Shown here one piece after another: positions 1-64,000 of a DNA stretch of 64,000 nt (positions are counted from its first letter, which is position 1; the number at the start of each line of letters is the position of its first letter). Source of the DNA: Eledone cirrhosa (Eukaryota); NCBI GenBank assembly GCA_964016885.1, contig OZ024741.1:282100001-282164000 (forward strand). Direction: 5' to 3'. Made by a program: the position numbers and the translations under genes. The notes beneath the pieces are model-generated. The model saw only the letters and a program-made list of their open reading frames with translations, made no database searches and was not told where the DNA came from.

Positions 1-376
1 TATGTTACTTTTACTGGCTCCACTACTCTTTCGTGTGGACAGCAATTTGCTCTTTTAATTCCTGCTGGAAAACATTTCAATAATTTTTATGATTTGTTTA
101 CAAAATCATAAATTTTCTTTCCTTTCCTTTACAAAAAAGAAAAAAAAAATGAATCAAATTAAAAAAAAAACGGGAAAATGTTTATATTCCCCAATGATAA
201 AATTATATTTTTTATAAAGTTTCGACGCAGATATTCTGTTCCCTAACAAACACGCGCACACACACACGCGTGCACGAGAGAGAGAGAAAGAGAGTTGATA
301 AATGAAACAAAACAAACACAGAGATACAAAAATACAAAGTCATATTAGGTTCACGCATGGAGGAAGTGGAAGAGGG

Positions 377-410
377 TTCTACGTTTCGGACGGAAGTCCT
401 TCATCAGGAA
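377..410 (-). ncRNA. Minimal type I hammerhead ribozyme motif (Penelope pLTR-type)
   Basis: Minus strand reads UUC-CUGAUGA-A-GGAC(UUCC)GUCC-GAA-ACGU-A-GAA: canonical core, 4-bp stem II, palindromic ACGU stem III, GUA cleavage triplet, 3-bp stem I. Confidence 0.8.
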
Positions 411-638
411 GTTCGGATAAGGAGAGAACAGATAGATACACGAAAGTAGTGTGTGAAAGTTAAGAAAGTAAGTGAGGAAAAAGGTGTTAGGAGGAGATTG
501 ATACGTTGGAGGTAGTGGGTGAGAGGTATGGGGGTGGGGTCCAAAGTGGAGGGTTCAGGTATGGTATGTGTGCCGAAGGAATGAAATAGCTGGTAAGTGT
601 GAGTTGCTTCAGTCTGTGTGTGTGAACACATAGGTGTC

Positions 639-1019
639 TTAGAGTCTACATTGACCACATTCCTTCGTCATCCTTGTGAATCTCAGTAATTTGGGACCAG
701 TTCTCACTAGCTCTGCCCAGGTCCTTCTTGGTCTTCCTCTACTGCAGCTTCCATCCACTGGGATTTCCTGACACTTCTTCACTCTGCAATCAATATTCAC
801 GTGCATTACACCACTTTGGATTCCTCTTAAACCCAGTTTCTTCCTCGGTTCATCCAAGCTCTGCCTTTCTCTCACACTTACATTGCACATCCAGCGAAGC
901 ATGGTTGCTTCCTTTCTCTCCAGTCTATTCATGTCCTCTGCAGCCACTGCCCATGTTTCACTACCATGCAAAATCACACTTCGCACACATGCATCATACA
1001 GTTGTCCTTTTGTTATCAA
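639..1019 (-). mobile_element. RTE-clade LINE, 3' ORF fragment
   Basis: ORF KGQLYDACVRSVILHGSETW...MLRWMCNV...RGRPRRTW matches the C-terminus of the other RTE copies in the window. Confidence 0.85.
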
Positions 1020-2059
1020 TATATTATTTAAAAAAAGAAATGTTATAAATATCAGTTTACTAATGAAAAACTTATTTATTTTATTACATCTCTAAATTTT
1101 TGGTTATTTTCAAAATTAATTGAAACAAAGAGACAGTGTATTTCATAAGAAATATTGTCATAAAAGAATTAAAGTTAGTGGAGGTGTGGAAGTTAGCACA
1201 TCCAAGAGTTTTGAAAGACGTAATACACCAGTTACCAGTGCATTCGTGTATTTGTTCTGGCTCTTTATGTTCTGTAGGTCAGTTTTGCCATTTATCCTTC
1301 TAAAGTCAATAAAATAAAGTGTTAGTCAAGTATTGGGGTCAATATAATCAACTTTCTTTTCCTCTGAATTGTTAGCTGTGTACCGAAATGAGAAACCGTT
1401 ATTATCATTCCAGGAAACTGCAGATTTTTAATGAATGGATTTTCTCATATTTCATTCCTGCATAAACACCAAGAAGATTTGTTCAAACTTTTGTTAAGGA
1501 AGTAAAGGTGTTACTCCTTTTGGAAATGTATCTGCTCACCCAGGTAGTCACCAGCTGTCAGTAATGACAGTAAAATAAAGTACATGTTCTTACCATACAA
1601 TGGATCAATGTATAAGTGTAGCTTGTTAGAGATTTTACCAATAAAAACATATTTGGACAAAATTCTTGTGACGGTGGAAGACGATGATCTTATGGAACAA
1701 AGAACTACTCAGTAACATCATGAACTCCATTATTCTGTGTAGCAACTTGATGGAAGATACATAGGGACATCATGTTAGCCAATGTTTGCCCCCCACTAAA
1801 ATAACCAACAAAAAGCGAACTCTATACTATTATCATCATCATCGTTTTTACGACTGTTTTTCCACGCTTTCATGGGTTGAATGTGTCCATCTCAGCACAA
1901 TATCTCTCCACTCAATGCATTCCTTCGTCATCCCCTCTGTGATTCTCAGTGATTTGAGATCAGCTCTCATCACCTCTGCCCAGGTCTACCCGTACTGCAG
2001 TTTCCTTCCACTGTAATTTCCTGGCACTTCTTCACCCTTTTCTATGTGGAGTAGAATAC

Positions 2060-2330
2060 AGTTTTGAAAGATTTGTGGTCCAGGGAACAGGCAAAACAGA
2101 TGCCACAGAAGATGATGTCGAAATCCTGTTAGAAGACACAAAGGGTGACTCTGGATACCAAGTTTTAACAAAAGATAAAACAGTTGATGAAATTCTCATT
2201 AGTGACAGCAGAGATAGTGAGGATAATGAAGTCAACAAACCATTGCCTAAGGAACCTCAACTCTCTTTTATATAACAATCCATAACAAAATATCATACAT
2301 TGACTAGCCAAGAGAAACTGATGTTCTGTA
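2060..2330 (+). pseudogene. Possible pogo/Tigger-type transposase C-terminal remnant
   Basis: Acidic peptide TEDDVEILLEDTKGDSGYQVLTKDKTVDEI resembles Tigger/jerky tails; judged by resemblance only. Confidence 0.3.
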
Positions 2331-2369
2331 ATATTAACCCTTTTGATACTGTACATGAGAGGAAAAGCA

Positions 2370-2650
2370 ACACCTGAATTCAATGGCAGACTAGTGTGAA
2401 GGACATAACTGAGACCATCAAGAAGAGCAAACATAGATGGGCTGGACAGGTCTCTCAATTCAGAGGCAACAGGTGGAATATCAGAGTGACAGAATGGCTA
2501 TCAAAGCAGTTGAGAAGAACGAGAGGGCAGCCAAAGAAAGGTAACGTGATGATCTGACTTGATACCTCAGCCCCGCATGGCCCCAAATGGTCAGAGATAG
2601 GAAGCAGTGGAGGTTAACTAGGAAAGGGTTTCTCCAACAGGAGTGACAAG
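2370..2650 (+). mobile_element. Degenerate LINE (RTE-like) 3' fragment
   Basis: Translates in part as RWAGQVSQFRGNRW, the WAGHV..R..D.RW motif of RTE C-termini. Confidence 0.5.
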
Positions 2651-3109
2651 GCCTTGGATTTTGGCTTTTGATACCAAACTGTCTGAAACTGCCTCTGGTT
2701 CTTTGATACAAACTTGTCTGTTTTAAAGTGCTTATATTTAGTTAAAAACCTTCCACCATAATTTTATCTTAGAACCTCTGTTAAGTTATATTTGGGGAGG
2801 GTCATGTTTTCCTAATATTGCCAAAAAATAGTAAAACACACTCACTGTTTGGTTTAGTTTTTGCTTCAGTATATTTATAAAGTTATATTCCAAATAATGA
2901 CGTCTAATTTAGGCACAAGGCCAGCAATTTGTGGGGAGGGGAATGTCAATTATATCAACTCCAGTTATTTCATCTGGGTTTGACGAAAGTCAAAGTTAAC
3001 CTAACCTCTGCAGGATTTGAACTTAAAGAACTGTAACTAAATGCTATGAAGAATTTTGTTCAATGGTCTAATGATTTTGCCAGCCCTCAAACACCAAACA
3101 CCAACTTAA

Positions 3110-3316
3110 CCCTTTAGCATTTATGTTACTCTATATTTACTATTGTATTTTCCCGGTAAACACTTTATCTCACATAATATTGAATCTATGAAATTTTTAA
3201 ATTATTTAATTTGAGAACAATACCTTAGCATAAGTATGAGTGGTCGGTTATGGCTGGTTTGAACAGAAAAGGTGAGAGAATTCTGGCTGGATACGGGCGG
3301 TTTAAATGCTAAAGGT
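3110..3316. mobile_element. piggyBac-type MITE
   Basis: TTAA|CCCTTTAGCATTT...AAATGCTAAAGG(T)|TTAA: TIRs with TTAA on both sides. Confidence 0.7.
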
Positions 3317-3329
3317 TTAATAATGGTTT

Positions 3330-3545
3330 ACTGATTTAGGCACAAGGCCAACAATTTTGGGGGCAGGGAAAGTCAATTAAATCAACCCTAGTGCATTACT
3401 GATTCTTTGTTTTATTGATCCCATAAGGATGAAAGGCAAAGCTAGCATCAACAGAATTTGATCTCAGAACATAAAGGTCTGTAACTATATGCCACAAAGC
3501 ATGTTGTCTGACACCCTACCAATACTCCCAATCCACTGCCCTACT
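3330..3545 (-). mobile_element. tRNA-related SINE (further copies ~1270-1410, 2900-3090, 5160-5345, 35520-35585, 53790-53865)
   Basis: Reverse complement matches the SINE at 58911-59097 (GGCAGTGGATTGG...TTCTGAGATCAAATTC...GCCTTTCATCCTT...GGCCTTGTGCCTAAA). Confidence 0.75.
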
Positions 3546-3967
3546 TAATAATGAGAAGGTTAGTTATATTACTAAATACCTCCAAATACTTGATTATTTT
3601 CAAAAATAAATTGAAAGTTATAAGCAGTATTTTTCATTAGAAACATAACAAAAGGGCTAAATAAGTTTGTTTACTTCCTTATTTACATAGCTTAATGCCC
3701 CCCCCCCCCCTACTCTATCATACAAACACTTTCTGCCTCTCTTTCTCTTGGCAGAGAACATAAACAATCCAACTATTCTAAGTGTCTTTCTTGACTTGAT
3801 ATACTTGATATTTTCCTGTTTACCTCCAAGAAATCACTCCCTTATACTGTAATCTTACATTCCTTCTTCACCCACAGCTAGCCTTTATTCACTAAACTAC
3901 TTCACAGAAGACATAAGATAAAATAGTTGCATGTATTTCAGAACTAAATGTAAACTAGATATTTTAA

Positions 3968-4146
3968 CCCTTTAGCATTTACATTACTCTATATATACTA
4001 TTGTATTTTCATGGTAAACATTTTACCTCTCATAATTATCTCACATAATATTGAATCTATGAGATTTTAATATTATTTATGACTGGTTTGAACAGAAAGA
4101 GGTGAGAGGATTCTGGCTGGATGCAGTTGGTTTAAATGCTTATGGG
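3968..4146. mobile_element. piggyBac-type MITE, second copy
   Basis: TTAA|CCCTTTAGCATTT...AAATGCTTATGGG|TTAA; internal sequence shared with 3110-3316. Confidence 0.7.
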
Positions 4147-4519
4147 TTAAATATGTAGTTTTTTTTTCGCTAAAGGGAATTAAGTCATGTTATATAATAT
4201 CCATTGCTTCTCCAGTGATAAATTCCTGGACAATATGGAAAAATGCTCTCCGATGTTCAAAACATCAGGCACAAGAATGAATAGAGGAAGCTTTACCCTG
4301 GAGGTTAGTGACAGAGATGCTTTGAAATAGCCAATCCAGCTTGTAGGGCTCACTCCTGTGGTTTACCTACTACACCCTAATAGCAGTGAGTAAGGAGGTG
4401 GTTTGGGTACTAATAATGCCAGGAGTCTCTACCACTAAAGGTTTTACAACTATGCTATTATGAAATTGAGGAGCCCTACCTAGTTGCTCAACACTGCTAG
4501 AAATAGCAGCCAAATTACC

Positions 4520-4705
4520 TTAAAATTTCTTTATACTATCTTTTTAAAAAAAAGGATAATGTAATCTCATACAAACTATGTCTGAAAAAATATATGGAAC
4601 AGGTATGATTGGAATATCTTACCTGTTCCATATATTTTTTCAGACATAGTTTGTATGAGATGACATTATCCTTTTTTTTTAAAAGATAGTATAAAGAGAT
4701 TTTAA
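4520..4705. repeat. Foldback inverted duplication (~85-bp arms, 14-bp spacer)
   Basis: 4520-4605 is the near-perfect reverse complement of 4620-4705. Confidence 0.85.
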
Positions 4706-6413
4706 TATCTTTAATGATAAGTCTGCTTGTTTATTGTTGATTTGAGGCTAAGCATCATCAACCATATTGCCTGCTCTAATCACAGGAATGGTTAGTGGCT
4801 TGCATCAAATTACCCCTTATTACTATATTTCTAATGAAAAATACTGTCTGTGGTTTTCTAACTATTTAAAAAATAATTTGGAGGAATTTAATAATATAAT
4901 TAATTTTCTCATTAAGTTGTCTGGGATATAACGTAACAAAAGTTTTCACATAAGATTATAATGGAAGCTTTGCGTGTATCCCATTGAAAGAAAAAAATGG
5001 TACACTGTATCCCTGTGTCATAAAAAGTGACTAAAAGTGTTGGTGTTAAGAAGAGAGTCTGGCTGTAAAACATTGTTTCAAAACATACCATCCAATGCCT
5101 GCATTGAAAAGTGGACGTAAAAATGAAGATGGCAAAGATGATAAACACTTAAAAACAACCAGCTTTGTATCATAGAAGCAAGGGTGGTTTGAGGTGATTT
5201 GGTATCAAATGTTAAACAGTTCTTTCCATATATTTTTCTCTTCCTCTCCAATCATAAAGTACCAGTAATGTACTGGGTCGATTTAATTGACTTTGCCCTC
5301 CCCCTAAAATTATTGGTCTTGTACCTAAATCAGAAACCATTATTATTACTTTTACTACCTTCAGTTTTTTGTTTAATCATTTTACTTTTATTTACATTAT
5401 TTTCCATAAATGGTAGCTGGAAATCATCCAGCTATTCTAAAAGAATATTAGTCTCCTGATTTTTTCATAGCAAGAAATTGTTCTTCCCACTCCACATAAT
5501 GATGTACTATCATTGCATATTTTTCACCCATTGCCAGAGAATGTCTTCACGTACTGTCATTATGTCTTCCTGTTTCCTTTTAATTGTAAAGTTTTTTGAA
5601 ATATTTACTTCTGCATCTACAGATTGATTTTTCAGTTTCAGAATATCCCGTATAAATAAATATATATATGCAAAAACAAAAATGAGCATTTCACACAAAT
5701 TGTCTGCACATCATCTGTGGCGTAACATACCAAGATCACATAACAAATGCAGAAATGTTCATATGCACAGAGCAGTCACATCTCTATGCTCAGGTTCTAA
5801 ACCAGCAATTGACATAGATTGGTCATCAAATCTAGCATACAATTAGTAACTTCCATTCTGAGTGTCTTCTGCTGCATCAACTATCAGGTGGTCGCTGCAA
5901 GAGACATAGACGGAAGACCACATTCCAAAGAATGGTCACAAAAGAACTGAATGCAAAGCTCACCAAGATTCAGCAAAAAGCCAATGGTACAAATGCTTGG
6001 GTAGCTTTTATTTTATCTCCCTCATGACATTATGACATTATTTTAATATGGTTTATGTATGAGCACATATTTCTCTGTGTTCTATTGTTTCATTTGAAAT
6101 AATAAATATTGATTGATTGATATATATATATTCATATGGTAAATATAGATGCAATTCAATTCAAGCACTCAACGTCATGTTACTTCTTCAAAATAAGAAT
6201 GATGGAGTATAATTAGAATGAAGTTGTAGATGTTAAAGAGTCTTTTATTAATAAAGCTATGATACATATTTCAATGCCGATCATGTTTACTTGATTATTT
6301 AAACATTTTCATGATCTCAAGGCAGTCCAAGATGTAAGAGAACAGACAGAAAAATTATGTTTTTGTTGGGATTGCCTATTCCAAGGGAACGGCCAACCTT
6401 TTCACTTAATGTT

Positions 6414-6484
6414 GCTGTTTGATGAGATCATGAAAATGGTTAAATAATCAAGTGACCATGATCGTCATTGAAATATATATCACA
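6414..6484 (+). ncRNA. Hammerhead motif (U3 core variant) interrupted by a LINE; stem I resumes at 7945-7949
   Basis: GCUGU-UUGAUGA-GAUCAUG...CAUGAUC-GUCAUU-GAA-AUAUAUAU-C-ACA[LINE]; the right flank of the LINE gives ACAGC, which pairs with GCUGU. Confidence 0.6.
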
Positions 6485-7943
6485 TGGCTTGTGAAAGCGG
6501 TACAAGCCATGTATAGGGGAGCAGTCAGCAAAGTTAGGATTGGCAATGAGTATAGCGAGGAATTTAGCGTACAGGTTGGGGTCCACCAGGGCTCTGTTCT
6601 TAGCCCTCTCCTGTTCATCATAGTCCTGCAGGCAATAACGGAGGAGTTTAAGACCGGATGCCCATGGGAACTCCTGTATGCTGATGACCTCGCACTCATA
6701 GCTGAATCTATGGTAGAACTAGAGAATAAATTCCAAACCTGGAAGCAGGGACTAGAGAGAAAGGGCCTCAAAGTCAACATGACAAAGACTAAGGTCCTTA
6801 TAAGTAGACGAGAAAACAGAACCCAGATCCCCTCAGGGAAATGGCCTTGCTCAGTATGTAGGAAAGGTGTAGGTAGGAACTCCATTCTTTGCCCCAAATG
6901 CAAACAATGGGTACACAAGAGATGTAGCGGGATCTCAGGAAGCTTAATTAAGAATGTAGGATTCACATGCAGCAGCTGTGCTGAAACAGCAAGCAAACAG
7001 CCACAGGAAACAAGTACCACCAATCTCTGGGAGGGCCCTGTAGAAACAGTAGACAGCTTCTGCTACCTAGGTGACCGAATTAGCAACGGAGGTGGGTGCT
7101 CAGAAAGTACAATAACTAGGGTAAGAACGGGATGGAAGAAGTTTAGGGAACTACTACCACTGCTAGCTGCAAAAGGCTTCTCCCTCAGAATGAAAGGCAG
7201 ACTGTATGATGCGTGTATCCGAACAGCGATGTTGCATGGTAGTGAGACCTGGGCGCTGAAGGTGGAAGACTTACGTAGATTAGAGAGAAACGAAGCCTGC
7301 ATGCTCCGATGGATGTGTAACAGTAATATACGTGAACGACAAAGCATAAATGAATTGAGAGAGAGACTGAGCATAAGAGGAATCAAATGCTGCGTGCAGG
7401 AGAGGCGGTTACGCTGGTATGGACATGTGATGCGTATGAAGGATGACAGCTGCATAAAAAGGTGCAGAGCACTAGAAGTTGATGGAAACCACGGAGTGGG
7501 GAGACCCAAGATGACTTGGGATGAGGTGATAAAAGCCGACCTTACCCAACTACACCTCTCAAAGTCAATGACACACGACCGTGACTTCTGGCGTCACGCA
7601 GTAATACAGGGTACCCGACCTCCCATGGGTACATGCTGAAGCATATAAACAATATGCCCCCCCCCCCCCCCCACCGCAAGGTGGTCGTGGAGGTGCCACG
7701 GCAAAAAAGCACCCAGCCCACACTGTAAAGTGGACGTGTAGGCGCCACGAAAAAGCACCCAGCACTCACTGTAAATGAGGTTGGTGTTAGGAAGGGCATC
7801 CAGCTGTAGAAATCAAGCCAGATCAGTTCCTGTATGAGCAAGGCATGGTCAGCCGACCAGACACTGCCCACAACAGGACAACCCGTCTAACCCATGCTAG
7901 CGTGGAAGAACGGACGTAAAACGGTGATGATGATGATGATGAT
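6484..7943 (+). mobile_element. 5'-truncated RTE LINE with (GAT)n tail and ATCACA target duplication
   Basis: ORF 6452-7639 has GVHQGSVLSP, YADD and a CxxC..CxxC..HxxC zinc finger; 3'UTR then GAT repeats; ATCACA at 6479-6484 and 7942-7947. Confidence 0.95.
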
Positions 7944-8023
7944 CACAGCTTTATTAATAAAGGAGTCTTTAACATCTACAACTTTGCATTTCCCTCATTC
8001 TATATATATACATGTATATATAC

Positions 8024-10736
8024 AACCACCTCATCACCTATAGATCAGGGGAGCATTCTAGTCAGATAGACGTGACAGATGGATGGTCGTAAACACAAAA
8101 GCCTTCCCTAGTGAGGAATGTACCTCCCAACATAGCTCAGTTGTCAGCGACCTCACGCTCAGAACTAGACGATCCTGGAAACAGATGCCAAACTGGAGAA
8201 GAAAGATCTGGAAGCTGAAAGACCCCCTCAGCCAGTAACAGATTTAAAGATTTTTACTCAATGCCTACGACAGTAAAGAAGAACAGATAGAGACATTCAA
8301 TGTAGAAGAGAACTGGGAGTTCCTAAAAAATAACTTACTAGAGGCGACGGATGAGATCTGTGGCTGGAGTAAAACCACAAGCAGGAGGAGAGAGACATGG
8401 TGGTGGAACAATAAGGTAGATGAGGCAGTTAAGGCCAAGAGACAGGCATGGAAAGAATGGAAGAACGGGAGAAGCAGGGTACATTACATAGAGACCAAGA
8501 GGGAAGCTAGGCGACAAGTATACTTAGCTAGGAGGGAAGCAGAGGATAGAAAATTCAAGCATGTTTTGCAGCTTGAGGACCAGAAACAGGAGGTGTTCAA
8601 GATTGCGAGGCAGTGTGTCAGAGAGAATTGTGATGTCATTGGGGAGAAGTGTATCCAGAATGATAAAGGTGAGCTTGCCCTCACAAGTGCTGAGAAGAAA
8701 GATGCATGGAAGAGCCATTATGATAGATTACTAAATGAGGAGAATGCATGGGAAGAAGAGACCCTACCCCAAGTAGACCCTATAGAGGAGCCAGCAGTAC
8801 AAGTCAGCAGCAGCGTAGTAAGTAAGGCAATCAAAGATATGAAGATGGGGAAGGCAACCGGTCCATCGGGTATAGCTGCCGAGATGCTGAAGGCATCTGG
8901 GTCTGTATGTCACACTATAACCACACACATTGTTAACCAGGTAATACTAGAAGGTGTCATACCAAAAGATTGGTGCAGTAGCATCATTGTCAACTGCTAC
9001 AAAGGTAAAGGTGATGCACTAGATAGAGGAAACTATAGAGGTATAAAGCTGATGGACCAGGTCATGAAAGTAACAGAAAGAGTTATAGCACAGTTGGTTA
9101 GGGACCGGGTGAAACTAGATGAGATGCAACTTGGGTTTGTACCAGGAAGAGGCACCACTGATGCCCTCTTCATTGTGAGGCAGTTACAGAAAAAGTACCT
9201 AGCTAAAAGTAAGCCACTCTACCTGGCATTCGTCGATCTCGAGAAAGCCTTTGACAGAGTTCCACGTGCTATAATCTGGTGGGCTCTTAGAAAACTAGGA
9301 GTAGATGAATGGCTTGTGAAAGCTGTACAAGCCATGTATAGGGGAGCAGTCAGCAAAGTTAGGATTAGCAATGAGTATAGCGAGGAATTTAGCGTACAGG
9401 TTGGTGTCCACCAGGGCTCTGTTCTTAGCCCTCTCCTGTTCATCATAGTCCTGCAGGCAACAATGGAGGAGTTTAAGACCGGATGCCTATGGGAACTCCT
9501 GTATGCAGATGACCTCGCACTTATAGCTGAATCTATGGTAGAACTAGAGAAGAAATTCCAAACTTGGAAGCAGGGACTAGAAAGAAAGGGTCTCAAAGTC
9601 AACATGACAAAGACTAAGGTCCTTGAAAGTAGATGAGAAAACAGAACCCAGATCCCCTCAGGGAAATGGCCTTGCTCAGTATGTAGGAAAGGTGTAGGTA
9701 GGAACTCCATTCTCTGCCCCAAATGCAAACAATGGGTACACAAGAGATGTAGCGGGATCTCAGGAAGCTTAATTAAGAATGTAGGCTTCACATGTAGCAG
9801 CTGTGCTGGGACAGCAAGCAGCAAACAGCCACAGGAAACAAGTACCACCAATCTCTGGGTGGGCTCTGTAGAAACAGTAGATAGCTTCTGCTACCTAGGT
9901 GACCGAATTAGCAGCGGAGGTGGGTGTTCAGAAAGTACAATAACTAGGGTAAGAATGGGATGGAAGAAGTTCAAGGAACTACTGCCACTGCTAGCTGCAA
10001 AAGGCTTTTCCCTCAAAATGAAAGGCAGACTGTATGATGCGTGTATACAAACAGCAATGTTACATGGTAGTGAGACCTGGGCGCTGAAGGTGGAAGACTT
10101 ACGTAGATTAGAAAGAAAGGAAGCTTGCATGTTCCGATGGATGTGTAATAGTAATATACGCGAACAGCAAAGCATAAATGAATTGAGAGAGAGACTGAGC
10201 ATAAGAGGAATCAAATGCTGTGTGCAGGAGAGGCGGTTGCGTTGGTATGTGATGTTTATGAAGGATGACAGCTGCATAAAAAGGTGCAAAGCACTAGAAG
10301 ACCCAAGAAGACCTGGGATGAGGTGATAAAAGCCGACCTTACTCAATTACACCTCTCAAAGGCGATGACACACGACCGTGACCTCTGGCATCACGCAGTA
10401 ATACAGAGTACCCGACCTCCCATGGGTACAAGCTGAAGCATATAGACAATATGCCCCCACACCCTCCCACTGCAAGGTGGTCGTGGAGGTGCCACGGCAA
10501 AAAAGCATCCAGCCAACACTGTAAAGTGGACATGTAGGCTCCACGGAAAAAAAAGCACCCAGCACTCACTGTAAATGAGATTGGTGTTAGGAAGGGCATC
10601 CAGCTGTAGAAATCAGTTCCTGTATGAGCAAGGCATGGTCAGCCGACCAGACACTGCCTATAACAGGACAGCCCGTCTAACCCATGCTAGCATGGAAGAA
10701 CGGACATAAAACGGTCATGATGATGATGATGATGAT
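8024..10736 (+). mobile_element. RTE LINE, 5'-truncated, interrupted ORF
   Basis: ORFs 8566-9636 and 9859-10326: KGKGDALDRGNYRGI, FVDLEKAFD, QGSVLSP, YADD; same 3'UTR and (GAT)n tail. Confidence 0.95.
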
Positions 10737-10807
10737 ATATATATATATACATATACATATATATATATATATATATACATGTATATATATATATATGTAT
10801 ATATGTA

Positions 10808-11545
10808 TCATCATCGTGTCATGTCCATTTTTCCACACTAGCATGGTGTAGACAAGTTGTCCTGTTGTGGGCAATGCCAGGTCAGGTGACCATGTCTTGC
10901 TCATACAGAACTGAATCTGGCTTGATTTCTACAGCTGGGTGCCCTTCCTAACACCAACCTCATTTACAGTGAGTACTGGGTGCTTTTTACCATGGTGCCT
11001 ACATGACCACTTTACAGTGTGGTCTGGGTGCTTTTTGTCATGGCACCTACACGACCACTCTACAGTGGGCGGGGGTGGCATACTGTGTATATGCTTCAGC
11101 CTCAGCTTGTACCTGTGGGAAGTCGGTTCTTCTGTATTACTGCGTAACGCCAGAGGTCTCGGCCTTGTGTCATCACCTTTGAGAGGTGTAATTGGGCAAG
11201 ATCAGCTTTTAGCACCTCATCCTAAGTCTTCTTGGGTCTCCCCGCTCCAAGGCTTCCATTGACTTTTAGCACTCTGCACCTTTTTATGCAGCTATCATCC
11301 TTCATATACATCACATGTCCATATCAATGTAATCTCCTCTCCTGCATACACCATTTGATTCCTAGTCTATCTTTCAATTTGTTTCTGCTTTGCTGTTCAT
11401 GTATATTACTATTACAACATCCATCAGAGCCTGCAAGCTACATTTTTTTCCAATCTACACAAATCTTCTGCACACAACACCCAGGTCTCACTACCATGCA
11501 ATATTGCTGTTTGTATGCATGCATCATATAGTCTGCCTTTCAGAC
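10808..11545 (-). mobile_element. RTE LINE 3' fragment
   Basis: (CAT)n tail, 3'UTR motif GGATGCCCTTCCTAACACC and the C-terminal coding remnant on the minus strand. Confidence 0.85.
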
Positions 11546-11661
11546 TGTATGTATATATATAATAAAAACACCAGGATTTTTTCATTCTGACGACTGAAAG
11601 CAGATTTATTTGCTTTCAAGAAACCACTGGTAAATGAAATAATCATCTTATGTTGTATATT

Positions 11662-11699
<38 letters not shown>

Positions 11700-11708
<9 letters not shown>

Positions 11709-12005
11709 TGTATGTATAGTATATTTGGCAACATACCATATGTTTAATTAAAAACATTTAGAAGACCATAGGCTATCAGTTTTAAAGTAGTGACTATGTG
11801 ACTTACTTCTTTTCAGCAAAAGAAGGGAGAGAAGCTAAGTCTGTTTCACGCTGGCTGGTGATCTTCAGAGCCATGTACTCCCCTACTTTCGCTGAAAATT
11901 ATAGAAGCTGGATTCTTATAGAATTCCAGTAATAATCAAGAGTTGATTATACAGAGCGATTGCAGGTCCAGCAAAAATTAGGTATTAGGATTGGTGCTCT
12001 GAATT
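11700..12005 (-). mobile_element. ~300-bp hammerhead-containing unit, a diverged homologue of the 38.5-39.7 kb repeat
   Basis: Collinear similarity to the 320-bp unit; hammerhead at 11833-11872 reads GGCU-CUGAAGA...GAAA...U-U-AGCU with a long outer helix (11810-11898). Confidence 0.75.
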
Positions 12006-13268
12006 TTTGGTGTATTTTTGTTAGAGGTGCCTACTGACTGTAGTAGGTTTCACTTTGTACTTAGGTAAGGCGGGTCTTCTGTATTATTGTGTAGCGCCAA
12101 AGATCTCGGTCCAGTGACATTGTCTTGGAGAGGTGTAAGTGTGTGAGGTCGGAATTTATCAAGTCGTCCCAGGTTTTTCTGGGTCTGCCTACTCCATGGC
12201 TACTGTCTATTTTTATTGCCCTGCACTTTTTTATACAGCTGTCGTCTTTCATGCGCATCATGTGTAAACAACATCTGATCCCTCTTATTTCTAATTTTTC
12301 CCTTAGTTCGTTTATGCTTTGCCGTTCACGTATATTACTATTACACATCCAGCGGAGCATGCAAGCTTCGCTCCTCTCCAGTCTGCGTATATCCTCTGCA
12401 CACAATGCCCAGGTCTCACTGCCATGTAACATTGCTGTTCGTATGCAGGCATCATACAGCCTGCCTTTCATTTTTAGAGAGAACCCTTTAGCGGCTAATA
12501 GTGGTATAAGCTCTCTGAACTTTTTCCATCCAGTTCTGACTCTAGCTACTGTACTTTCAGAGCACCCTCCACCACTGCTGATTTTGTCACCCAAGTAACG
12601 GAAGGTGTCCACTATTTCTATAGAACCATCTGTGTAATGGAATGAGCTAGTATTCTGTGGGCACTTGCTGATACTTATTGCACCAGAGCACCGGCCACAT
12701 ATAAAATCTATATTCTTAGTTAGCTTACCTGTGATCCCACTACATCTTTTATGCACCCATACTTTGCATTTGGGACATAAAATGGAGTTTCTGCCTACTT
12801 CTTTCCTACACACTGAGCATGGCCATTTCCCGGATGGGACCGGTGCCCTATTTTCCTTCCTACAAACTAGAACTTTAGTCTTAGACAGGTTAATTTTAAG
12901 GCCTTTTGATTCTAGGCCATGCTTCCATATTTGGAATTTCTTCTCTAGTTCAGCCATTGATTCAGCTATGAGCGTTAGATCATCTGCGTATAGGAGTTCC
13001 CATGGGCAGCCGGTCTTGAACTTCACTGTTATAGCCTGAAGGGCAATAATAAATAGTAGGGCGCTAAGAACGGAACCCTGATGAACAAATTTTACACTAA
13101 ACTCTTCACTATATTCGTTGTTAATTCTAACCTTGCTGACTGTTTCTTTATACATGGCTTGTATAGCTCTCACAAGCCATTCATCAACACCTAGTTTTCT
13201 AAGAGCCCACCAGATAATGGAACGGGGGACTCTGTCAAAGGCTTTCTCCAAGTCAACAAAAGCTAAGT
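12005..13268 (-). mobile_element. RTE LINE (second subfamily), truncated
   Basis: ORF 12061-13251: EKAFDRV, HQGSVLS, YADD, zinc finger, HGSETW. Confidence 0.95.
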
Positions 13269-13414
13269 ATGTATATATATGTTTGTTGGTTTACCACTGG
13301 ATAGAACTAGTCATTCCGTATGCTCAACCTCGATGTAATATTATGCAAGCACTCAACATAATGCAACTCACCCGTCTTCGTTTGTGTAGTTGGTGGTGCG
13401 AGTACGGAGTTAAT

Positions 13415-13818
13415 TATTATAAAATAACAGGAGGCTGGACTGGTGTAATTCCGTAAAAGGTTTATTATACTATGATCATTTCAATGACCGGGTTCAGTAT
13501 GAATCCGGTGACATCATCAGGTATTCGAAATATAACAAAGGAATATAATAGACAAAATCCATGGAGCTGAAAATCAGAGACATTAGGGCGACTGGACATT
13601 TAGCGGCTTCCGACCGGGGTAGAAGCCGCTAAATGTTCGGTCGCCCTCATGTCTCTGATTTTCAGCCCCATGGATTTTTGTCTATTATATTCCTTTGTTA
13701 TATTTCGAATACCTGATGATGTCACCGGATTCATACTGAACCCGGTAATTGAAATGATCATAGTATAATAAACCTTTTACGGAATTACACCAGTCCAGCC
13801 TCCTGTTATTTTATAATA
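13415..13818. repeat. Palindrome with ~200-bp arms, each carrying a hammerhead (13467-13524 on -, 13709-13766 on +); inverted Penelope-type pLTR pair
   Basis: Arms 13415-13610 and 13622-13818 are near-perfect reverse complements; AUAC-CUGAUGA-..ACCGG..CCGGU..-GAA-AUGAUCAU-A-GUAU. Confidence 0.85.
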
Positions 13819-14066
13819 TATATAATCCCATAATATTCTTAACCTCCATCGTAGTTATATCTCTATAAGTTATATTTCATATATCTAATTAACATCAACA
13901 TCACCCCACCACCACTCATTCATCCATCATAGATTATATATTTCCATAACCATCACTGTATCCAATTCTTTTATTCTCCTCCTACCATCACAAAAATACC
14001 CATACACCCACATAAATACGTTTGTATGAACTGGCACTTGTATATTCATATCTGTATGTATGTATG

Positions 14067-14350
14067 CAGGGGCCTCGTTTGCCTTAAAAATGTGAAGGGG
14101 GTCAAACCAACATTTGTTGATTATTAAAGGAGCATAAATTGCTTATGGTGCCTTTCCCGGACCCTATCACATAAGTAAAATTTTACGCTAATCAAATTTT
14201 ATATATTCAAATGAAGTTCAGATATAAAAAAATAAGCTTGAAAAGAATTTATATCAAATAAACAAAAAATAAAATATAGACGTTTGAAAAAGTAGGGGGG
14301 GGGGACCTGTCCCTGGTACCCCCTCCCCCTCCCCCTGAACCAAGGCCTTG
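14067..14350. mobile_element. Non-autonomous DNA transposon (hAT-like)
   Basis: Imperfect TIRs CAGGGGCCTCGTT / AACCAAGGCCTTG, with TATGTATG on both sides (within a TATG microsatellite). Confidence 0.55.
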
Positions 14351-14527
14351 TATGTATGCATGCTTGTGTAGACATGTACTTATTTACATGTTTGCACGCA
14401 TTCTATGTGTATATATATGTACGTATGTTTATGTGTATACAGGCATTCATTTGTGTGTGTGTGTATACATGTATGCACACATGTTTGAATGTGTTTGTAT
14501 GTATGTATATTTATGCATCCATATGTA

Positions 14528-15027
14528 TGAAATAACAAGAATGGCCGATTTAGTTTATATATAAAGGTTTACTTCACTTCAGTCAAAAAGAACGATAAAC
14601 ATATTACCATTAGTTGCGAAGGTTGACAATGTTATTTTTGTTGTTGGTTCATGAGGCTGGTTTAGTCTGCGACCAGGAGAGAAAGAAAGTAATGGTGTGT
14701 AGACCTCTGAAAGGTCTGTAGTTGACTGTAGATAGAGGTGAATCTTTCACATAGCTTGTAATAGAGTACTGCTCCGATCGCTCTGTATGTCTGTAGACCT
14801 CTGGGGCCTGAAGGTAGCGGCGAATCTTTCACATAGCTTGTCTGTATCGTGGTGCTCCGATCTCTGTGTGTCTAAGGTGGGAAAATATAGGCTTTATATA
14901 CCTGTCGCTTTCTGTCTCCCACCTTGAGGGGATAGCCCACGCATGAACCTGTTCACACCAAAAGGGTGGTGACCTAGAGTTTGACCTTTAGGTGTCCCCC
15001 AAGGTTCAAAGCGTGGACAGATCTCGC

Positions 15028-15031
<4 letters not shown>
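14528..15031 (-). mobile_element. Possible solo LTR
   Basis: Minus strand starts TGTAGCG and ends TTTCA, with an internal TATAAA; inserted in TA-rich microsatellite. Confidence 0.35.
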
Positions 15032-15082
<51 letters not shown>

Positions 15083-16698
15083 GTGTGTGTGTGTATTTAT
15101 ATGTTTATGTTTAGGTTTACATACACGTTCATGTATCTGTTGTTTACTTTTATTCCCAGGTCAGACCCAAACGACCAAAACAAAGGCAACCTGAATGACA
15201 TTCCAGCCACGACCATCATGTGTTTATATGAATATCTAAGACTATATTATTGGATGTGTCCTTTCTTGTTTTAAAATGTAAGGAGATGGAAATATTTCGC
15301 TGCTGTTTCTAGCATGTTGGGAGATAACTAATGTCTCTTTTCTGGGATCGATTTTCTTTTTGCTTTAATAAATTGTATATTTTCTTCAACATGTTTCTTA
15401 CTGTGGAGTTATTGTTGTTTCAGACTCCAGCCTATCCATGTCAGTCTCCACCTAGCCTGACCCAGTCGAGGCCAATGAAGTTGGAAGAGTTAATATGATT
15501 TGAGGGATAATTTGGCTGATATTTCTAGCAGGTTGAGAGATTGACCGAATATGGAAACTATTGTACGTTTACTTTTTTCGGAAAAGACATGAGCAGGGAA
15601 TTCTACAGGACCGACATTTTGGACAGGGAGGATTGGCCGTCGTAGTTAGTGGGGTGATAAGGAGAGATGAACAAGTGTCAGGGTGGAGGCGATACGAGTT
15701 CAGAAAGCAGAGGCCAATGCAGTAGAGGCAGACCAAACAGAGGGATGAAGCAGCATATAGGTGGGCTAGTGGCTGGAACGTGTCTGTGGAGTAATGACCA
15801 CTATAGTAACAGTAGAAAAGGCGAGGAGAGGACACGTCTCTGTGTGACTTTATACCGATTGGCCGAGTGAGTTTTCTTTGAATACAGATGTAGGAGTAGT
15901 ACCTCATTGTAGGTCAGTATTTGTTGGGGTTTGAAGTATTTTCTAGCACTGAAAAGAAGGACTAGTAATTAAGATAGGGATCCTAGCTATGTTATAAATG
16001 TAACAAAAGTTCTATGAACTTAAGTCAAGGCAGAGGTTGGAAAGTGTCAGCGAGTGGCTTTATATTCGGTATAGGCAACCTTTTTCAAGTGGTGGACCAC
16101 ACAGGATGTAGCTCATCATAAGATGGGCCTCACTACTAAAAAATTCAAAGCAATTTTGAAATTAGGCGTGCCATTCAGAAAGCCAAACGGGCCGCAGTTT
16201 GTCCGTGGCTGCCTTATACCGATTAGCGAAATGGCTTTTCTCTAAATATAGTTTCGGAAGTTAGTGCGAGGTAATAACAACACCGTTACCGATGAATGTA
16301 TACAACAAACTTGCTTACGAAGTGTTCTATGAAAACAAATAGATAACTTTTTTCATAAACATACCAGTGTAAAACTAATTATGACACCGGTAATGTGATT
16401 TGATATTGCCCCTGTTTTAAATTACCACCTGAAATTGTGTTGTAATTACAGGTGGTGGGGTAGGATGAAATAAATTTTAAATTAATCCCTAGGGTCAGCT
16501 TGTATGATCAATGATATTTCCAGCTATGACCATTATTAATTTATATTAGTATTTAATACTACATTATTGAATATGACCTCGCAAGATTGGCAGCTAGTTC
16601 AACAAGGGAGATAACTATTTCCAGTGATTTTTCAGGGATTGATTCTTTTTTTTTTTTTATATTGTATATAGTTATTCTTATATTACTTACTAGGGCGG

Positions 16699-16967
16699 CG
16701 GGCACTGGTTTGTTATTGTCTGCCAAAAGTGAGTTTGCATTTCAGCAAGCGGTGAACTCTGCCTACAGTTCCTCCCGTCGTTTATATCCGTAAAGTGACT
16801 AAAGATTAAAACAAATGTAACCCTAACCCTAACCGTAAATATATTACATTTGTTTTAATCTTTAGTCACTTTACGGATATAAACGACGGGAGGAACTGTA
16901 GGCAGGGTTCACCGCTTGCTGAGACGCAAACTTTCACTTTTGACAGACAAAAGCAAACCAGTGCCCG
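16699..16967. mobile_element. Palindromic MITE (GGGCACTGG termini) with telomeric repeats in the spacer
   Basis: Arms 16699-16820 and 16844-16967 are reverse complements; the arm/spacer junction contains TAACCCTAACCCTAACC. Confidence 0.75.
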
Positions 16968-17254
16968 TTCCGGCTCTCTGAATTAAAATCCAACTTTGTC
17001 TTTCATCCATTCAAAGTCGCTAAAAATAAAGTACCAGTTAAGTACTGTAGTCGATTCTTCCTTTATATTTCTTTCAAAACCGCCTCTCTCACTTTATCCT
17101 TCTTCGAAGGAAATCTACTGTATTCAGATCTGGAGAGAAGATGGGCTCTGCCAGGTTTAAAAATACCCTAGAAACGCCGTATGTCAATACGGCGCCTGTA
17201 CGACTCCATCAGTAGTTACGGGGCTTTAACACACCATCATATTATTTACTTTTC

Positions 17255-17299
17255 AGGGTAGTGGATTGGCAGAGTTGTGAAAACGTCGGAAAAAATCCT
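17255..17299 (+). mobile_element. SINE 5' half (continues at 41348)
   Basis: GGGTAGTGGATTGGCAGAG...GTCGGAAAAAATCCT aligns with the head of the SINE at 58911. Confidence 0.65.
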
Positions 17300-17680
17300 G
17301 GCACTACAACGCTATTAGCTGTCAGTCCAGTGGAAAACAGGCGATGGTGACGTCACTCGTCAACATCGTTTATTTCCGTATTACTACCACGCGTAAATGG
17401 AGTTTTCACGCGTTTTTTTTTTTGAGAGAGGGCAGACTTAAAAGGGCCAAATTAGAAAACAAGTCATGGTTATAAAGCATATCGATGTAAGTGGAGTTAC
17501 TTAAATGAAAATATAGGTGGCCCTTAAAAGGGCCAAATTAGAAAACAAATTTAAGTTAATTAGAAAACAAGTCATTCATAAATTTAAGTTTTATAATCAA
17601 ATTTTTTTCACCAACAAATATGACAGCTAATAGGGTTGTAGTGCCCGCAATTCTGTATCTTTACGTATATTGCGCATAGA

Positions 17681-17920
17681 TACGAGGGTTGACAAAGATA
17701 CTCTCATGGAATGTGACCAAATGAGGTTTATTTTTCAACATAGTCTCCCTTGCGTTCCACACACTTCTTCCATCGGTGTTGCAGTACTGAGATCAATATT
17801 TTCCTCGGTAGTGGCAGTTGTAGAACGTCCAGACATTGGGTCATTTTCAAGAATCCCCTATCCTTTCCTAAATTCGGCTGCCCACTTTTGCACAAAGGAA
17901 AATTGTGGTACAATATTGTA
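17681..17920 (-). mobile_element. mariner transposon 3' remnant
   Basis: Peptide ends HRWKKCVERKGDYVEK* (mariner transposase C-terminus); TACGAGGG TIR at 17681. Confidence 0.8.
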
Positions 17921-18627
17921 AGGTCTGCTTATAGCATTATCCATCTTTCAAAAATGAAGGTCCACATTTCGTCGACTTCAATACATTTTATTGTATTGTA
18001 AACATTAACTTTTATGGAAATTTTATTACAAAATTTCAATTTAGTTCGATTTTTTGGAATTTATTTAACAAACATGGAAAATAAGAAAAAGAATAAAATA
18101 AAAAATAATTTGATTGCCTTTAATAAAGAAGATAAATAGAGTGGAACTGATTTCCAGGTCATACTAATGAAACAAGGTTTTTTCCATTACTGATATTATC
18201 TGTCTGCCGCAAGTCCTGGTAGAAGATGCTACACGAACTAAAGTATTTTACTGAAGGACGCAACATGTTGCAGGATCGAAGAAACGAGCCCATGACTTTA
18301 TAATGGTTACTCCAGTACCGTAACCCCTAAGGCATGTGCCTTCACAGAGGAAAGGTAAATCATATTATAACAGATTAGATGGGTACTATGTTAGATATTA
18401 CTATGTGTCATATTATACCAAAGAGGAAGTGTGCTGTATAATAAACATTGATATCAGGTTGATTCAATTACTACCCAGTCCCAAATATGAACCCATGAAC
18501 TTATGGTCGTCAGTCAAACACTTTAACCATTGTATGTATACACGTATGGATGGATGTATGTATGTGTGTATACATGTATGTATGGATGTATGTATACATG
18601 TATATATGTAAGTATGTATGCGTGTAT

Positions 18628-21093
18628 GAGAACAACTGGAAGGACTTCAGGAGCTCGGTCTATGAGGCTTCAGCAGAGTTCCTTGGCTTTGTCACAAGAA
18701 AGCAAGGACTGGTTTGATGAGAATGACCAGGAGGTAGACAGAAAACAAAAGGCACTTGATGCAGTTCTTAAAGGTGGTAGCTCTGTTGGTGACAATTATG
18801 AGCGTTACAGACAGGTAAAGAAGGAAGTGCAGGTGAAACTCAGGGCTATGCAAAATACCTGGTGGAGCAACAAAGCAGATGAAGTTCAAGTGGCATCTGA
18901 CGGCAACAATGTGAAACTGCCGCACTTTCTACTCACAGAGGTGTATGGCCCTTTCAGCTCTCCAGTGGCCCCTTTGAGATCGAAATATGGCAAGCAATTA
19001 CTGCGCGACCCCAAAGACACTCGACAGATAGAGAGATCACTTTGATGAGCTCTTAAACCAGCCATCCCAGGTTGATGATGATTTCATTTGTTCCATTCCT
19101 ATTGAACCAGTGAAGCATATGAGATGGCTAATGTATCTTCTCTTGCAGAGGGGACTTCTGTTGTGCATAAGCTGAACTGTGGTAAGTCTCCTGGTATGGA
19201 TGGTCTGAGTGGAGCGGTTTTGAAGTGTGGTGGTGAAAACTTCACGCAGTGCCTGACTGACCTCATGAAAATGGTGTGGGAAGATGAGAATGTCCCACAA
19301 GAAGGATGCACTCATGGTGATTCTCCATAAAGGAAAGGACGGCAAGGACAAATGTGGCAATTATCATGTCATATCCCTTCTTTCAGTAGTTGGTAAAGTC
19401 GTGTCGAATATTGATGGAGAGATTGATCCCAAGAGTTGCTCTGAATGTGTTGCCTGAGTCGCAGTGTGGGTTCAGAAACGAAAGAGGAACAGTGGATATG
19501 ATCGTTTCTGCTCGGCAGCTGCAAGAAAAGTGTATCGAACAATGTATGGACCTTTACCAGGTCTTTGTTGACTTGACAAAGGCCTTTGACACTCAATCGA
19601 ACTGCGTTGTGGGAAAAAAATCCAAGGTAGGGTAGAAGATTCTGCATCTTTTCCATGATGACATAAAGGCTTTGGTCAGTATTAGTGGTAGCATCTCTGA
19701 ACCAATATAAGTTGAAAATGGAGTGAAGCAGGAGACATTCCGGCTCCAACTCTGTTTTCCTTATATTTTACGATAGTGTTTCTCATGGCATTCAAATATT
19801 GTTCTCATGGGGTTTACATCAGGTATTGCACTTCAGGAAGGTTGTTCAACACCAGGCGCTTTGGTACAAGCACAAAGGTATTAACATCTATAATCCGAGA
19901 GTTTTTGTATGCAGACGACTGCGATCTTTTTGCACACTCACAAAGTGACATGCAGCATATTATGAACTCTTTTTCTACAGCTTGCAGCACTTTGGGCATC
20001 ACAATAAGCTTGGAAAAGACTGTTGTGATGTATCAGCCAGTACCTGGAAACGAGTACACTGCACCAAGTGTGTACGTGTATGGAAAGAGGCTAAAAGTTG
20101 CTGACAAGTTTGTTTACCATGGTAGTACGTTGAACACTTCATGCACACATGATAATAAAATATCCTTAAGAATCAAGAAAGCCAGTGATGCTTTTGGACG
20201 GCTGCATCAACGTTTATGGTCCAGACGAGGTATCACTATCGAAACCAAGGTGAAAGTGTATCTGACTTGTGTCGTCTCCTCTTTACTTTATGTTTGTGAA
20301 ACGTGGGTCACATACAGAAAGCACCTCAAGGATCTGGAGAGATTTCACCAACAACCTCTTCATAAGTTACTTGGGGTGTGGTGGAAAATGTTCGCCAGTG
20401 ATTTGGAAGTTTTAGAACGGAGCAGGTGCGTCACTATAGAGAGCATAATCTTTCGGAATCGGTTGAGGTGGTGCAGTCACGTGGTCCAGATGTCTGATGA
20501 TCATATTCCAAAGCAACTTCTCTATGGAGAACTGTGTGAAGGAAGGCGACCACCACATAAACCAAAAAGGCGGTACCGGGACTGTATCAGGGGCACCTTG
20601 GCTTGTGCTGGAATTTCATCTGACGAATGGGAGAAAATGGCTGACGAGCGTGTGAAGTGGAGACGTTTGATCAAGTCAGGTGGTGAACACTTTGAAACTC
20701 GGAGAGAACACCTAACACTGAAAAGGAAGGTGAGGATTGAGATTGTTCTGAACTGCCTGCTGTTGAACATCATCTGGTTTGCCAGCACTGTGGTCGAGTC
20801 AGCCTGAGCAAAGCTGGTTTGATTAGACATGAACAAAGTCATATCAGTAGACCTCATGTAGATTATGATCTGAAAAGGTGTAAGAAATGTACAAGCATGG
20901 GAGGTCTTAAAAGATACATGTGAACATACAGCCATAACAAAGCAATGGAAGGTTTCGGGGGAGCCTAAAGTTGCCATGTGTGTGCCAGAGGGTGCAAGTA
21001 TTTGGCTGGTTTAAATAGTCACATTTGTGCTTCACATTTTTGAACATTTTATCGGGCGATGGCAATACTTGAACACGAGTTTGCAGCCATCAT
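18628..21093 (+). mobile_element. RTE/BovB-like LINE, frameshifted
   Basis: LPESQCGFR, FVDLTKAFD, YADD, RLRWCSHVVQMSDDHIPKQLLYGEL; ends GCAGCCATCAT(GTAT)n. Confidence 0.92.
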
Positions 21094-21110
21094 GTAGTAT
21101 GTATGTATGT

Positions 21111-21735
21111 CGGGTCACTCTTGAGTGCTATTGGTAACATGTAACCCAGTACAACCTGTCGCATGGTCGGGTTGTCGGCGACTAAACTGGCAACCCCACC
21201 AAGTTTACTTGGTGAGGAGGGTGATTTTGGACACCCTGCAGGACAAAAAACACCACCTGACAAAGGGCAGAAGATCTCATAAGAGTCAACGGCCATCCAA
21301 AAGTGTGTAAATATGTATATACACATGTACATATGTATGTATATGTATATGTGTATATACATGGGTGCATGTGAATGTACATGCGCGGGGACATAGAAAT
21401 AATCGGGCTGGACACCCGAACGTGCGGTTAAACCACTGGGAGTGAAGGACCCCTAGCCTTTGTCAGGGCATTCTTCTAGGAGAAGGCAACTCAGGAAACT
21501 GGGATAACTCCGATATAAAACCTGCGGCTCAGTAGTTACCGATGATGTTGATATTTTCTTCTTTTCGGGTTATAGCTACTGTCGCTCAGAGTGGGATTGG
21601 CTCAGTGCACAGTCTTTCCTCATTTAAAAAAATATCTTCATGCACAGGCATTGCACGATAGAATTAATTAATAATTATTAATAATGGTATATCGTGCAAT
21701 GGCCATACTCGATAACGAGGGGGCAGCCATCATGT
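21111..21735 (+). mobile_element. Non-autonomous RTE/BovB-dependent element (SINE-like), interrupted by a microsatellite
   Basis: Shares the 3' end ATGGC.ATACT.GA..ACGAG...GCAGCCATCATGT with the adjacent LINE; non-coding GC-richer head. Confidence 0.55.
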
Positions 21736-21929
21736 ATGCATGCATGCGTGTATGTATGTGTGTGTGTATATATATATATATATATGTGCATGTGGGTGTG
21801 TATATATATATCTCCATATACATATTTATTCAGCTGATATAGGCTGGATTGGTTGGAATATTCTGATGCAAATTCTTTCTGCTCTGTTAAATCGAAACAA
21901 ATCTTGACTTTTTATTTGAGGTTTTCTAT

Positions 21930-22575
21930 ATAAGAGACCGGGAGACCATGTTGATACTATGAAGGCCATTTGTCCTTAGCCACCTGGACTATTGCTCCCA
22001 GCTGTGGTCACCCCATAGTATCAAACTAACCACGGAACTTGAGACAATCCAACGAAGCTACACCAAGAGGATTGCACGATGAAGGAGATGAGCTACTGGG
22101 AGAGGCTAAAAGAACTGAAACTCTACTCCTTGGAACGAAGATGGGAGAGATACGCAGTGACATACATATGGAAAATCCTGGAGGGACTAGCGCCAAACTT
22201 TGGTATTGAGAGCGGGACCAACCCCCGAACAGGATGTCACTGTGTGGTGACAAAGGTCCCGTCTTCCACATCTAGAACAAGAAGCAGATATTGCAATAGA
22301 CTGGGGTTCAAAGGCCCTCAACTCTTCAACAAACTGCCGAGGGATTTGAGATATCTACATGGTGTGGCCGTGGATATTTTCAAGAAACTTCTCAACACCC
22401 TGTTATCCAGGATCCCGGATGAGCCCACATCACGGTACGAAGGTAACCTAAGGGCAGCAGCAACGAACACCCTCTTACATGAATGGCCAGCCAACACAGG
22501 CTGGAGATAGAATCTGTAGCAACAAGGGCAGTGCCCAATCATGGTCTCAGCCGGATGGCTGGAACAGCTAAAAGA
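21930..22575 (+). mobile_element. CR1/L2-group LINE 3' fragment
   Basis: LDYCSQLWSP, SYWERLKELKLYSLERRWER, GPQLFNKLP; a second copy lies at 24918-25236 on the minus strand. Confidence 0.75.
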
Positions 22576-22602
22576 GTATATATATATATTTAATATAGAA
22601 AT

Positions 22603-22654
22603 GGCTTCAACAGGACTAGAACTGTTTCATTCGGAGGAAATTATCAGAAAAGCC
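22603..22654 (-). ncRNA. Hammerhead motif, G8A core variant
   Basis: GGCUUUU-CUGAUAA-UUUC(CUCC)GAAU-GAA-ACAG(UUCUAGUC)CUGU-U-GAAGCC; homologous to 59140-59187. Confidence 0.6.
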
Positions 22655-22925
22655 GACTGTCAATGTAATATGGTGGTATTTATACATTTTCTGGTGGTAG
22701 GGGAGGGTAGTAAATTGATGCTAAGTAGACAAACACATACACACTGACAGGCACTCCTAATTTTCAAGATTCATTTATTCCAAACAAACAAAGGGTTTTC
22801 ATTGAGTGGCAATATTAAAATGTTCTGCTAAAAGATATAAATATGTGTGTGTTTGTGTATGTGTGTGTATATATATATATGTGTGTGTGTGTGTTTGTAT
22901 ATATATATGTGTGTGTGTGTTTGCG

Positions 22926-22961
<36 letters not shown>

Positions 22962-23479
22962 CAAATTTCAATAATATTAAGACACCCTAATGGGGGTTAA
23001 ACGCCCTATAGTGAAAAGTTTGGCCAATAAATGGAACAAGATTTTGCGAACTCCTCCTATGGTTTTGGAGATAGACCCCCATAGCCATATATATTCTGAA
23101 ACTACATTGCCCAGGGTACTTGTATCAGTATATTTCATTTTAATCAAAGGGTTCATCGGGGGTATAAACCCCCGCTGAAAACTTTTCCCTTTCGATTTAT
23201 ATGAAACTTAAACCATAGGTAAATGACAAGATATGATGCCTACTCACAAAAGTTTTCAATTGATATTTTGAAAAAAATTATTTACAAGAAACAAAATAAG
23301 AATAAGATTTAATAATGCAATTTTGATTTGATATATTACAAAAATTGATGTTTTCCAATTTTTCATGCATTATATTTTACATTGAGTAATATTGAGTTTT
23401 TCTCCATAAATTATATCACTGATTTAAAATCTTACAAAAAAATGTGTGAAACGCAGCAAGGCGCTGGTAATTCAGCTAG
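22962..23479 (+). mobile_element. Non-autonomous Helitron-like element (3' end)
   Basis: CAGC-AAGGC-GCTG hairpin ~10 nt before CTAG|T at 23476-23480. Confidence 0.5.
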
Positions 23480-23529
23480 TATATATGTATATGTGAGTGT
23501 GTGTATATATGTGTGTGTGTGTGCTCATA

Positions 23530-24470
23530 ATGTAGGAGAGGTGAAGGTAGAAACTCCATCCTCTGCCCCATATGCAAACTATGGGTACACAAGAGATGTA
23601 GTGGGATCTCAGGAAGTTTAGTTAAGAATGTAGGCTTTACATGTAGCAGTTGCACCAGGACAGTAATCACTGAAAACAAGTGACATCAAAGTCTGGGAGG
23701 ACTTGGTAAAAACAATACCGAATTAGCAACGGAGGGGGGTGTTCTGAAAGAACGGGATGGAAGAAGTTGAGGGAGCTATTGCCACAGCTAGATACAAAAG
23801 GCTTTTCCCTCAGAATAAAAGGTAGACTGTATGATGTGTGCATATGAACGGCAATATTGCATGGTAGTGAGAGCTGGGCGCTGTGTGTAGAAGACTTGCG
23901 TAGATTAGAAAGGAATGAAGCTTGTATGCTCCGATGGATGTGTAATAGTAATATACGCGAACAGAAAAGCATAAACAAATAAGAGGAATCAAATGTATGC
24001 AGGAGAGGAGATTATGTTGGTATGGACATGTGATTCGTATGAAGGATGACAGCTACATAAAGTCCCAGAAAGACTTGAGATGAAGTGATAAAAGCCGACC
24101 TTGCCCAATTGCACCTCTGAAAGGCAATGGCACAGGACCAAGAGCTCTGGCGTTATGAGGTAATACAGAAACCCCAACTTCCCACGGGCCCAGGCCAAGG
24201 CTGAAACATACATACAGTATGCACCACTCCATCCCACCCGCCAATATATCTTTCATGAGAACAGGCCGAAACACTGTAAAGTGGTTGTGATGGTGACACG
24301 GTAAAAAACACCCAGTACTCACTGTAAAGTAGTCGTGGAGGAATCAACAAAAAACACCCAGTACTCACTGTAAATGAGCTTGGCATTAGGAAGGGCATCC
24401 AGCTGTAGAAACAAGCCAAAATCAGTTCTTTATGAGCAAGACATGGTCACCTGACCTAACATTGCCAACA
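23530..24470 (+). mobile_element. Degenerate RTE LINE 3' part
   Basis: Collinear with 6860-7880 with deletions. Confidence 0.85.
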
Positions 24471-24473
24471 ATA

Positions 24474-24846
24474 GAAGGCACATGGCTCAGTGGTTAGAGT
24501 ATTGGGCTTGCAATTGAAAGGTTGTGAGTTTAATTCTCAGACCGGGTGATGTGTTGTTTCCTTGAGCAAGACGCTTTATTTGACATTGCACCAGTTTACT
24601 CAGCTGTAGAAATGAGATGATAGGACTGGGGTCCCTATCATTCCACTGCAAAGTGGTCGTGGAGGTGCCACGGCAAAAAAAACCAAAAAAACACCCAGCA
24701 CTCACTGTAAATGAGGTTGGTGTTAGGAAGGGCATCCAGCCAGAATCAGTTCCCGTATGAGCAAGACAAGGTCAGCCGACCGGACACTGGCCACAACAGG
24801 ACAACTCATGCTAGCGTAGAAGAACTGACATAAAATGATGATGATG
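24474..24846 (+). mobile_element. tRNA-headed SINE with RTE 3' tail (other copies on -: 25238-25605, 45434-45750, 57971-58390)
   Basis: Head TGGCTCAGTGGTTAGA (A box) and GTGAGTTTAATTC (B-box-like), joined to the RTE 3'UTR and (GAT)n tail; same junction in four copies. Confidence 0.8.
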
Positions 24847-24917
24847 AAATATAACAGAGTTTTATAGCTTGCTTGAAGCATTGATGAATAGGAAACACAA
24901 ATTTAAATTTTGAAAAC

Positions 24918-25236
24918 CAAGTTGAGGGCCTTTGAACCCCAGGCTATTGCAATAGCTGCTCCTGATTCTAGATGTGGATGACGGGACCTTTGGTACCACA
25001 CAGTGACGTCCTGTTCGAGAATTGGTCCAGCTCTCAATGCAAAAGTTTGGTCTTAGTCCCCCCAGGATTTTGCATATGTATATCATTGCATATCTCTCCC
25101 GTCTTCATTCCGAGGAGTAGAGTTTCAGTTCTTTTAGACTCTCCCAGTAGTTTATCTCCTTCATCGTGGCAACTTCATTGGATTGCTTCAAGCTCCATGG
25201 TTAGTTTGATACTATGGGGTGACCACAGCTGGGAGC
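24918..25236 (-). mobile_element. CR1/L2-group LINE fragment
   Basis: IYICKILGGLRPNFCIESWTNSRTGRHCVVPKV is homologous to ORF 22079-22510. Confidence 0.75.
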
Positions 25237-25667
25237 ATTCATCATCATTTCATTTTATGTCCACTTTTTCCCTGCTTGCAAGGGTGGGACGGGAACTGAT
25301 TCTGGCTTGATTTCTACAGCTGGATGCCCTTCCTAACACCAACCTCATTTACAGTGAGTGCTGGGTGCTTTTTTCCCGTGGCACCTCCACAACCACTTTA
25401 CAGTGTGGGATGGGTGCTTTTTTGCCGTGTCACCTCCACGACCACTTTGCAGTGGAATGATAGGGACCCCAGTCCTATCATCTCATTTCCACAGCTGAGT
25501 AAACTGGAGCAATGTGAAATAAAGTGTCTTGCTCAAGGAAACAACACATCACCCGGTGTGAGAATTGAACTCACAACCTTTCGATTGCAAGGCCAATGCT
25601 CTCAATATGTATGTATATATATATATATACACACACACATATATACACTAATATATACACACACACA

Positions 25668-25720
<53 letters not shown>

Positions 25721-25736
25721 TAATAATAATACATAT

Positions 25737-26663
25737 GAAGACTAAAATCCAAAGAGGGCTCAATAGGGATAAATATATATCAATTATATAAGAACCGTAG
25801 AGCAAATATTTATTAAAATAACAGATTAAAGTTTAAGTAAAGAATCGGCTGCTTTCACCCTTAAAGGGATCTTCTGAAACTAAAAAAAGATCAATCTGTG
25901 AACGCAGAAGTAAATATTTCGAAAAACGTTGCAACCGAAGGAAGACAGGAAGACGATACTTTGGTTCGTGGAGACGTAGTTTTAGGTATTTCTTCCTGCT
26001 TGGTACGGGTATGTTCTTTGTAGAAATATTCAGATGTTTCTGCATGATGAATATAAGTCAATAGAGTACTCAGTCAAGGGAGCCAAATAGTAATAATAAT
26101 AAATTAGAAGACTAACATCCAAAGAGGGCTCGATAAGGATAAGCATATATCAAATATATAAGAACCGTAGAGCAAATATTTATTAAAATAACAGATTAAA
26201 GTTTAAGCAAAGAATCGGCTGCTTTCATCCTTAATGGGATCTTCTGAAACTAAAAAAAAGATCAATCTGTGAACGCAGAAGTAAATATTTCGAAAAACGT
26301 TGCAACCGAAGGAAGACAGGAAGGCGATACTTTGGTTCGTGAAGACGTAGTTTTAGGTATTTCTTCCTGCTTGGTATGGGTATGTTCTTTGTAGAAATAT
26401 TCAGATGTTGTTTCTGCATGATGAATATAAGTCAATAGAGTACTCAATCAAGGGAGCCAAATAGTAATAATAATAAATTTGAAGACTAACATCCAAAGAG
26501 GGCTCGATAAGGATAAGCATATATCAAATATATAAGAACCGTAGAGCAAATATTTCTTAAAATAACAGATTAAAGTTTAAGCAAAGAATCGGCTGCTTTC
26601 ACCCTTAATGGGATCTTCTGAAACTAAAAAAAATCAATCTGTGAACGCAGAAGTAAATATTTC
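25737..26663 (-). repeat. ~370-bp tandem repeat (2.5 units), each with a hammerhead motif (25830-25881, 26200-26251, 26574-26625); retrozyme/pLTR-like
   Basis: Periods of 370 and 374 bp; minus strand AGUUU-CAGAAGA-U-CCC(5 nt)GGG-U-GAA-AGCA..UGCU-U-AAACU. Confidence 0.75.
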
Positions 26664-26789
26664 TAAGCCGACCTTTCCCAATTGCACCTCTCAAGGGCAA
26701 TGACACATGACCATGACCTCTGGCGTCACACAGTAATACAGAAGACCCGACTTTCCACAGGAACATATAGACAATATTTGTTTTCCTTT

Positions 26790-29700
26790 ATTTTTTTATG
26801 TCCTATCAACTAATCCGACCTCCAAAATGCTTGCAATTGACTATTTTTTTAGCATATTAACAACAAATATGATTTCCACTGCAATTAAAAATGACTAGCT
26901 TTGTGAATGGTTTTTCCACCCACTTTCTGCCTTCATTTTTCTACAAAGTTAATCATTGACAATAGGTTTCAAAGTTATATTCATTCATAATATGTGAAAA
27001 AAATAGTCAACTGCGAGCATTGGTGTGATGTAAATGGTAGGAGTAGGTGTTCTGTAATAAATTTACCATATGGTGAAGTATGGTTATGGTGAAGTATATG
27101 GTGTGGATTGGGGGTAGATTAATGTGCTGTGGTGTGCTTTGTTATAAGTGAGGATTTAAATTTCCACTTTAATTTATGTTAGAAAAAAATTTTTCCTTCA
27201 TTTTTGCATGTGCTATCAACTTCCAAGATGCTAGCAATTGACTATGCTTTTAGCATATTAACAAAAAATATGACTTCCGCTGCAATAAAAAATGACTAGC
27301 TTTGTAAATGCTGTTTCCACCCACATCCTCCCTCTTTTTTCTACAAAGCTAGTCATTTTCATCAGGTTTCTATGTCATAACCATTGATAATATGTGCATA
27401 AAATAGTAATTTGCAAGTACCATTTATGTCAAATTGGGTGGTAAGCACACACAAAAAAAAAAAAAAAAAAATGCCATATGAAAATTTGTCACACCAAAAT
27501 CAATAGCTTGGTGTAATGTAGTATGGTGTGGTTTGGTGAACTTTCTACAAAGATAGTCATTTTCGACAGGTTTCCATGTTATAATTATTGATATGTGAAA
27601 AAAAAAGTAAATTGGGAGCACCTTTAATGTCAGATTGGGTACACAGAAATGTCAGATTGGCACACAGAAATGTCAGATTGGCACACAGAAAAAAAAAGCA
27701 AACGGGAAAAAAATGTTTCACACCAAGATCAATAGCTTGGTGCAATGTAGTATGGTGTAACTTGGTATGGTGTGGTTTGGTTTGGTGAAATTATGAAATG
27801 AAAACCAATTGTAAACGATAGATTCCCATGTTATATTCATTGATAATGTGGGAAAATAGTCATTAGCAAGCACTTTTGATGTTAGTTTGAGGTGGTAACC
27901 ACAAAAAAAAAGAAAAAGCAGGTAGCAAATTTGTCACATTGATCTCCATACCATGGTGTAATGTAAATGGTAGGAGTAGGTGTTCTGTAATAAATTTACC
28001 ATATAGTGAAGTATGGTTATGGTGAAGTATATGGTGTGGATTGGGGTAGATTAATGTGCTGTGGTGTGCTTTGTTATAAGTGAGGATTTAAATTTCCACT
28101 TTGATTTATGTTAGAAAAAAAATTTTTCCTTCATTTTTGCATGTGCTATTAACTTCCAAGATGCTCGCAGTGGACTATGCTTTTAGCATATTAACAAAAA
28201 ATATGACTTCCGCCGCAATAAAAAATGGCTAGCTTTGTAAATGGTATTTCCACGCACATCCTCCCTCTTTTTTCTACAAAGCTAGTCATTTTCATCAGGT
28301 TTCCATGTCATAACCATTGATAATATGTGCATAAAATAGTAATTTGCGAGCACCTTTTATGTCAAATTGGGTGGTAAGCACAAAAAAAAAAAAAAATGCC
28401 TGATGAAAATTTGTCACACCAAAATCAATATCTTGGTGTGATGTAGTATGGTGTGGTTTGGTGAAGTTTCTACAAAAATAGTCATTTTCGACAGGTTTCC
28501 ATATCATTGATAAGTGGAAAAAAAAATAGTCAATTGGGAGCACCTTTAATGTCAGATTGGGTAGTAAGCACACACACAAAAAAAAGGAAACGGGAAGAAA
28601 ATGTTTCACATCAAGATCAATAGCTTGGTGCAATGTAGTATGGTGTAACTTGGTATGGTGTGATTTGGTTTGGTTTGGTGAAGTTATGAAATAGAAAACA
28701 ATTGTAAACGATAGATTCCCATGTCATATTCATTGATAATGTGTGAGAAAATAGTCATTTGCAAGCACCTTTGATGTTAGTTTGAGGTGGTAACCACAAA
28801 AAAAAAAAAAAAGCAGGTAGCAAATTTGTCACATTGATGTCCATATCATGGTGTAATGTAAATGGTAGGAGTAGGTGTTCTGCAATAAATTTACCATATA
28901 GTGTAGTATGGTTATGGTGAATTTATGGGATAGATCAATGTGCTGTGGTGTGCTTTGTTATAAGTGAGGATTTAAATTTCTACTTTGATTTATGTTAGAA
29001 AAAAATTTTTCCTTCATTTTTGCATGTGCTATCAACTTCCAAGATGCTCGCAGTGGACTATGCTTTTAGCATATTAATAAAAAATGACTAGCTTTGTAAA
29101 TGGTATTTCCACGCACATCCTCCCTCTTTTTTCTACAAAGCTAGTCATTTTCATCAGGTTTCCATGTCATAACCATTGATAATATGTGCATAAAATAGTA
29201 ATTTGCGAGCACCATTTATTTATGTCAAATTGGGTGGTAAGCACAAAAAAAAAAAAAAAAAAATGCCAGATAAAAATTTGTCACACCAAAATCAATATCT
29301 TGGTGTGATGTAGTATGGTGTGGTTTGGTGAAGTTTCTACAAAGATAGTCATTTTCGACAGGTTTCCATGTCATAATTATTGATAAGTGGAAAAAAATAG
29401 TCAATTGGGAGCACCTTTAATGTCAGATTGGGTGGTAAGCACACACACAAAAAAAAATGGAAACGGGAAGAAAATGTTTCACACCAAGATCAATAGCTTG
29501 GTGTGATGTAGTATGGTGTAACTTGGTATGGTGTGGTTTGGTTTGTGAAGTTATGAAATAGAAACGAATTGTAAACGATAGAATCCCATGTCATATTCAT
29601 TAATAATGTGTGGGAAAATAGTCATTTGCAAGCACCTTTGATGTTAGTTTGAGGTGGTAACCACAAAAAAAAAAAAATCAGGTAGCAAATTTGTCACATT

Positions 29701-30270
29701 GATGTCCATATCATGGTGTGATGTAAATGGTAGGAGTAGGTGTTTTGTAATAAATTTACCATATAGTGAAGTATGGTTATGGTGTGGATTGGGGTAGATT
29801 AATGTGCTGTGGTGTGCTTTGTTATAAGTGAGGATTTAAATTTCCACTTTGATTTATGTTAGAAAAAAAATTTTTCCTTCATTTTTGCATGTGCTATCAA
29901 CTTCCAAGATGCTCGCAGTGGACTATGCTTTTAGAATATTAACAAAAAATATGACTTCCGCCGCAATAAAAAATGGCTAGCTTTGTAAATGGTATTTCCA
30001 CGCACATCCTCCCTCTTTTTTCTACAAAGCTAGTCATTTTCATCAGGTTTCCATGTCATAACCATTGATAATATGTGCATAAAATAGTAATTTGCGAGCA
30101 CCTTTTATGTCAAATTGGGTGGTAACCACAAAAAAAAAAAAGCAGGGAGCAAATTTGTCACATTGATCTCCATACCATGGCGTGATGTAAATGGTAGTAG
30201 TAGGTGTTCTGTAATAAATTTACCATATAGTGAAGTTTGGTTATGGTGAAGTATATGGTGTGGATTGGGG
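26790..30270. repeat. Complex satellite, ~865-933-bp units built from inverted sub-modules
   Basis: Anchor TAAATGGTAG.AGTAGGTG at 27031, 27964, 28859, 29724 and 30188. Confidence 0.9.
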
Positions 30271-30274
30271 TAGT

Positions 30275-31640
30275 GTGTTTGTGTCAACATTTGCGCTAGC
30301 GTTTGTGCCAGCATAGCCATCTTCGTCAGCGTTGGCGTTAGTGTTTCCATTAGTGTTCGTGTTAGTGTTTGATTTTGTATTAGTGTTAGCATTTTTGTTA
30401 GTGTTAGTGTTCAGGTTAGTGTTAGTGTTCAGGTTAATGTTGACTTAGTTTTCTGGTTAGTGTTAGTTTTCAGGTTAGGGCTCGTGTTACTTTTAGTGTT
30501 AGTGCTCAGGTTAGTGGTTTATGGTAGTGTTAGTTTTAGTGGTAGTGTTAGTGTTCAGGTTAATGTTCGTGTTAATGTCAGTTTTAGTGTTAGTGTTTTT
30601 TTTTAGTGTTAGTTTTTATGGTAGTGTTAGTGTTACTGTTACTGCTCAGATCAGTGTTAGTGTTTGTGTTACTGTTTATGGTAGCGTTAGTTTTAGTGTA
30701 AGTGTTAATGTTAGTTTTAGTGTTAAGGTTAGTGTTAGAGATTGTGTTAGTGTTTGTTTTTGTGTTAATGTTAGCATTAGTATTTCTGTTAGTGTTAGCA
30801 TGAATGTTTGTGTTAGTATTCAGGTTAATGTTAGCTTAGTTTTCAGGTTAGTGTTAGTGTTCAAGTTAATGTTAGTTTTAGTGTTAGAGATTGTGTTAGT
30901 TTTAGTATTTGTTTTTGCGTTAATATTTGTGTTAGTATCTCTGTTAGCATTAGTGTTTGATGTTTCCATTAGTGTTAGTGATTGTGTTAGCGTTAGTCTT
31001 TGTTTTTATGTTAAGGTTAGCGTTAATGTTAGCATTAGTATTTCTGTTAGTGTTAGCATTAGTGTTTATGTTAGTGTTCAGGTTAATGTTAGCTTAGTTT
31101 TCAGGTTAGAGTTAGTGTTCAAGTTAATGTTAGTTTTAGTGTTAGTGTTGAGGTTAGTGTTAGAGATTGTGTTAGTGTTTGTTTTTGTGTTAATATTTGT
31201 GTTAGTATCTCTGTTAGCGTTAGTGTTTGTTTTAGTGTTGAAGTTAATGTTAGCTTAGTTTTCTGATTAGTATCAGTTTTCAGATTAGTGTTTGTGTTAG
31301 TGTTACTTTTAGTGTTAGTGCTCAGATCAGTGTTAGTGTTTATGGTAGTGTTAGTTTTAGTGCTAGTGTTCAGGCTAATGTTTGTACTAATGTTAGTTTT
31401 AGTGTAAGTGTTCAGGTTAGTGTTAGTGTTTGTATTAGTGTTTACGGTAGTGTTAGTTTTAGTGCTGGTGTTTAGGTTAGTGTTAGTGTCAGTTTTAGTG
31501 ATAGTGTTTGTGTTAGTTTTCTATTTAATGTTAGTTTTCAGATTTTGTGTTTGTGTTAGTTTTCATGTTAGCGCTAAGTTCACTGTTAGAGCATGTGTGA
31601 GTGCAAGTGTTAGGGTAAGTTATTTTTAAAGTTCAGTTTT
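30275..31640. repeat. Degenerate (GTTAGT)n hexamer array
   Basis: Runs of GTTAGTGTTAGT/GTTCAGGTTAGT; the Val/Leu/Ser-rich ORFs here are artefacts of the repeat. Confidence 0.9.
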
Positions 31641-31969
31641 AGCTTAAAGTTAAGTTTTCTACTTTCCAGGAAAAAAGTTGATCCTCTCTAACTTGAGTGG
31701 TGTGATATAGTGTGGTAAAGTATAGTGTTTCATAGTCTTGTGTGGTGTTGTCTATTGTTGTATAGTGTAGTATGGTATATTGTTTCATAGCATCGTCTGA
31801 TGTGAGGTTGTACAGTGTTTCGTAGTGTGGTGTTGGATAATGTGGTATGGTATAATGTTTGTCAGTGTGGTGTGGTATGGTATAGGTTGATATAGTGTGG
31901 CTTAGTTTGATTATAATAATACAAATAATAATAACAATAATAATAGTAATAATAATTGTTCTTCTTGTT

Positions 31970-32130
31970 CATTTTCTTTGTCTTCTTCTGTGCCTTTGTT
32001 TTCTTCTGTGCCTTTGACTGCTTCTGTGCCTTTGACTGCTTCTGTGCCTTTGACTTCTTCTGTGCCTTTGACGTCTTCTGTGCCTTTGACTTCTTCTGTG
32101 CCTTTGACTTCTTCTGTGCCTTTATCTTCT
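31970..32130. repeat. 18-bp minisatellite (CTTCTTCTGTGCCTTTGA)n
   Basis: About 8 tandem copies. Confidence 0.9.
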
Positions 32131-33009
32131 CCTCTGCCATCTAAATACTAAAAACAAAGAATGTAAAACATATATGTTGCCTATCTCTCAGATTTTACAA
32201 AGTGCTGAGGAGATAAAGTTAATTTAAAGAGCAGTGTGCTCATGCACTGTGATCCTATAATGTAGCTTATAAGCTATTTCATAACTCAAAAACAATGTCA
32301 AACATCAACAAAAGTATATACAAATATCTTTGAATGTTTAAGTTAAACCTAAATAGATCGTATCTACAGGTCATTAGGTTAGGCTGAACTAAGATCATAT
32401 CTATAAATCATTAGGTTTAGACTGAACTGAGATCATACTTTCTTCTTCTTTTCGTCATCGTCGTTTCCCGTGTCTTCTTTGTCTTTGTTCTCATATTCAT
32501 TTTAGTCGTCTTTTTCTTCTTTTCCATCTAAATATAAAAAAAATTGTAAACAAATATATAGCTGATCTCTCAGACTTTCATGAAACACCGAGGAGATACA
32601 GTTAATATAATGAGTGGGGAGCTCATATATATATATATATATGGTATAGCATGGTATTATGTGGTCTGGGGTGGTACAACATGGTGTGATGTGGTGTGCT
32701 ATGATATGGTGAGCCAGGGGAGGGAGGGACACAACGTTAGATTAATGTTAACAATACACATGTAGCAGCCACATGTGATGAGAAGGGGGAAACAGCGTTT
32801 AACTTATTTTAACATTACATGTAGCATCCATCTACAGGTGATTAAGTTAAGACTGAGGTGTAATCATATGAAAAGGTCAATTTAAAACTACACTGAGATT
32901 CTGCTTAAAATGATGGTCAATGCAGTGTTTACTTACTCAGATCCTTTGAAATAACTTTCTTTCTCTTACTGTAACTGGACATACCTACGAAATAGAAAAC
33001 AGTCGAATA

Positions 33010-33265
33010 GACAGTGGTGTGGTGTGGTGTAGTGTGGTGTAGTGGAGTGTGGTGGAGTGGGGTGTGGTTCAATGTAGGGTGGGGGATATGGTGTAGTGGA
33101 GTGTGGTGGGATGTAGTGTGGTAGCATGTAGTGTGATGGCATGTGATGTGATGTGGCGTGGTGAAATGTGATGTGATGTGATGAAATGTGGCGTGGCGTG
33201 GTGAAATGTGATGTGATGAAATGTGGCGTGGTGAAATGAGGCGAGACAAGATGAGATGAGATGTG
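33010..33265. repeat. (GTGTG/GTGAT)n pentamer arrays (also 31690-31900 and 34160-34420)
   Basis: Seen directly. Confidence 0.85.
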
Positions 33266-34805
33266 AAATTTTTTCATCCTATTTTTCATGTGTTATCAAC
33301 TAATCCAATCTCCAAGATGCTTGAAACTGACTTTTTCCCCCCAGGAAAACGGTGGGGTGAGGTGGTTCCCCCTTCACCCGGATAACCCCTGCTTACCTGG
33401 AATTTTCTCTTTGATTCTATTTTCATGCGTTATCAGTGAATATGACTATCAAACCAGTCAAAAACAACTAGCTTTGGAGAAAGAGGAGAGGGAGAGGGGA
33501 AGCGTTTTGCAGATCTACACCCCACTCACATGTTGTGGGACTTAATCATTTTCAGTATATTTCCTCTGCTATTAATTTCCTGTGCTATTTCCTGTGCTAT
33601 TTCCTATGCTATTTCCTGTGCTATTAATTAATCTGACCTCCTAGATGCTTCCAATCAACTTATTTCCCTGGGTTAGGTTTAGGGTTTAGGGTTTAGTTTT
33701 ATGGTTGGGATATAGTTTAGGGTTTAGTTTAAGGGTTGGGGTAATGTTTATATTTAGATTTAGCTTGGTTTGGTTTAGGTTTAGGGTTGGGGCTAGATTT
33801 AATTTTATGTTTAATTTAGTTTTAGTTTCCAAATCCCAGAAAAAAAAATTGATTCAGAGCAGCTAAAAGGTCAGATTAGTTGATAGCACTCAAAAGGAGA
33901 CCGAAGAAAAATCATTAGGGTATATATCTACAAAACGACAATGGTTTTTCCACCTGCTTTACCCCTCCTTTTTCCTAGAACAACTAATCATTTCCAACTG
34001 GTTTGGAGGTCATATTCGTTGATAACATGAGAAAACTCTGGGGTTAAATGAGAGAAGTGCATCCACCTAAGTTTTCCATGAAGAGAGAGTCAATAACAAA
34101 CATCTTGGAGTTCGGATTAGTTGATAACACATGAAAAAAAGATGAGGAAAAAATTTTGGGTGTTATGTGGTGTGTGTGGTGTGGAGTAGTGTGGTGTGTT
34201 TTTATGTGATGTGGTGTGTTGTGCTATGTGGTGTGGAGTAGTGTGGTGTGTTTTTATGTGGAGTAGTGAGGAGTGGTGTGTTGTGTTATAGTGAGGAGTG
34301 TGTGTTGTGTTGTGATGTTATGTGGTGTGGTGAATTGTGGTGTCATGTGGTGCGGTGTACTGCGATGTGGTGTGGTGCAGTGCGGTGTGGTGTTGTGCAG
34401 TGCGGTTTTGTGCAGTGAGGTTCTTCATCTTTATCTTTCTCTTCTTCATCTTTGTATTCATCTTCTTTGTTTTGTCTTCCATCTAATCAAAAAAAAAAAT
34501 ATATATATATATAAAACATATATGTAGCCAATCTCTCAGACTTTTACAAAGCTCCAGGGAGATAAATTTACTATAAGTGGTGTGTTCCTGAACAGAGATA
34601 CTACAAAATAGCTTAAAAGCTATATATATATATACATATATATATAAATAAATATACACGGGTGTGTATGATTGTGTATAGAAGATTATATTAATAAAAG
34701 GAATTCCAACTTTGTCTGATTTACTCGTTTTATTTACAATCCTTTAAAATTATAATGGTTTTAGAATGAAATAGTATGGTAGAATATTAAGTGTTAAGTG
34801 TTAAT

Positions 34806-34844
34806 TGAACAAGTAATTTCATGCTTTCGCAATCTTCGGGTTCA
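34806..34844 (-). ncRNA. Hammerhead motif, U4C core variant, in the inverted pLTR of a Penelope fragment
   Basis: UGAAC-CCGAAGA-U-UGC(GAAA)GCA-U-GAAA-UUAC-U-U-GUUCA. Confidence 0.65.
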
Positions 34845-35159
34845 TATTCTGTGGTGACAGTCAAGTTTACAATTTTCAACTGTAATGAGATGGGTAAATT
34901 TTGTGCCTTATATACAGTGAAAAGCGGCTACAGAATGCTAAATTTTGCAAACTGTATTTCGACCAATTAGTGTGTAGTTTCATTGGATTACTGAAGCTGA
35001 TTAGGCATCACGGTTGGTTGGGCATGTCTAACGACTTCTATTTGGCCCTATTCAAAGCATCAATTGTTTTAATATTTTTAGAAATGATGAAAATAGCATT
35101 TTCTAGGGTTTTTTATACCCCTAAGAATTATTATTGTTCATTTAGCTTGGGTTGGAATT

Positions 35160-35474
35160 TTGAAAAATATTCCCAAATGCAAATATGACTGCAAAAGCAG
35201 AAATCTAATTTACTGCATTAAATGCCCGAATTGTGAAGAACTATATGTCGGTCAAACTGGAAATGCACTATCGGAACGTGCACGGGTGCACCGACAGCAA
35301 ATCAGAGACCCAAATGTCCGTCAGATACCCCTGAGTAACCATCTAGCAACATGTGGTCAGAAAATATTTATAATATTTCCATTCTACAAATTACACAGGC
35401 CAAGTGAAATCAAGAGAAAAATCAAAGAAAGGAATTTTATTGATAAATTCCAACCCAAGCTAAATGAACAATAA
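35160..35474 (+). mobile_element. Penelope-like element, GIY-YIG endonuclease 3' fragment with an inverted upstream pLTR (~34660-35160)
   Basis: CKSRNLIYCIKCPNC..LYVGQTG..LSER..VH...H...E..FI....PKLN; 35097-35160 is the reverse complement of 35445-35510. Confidence 0.85.
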
Positions 35475-35828
35475 TAATTCTTAGGGGTATAAAAACCCTA
35501 GAAAATGCCATTTACATCAGTATATTACTGGTACTTTATTTTATCGACCCCATAAGGATGAAAGGCAAAGTTAACCTCGGCGGGTTATAATAATAAACAA
35601 GAAAGACGGTATCATTTGCCCATTTCATTTGTATAACATCTGCCCTACGTGTTCTCATATCAACGGATATCAACGAATATCTCATATCAACGGATATTTA
35701 CATCTTGCATGGATTTTTGTCGGAAGAAAACACGTAGGGCAGATATTATACAAATGACATATGTCTTCGAAATAAGTATAATAAAATAAATAGGGATGGC
35801 AAGTGATACCGTCTTTCTTCTTTATTAT

Positions 35829-35906
<78 letters not shown>

Positions 35907-35910
<4 letters not shown>

Positions 35911-38417
35911 AGGTGAGTTTTATTGGAGTACAATAAAGCTATGCAGATATCGGATAAGTAGCACTCTACAGCTTGTAGGACTGGAGTATAAATAATATAT
36001 AAGATCAAAAGATGGTTAAAAGAGTTCCATGTATTTTATTATTTTATTATGCGCATTTCAAAAACAAATATCATCATGCAATAACATTTGCGTTTTCGTC
36101 AGATAAAATAGGGAGACATGATATGAAGGTTAAAACACACTTGTGAATAGTGCAGTTTTAAATCAACATATGAAAGTAGTTTTAGATTGATGTGATATTT
36201 GGAAAAAAAAAATTTGAGGGGGGAGGGGGAGGTTGGAAAGGATGAAAAAGAGGAGGAGATGAGAGTAAAAAGTGGAGGGGGAGGAGTATAATGAGGAAGG
36301 ATGAGATAGGAGGAGAGATGGGTGATAGAGAGAGAGAGATAGCTTTTATAACTGAGAAAAATATATTTTTTTACATAGAGAGGTTGAAAAACCGTTGGAA
36401 GATAATATATAAATTAAAAGAATTTGAAAACTAACGAAGAGAAAAATTTAGAATAATGTTAAATTAAGGTTTGTATATTTAAGCGTTTAATAATATGTGC
36501 GATGAAAAGAAATTGTTAATATGTATTAAGAATAATATTTAAGGGTTTAATAATATGTGCGATGGAAAGAAATTGTTGATATATATTATTAAAAAAATAT
36601 ATATATATAAAAATATAGCAATAGTAATGTAAGTAAAGATATATTGTGTAAGAAGTAGAAGATTGGATGAATAAGTGTAATATGTATAAGTTAGATGTGC
36701 ATGAAAGGAAGAAAAAAATAATGAATTGAGGATGAATAATCTAACGTCAAAAAAATGTTTATGTTTACGAAGGATTTTTTCAAGGTGATATAAAGTAAGA
36801 ATATATTGTGCTGTGTAATACTTGTTTCTACGTTAGGCACAATGATAATTGAGAAGTATCTAGGAAGAAAAGGTACAGATTAGGGGTTAGAAATTAAAAG
36901 AAAAAGAAAAGAAAAAAGGAAAAAAGAAAGAAAGGGAAGTGATAAATAGGAGTGATATAGAATAAGTAACTAGTATTATATAATTTATAATAAATAACAT
37001 TGAAATAAGGTAGAAAGATGGGTATATTTTTAAAGAAATATATATGTATATATATATATATGTGCCTTTGAGAAAAGGATTTTAAATTGATAAAGTATTA
37101 GATATTAACTGTATACTTTATGGAATGTTCTGTGGAATTTATGCAAGCAGAGAGAAAACAAGTCAGTGCGTCTATTTATTATAGGATCTAAATTAGATAT
37201 AATGGTAAATTTTTCACATAAACAGAGATTGCATGTCTTGGATAGAGAACTGTTCAAGTATGAAGAAGCAGAACAACCTTCTTCCAAGAGATGTTATAGT
37301 TAATATTTTTGTCTTTCAAGGACCATATAAGTTCTGTGAGTGCCGTGTTGGTTCTTTTAAGTTGGTATTTAAAAGATGAATGATGATTATAAAGACGAGC
37401 TTTAAAGGAGGTGGAAGTGGAGCCAAAATAGGTAAGGGAATTGGTGTCAGTTATAACTTTACATTCGTAGATTAAGTTTTTTTCAAGACAATGGTTGTTG
37501 AGAGGACATTTATTTTTAACAGGGCAATTGCAATTGCGATTAGAGAGATTAACAGAGTTATTAACAAGTGACCTAGTGTTATCTATAGAAGGGATTGGAT
37601 TGGAGAAGTTATTTACGATAGGAATAATAGTTTCTTGATTTAGAATGGGATAAAGAACATTTAGCGAAGTTGCGTTTGACGTTGTATTTGGGTTTGCAGA
37701 AATTAGCCTAGAGTTTACAATGACGTCCGGAGCACTATTACTATTATTATGATATTCAGTGTTGGAAGGAAGAGATTTAGTATTTAGTATTTTATTGTTG
37801 TGTTTAGAGGAGATGTTGGAGGAGGTCGAATATGAAAATTTTATAGTGTGTTTGTTAAATATTTTACTATAGATATGTGAGGGAGGGAAGCATTTATTTA
37901 AGGCACTAAAGAATAATTTAGGAATATTATTATTAATAGAGATGGAGAAAGGAGCATTATACCAGATTATGTTTTTGTATCTAGGTCTTTTATTAAAGTT
38001 ATTGGAATGATCATGATTAATTATTCTACTGTAAGATCTTCTAGAATTTGTTTCTTTACTATATTTGATTTTATCAGGATAACCGGCTTTAGAAAGCGCG
38101 TTATTATAGTAATTGGCGTTAGCATCAAAGATGTTTTTATTAGAAGATAGGTTAGATATTCTTTTTCCAATATTACTAACTATAGCATTCTTAATATTAG
38201 TGGGGTGGTTAGATTTAAAATTAACATAATTTAGGGTCTCATTGTTTTTATGGTAAGGGTAATATAGGCCAGTGTCAAGATTAAGAGATACATCCAAGAA
38301 ATTAGCTAGTTTGATGCTGTTATCAAATTCAATTTTTAAGTTATGTTGGTTAAAGAGATTACGTATATTGTTCTTAATAATATTAAGGTTAACTATGTTG
38401 CAATTTAAGATAGTAAA

Positions 38418-38421
<4 letters not shown>
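35907..38421 (-). mobile_element. Penelope-like element (RT thumb + GIY-YIG), 5'-truncated, flanked by (TA)n
   Basis: ORF 37254-38531 beyond the TA run: NFLDVSLNL, SNHP, IIWYNAPFS, CNC..CPL...C, LIYEC..YFGSTSTSFKARL.NH; frameshifted tail 37105-37287 CNLCLCEK...CLH. Confidence 0.9.
36040..36110 (-). ncRNA. Hammerhead ribozyme in the 3' end of the Penelope element
   Basis: UAUUUUAU-CUGACGA-stem II-GAA-AUGCGCAU-A-AUAAAAUA: perfect 8-bp stem I and palindromic stem III. Confidence 0.85.
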
Positions 38422-38470
<49 letters not shown>

Positions 38471-38482
<12 letters not shown>

Positions 38483-39752
38483 TGTATATATAATGTATTT
38501 TGCAATACACTTTATGCTTAATTAAAAGCATTTTGAAGACCGTATGCTATTGTTTTAGAGTAGTGACAAACTCACTTACTTTAATCTCAGCAAACAGGGA
38601 GAGATAAAGCCGACAAGGCCTTGTTTCGCATTTTTTTATGCTTATCAAGGCTAACTACTCCCTCATGTCTACTGAGATCACTGATGTTATATTCTTATAG
38701 AATTCTAGTAAATAATCAGGAACTGATTATTCAGAGCGGTTGCCGGTCAGGCAGAAATTAAAAATTAGAATTGGAGCTCTGAAATAGCAATATATATATG
38801 AATGTATATATAATGTATTTTGCAATACACTTTATGCTTAATTAAAAGCATTTTGAAGACCGTATGCTATTGTTTTAGAGTAGTGACAAACTCACTTACT
38901 TTAATCTCAGCAAACAGGGGGAGATAAAGCCGACAAGGCCTTGTTTCGCATTTTTTAATGCTTATCAAGGCTAACTACTCCCTCCTGTCTACTGAGATCA
39001 CTGATGTTGTATTCTTATAGAATTCTAGTAAATAATCAGGAACTGATCATACAGAGCGGTTGCCGGTTAGGCAGAAATTAAAAATTAGAATTGCTATTTC
39101 AGAGCTCCAATTCTAATTTTTAATTTCTGCCTGACCGGCAACCGCTCTGTATAATCAGTTCCTGATTATTTACTAGAATTCTATAAGAATATAACATCAG
39201 TGATCTCAGTAGACAGGAGGGAGTAGTTAGCCTTGATAAGCATAAAAAAATGCGAAAGAAGGCCTTGTCGGCTTTATCTCCCCCTGTTTGCTGAGATTAA
39301 AGTGAGCTTGTCACTACTCTAAAACAATAGCATACGGTCTTCAAAATGCTTTTAATTAAGCATAAAGTGTATTGCAAAATACATTATATCTACATTCATA
39401 TATATATTGCTATTTCAGAGCTCCAATTCAAATTTTTAATTTCTGCCTGACCGGCAACCGCTCTGTATAATCAGTTCCTGATTATTTACTAGAATTCTAT
39501 AAGAATATAACATCAGTGATCTCAGTAGACAGGAGGGAGTAGTTAGCCTTGATAAGCATAAAAAAATGCGAAAGAAGGCCTTGTCGGCTTTATCTCCCCC
39601 TGTTTGCTGAGATTAAAGTAAGTGAGTTTGTCACTACTCTAAAACAATAGCATACGGTCTTCAAAATGCTTTTAATTAAGCATAAAGTGTATTGCAAAAT
39701 ACATTATATATACATTCATATATATATTGCTATTTCAGAGCTCCAATTCTAA

Positions 39753-39755
<3 letters not shown>
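38471..39755. repeat. 320-bp unit in a tandem/inverted array (two direct, then two inverted), each with a U3-A8 hammerhead
   Basis: Units ~38471-38790, 38791-39092, 39091-39407(rc), 39408-39727(rc); hammerheads at 38608-38652 and 38928-38972 (-), 39229-39273 and 39545-39589 (+). Confidence 0.9.
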
Positions 39756-39834
<79 letters not shown>

Positions 39835-40256
39835 GTTGAAAAGGTAACACACTAGAGAGAGATATACAGTGCACTATCAATAAAACAGGAAAAAAACCAC
39901 CAGTGTATGGAATCTATAACCTATGAAAGGCAGACTATAGACACGATAATTAAAAATATAAATTAAAGCTTAAATAAATACCTCTATAACTATATAACAC
40001 ACGTACAAATTCAGAGATCTATTTCGCCAGTAAGTTGTTGACAGAAATGAAATAACCCCGGTTCCTCAGCTTCAGACAACACTAAGAGAATTTTGGCGTC
40101 AAACTTTTCCTTTTGAAAGAAAAATGGCGCCAAACTTTTTCCTTTTGAAAGAATAATGTGATTTGTCACGTGATGTGAATACGTAGACAGCATTCTCCTC
40201 ACGACACGAAGGGCGATCGCAAACATATATACATATACACTCAAACACATACACAC

Positions 40257-40329
<73 letters not shown>

Positions 40330-40448
40330 GCAGAAACACACACATACAATAACGACAAGTACTACGATTCTGGAGGAACGAATGATGGAGAAGATGAAAC
40401 TCTCTGCCGCAGAATAAATGGTATTTAATTTTAATAATAATACTAATA

Positions 40449-40494
<46 letters not shown>

Positions 40495-40981
40495 TAATTG
40501 AATTGATTATCATTATTGTTTTTATGGCAAAAGATAGACAGAGAGGGAAAGAGATAGACAGAGGGAAAGATCTTGTTTGACATATATATATATATATGAT
40601 AGAAAGAAGAGAAAAAGACGAGACCCTTAGAAACGAATAAGAGTCATCAAAGCTATCATATGTATTGCTTTAAACTGTAATGCTAAGGGATACACTAGTA
40701 TTTGAGGTACCATCATTTGGGATTTTAACCCTCGGACTTTTCCCTCCCGGTTTTGAAATTTAGGGAAAATTTAGGGGTGACTGGGAATATTACATAATGT
40801 AGGGATTTTCTTTTCCTTTTCTATCATTTCTTATTTATGTATTTATATATTTATTTATCTACTCTCGTGATTGATATTCCGACAAATGTTAGGGGTGTAT
40901 TTTGGTTTTTTATTATGTCAGGTATAGCATCCAAAAATTTCTCCCTTCCCCCAATATATATATATATATATATATATACAA

Positions 40982-41062
40982 ACACAATGTCCCAAAAAAT
41001 GTATACACACTTCAACAGCAAAGTAATCAAAGTGTGTATATATTTTGGAGGAGACACCGTGT
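40982..41062. mobile_element. Tiny Tc1/mariner-type MITE
   Basis: ACACAATGTCCCAAAAAATGTATACACACTT ... AAGTGTGTATATATTTTGGAGGAGACACCGTGT imperfect TIRs within TA repeats. Confidence 0.55.
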
Positions 41063-41063
41063 G

Positions 41064-41096
<33 letters not shown>

Positions 41097-41347
41097 ATGT
41101 GTAACTAGTAAAACTGTAAAAACGCAGCGGTATATTCTAATTTGGCCCTTTGAAGGGCCACCTATATTTTCATTTAAGTAACTCCACTTACATCTATATG
41201 CTTTAATAAAAAATAAATAAAAAACGCGTGAAAAAAAAAAAAATTTAAATTTAAGTAACTCTACTTACGCGTGGTAGTAATACGGAAATAAACGATGTTT
41301 TGCTTTCATCGGCTGCTTCGACTGACAGCTAATAGCGTTGTAGTGCC

Positions 41348-41687
41348 AAAATCCTTTACAGCAGGCATGTCAAACATGCGACCCGCACAAGGTTTTTACA
41401 GCGCATGTATGTTTTATCTTCGTAAAATTAGTTGTAATGTACGCAATTAGTTGTCGTGTATGGCCCTCAGACAACATACATGTGACCCATGTGGTCCTCA
41501 GTTTCACATCCCTGCTTTACAGTATTTTGCTTACGGCTCTCTAACTTCTGAGTCCATATCGCACTGGAGTCAATTCTGACTTGCATCCTTCCAAGGGGCG
41601 ATAAAGAGTGCCAGCTAAGTATTGGGATCTAAAATAATAATTTTAAAAAAATGCGGGCTTTGTGCTTAAATTAGATACCAATTATTT
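41348..41687 (+). mobile_element. SINE 3' half (continuation of 17255-17299), itself interrupted by a hAT MITE
   Basis: TTACAGTATTTTGC..CTTCTGAGTCC..TGCATCCTT..GATAAA..GCCAG..CTTTGTGCTTAAATTAGATACC matches the SINE body and tail. Confidence 0.7.
41362..41514. mobile_element. hAT-type MITE with 8-bp TSD CTTTACAG
   Basis: CAGGCATGTCAAAC...GTTTCACATCCCTG; CTTTACAG at 41354-41361 and 41515-41522. Confidence 0.85.
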
Positions 41688-42827
41688 TCTGACTTTCAAG
41701 AACTCTCTCTAAAAAAAAAAAAATAATAAAACATACAACAATATTTTACCAGAACAAAATCCGGTACCACGTTAAACACAAAGTATACATTGAGTATATA
41801 TGATTAAAAAAAGGGGTGCGAAATAACAGAACCGTGAGAACGTCAGAGAGAATGCTTTTCGGTATGTTGTTTGTCTTTGCACTAAAATCTCGTTGGTCAA
41901 CTTTATTTTTCATATTTTCGAGTCGATTGCTATTCTCTTTTCCTCTGGAAAAGGCCGCCTGTTTAGATCTGGAGAGCCAGACCTTCCGCCAGGTTAAAAG
42001 GTTTAAGAATATTACGATAGCACCCGTACGACTCCAACAGAAATTAAAGGTTCATTGAATTTAGATACATGGTGAGCGGGGGAGGCAACTCTGGTCAAGT
42101 TTCCATTTCATAAATGGAGTCGTTCGTTTTTTTTTTAAAGAGTGCATTGCATACTTTTTTTAATTTCCTTATTACGTGCATGTCAACACATCGATGTGCT
42201 GTGTTAAGCATTTCTTTCTTATAAATAAATTACATATAATCTGCCTTATATTTCGCACTTCATATTACTGTTGAATTATGAAGGGAGCAACTAGCGCTGA
42301 GTGTATATGGACACTGGATAGAGCTGTCAACATTTTTCGAAGAAGAGGAAAAAATAGCGTTATTTACCACCAAAAACCCTGCACAACTATATCATCTATT
42401 TGGAGACAGGATAGTAGATTATATATTCTAGCCTTTATCAGTATCATCATCAACGTTTTTACATCCATTTTTCCATGCTTGCATGGATTGGACAGGTTCT
42501 TTTCAGCACAGTGTCTCTCCACTCACCACGTTCCTTTATCATCTCCTCGGTGGGTCTCATTTACTATGATGATAAAATCAATCCTTTACTAAAAAAGATT
42601 TGTTTCTGTCACAACCCATGTTAAACAATGACCAGTTGTATGTAGCTCTAAGTAGGTTCAGAAATCCAAATTGAAATTCCAGACTGAAGATTATGAAAGT
42701 CAAGAAAATCTTGCAGATTCAACAGTCTTCAGAAAGGATGTTGTAATTAGGGAATTATTACATCAAAATCTTTCTTTTGATAGAAAGGCCCATCATTATT
42801 GATGGGTATTATACTAGTATATATAAT

Positions 42828-44843
42828 CATCATCCTCGTTTTTACATCCATTTTTCTATGCTTGCATGGGTTGGATAGGTCCTTCTCAGCACAGCATCTC
42901 TCCACTCGCATTTCTTTGTCATCTCTTCTGTGAGTCAGAGCGACTCGAGGTCAGGTTTCACAACCTCTGCCCATGTTTTTCTTGGTCAACCTCTACTGTG
43001 GCTTTCTTCCTTTGGAATTTCCTGGCATTTCTTCACCCAGCGATGATCATCCATGTGCATCACATGTCCATACCAATGCAGTCTTCTCTCCTGCACACCA
43101 CCTCAGATTCCTCTTAAACCCAGTTGTTCCTTCAACTTGTCCAAGATCTATCTTTGTCTCACACTTACATTACACATCCAATGAAGCATGGTTGCTTCAT
43201 TTCACTCCAATCTATGCATGTCCTTTGAAATCACAGTACATGTTTCACTACCATACAGCATCACACTTCACACACAGGTGCCATACAGTCATCCTTTTGT
43301 ATGTAGGGAGAAACCTTTTGTTGTCAACAGTGCAAGTGGCTCTCTCAATTTCTTCCTTCCTATCCTTATTCTAGCTATAATACTCTCAGAGAACCCTCTT
43401 TCGTTGCTAATTAAGTAACCAAGATAGCAGAAGCTATCAACCACTTCTATAGATCCTTTATGTGATTGGAAAAGGTTTATATCACTGACACTCTTCCTCT
43501 CGATTACCCCTGGGCATCTTCTACATACAAAATCTTCCCTTCCTGTTAGTCTACCTGTAATCGCCCTACATCTCTTGTGTACCTAAGATTTTCATTGTGT
43601 ACATTATATAGAGTTTATGCATACGCCTTTTCTACATATTGAGCAAGGCCACTTCCCTGAGGGAATCAGGGTCCTATTTTCTTTCCTACTTACTAGCACT
43701 TTAGTTTTGGCTAATTTTATTCTCAGATCTTTTGATTCCAAATTCTGTTTACATAGTCAGAACTTATTCTCTGGGTCTTTTATGGATTCAACTATCAGGA
43801 CCAGATCATTCGCATAGAGAAGTTCCCATGGGCAGCAACTCTTAAACTCTTCTGTTATGGCCTGGAAAACTATGATGAATAGTAGTGAGCTAAGAACTGA
43901 ACCCTGATGAACTCCTACCTGTACCTTGTATTCTTCACTAAACTCCTATTATCATTTTACTGACAGCTCCTCTGTCCATGGCTTGCACTGCTCTCATCAA
44001 CCATTCTTCCATACCTAATTTCCTTAAGGACCACCAGATAATAGATCGAGCTACTCAGTCAAAGGCCTTTTCTAAATCAACAAAAGCTAAATATAGCGAC
44101 TTATTCTTGGCTTGGAACTTCTCTTGTAGTTGCCTCACTAGAAAGAGGGCATCTGTAGTACGTTTCCCAGGCATGAAACCAAACTGCATCTCATCTAATT
44201 TGAATCTTTCCCTAATTATCTACGATATAACTCTTTCTGTCATTTTCATAACCTAGTTCATTAGTTTTATTCATCTATAGTTGCTCCTTTCTAGATCATC
44301 ACCTTTGCCCTTGTAGCAATTTATGATTGTACTGCTGCACCAGTCATTGGATATGACACTGTTCTGTATTACCTGATTGACTATGCAGTTACTAGTTTGA
44401 CTCCTTCCTCTCCCAATGTTTTTAGCATCTCGGCAACTATCTCTGATGGTCCTGCAGCTTTATCATTCTTCATCTCTGATTGCTACTTTGATCAGCTGAA
44501 AACTGTCAATTTCAATAGCTGGTCCTAGGAAATTTTTGGGTAGTTTCTCTTCCTCTCATTCATTCTCTACATTCATCAGTCTCTCAGTAACATTTCCAGG
44601 CCTCATTCTCTTGAGCATCAGTGGTACTAAATGCTCCAGTGTTCTTTCTAACACACACTTCCCCAACAATATCCTGATTTACATTGACACCCTGTCTTTC
44701 AATGCAGAACACTTGAAGTCTCTGATTCTCACATCAAATGTTGGCAAACTTTCTTTCTTCAGCCCCTCTTCGAGCTGAGTATATTGTCATCTAGCTTCTC
44801 TCTTAGCTACCAGGTATGTGTCTCTGCTACCCCCATTTTCCTG
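42828..44843 (-). mobile_element. Old, degenerate RTE LINE
   Basis: Minus strand keeps remnants of KGKGDDLERSNY, FVDLEKAF, VHQGSVLS, YAND and the zinc finger; (CAT)n tail. Confidence 0.9.
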
Positions 44844-45126
44844 CAGTCAATGTGGACCAATCCATTCATAATCTTTGTTTACGAAGCCAAGCCATGATGA
44901 TGATGATGTGTATATAATCTCTACCCACATGAAATCATCTCTCTCACTATTAACATATAAGTGTACACTCTGCTTTCTTATTTGGTTGGTATCCTAATGA
45001 TGCTGGCTTAATTAAAGCATTGAGTGAGTGACAGAACGTTCGGAGATACACTGTTCTTCCGATGACTTTGTTTCAACACTGAGATGTTAACCATTTAACA
45101 TCTCAGGGTATGTCATGTATCATTAT

Positions 45127-45179
45127 ATTTTGTTTGATGAGGACGTACTGTTGTACCTCTGAAATATGTATAATAAAAT
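45127..45179 (+). ncRNA. Hammerhead motif (U3 variant), solo pLTR-like
   Basis: AUUUUGU-UUGAUGA-GGAC-GUAC(UGUU)GUAC-CUCU-GAA-AUAUGUAU-A-AUAAAAU. Confidence 0.7.
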
Positions 45180-45324
45180 TTAATTGATCAAAAGAACATC
45201 TATTTTATTAATATTTGTATTTTAATATTAATAACTCTGGAAAATTATTTTGCTGTAGAGTGCTTCCAATCTACTGTAAAACTCATTCTTTGACATACTC
45301 ATTGAATCTTGTTTAACTCTTTAA

Positions 45325-45387
<63 letters not shown>

Positions 45388-45745
45388 GCATATATATATA
45401 TATATATATATATATGCATATATATATATATGCATCATCATCATCATCATTTCATTTTACGTCCACTTTTCCCTGCTTGCAAGGGTGGGACGGGAACTGA
45501 TTCTGGCTTGATTTCTACAGCTGGATGCCCTTCCTAACACCAACCTCATTTACAGTGAGTGATGGGTGCTTTTTTTGCAGTGGAATGATATGGACCCCAA
45601 TCCCTACCATCTCATTTCTACAGCTGAGTAAACTGGAGCAATGTGAAATAAAGTGTCTTGCTCATGGAAACAACACATCACCCGGTCTGAGAATTGAACT
45701 CACAACCTTTCGATTGCAAGGCCAATGATCTAACCACTAAGCCAT

Positions 45746-45817
<72 letters not shown>

Positions 45818-45828
45818 GTATATATATG

Positions 45829-45955
<127 letters not shown>

Positions 45956-46083
45956 AAAGTTATATTTAAATTGTTGGGTTAACAACGAGTAAATATTTAT
46001 AACTGATATAAAAGCACTCAACAAGTATTTGGAGTATATTTATGATATTAAATAAATGGAAACTATATTTATAAAACCATATT

Positions 46084-46149
46084 TATTTCATTATATATAT
46101 TTCAGGGATATCATATTAACAATATGTTATGCCTTCATCAGACAAAATA
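46084..46149 (-). ncRNA. Hammerhead ribozyme (inverted pLTR copy)
   Basis: Reverse complement of 48924-48989. Confidence 0.85.
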
Positions 46150-46276
46150 CAATATAAACAGTCTTATAAATAAATAGATATGACATACCTTTCAATCGAC
46201 TTGCATTTGGGAAGTTTAGTGCCTAAATAAGGCACTAAATTACGCATTCAAACATACAGACCTAACTAGCAATGAA

Positions 46277-47626
46277 ATGCACATTATATTATCGGCTAGG
46301 AAAACATTGATAGAATTTAATGACCAACTATGGACCCGAGCAGATAGAGATAACAATTTTGACATTACTATGGGATCATCCGACTCGGCTCAGGTAACTG
46401 ACCTTGTGGGCTTGTTTTTAATCAATTCGCTGCATAGGAAAATACCTGATACTACCGGAGGTTTATATAGAGATGACATGTTTTTACTTATTGATAATAA
46501 TAACTCTGAACTAAATAGGAAAAGAAAACAAATTACACAATTTTTTAATCACTTTAATCTAAAAATAGAAATTGAGAATAACCATAGAATAGTCAACTTC
46601 CTAGATATAACATTAAATCTCAACACATGTCTTCACTATCCATTTCACAAGTTGAATGAAAACTTAAACTATGTCAGTTTTAACTCTAACCACCCCAGAT
46701 CTGTTAAAAATACTATAGTAAACTCTGTTCAAAAACGTATCTCTAGAATCTCATCTAATAAAAAGATTTTCGACGAAAAAGCCCATTATTACAATGAAGC
46801 GTTAGCTAGAGCAGGATATAGTGATAAAATTATGTACATAGATAATGATAAACAAATTAAACAAAATAACAACTATTTTAATTACGGCCACAACCTTAAC
46901 AACTATAATAGAAAGCATTACAATAATTCCAAAAACCATAAAAGAAATAGAACTAGGAATATAATATGGTTTGCCCCCCCTTTCTCACTAAACATTAAAA
47001 CCCACATCGCTAAACTATTTTTTAAAGCTCTTGATAATCGCTTCCCTAGAACACATAAGTATCACTTAATTTTCAATAGACATACTATAAAATTAACCTA
47101 CTCATCCACCAAAAATTTAGCACAAAATATTAATAGAATAAATAATAGGAACTTAAAACCTAGCGATAATAGCATAAATAATATCCAAGTTAACAAATGT
47201 AACTGTAGAGATAGATCTAAATGTCCGTTAAATAACAACTGCTTAGTTAAAAATATAATATACAACTGTAATGTTAAAACGGACGTTAATTCTTTTAACT
47301 ACGTTGGTTCCACATCGACGGAATTTAAACTTCGCTATAACAACCACAAGAATTCTTTCACAGATCCATCCAAAAAATCTTCAACAGCACTATCAGGCGT
47401 ACTCTGGCAACTTAGGCATGATAACGTTAGATATTCGACGACTTGGAATATAGTTTCAAGAGGGATTCCTTTTAATTCATCCTCTGAGACATGTGACCTC
47501 TGTGCGGAGGAGATATTCTTTATACTAAAATCTAAAAATTCCCTTAATCTACGGACAAATTTATTCAGTTGCTGCAGACATAGATTGAACTCAACGTTTA
47601 AATATAAATTTAAATTTAAAATGTAG
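46277..47626 (+). CDS. Penelope-like RT (C-terminal part) + GIY-YIG endonuclease, 5'-truncated but uninterrupted
   Basis: FDITMGSSDSAQ (RT motif B'), LYRDD, NFLDITL, SNHP, CNCRDRSKCPLNNNC, IIYNC..YVGST.TEFKLRYNNH, CDLC..E..CRH. Confidence 0.9.
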   Translation: MHIILSARKTLIEFNDQLWTRADRDNNFDITMGSSDSAQVTDLVGLFLINSLHRKIPDTTGGLYRDDMFLLIDNNNSELNRKRKQITQFFNHFNLKIEIENNHRIVNFLDITLNLNTCLHYPFHKLNENLNYVSFNSNHPRSVKNTIVNSVQKRISRISSNKKIFDEKAHYYNEALARAGYSDKIMYIDNDKQIKQNNNYFNYGHNLNNYNRKHYNNSKNHKRNRTRNIIWFAPPFSLNIKTHIAKLFFKALDNRFPRTHKYHLIFNRHTIKLTYSSTKNLAQNINRINNRNLKPSDNSINNIQVNKCNCRDRSKCPLNNNCLVKNIIYNCNVKTDVNSFNYVGSTSTEFKLRYNNHKNSFTDPSKKSSTALSGVLWQLRHDNVRYSTTWNIVSRGIPFNSSSETCDLCAEEIFFILKSKNSLNLRTNLFSCCRHRLNSTFKYKFKFKM

Positions 47627-48584
47627 TTATGTTTGATTTGATTTATAATTATTTATGAAACTAGCCGATAAATCTTTCGATTTCTTCTTTTTATTAAAAC
47701 ATTCTTTTTATTAAAACATTCTTCATGAATAATTAAACTACCCTAAAAGCTGATGCTCCAAATATATCGAATTAAATTTTACACTAGATAAACTTCTATA
47801 TTAAATATAAGAACATATGTAGACCAAATGGGTATCCTAAACTTTTGGAATGATTTCTGCTAGACAGGATTTGGTAAATAATTTTTGTTTTATCTGTTTC
47901 GACTCTGATGCTTATGATGAACTTGGCAATATATTGTCAATTAACTTTGAAAGGCTGATCTTTTGTGGCCGATTTGCGTGGCATACTATGTTTTATTTTT
48001 ATTATTTTTTAATATTTTTTTAATATTAAATGTTTTAGTTTTCTGTTTATTTATTTATTTTCTTGTCTCTGATATTTTTATTTTTATTTTTATTTTTATT
48101 TTTATTTTTATTTTTATTAATATATTGAAATCTGTTCTCTATTTCTGCTTGATCGACAATCATGTAGAGTAAAGACAAGAATAGTATTGTTAAAATTAAT
48201 ATAGACTCTATATATATGTGTATATATACACACATATATGTATACTTGAATTTATAGCACAATGAGAATGTTTTCGTGTGAATTGGGAGTTTGTTTATAA
48301 TTATGATATAAACATATGAATTTTTAAAAACTAGACATAAGATCATTACTTTTCACACATTATAGATACATGTCTCATTCATGAATACTGATATTTACAT
48401 TATAATGCCTGTTTTATACGAACTAATATTTTCTACATGATGAAACATAGCGTTTTTTAAATTCTGCCTCGTTTATGTCTGGTTATTTTTCATTTTCTCT
48501 TTTTCATTTTCTCTTTTTTCTCTCTATATAACGGCTATTTTCTCTCTTAACTACATACATCTCTCTTTACATTAATACTAGAGC

Positions 48585-48615
<31 letters not shown>

Positions 48616-48923
48616 ATGTATCAACTGATACTCAACTACCTAGTTTCTATATCTATCTCTATCTATCTCTTTCTTTTTTTCCTCTCTCTATATATCTCTC
48701 TCTGTTCCTTTACATGAAGTTCTTCTCTTTATCTATCTTTCTATATCTCTCTATTTAGTCACATGCATTTCTTCTTTTTCTTCGTTTTTCTTTCTTTCTT
48801 TCTTTCTTTCTCTCTTTCTTTTTACAACTGTCCACAATATTTTTTACTGCCAAATCAACTTCCCAAATGCAAGTCGATTGAAAGGTATGTCATATCTATT
48901 TATTTATAAGACTGTTTATATTG

Positions 48924-48989
48924 TATTTTGTCTGATGAAGGCATAACATATTGTTAATATGATATCCCTGAAATATATATAATGAAATA
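48924..48989 (+). ncRNA. Hammerhead ribozyme in the 3' pLTR (sense strand)
   Basis: UAUUUUGU-CUGAUGA-AGG..CAUAUU(GUU)AAUAUG..CCU-GAA-AUAUAUAU-A-AUGAAAUA. Confidence 0.85.
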
Positions 48990-49052
48990 AATATGGTTTT
49001 ATAAATATAGTTTCCATTTATTTAATATCATATATATATATATATATATATA

Positions 49053-49402
49053 CAAAAAAACACACAGTCCACGCTGTAAATGTGGCCGTGTAGGCAACAC
49101 GGTAAAAACCTCCCAGCCCCACACTGTAAATGTGGTTGGTGTTAGGAAGGGCATCCAGCTGTAGAAAACCCGCCAGACAGTCCACGCTGTAATGTGGCCG
49201 TGTAGGCAACACGGTAAAAACCTCCCAGCCCCACACTGTAAATGTGGTTGGTGTTAGGAAGGGCATCCAACTGTAGAAAACCCGCCAGACAGTCCTATGC
49301 GAGCAAGACAACCACTCTTGCCTCAAGTGGGAAAGCCCCCGTCCAAACCCATGCAAGCGTGGAACACGGACGCTAAACCTGATGATGATGATGATGATGA
49401 TG

Positions 49403-49403
<1 letters not shown>
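49053..49403 (+). mobile_element. RTE 3'UTR fragment with internal tandem duplication
   Basis: ACAGTCCACGCTGTAA...GGAAGGGCATCCA present twice; (GAT)n tail. Confidence 0.8.
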
Positions 49404-49442
<39 letters not shown>

Positions 49443-49447
49443 ATATA

Positions 49448-50950
49448 AGTTTTTGTCGATCTGACCAAGGCATTTGACACTGTTAATCGGAAGGCTTTGT
49501 GGGTTATTTTGGAGAGATTGGGCTGTCCTGAAAAGTTTGTGAATATTCTGAAACTGTTCCACGATGACATGCAGGCATGGATGAATGTTGGAGGTAAACT
49601 GTCTGAGCCAATCGGTTATATACCTGCACCAACTTTGTTTGCCTTGTATTTCGCAATGGTGTTCTTCATGGCCTTCAAGAATTGTCAACATGGTATCTAT
49701 CTCAGATATCGCACATCCGGGAAGCTGTTTAACCTTAGGCATCTCACTGCCAACACTAAGGTACTGAGTACCTTGATCCGAGAATTTTTATATGCAGATG
49801 ATTGTGATCTCTTTGCACACTCCCAGAGTGACATGCAACACCTTATGGATTCTTTTCCAATGCGTGCAGTGCTTTGGGACTGACAATCAGTCTGAAGAAG
49901 ACTTTCGTCATGTACCAACCTGCTCTGGATAAAGTTTTCAATGAACCCTCCATATACGTATACGGTCAAAAGCTGAAGGCTGCTGACACATTTGTGTATT
50001 TGGGGAGTACTCTGAGTGTGACCTGCTCTCTGGATGCAGAAGTTGGTCTACGTTTTAGTAAGGCAAGTGTGTCATTTGGAAGGCTTAGCAACTGTCTTTG
50101 GTGCAGGCGAAGAATCAGAATGAGGACCAAGGTGAGAGTGTATGCTGCATGTGTACTGTCAGCTTTGCTGTATGCATGTGAGACATGGGTTGCCTACAAA
50201 TGGTATATCCAGAGACTGGAACAGTTTCACCAGCAGTATCTCAGAAAGATGCTCGGTATCAAGTGGCAGATTTATGTGAATGATGTTGAGGTCATTGAGA
50301 GAAGTGAGTGTCGGACCATTGATAGTATCATCCACCAATGGCGTTTGCGATGGACCAGACACCTCTGCAGAATGGAGGATGACCGAATCCCAAAACAACT
50401 CTTGTATGGCAAGCTTTGTGAGGGTAAGAGACCACCTCACAAGCCAAGGCTCGGATTCAAGGATTGTATAAAGGACTCATTGAAAAAAACCGGTTTCATG
50501 ATGGCTGACTGGGAGATAGAAGTTCTTGAAAGAGAAACTTGGCGTGGAATGGTGAATGATGGGGTCCATAATTTTAAGGACAGACACATAGAGCACGAGA
50601 AGATCAAACAGGATGTGCGTAAGCAACGCCCTGGTGTATCTCTCGAAACGATCGGTATCTCCATTGAAATGAAGTGCCCTGAATGTGAAAAAATTTGCTT
50701 GAGCAAATCTGGTCTCAGGAGCCACAGTCACAGCCATGTTCAATGAGAACCAGTGATTTATGATCTCCACGCCGTTGTGAGGGTTCATGGGCAACCTGAT
50801 GCAGAACCTCAGGCCAGGGAGATCCATAGTTGTCGTCAGTGTACGAAGGAGTACAAGTCTCTAGCAGGCTTGAAAAGCCATATCCGAGTGTCAGACATCT
50901 GAATCTGACAAGTGATTGCAATACACTTGGCCGAGTTTGCAGCCATCATG
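49448..50950 (+). mobile_element. RTE/BovB-like LINE, 5'-truncated
   Basis: FVDLTKAFD, YADDCDL, RLRWTRHLCRMEDDRIPKQLLYG, C-terminal CPECEKICLSKSGLRSH zinc finger; GCAGCCATCAT end. Confidence 0.92.
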
Positions 50951-50954
50951 TATA

Positions 50955-51003
<49 letters not shown>

Positions 51004-51011
51004 GTATATAT

Positions 51012-51069
<58 letters not shown>

Positions 51070-51071
51070 TA

Positions 51072-51119
<48 letters not shown>

Positions 51120-51161
51120 TATGTATATATATATATATATTTTTTATGTATATATATATAT

Positions 51162-53766
51162 ATCATCATCATCATCATCATCACCGTTTTACGTCCGTTC
51201 TTCCACGCTAGCATGGGCTAGACGGGTTGTCCTGTTGTGGGCAGTGTCTGGTTGGCTGACCATGCCTTGCTCATACGGGAACTGATTTGGCTTGATTTCT
51301 ACAGCTGGATGCCCTTCCTAACACCAACCTCATTTACAGTGAGTGCTGGGTGATTTTTCATGGCGCCTACACGTCCACTTTACAGTGTGGGCTGGGTGCT
51401 TTTTGCTGTGGCACATCCACGACCACCTTGCAGTGGGAGGGTGTGGGGGCATATTGTCTATATGCTTCAGCTTGTACCCATGGGAGGTCGGGTACTCTGT
51501 ATTACTGCATGACGCCAGAGGTCACGGTCGTGTGTCATCACCTTTGAGAGGTGTAATTGGGTAAGGTCGGCTTTTATCACCTCATCCCAGGTCATCTTGG
51601 GTCTCCCCACTCCGCGGTTTCCATCGACTTCTAGTGCTCTGCACCTTTTTATGCAGCTGTCATCCTTCATACGCATCACATGTCCATACCAACGCAACCG
51701 CCTCTCCTGCTCACAGCATTTGATACCTCTTTTGCTCAGTCTCTCTCTCAATTCATTTATGCTTTGTCGTTCGTGTATATTACTATTACACATCCATCGG
51801 AGCATGCAGGCTTCGTTTCTCTCTAATCTACGTATGTCTTCCACCTTCAGCGCCCAGGTCTCACTACCATGTAACATTGCTGTTCGGATACACGCATCAT
51901 ACAGTCTGCCTTTCATTTTGAGGGAGAAGCCTTTTGCAGCTAGCAGTGGTAGTAGTTCCCTGAACTTCTTCCATCCCGTTCTTACCCTAGTTATTGTACT
52001 TTCTGAACACCCACCTCTGCTGCTAATTCGGTCACCTAGGTAGCAGAAGCTGTCTACTGTCTCTACAGAGCCCTCCCAGAGATTGGTGGTACTTGTTTCC
52101 TGTGGCTGTTTGCTGCTTGCTGTCCCAGTACAGCTGCTGCATGTGAAGCCTACATTCTTAATTAAGCTTCCTGAGATCCCGCTACATCTCTTGTGTACCC
52201 ATTGTTTGCATTTGGGGCAGAGAATGGAGTTCCTACCTACACCTTTCCTACATACTGAGCAAGGCCATTTCCCTGAGAGGATCTGGGTTCTGTTTTCTCA
52301 TCTACTTACAAGGACCTTAGTCTTTGTCAGGTTGACTTTGAGACCCTTTCTTTCTAGTCCCTGCTTCCAAGTTTGAAATTTCTTCTCTAGTTCTACCATA
52401 GATTCAGCTATAAGTGCGAGGTCATCAGCATACAGGAGTTCCCATGGGTATCCGGTCTTAAACTCCTCCGTTATTGCCTGCAAGACTATGATGAACAGGA
52501 GAGGGCTAAGAACAGAGCCCTGGTGGACCCCAACCTGTTCGCTAAATTCCTCGCTATACTCATTGCTAATCCTAACTTTGCTGACTGCTCCCCTATACAT
52601 GGCTTGTACCGCTTTCACAAGCCATTCTAAGTTTTCTAAGAGCCCACCAGATTACAGCATGTGGAACTCTGTCAAAGGCTTTCTTGAGATCGACGAATGC
52701 CAGGTAGAGTGGCTTACTTTTAGCTAGGTACTTTTCCTGTAACTGCCTCACAAGGAAGAGGGCATCAGTGGTGCCTCTTCCTGGTACAAACCCAAATTGC
52801 ATCTCATCTAGTTTCACCCGGTCCCTAATCAACTGTGCTATAACTCTTTCTGTTACTTTCATGACCTGGTCCATCAGCTTTATACCTCTATAGTTTCCTC
52901 TATCGAGTGCATCACCTTTACCCTTGTAGCAGTTGACAATGATGCTACTGCACCAATCTTTTGGTATGACACCTTCTAGTATTATCTGGTTAACAATACG
53001 TGTGGTTATAGTGTGACCTACAGACCCAGATGCCCTCAGCATCTCGGAAGCTATACCCGATGGACCGGTTGCCTTCCCCATCTTCATATCTTTGATTGCC
53101 TTACTTACTACGCTGCTGCTGACTTGTACTGCTGGCCCCTCTATAGGGTCTACTTGGGGTAGGGTCTCTTCTTCCCATACATTCTCCTCATTTAGTAATC
53201 TATCATAATGACTCTTCCATGCATCTTTCTTCTCAGCACTTGTGAGGGCAAGTTCACCTTTGTTATTCCGGATACACTTCTCTCCAATGACATCACAATT
53301 CTCTCTGACACACTGCCTTGCAATCTTGAACACTTCCTGTTTCTGGTCCTCACGTTGCAAAACATGCTTGAATTTTCTATCCTCTGCTTCCCTCCTAGCT
53401 AAGTATACTTGTCGCCTAGCTTCCCTCTTGGTCTCTATGTAATGTACCCTGCTCCCCCCGTTCTTCTATTCTTTCCATGCCTGTCTCTTGGCCTTAACTG
53501 CCTCATCTATCTTATTGTTCCACCACCAAGTCACTCTCCTCCTGCTTGTGGTCTTACTCCAGCCACAGACCTCATCCGTCGCCTCTAGTAAGTTATTTTT
53601 TAGGAACTCCCAGTGCTCTTCTACATTGAATGTCTCTATCTGTTCTTCTTTACTGTCGTAGGCGTTGAGTAAAATATCTTTAAATCTATTACTGGCTGAG
53701 GGGTCTTTCAGCTTCCAGATCTTTCTTCTCCAGGTTGGCCTCTGTTTCCAGGTTCGTCTAGTTCTA
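51162..53766 (-). mobile_element. RTE LINE, very close to 8024-10736
   Basis: ORFs 52593-53360, 52298-52618 and 51467-51916; same 3'UTR and (CAT)n tail. Confidence 0.95.
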
Positions 53767-54399
53767 AAGTATCAGTAATGTACCAGTAATGTACCAGTAC
53801 CAGTAAAGTACCAGTAATGCACTGGATAATTGCTGGCCTTGTGCCTAAAGTAGAAACAATTATTATTAATTAATTATTCTAGAACCTTCCTGGATCTCGC
53901 TCGCAAACTTTGTAAACACTTTGCTCCTTCTCTCATACCCCCCCCCCCCCTGATCGCAAGTATAAAATAAATCTTGCTGGTTCCCAAGGACAGAATTTAT
54001 CTATATAATCTATCTTACGGGCGATCCGTCGAATTTGAAAATGTAAGCAATACTTGTCTTTTCTTTTATCCGTAGTCTTCTCAATAAGCAGTGTTTTAAA
54101 CTCCTATTTATGCCAGTCTAAAATTCAAATTCTCCGTTTTCCTCTCTGATTTTCAATTATTATTTTACATGTTTTTAATAATATGTCTCAATCTGTTAGA
54201 CCCTTCCTAAAAACTAACCTTCCCCTAAAGTTACCAATTTTCCGCCCTCCCACCCCTATACACCACCATTGCTATATGGTCCAATCAGAACTCAGCGGCT
54301 TTAGTAAGTTCTCTAACAAATCAGTATAGCAAAGCTACCACCCCGGTTACTACTCCTTAAGTTTAGACCTGTTTGATGGGTTGACTGCGGAAATTTGGA

Positions 54400-57300
54400 A
54401 AGTCTAAGCACTCAATGACAATGTCACAGATAAAGATAAATTCACCTCCCGCTGCAAGACGAGAATAAAAGGACCCCTCTTTATTTCAGACATGGATGTC
54501 CAACAAAATTCCGTCTCCCACACCCCTCCTTACCCCTCCAACCCATCCATCCCAACTTCAGAGTTGGTACCATGAACGTAGGCACATTGAAAGGTCGCTC
54601 AAATGAGATTGTAGAGATGCTTGAACGTAAAGAAGTTGATGTTTGTTGTATTCAAGAGACTAGGTGGAGAGGGGGTCTGTCAGATTCATCGTGGGTAAAA
54701 AACGATGTTATAAACTTTTCTGGGTGGGAAACGACAACGGACTGGGTGGAATAGGAATTATGTTAGCTGAAAAATGGGTAGATAAGGTAATTGACGTAAA
54801 TAGAGTAAATGACAGAATAATTAAATTAAGACTAGTTCTAAATAGAACTACTGTGGCAATAATATCCGCTTATGCACCCAATCTGGTCTACTTGACGTTA
54901 TAAAGGACAGGTTCTATGAGACGCTAATGCTCACTACCTCCCAAATAACCGACAGCGACTACCTAATTATTGCTGGCGATCTAAACGGCCACGTTGGACA
55001 ACATAGTGATGGCTATGATGGAATCCATGGAGGCTATGGGGTTGGAAATAGAAATGAGGAGGGCTTCAGAATCCTGGAATTCTGTGATGCAAATAGCCCA
55101 ACTATCTGTAACACAAACTTCAAAAAACGTGAAAACCACTTGATCATCTATAAATCAGGGGAACACGCCAGCTAGATAGATTATATGCTTACTAGAAGAC
55201 GGGACAAAGTGTCTGTTGTAAACACTAAATCTCTCCCCCGTGAAGAATGCACCTCTCAACATAGCCTAGTAGTTGGTGACCTCACAGTCAGAAATAGATG
55301 TACTCGACGACAGAGGAGGCCTACCTTGAGGAGAAAAATATGGAAGTTGAAGGACCCCATAGCCAGTGACAAATTTAAAAGCTTATTACTTGATGCCTTT
55401 GATAATAAGGAAGAGCAATTAGAGACGTGCGATTTAGAGGAACAGTGGCAATTCGTGAAAGTGAACCTGCTGAAAGCAACGGATGAAATCTGTGGCTAGA
55501 GCAGACCTATTGGCAGGAGGAGAGTAACTTGGTGGTGGAACAGAAAGTTGGAAGAGACAATCAAGGCCAAAAAGCAGGCTTGGAAAGTATGGCAGGGTGG
55601 GGGAAGTAGAGAGCACTATCAAGTGGCCACGAGAGAAGCTAGGAGACAAGTATAACTTGCAAAAAGGGTAGCAGAGGATAGAAAGTTCAAGCATGTTCTA
55701 CAACGTGAGGACCAAAAATGTGAGGTGTTCAGGATTGCTAGACAATGTGTCAAGGAAAACCGTGATATTGTCGGGGAGAAGTGTGTCTGTAATGATAACG
55801 GTGTACTTGCGCTCACTGATATTGATAAGAGACTATTAAATGAGGAGAATAAATGGGAAAAAGATAGTCTGCCCCAAATCGATCCAATAGAAGGACCAGC
55901 GGTGCAAGTTAAAGGTAGTATAATAAGTAAGGCAATCAAAGATATGAAGACAGGCAAGGCAGCTGGGCCTTCGGAGATAGTTGTTGAGATGCTGAAGGCA
56001 TCTGGTATGGTGGGACACACTATGGTCACCCGCATAGTTAACCAAGTATTACAGAATGGGGTCATACCGAAAGACTGGCGTAGTAGCATGATCATTAACT
56101 GCTACAAGGGTAAAAGGGATGCTCTATATAGGGGAAACTATAGAGGCATTAAGTTAGTTGACCAGGTCATGAAGGTCACAGAAAGAGATATAACGCAACT
56201 AATCAGAGAGCGAATTGATCTAGATGAAATGCAGTTTGAGTTTGTGTCAGGTAAAAGTACCACAGACGCTCTTTTCCTTGTACGACAAATACAGGAGAAG
56301 TACCTAGCTAAAAGTAAACCCCTCTACTTAGCTTTTGTAGACCTGGAGAAAGCTTTTGACAGAGTCCCCCACTCCATTATCTGGTGGGCTCTTAGAAAAC
56401 TAGATGTAGATGAATGGCTTGTGAGAGCTATACAAGACATGTATAAAGAAACAGTCAGTAAGGTTAGAATTAACAATGAATATTGTGAAGAATTTAGTGT
56501 AAAAGTTGCGGTTCATCAAGGCTCTGTCCTTAGCCCCCTCCTATTTATTATTGCCCTTCAGGCTATAACAGAGGAGTTCAAGATAGGCTGCCCATGGGAA
56601 CTCCTATATGCAGATGATCTAACGCTCATAGCTAAATCAATGGCTGAACTAGAGAAGAAATTCGAAACATGGAAGCATGGCCTAGAATCAAAAGGCCTTA
56701 AAGTTAACTTGTCTAAGACTAAAGTCTAGTTTGTAGAAAGGAAAATAGGGCACAGGTGCCGTCAGGGAAAGTGAGAAATTAGGAATAAGAGGGATCAGAT
56801 GCTGTTTACTTGAGAGAAGACTACGTTGGTATGGTCACGTGATGCGATGAAAGACGACAGCTGCATAAAAAAGTGCAGGGCGATCAAAATTGATGGTAAT
56901 TACGGAGTAGGTAGACCCAGAAAAACCTGGGACGATCTGATAAATTCCGACCTTACACAATTGCACCTCTCTAAGACAATGTTACTGGACCGAGATCTTT
57001 GGCGCTACGCAGTAATACAGAAGACCCACTTGCCTATGTACAAAGCGAAACCTACAGTCAGTAGGCACTTCTTAACCAAATATACACCCCAATCCACTAC
57101 CCCAACCCTATCCTCCCACTCCCACCAACATCACCCTCTCTCTATAAAGTTGGTACCACAACATCTAGTCCAAATAAATGAGATCGAGATCGTGTAGGTG
57201 TCACTACAAAAAAACACACAGTCCACGCTGTAATGTGGCCGTGTAGGTAACACGGTAAAAAGTTCCCAGTTCCACACTGTAAATGTGGTTGGTGTTAGGA

Positions 57301-57452
57301 AGGGCATCCAGCCATAGAAAACCTGCCAGATAGTCCTATATGAGCAAGACTCGGTCACCCGACCAACCTTGCCTCAAGTGGGACAACTCCCGTCTAACCC
57401 ATGTTAGCGTGGAAGATGGATGTTAAACGATGATGATGATGATGATGATGAT
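54400..57452 (+). mobile_element. Near full-length RTE LINE with APE endonuclease and RT; internal deletion near 56770
   Basis: MNVGTLKGR..CIQETRW, SAYAP, AGDLNGHVG, IDYML, SQH (APE motifs); RT ORF 55725-56729. Confidence 0.93.
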
Positions 57453-57569
57453 ATATATATTTTTATGTGGCATTATCATCATCATATATATATATATATA
57501 TATATTTTTATTTATATATATATATTTATGTATATGTATATATATATATATGTTTATGTATATATATAT

Positions 57570-57932
57570 AAAAATACACCCCGTCCCACTACCCCACTCC
57601 ATCCACACCACCCCTTTCAAAGTAAAGTTATGTTGGTACCACAACATCCAGTCCGAAACAAATGAGGTCGTGTAGGTGTCACAACAAAAAACACACAGTC
57701 CACGCTGTAATGTGGCCGTGTAGGTAACACGGTAAAAACCTCCCAGTCCACACTGTAAACGTGGTTGGTGTTAGGAAGGGCATCCAGCCGTAGAAAACCC
57801 GCCAGACAGTCCTATGCGAGCAAGACAACCACTCTTGCTTCAAGTGGGAAAACTCCCGTCCAAACCCATGCAAGCGTGGAAGATGGACGTTAAACGATGA
57901 TGATGATGATAATGATGATGATGATGATGATG
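57570..57932 (+). mobile_element. RTE 3'UTR copy
   Basis: Matches the 3'UTR at 60593-60960 (reverse complement). Confidence 0.8.
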
Positions 57933-58639
57933 TTTATGTATATATATATATATATATGTTTATGTATATATCATCATCATCATCGTTTTACGTCCGTTCT
58001 TCCACGCTAGCATGGGTTGGACGGGTTGTCCTGTTGTGGGCAGTGTCCGGTCGGCTGACCTTGTCTTGCTCATACGGTAACTGATTCTGGCTTGATTTCT
58101 ACAGCTGGATGCCCTTCCTAACACCAACCTCATTTACAGTGAGTGCTGGGTACTTTTTTGCCATGGCACCTACACGTCCACTTTACAGTGTGGGCTGGGT
58201 GCTTTTTTTTCGTGGCACCTCCACGACCATTTTGCAGTGGAATGATAGGGACCCTAGTCCTATCATCTCATTTCTACAGCTGAGTAAACTGGAGCAATGT
58301 GAAATAAAGTGTCTTGCTCAAGGAAACAACACATCACCCGGTACGAGAATTGAACTCACAACCTTTCGATTGCAAGCCCAATGCTCTAACATATATATGA
58401 TATGAGTGAAGACAGGAAAATGAATACAGACAGTCCCATCTCATGAGTCATCCACTAGAAATACATTGTTTCATTGCTTTAAGATCGATACAACTTGCTC
58501 TAGTCCACAAGGGACAAAAGAGAAGACGATAGTCTTAACTATTTACAAATAAGAGAAAATGTGCTGCTAACCCATGAGCTGCAACTGACAAAAAAAGAGA
58601 GAGATATTGACGAGAGGACTGTGTTGGTACATAGGAGTA

Positions 58640-58727
58640 AAGTTGTGAGGTTGGTGATAGGTAGATTAAAGTTGTGAGGTTGCTGATAGGTAGATTAAAG
58701 TTGTGAGGTTGGTGATAGGTAGATTAA
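58640..58727. repeat. 29-bp tandem repeat, 3 copies
   Basis: AAGTTGTGAGGTTGGTGATAGGTAGATTA repeated. Confidence 0.85.
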
Positions 58728-58797
58728 TTTTCAACCGAATTTTCAACCGTCAAGATTGTTTTCCACGGTTATGTCACTATTTATAAAACAAATTTTG

Positions 58798-58862
58798 TAT
58801 TTTATCTGATGAAAGCGCACCAAGATTGTCTTGGTTACCCTTGAAATATATATAATAAAATA
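58798..58862 (+). ncRNA. Hammerhead ribozyme, solo pLTR related to 48857-49032
   Basis: UAUUUUAU-CUGAUGA-AAG..ACCAAGA(UUG)UCUUGGU..CUU-GAA-AUAUAUAU-A-AUAAAAUA; downstream AATATGG.TTTATAAATATAGTTTCCATTTA is shared with the pLTR. Confidence 0.88.
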
Positions 58863-58910
58863 AATATGGGTTTATAAATATAGTTTCCATTTATTAATAT
58901 ATTGTATATA

Positions 58911-59097
58911 AGGGCGGTGAATTGGCAGTATCGGTAGAGGGTTGGACATGCTTTCCAGCATAGTTACGTCCCTTTACGATCTGAGTTCAAATCCTGCCGA
59001 GGTTAACTTTGCCTTTCATCCTTACGGGGTCGATAAAATAAAGTACCAGTAATGTACTGGATAATTGCTGGCCTTGTGCCTAAAATAGAAACAATTA
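58911..59097 (+). mobile_element. tRNA-related SINE (reference copy)
   Basis: A box TGGCAGTATCGG, B box GAGTTCAAATCC; many homologues in the window. Confidence 0.8.
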
Positions 59098-59139
59098 ATA
59101 TATTGTATATATATATATATATATATAGTATATAGAAAA

Positions 59140-59187
59140 GCTTCTACAGGACTAGAACTGTTTCATTCGTGAGAAATCATTAGGTAT
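59140..59187 (-). ncRNA. Hammerhead motif, G5A core variant (likely inactive)
   Basis: CUAAUGA-UUUC(UCAC)GAAU-GAA-ACAG..CUGU-A-GAAG; homologue of 22603-22654. Confidence 0.5.
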
Positions 59188-59245
59188 TGAGTACCTTACT
59201 TACTGTGGTTACCCCCGATTGAACCCGGAATAACTTATATATATT

Positions 59246-59284
<39 letters not shown>

Positions 59285-60460
59285 ATCATGATCATCATCA
59301 TCGTTTAATGTCCATTTTCCATGCTAGCATGGGTCTGGACGGGAAATTGTCCCACTTGAAAAAAGATTGGTTGTCTTGCGGGTTTTCTACGGCTGGATGC
59401 TCTTCCTAACACCAACCACGTTTACAGTGTGGACTGGGAGGTATTTACCCATTAATTCTCCTCATTTAGCAGCCTTTCGTAGTGACACTTCCAAGCTACC
59501 TTCTTAGTGTCAGTGATGGCAAGTATGCCATCATCGTTAAGTACACACTTCTCCCCGACAATATCACGGTTCTCCTGAACACCTCACGTTTTTGGTCTTC
59601 GCGTTGTAGAACCTACTTGAACTTTCTTTCCTCTGCTTCCCTTCTTGCGAAGTACACTTGCCTCCTAGCTTCCCTCCTGGCCACTCTTCTCTACTTGCCC
59701 CATCCCGCCATACTTTCCAAGCCTGCTTTTTGGCTTTGATCGACTCCTCCACCTTACTGCTCCACCACCACGTTACTCTCCTCTTGCCTATAGGCCTGCT
59801 CCAGCCACAGATTTCATCTGTCACCTTTCAGGAATTCCCACTGTTCCTCTATATTGTAAGGATAATCCTCCTCTGTTGTCGAATTCGTCTCGTCCTGACT
59901 ATGAGGTCGCTAACTATGAGGCTATGCTGGGAGGTGCATTTTTCATGGGGGAGGGATTTAGTGTTTACAACAGACATTCTGTCTTCTGTCTCGTCTTCTG
60001 GTAAGGATATAATCTATCTGACTGGCGTGTTCCCCTGATCTATAGGTGATCAAGTGATTGTCTCGTTCTTTGAAGTTTGTGTTACAGATAGTTAGGTTAT
60101 TTGGATCATACAATTCCAGGATTCTGGAGCCTTCCTCATTTCTAGTACCAAACTCATAGCCTCCATGGATTCCGTCATAGCCGTCACAGTGTTGCCCAAC
60201 GTGACCATTTAGGTCGCCGCCAGCAATAATTATATAGTCATTGTCGATTATTTGGGAGGTAATGAGCATTAACGACTCATAGAATCTGTCTTTTATAGCG
60301 CCAGACAGTCCGGATTGGGGTGCATACGCAGATATTATTGTCACAGTAGTTCTATTGAGGACAAGTTTTATTTTAATTATTGTGTCGTTCACTCTATTTA
60401 CGTCTATTATCTTATCTACCCATTTTTCTGCTAACATGATTCCTACTCCACCCAGCCCAT
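59285..60460 (-). mobile_element. Internally deleted RTE LINE (APE region joined to 3'UTR)
   Basis: ORF 59958-60437 SAYAPQ..GDLNGHVG..IDYIL; jumps to the 3'UTR near 59450. Confidence 0.88.
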
Positions 60461-60592
60461 TGTATATATATATATGTTTATGTATATATATATATGTTTA
60501 TGTATACATATATATATGTTTATGTATATATATATATATACATATATATGTTTATGTATACATATATATATATGTTTATGTATACATATATA

Positions 60593-63500
60593 TCATCATC
60601 ATCATCATCATCATCATCATCGTTTAACGTCCATCTTCCACGCTTGCATGGGTTTGGACGGGAGTTTTCCCACTTGAGGCAAGAGTGGTTGTCTTGCTTG
60701 CATAGGACTGTCTGGCGGGTTTTCTACGGCTAGATGCCCTTCCTAACACCAACCACGTTTACAGTGTGGACTGGGAGGTATTTACCGTGTTACCTACACG
60801 GCCACATTACAGTGTGGACTGTGTGTTTTTTTGTCGTGATACCTACACGACCTCATTTGTTTCGGACTGGATGTTGTGGTACCAACATAACTTTACATTG
60901 AAAGGGGTGGTGTAGATGGCGGTGGGGGTAGGGTCGGGGCGGGGGTATATTTTGGTTAAGAGGTGCCTATTGACTGTAGGTTTCACTTTGTACTTAGGCA
61001 AGGCGGGTCTTCTGTATTACTACGTAGCGCCAAAGATCTCGGTCCAGTGACATTGTCTTGGAGAGGTGTAAGTGTGTGAGGTCGGAATTTATGAAGTCGT
61101 CCCAGGTTTTTCTGGGTCTGCCAACTCCGTGGCTACCGTCTATTTTTATTGCCCTGTACATTTTTATACAGCTGTTGTCTTTCATGCGCATCACGTCTCC
61201 ATACCAACGTAGCCTTCTCTCGAGTAAACAACATCTGATCCCTCTTATTTCTAATTTTTCCCTTAGTTCGTTTATGCTTTGCCGTTCACGTATATTACTA
61301 TTACACATCCAGCGGAGCATGCAAGCTTCGTTCCTCTCCAGTCTGCGTAGATCCTCTGCACACAATTCCCAGGTCTCACTGCCATGTAACATTGCTGTTC
61401 GTATGCAGGCATCATACAGCCTGCCTTTCATTTTTAGAGAGAACCCTTTAGCGGCTAATAGTGGTATAAGCTCTCTGAACTTTTTCCATCCAGTTCTGAC
61501 TCTAGCTACTGTACTTTCAGAGCACCCTCCACCACTGCTGATTTTGTCACCCAAGTAACGGAAGGTGTCCACTATTTCTATAGAACCATCTGTGCAATGG
61601 AATGAGCTAGTATTCTGTGGGCACTTGCTGATACTTATTGCACCAGAGCACCAGCCACATATAAAATCTATGTTCTTAGTTAGCGTACCTGTGATCTCAC
61701 TACATCTTTTATGCACCCATACTTTGCATTTGGGACATAAAATGGAGTTTCTGCCTACCCCTTTCCTACACACTGAGCATAGCCATTTCCCAGATGGGAC
61801 CAGTGCCCTATTCTCCTTCCTACATATTAGGACTTTAGTCTTAGACAGGTTAATTTTAAGGCCTTTTGATTCTAGGCCATGCTTCCATGTTTGGAATTTC
61901 TTCTCTAGTTCGGCCATTGATTCAGCTATGAGCATTAGATCATCTGCGTATAGGAGTTCCCATGGGCAGCCGGTCTTGAACTCCACTGTTATAGCCTGAA
62001 GGGCAATAATAAATAGTAGGGGGCTAAGAACAGAGCCCTGATGAACACCAACTTTTACGCTAAACTCTTCACTATATTCATTGTTAATTCTAACTTTGCT
62101 GACTGTTTCTTTATACATGGCTTGTATAGCTCTCACAAGCCATTCATCAACACCTAGTTTTCTAAGAGCCCACCAGATAATGGAACGGGGGACTCTGTCG
62201 AAGGCTTTCTCCAAGTCGATAAAAGCTAAGTATAGAGGTTTACTTTTAGCTAGGTACTTCTCCTGTAGTTGTCGTACAATGAAAAGAGCGTCTGTGGTAC
62301 TTTTACCTGACACAAACCCGAACTGCATTTCATCTAGATCAATTCTCTCTGATTAGTTGCGCTATTACTTTTTCTGTGACCTTCATGACCTGGTCGATTA
62401 ATTTAATGTCTCTATAGTTATTCCTATCTAGGGCATCTCCTTTACCCTTGTAGCAGTTAATGATTATGCTGCTATGCCAGTCCTTCGGAACCACCCCATT
62501 CTGTATGACTTGGTTTACTATCCGGGTGACCATGGTGTGTCCCACCGTTCCAGAAGCTTTCAGCATTTCAGCAACTATTTCCGAAGGCCCAGCCGCCTTA
62601 CCCGTCTTTATATCTTTGATTGCCTTACTTATTATACTACCTTCGACTAACACTGCTGGTCCCTCTATTGGATCGATGTGGGGAGACTGTCTTTCTCCCA
62701 TTTATTCTCCTCATTTAGTAGCCTTTCGTAGTGGCACTTCCAAGCTACCTTCTTATCAGCGTCAGTGATGGCAAGTACACCATCATCATTAAGGACACAC
62801 TTCTTCCCAACAATATCACAGTTTTCCTTGACACATTGCCTAGCAATCCTGAACACCTCACGTTTTTGGTCCTCGCGTTGTAGAACATGCTTGAACTTTC
62901 TTTCCTCTGCTTCCCTTCTTGCGAAGTACACTTGTCTCCTAGCTTCCCTCCTGGCCACTTGATAGTCTTCTCTACTTCCTCCATCCTGCCATACTTTCCA
63001 AGCCTGCTTTTTGGCCTTAATTGACTCCTCCACCTTACTGTTCCACCACCACGTTACTCTCCTCCTGCCTATAGGCCTGCTCCAGCCACAGACTTCGTCT
63101 GCCGACATCAGCAGGTTTGCTTTCAGGAATTCCCACTGTTTTTCTGTATTGTACGACTCTAAATGCTCTTCCTTACTGTCGAAAGCATCAAGTAATATGC
63201 TTTTAAATTTATTACTGGCTGTGGGGTCCTTTAGCTTCCATATTTTTCTCCTGAGGATAGTCTCCTTCTATTGTCGAGTACGTCTCGTCCTGACTATGAG
63301 GTCGCTAATTATCAGTCTATGTTGGGAGGTGCATTCTTCATGGGGGAGGGATTTAGTGTTTACAACAGACACTCTGTCACGTCTTCTGGTAAGGATATAA
63401 TCTACCTGGCTGATATGTTCCCCTGATCTGTAGGTGATCAAGTGATTGTCTCGTTTTTTAAAGTTAGTGTTACAGATAGTTAGGTTATTTGCGTCACAGA

Positions 63501-64000
63501 ATTCCAGGATTCTGGAGCCTTCCTCATTTCTAGTACCAAACCCATAGCCTCCGTGGATTCCGTCATAGCCATCACAATGTTGTCCAACGTGACCATTTAG
63601 GTCGCCAGCAATAATTATATAGTCACTGTCGGTTATTTGGGAGGTAGTGAGCATCAGTGTCTCATAGAATCTGTCTTTTATAGCGCCAGGCAGTCCGGAT
63701 TGGGGGTGTGTAAGCAGATATTACTGTCACAGTAGTTCTATTTAGAACAAGTCTTATTTTAATTATTCTGTCATTCACTCTATTTACGTCTATTATCTTA
63801 TCCACCTATTTTTCTGCTAACACGATTCCTACCCCACACAGTCCATTGTCATTTCTCACCCAGAAAAGCTTATAGCATCGTTTTTTACCCACAATGAATC
63901 TAGCAGACCCGCCCCTCCACCTGGTCTCTTGGATACAGTAAACATCAACCTCCTTACGTTCAAGCATTTCTACAACCTCGTTAGAGCGGCCTTTTAAGGT
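60593..64000 (-). mobile_element. Near full-length RTE LINE running off the window end
   Basis: APE (63268-63654), linker (62665-63108), RT (62339-62701, 60994-62328), 3'UTR and (CAT)n tail. Confidence 0.95.

Follow-up and report, generated by a model that had tools for sequence, protein, structure and literature searches.

The 24-kb element at 17292..41355 (duplications included) is very probably one transposase-less copy of a family of 17–50 kb Merlin-type DNA transposons, likely of composite build and likely moved as a block. It lies in a stretch of 64,000 nt of Eledone cirrhosa (GCA_964016885.1, contig OZ024741.1, positions 282,100,001–282,164,000, forward strand), referred to here as the window, which contains no N. 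The element and its family are best read as a composite (macro)transposon: host DNA rich in repeats was captured, and a single past burst spread it. The start of the family, its left junction, is found at more than 100 places in the genome. Beyond what the first-pass annotation had described, the element has a third, inner terminal inverted repeat (TIR) at 17621–17645 and a histone 3'-end signal in both ends.

Outer ends and the interrupted SINE

The borders of the element and their surroundings are as follows.

17255..17291 (+): 5' part of an old SINE, interrupted by the insertion; other SINE copies align on across the in-script junction
17292..17299 (+): left target-site duplication (TSD) AAAATCCT
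17300..17327 (+): outer left TIR, 28 bp, GG start
41135..41347 (-): Merlin right end, 213 bp
41320..41347 (-): outer right TIR, 28 bp
41348..41355 (+): right TSD AAAATCCT
41362..41514 (unstranded): separate MITE, 153 bp, outside the Merlin, presumably hAT-like from its CAG ends and 8-bp duplication CTTTACAG
41523..41626 (+): 3' part of the split SINE

The outer ends proposed in the first-pass annotation are borne out. The 28-bp TIRs at 17300–17327 and 41320–41347 are identical (0 matches expected from 100 shuffles), and inverted similarity extends over 17299–17543 versus 41135–41348 at 71% with gaps. The direct repeat AAAATCCT is present at both outer borders, where a random pair of flank 8-mers matches at 1.9e-4. 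Removal of the Merlin and the MITE was said to restore one continuous SINE, and when both are excised in script three other SINE copies, among 38 matches and with 67–72% identity, indeed span the junction. One of these alignments scores 117, whereas the two halves by themselves reach 45 and 74 and none of 300 controls exceeds 82. The MITE itself is confirmed by its CTTTACAG duplication and by pairing of 12 of 14 terminal bases. The two duplications overlap by two bases and either order of insertion fits. When the left junction was compared with contigs of three read runs and one RAD run, other copies dominated, and neither an empty allele nor a bridge was seen.

Assignment to Merlin and the transposase

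In the available part of PMC8101967, Merlin elements are defined by TIRs of 24–462 bp with a 5'-GG start and TSDs of 8–9 bp. The TIR here is 28 bp long and begins with GGCAC, and the window copy has an 8-bp TSD; 43 pairs of ends in the family yield 20 exact 8-bp TSDs and one of 9 bp. The family is assigned to Merlin because the transposase of sister giants, encoded between the same TIRs, is of the DDE_Tnp_IS1595 type, in line with the earlier label 'Merlin/IS1016-like'. Open frames of 301–303 aa are present inside two giants, at C3:15.91 Mb and C3:18.18 Mb. The family transposase matches PF12762 (E values of 5e-18 and 7e-19) and contains Asp151, Asp212 and Glu249, which we take to be the residues of the DDE motif. 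The nearest named relatives are Octopus ISXO2-like proteins (63–85%). A short element of 2.2 kb with the same TIR also carries the transposase.

No transposase had been visible inside the window copy on first inspection, and none is found there by tblastn at E 1 or by Pfam (DDE_Tnp_IS1595 in 0 of 49 ORFs). 'Non-autonomous' is thus correct for this copy, but not for the family as a whole, as sister giants encode the transposase.

Copies across the genome

Exact TIR matches of 25 bp number 385 (control, 0). In 11 of 13 candidate regions we find TSD-flanked elements of 17.2–48.2 kb that are colinear with the window copy; one of these 11 TSDs lies within a TA run and is uninformative. The other two regions hold an element without a TSD and a short element. 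Since the interior has the same order in 11 of 13 regions, the element did not swell in place. A further 30 pairs show an 8-bp TSD in 12 cases (nine exact, three with one mismatch) and a 9-bp match by eye in one. The remaining 17 lack a TSD: three share flanks (C2:164 Mb, segmental), three have a second TIR inside the left TIR, three are without one outer TIR in the fetched stretch and eight are unexplained. The TSDs of the family are varied and AT-rich, and homology between copies ends at the TIR.

On C1–C3, an oriented right end lies 12–113 kb (median 31 kb) from 53 of the 84 left anchors, whereas chance pairing per left anchor is 0.26% for a 70-kb span. None of these 53 pairs is shorter than 10 kb, and 31 of the 84 anchors have no exact right end within 120 kb. 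Of the interior of the window copy, 95% recurs in one or more of the 11 other full copies and 76% in six or more. Private insertions occur in some other copies and multi-kb losses in others, including a 17-kb copy.

Clean shared segments differ by 2.1–2.9% on average between pairs of copies, with 0.8% for the closest pair. The unrooted tree, built from 2054 columns and the 18 of 34 candidates that passed a coverage filter, is star-like at 2–3%. Evenly spaced copies that resemble segmental duplicates are seen on C5 and C211 (four each) and at C3:252 Mb, and 119 junctions therefore overstate the number of independent jumps. The search with core-piece DNA scored 40 of 952 candidates and so gives no copy number. 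No look-alikes were found in the other genomes searched. The family is likely to be quiet at present.

Contents of the interior

From left to right, the interior holds the following cargo, in which A and B denote two subfamilies.

17646..22960 (unstranded): subfamily A-specific cargo, 5.3 kb; 8 of the 11 other full copies match probes at 17646 and 19000
18527–20807 (+): broken LINE with RVT_1 (Pfam), within the A cargo
22043–22510: second LINE 3' fragment, within the A cargo, presumably CR1-like
22844–22960: microsatellite, end of the A cargo
22961..26700 (unstranded): core cargo common to subfamilies A and B, with an RTE-type LINE, SINE pieces and a tandem repeat
23522–24474: decayed RTE-type LINE, in the core cargo
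25718–26663: 374-bp tandem repeat, in the core cargo
26700..30260 (unstranded): satellite, unit ~900 bp, ~4 copies; unit number varies between element copies
30350..34420 (+): G+T-rich degenerate simple repeats (TTAGTG-, GTGGT- and TTAGGT-like) with spacers; 10 of 11 copies match a probe at 32400
35097..35474 (+): GIY-YIG portion of a Penelope-type element; 6 of 11 copies match the probe
36676..38546 (-): fragment without a Pfam match, which we take to be of Penelope type; in few copies
38470..39755 (unstranded): palindromic array of ~320-bp Penelope-type terminal repeats with four hammerhead-like folds; probe in 0 of 11 other full copies
40582..41134 (unstranded): cargo adjoining the A-type right end

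The LINE (RVT_1), the Penelope-type GIY-YIG fragment and the ~900-bp satellite agree with the contents first proposed. The 'hammerhead arrays' of that proposal fare less well: Rfam gives no hammerhead at the gathering score or at E ≤ 1, its sole family being Histone3. A loose descriptor picks up one hammerhead-like fold, its core non-canonical, four times within 38648–39549, and two single matches besides, against 0–3 matches in 20 shuffles. The fragment at 36676..38546 is either a later insertion here or was lost from other copies.

We searched 73 unspliced ORFs of at least 70–80 aa, taken from the window copy, a B copy and a single transposase locus. Above the Pfam cut-off they contain retroelement and transposase domains only and no host-gene domain; CxC5, DUF1182 and DUF7241 appear below it. 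Replication, viral or intact cargo genes such as mark Mavericks, Teratorn or Starships are not found among them.

The RTE relic differs by 16–17% from other family members in sister elements and by ~30% from copies elsewhere in the window, while between giants it differs by 2–4%. Judged by these divergences, the cargo relics are far older than the spread of the family.

Probable composite architecture

Three features of the left end bear on how the element is built.

17300..17645 (+): mini-Merlin, 346 bp, equal to the left end (outer TIR, subterminal repeats, inner TIR)
17364..17396 (+): 33-bp subterminal motif, candidate transposase site; at both outer ends, without a copy behind the inner TIR
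17621..17645 (-): inner TIR, 25 bp, one mismatch; third TIR of the element

Segment 17300–17575 is common to this copy and the transposase-bearing copies. The 33-bp motif occurs only at 17364 (+) and 41297 (-). The inner TIR has 95–98 matches in the genome, and 46 of 49 contexts run into the same cargo start; none of the 49 is a solo 346-bp mini-Merlin with its own TSD. The junction expected of a pre-capture source, a mini-Merlin with its own duplication, has 0 matches, and by coordinates all 99 cargo-start matches lie beside known family ends. At three loci (L077, L162 and L173) the inner TIR is still within Merlin sequence. These may be intermediates of the build, and they do not fix the order of A and B.

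Two types of left end exist, A consisting of the mini-Merlin plus 5.3 kb and B of the transposase gene, and there are likewise two types of right end. The B-type right end is a mini-Merlin without its inner tip. In the 12 full copies the combinations are A–A (seven), A–B (two) and B–B (three). Mean differences in the tree are 2.3% for A–A, 2.7% for B–B and 2.5% for A–B, and two sites mark six of seven B copies and none of ten A copies in this unrooted set. Host-derived DNA lies between the ends of two elements, with a complete mini-Merlin on the left and relics that predate the spread, and the genomic evidence is of movement as a unit, with TSDs outside the outer ends.

It is likely that small Merlin elements, either separate or rearranged, contributed ends on both sides of a block of old, repeat-rich host DNA, and that ends and enclosed block were then mobilised as one unit by sister-encoded transposase. 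This would be cut-and-paste in trans, with copies gained via replication or gap repair and with deletions and end swapping. The inner TIR is predicted to be a poor end because it is without the subterminal motif of the outer ends, so that the 24 kb would move whole rather than the 346-bp mini-Merlin.

Alternative explanations

The first-pass annotation left two readings side by side, and the giant cargo carrier is the one that stands. The other, in which a small Merlin landed in the SINE and then grew there as LINE, Penelope and satellite sequences nested within it, suits an interior composed of TE relics and the private insertions in other copies, and such growth can be accepted for a minor part only (~35.6–40.5 kb of the window, rare or private among the 11 copies). 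However, most other copies hold the same relics in the same order and 2–3% apart, the relics predate the spread and no left–right pair falls below 10 kb (0 of 53). Nested junctions common to unlinked sites refute inflation as the main cause, which we find barely conceivable. It is also highly improbable that segmental duplication or faulty assembly produced the copies, with Merlin ends included by chance. Shared flanks or even spacing at C2:164 Mb (three copies), C5 and C211 (four each) and the missing TSDs in 17 of 30 pairs would agree with this, but the 20 exact 8-bp TSDs in 43 pairs all differ, homology stops at the TIR, the window SINE is cut exactly at the TSD, copies are 2–3% apart and the window has no N.

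Persistence of a ~20-kb interior in many copies despite its size might indicate that some function of the cargo (a gene, an RNA or satellite drive) led to its retention and spread, in the manner of Starships or Mavericks. The 73 ORFs nevertheless offer only retroelement and transposase domains plus three sub-cut-off matches, Rfam gives Histone3 alone, and multi-kb pieces are lost freely, as in the 17-kb copy. We consider a functional cargo very unlikely and retain the composite macrotransposon.

Histone H4 3'-end copies

Each end of the element holds a copy of a host histone sequence.

17499..17534 (-): histone H4 3'-end copy (stem-loop and 20 nt), 35 of 36 bases; reaches the gathering score of Rfam Histone3
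41144..41179 (+): second histone H4 3'-end copy, 34 of 36 bases

This captured 3' end, kept at both ends, is a putative binding site or RNA end signal. A family copy lies within 30 kb of three of 30 histone loci (0.1 expected); counted from the other side, three of 119 A-type junctions fall inside that distance. We reject a target-specific transposon: the proximity is enrichment, not specificity, and TSDs are varied. A search with the CENP-T_C family as a stand-in for H4 gave no match, and neither did its controls.

Whether the Merlin lineage co-opted the H4 mRNA 3'-end signal is doubtful. The 36-bp copy is in sense orientation 137 nt past the transposase stop in two open-frame copies; 28 of 30 transposase loci retain it, as does a relative ~19% diverged. 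Against co-option, an AATAAA at +71 precedes the stem-loop, the motif has the symmetric placement at the two ends that an ordinary binding repeat would show, and two other relatives are without it. If co-option were true, the transposase mRNA would end like a histone message and be confined to S phase, when cut-and-paste gives extra copies; alternatively, the element would be tethered to histone loci. Either would explain the wide spread of a 25–30 kb DNA transposon.

Significance

A block of 25–30 kb appears to have reached more than 100 sites, by rough arithmetic ~3 Mb or more in total, through the action of an ordinary Merlin transposase of 302 aa. PMC6431247, which reviews giant eukaryotic transposons, states that cut-and-paste transposition drops sharply above ~6 kb of cargo, and lists DNA elements >20 kb as virus-related or rolling-circle; the efficiency of giant Merlin spread is therefore unexplained. 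Satellites and old LINE relics would have been duplicated in bulk, and repeat annotators would score many separate insertions. The family is a natural test of the end sequences needed by a Merlin transposase, with two outer ends used and the inner TIR ignored. It is also a candidate large-cargo vector, and allows a possible connection between a DNA transposon and the processing of histone mRNA to be put to the test.

Comparison with known systems

The element resembles the Merlin superfamily, as described in the available part of PMC8101967, in its GG TIRs, 8-bp TSD, ~300-aa DDE_Tnp_IS1595 transposase and internal tandem repeats, which Merlin elements are there suggested to spread. It is unlike known Merlin in size, with a median of 31 kb compared with largest coordinates in the Repbase Merlin table of at least 10.3 kb (Merlin-1_DR) and 13.7 kb (Merlin-2_DR), a comparison that covers part 1 of supplement file 5 of PMC8101967, other supplements of which may list longer elements. 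Composite ends, a third TIR, captured host relics and the histone 3'-end copy set it further apart; the word 'composite' does not occur in PMC8101967. A literature search mostly limited to sources other than subscription journals and Repbase Reports, and to the parts of them available, turned up neither a Merlin >14 kb nor any transposon carrying a histone 3' end.

Merlin is absent among the giants treated in the available part of PMC6431247. Teratorn and Mavericks share the size class of >20 kb, and Teratorn also has internal TIRs (same part of PMC6431247), but viral or replication genes were not found here in 73 ORFs. Pack-MULEs, in the partial accounts available, likewise move captured DNA in trans, although they are mostly 1–2 kb whereas the present family is 17–50 kb.

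Bacterial composite transposons of the Tn5/Tn10 type have an element–cargo–element build with weakened inner ends. The family shares this build and has a transposase family in common with IS1595; unlike theirs, its cargo consists of TE relics and satellite rather than selected genes, and its host is eukaryotic. A further likeness is to the maize Ac/Ds macrotransposons, in which, according to PMC9910405, host DNA is mobilised by the ends of separate elements on either side of it; there, a unit of 28 kb leaves an 8-bp footprint on excision, and one of 10.3 kb gains a copy. Those are single experimental alleles moved by a hAT transposase, whereas here a Merlin forms a dispersed family with more than 100 junctions and two subfamilies.

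Element ends and the split SINE

The TIR is perfect over 28 bp at both ends of the window element, at 17300 and 41347 (28 identical inverted bases), and no chance match to it was obtained in 100 shuffles. The subterminal inverted similarity proposed in the first-pass annotation extends over about 245 bp (gapped, 71%), and the duplication AAAATCCT flanks the element on both outer sides. The right end is followed by a MITE of 153 bp with its own duplication, CTTTACAG. Once both insertions are removed in script the SINE becomes continuous, as had been claimed: three SINE copies among 38 matches span the junction (67-72%), one of them reaching a score of 117 compared with at most 82 across 300 controls. 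Further features of the window are as follows.

6484-10249, 51435-53674, 54877-56726 and 60997-63704, both strands: long LINE copies, 72-96% alike
16699-16967: foldback MITE-like piece with inverted arms (88%) and a short CCCTAA run in its middle
17495-17539: Histone3 match in Rfam
17621-17645, minus strand: third (inner) copy of the TIR, one mismatch
23.5-24.5 kb: decayed RTE piece

Arms resembling those of the foldback piece adjoin Merlin copies at two separately examined loci, L075 and L099.

The family and its cargo

The window element very probably belongs, as a genuine non-autonomous member, to a family of giant composite Merlins, which varies on an already known type of element. Exact 25-bp TIR matches number 385 in the genome. 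Of 13 candidate regions examined whole, 11 contain elements of 17.2-48.2 kb with exact 8-bp TSDs (one uninformative); the remaining two were a region without a duplication and a 2.2-kb element. Among 30 further end pairs the 8-bp duplications are exact in nine and near-exact in three; one more pair shows a 9-bp match, judged by eye, and the other 17 lack a duplication. Of the 84 left anchors that lie on the three largest contigs, 53 are matched by an oriented right end at 12-113 kb (median 31 kb), and none of the 84 forms a left-right pair closer than 10 kb.

The first-pass annotation had left open whether this is a giant cargo carrier or a small element inflated by nested insertions. The window interior is common to at least one of 11 other full copies over 95% of its length and to at least six over 76%; the shared parts are colinear, and one alignment can cover as much as 6 kb. 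Probes across 17.6-35.3 kb are present in 5-10 of the 11 copies, and those across 35.6-40.2 kb in 0-3, so that only the latter stretch reflects later insertion or loss. The interior thus moves with the ends, which favours the cargo carrier over nested growth except at 35.6-40.2 kb. Private LTR-retrotransposon-like insertions of 4-5 kb occur in single giants at L031 (5.55 Mb on contig C1) and L042 (C1:84.92 Mb).

Clean segments differ between copies by 2.1-2.9% on average (0.8% in the closest pair) and their tree is star-like; the spread of the giants is, judging from their sequences, one past burst. Compared with other family members that sit as insertions in sister elements, the RTE piece is 16-17% divergent; against its copies in other parts of the window the figure is about 30%. 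Its divergence far exceeds that between the giants, and we therefore infer that the captured cargo was genomic DNA of already considerable age. The genome search returned no source locus.

As annotated, the interior of the window copy lacks a transposase and contains LINE, Penelope-type and satellite pieces. The hammerhead arrays fared less well: they are unrecognised by Rfam and reduce to four copies of one non-canonical fold. Pfam analysis of 73 unspliced ORFs from the window copy, one copy of subfamily B (which carries a transposase gene) and one transposase locus returned retroelement and transposase domains only, besides three matches below the cut-off.

Composite ends

In subfamily A, the type of the window copy, a mini-Merlin of 346 bp forms the left end, and 5.3 kb of additional cargo comes next. 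Subfamily B enters the shared core at a microsatellite near 22950 and has a different, shorter right end at about 40170. The end combinations in 12 full copies are A-A in seven, A-B in two and B-B in three. The inner side of the inner TIR gave 98 matches and its junction with the cargo gave 95; in 46 of 49 contexts the same cargo start is joined and in three the TIR lies within further Merlin sequence, with no solo mini-Merlin with a duplication among the 49. A hand-compiled union of three genome searches puts this A-type junction at 119 sites, some of which are segmental duplicates.

The inner TIR lacks a 33-bp motif that stands at both outer ends; it may therefore be a poor end, which would force the long unit between the outer ends to jump. 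At three loci (L107:9630-9720, L119:6800-6890 and L141:880-970) the left TIR, minus its last 4 bases, stands head-to-head with a new intact TIR. Either the family has inserted into one of its own ends or two ends have been joined directly; on the first view, with the new TIR entering 4 bases inside the old one, the family keeps recruiting ends.

Copies at C5:12.47-13.03 Mb, C2:164.2-164.4 Mb, C3:252.5-253.0 Mb and on C211 are regularly spaced or have flanks in common, and they likely arose by tandem segmental duplication of a stretch containing the element. At C1:326315500-326333100 (L069, L070, L094, L095) a 2.2-kb Merlin and its flanks occur twice, 16.6 kb apart, in a region with an N gap; this is a tandem duplication or an assembly repeat.

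Transposase

A DDE_Tnp_IS1595 gene with the same TIR, which had been suggested as a search target, is found just inside the left end in three full copies out of 11, those of subfamily B; a 2.2-kb short element bears this TIR as well. The genome search gave 127 transposase matches, and from 14 of 30 loci examined the cargo of the giants continues. In two of these 14 the frame is open, over 301 codons in one and 303 in the other. The 302-amino-acid product contains Asp151, Asp212 and Glu249, and its nearest named relatives are Octopus proteins (63-85%). TIR, TSD and domain all fit the Merlin definition in the relevant sections of PMC8101967, in line with the original assignment. Matches at 34-49% identity represent other Merlin families, many with open frames of 325-350 amino acids. 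Palindromic Merlins of roughly 3 kb, in which left end and transposase are each present twice, occur at L078, L082/L087, L084/L091 and L119.

Histone H4 3'-end signal

A 36-base motif at both element ends matches the 3' ends of H4 genes of the same genome at 35 positions (left) and 34 (right). Of the 30 transposase loci, 28 contain it, for a total of 59 occurrences that carry 1-3 mismatches. A relative at about 19% divergence has it three times, but two other relatives lack it. In two open-frame copies it lies in sense 137 nt past the transposase stop, with AATAAA earlier, at +71.

The A junction lies within 30 kb at three of 30 histone loci versus 0.097 expected (P = 1.4e-4). In cluster regions, some picked for known ends, a B giant follows an H3 stem-loop at about 80 bp, an H3 gene has a Merlin of 1 kb at a distance of 1 kb, and ends of related families are also present. 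Several histone clusters, including both examined on C14, have no ends, and neither an H3 nor an H4 gene is seen in the window. The analysis covered sequence identity and enrichment near histone loci; any function of the motif is putative.

At C7:79692000-79760000 (L190-L192, L207-L211) one giant copy is broken into permuted pieces that lie among histone genes, its right and left TIRs facing outward 20 kb apart with one 8-bp duplication in common between them. A single histone cluster at C2:321541000-321600000 (L133, L134, L205, L219-L221) contains both an A giant and a B giant, with 5.7 kb between them.

Comparison with known elements

No description of this Merlin family turned up in our literature search. 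Among the Merlin entries examined in the Repbase table of PMC8101967, the largest coordinates are 10.3 and 13.7 kb. The giant-transposon review PMC6431247, in its pertinent sections, includes no Merlin among the giants and describes a drop in efficiency above 6 kb, and in the repeat sections of the Octopus vulgaris paper PMC13282606 Merlin appears only as a table row. The closest mechanism, as outlined in the corresponding part of PMC9910405, is that of the maize Ac macrotransposon.
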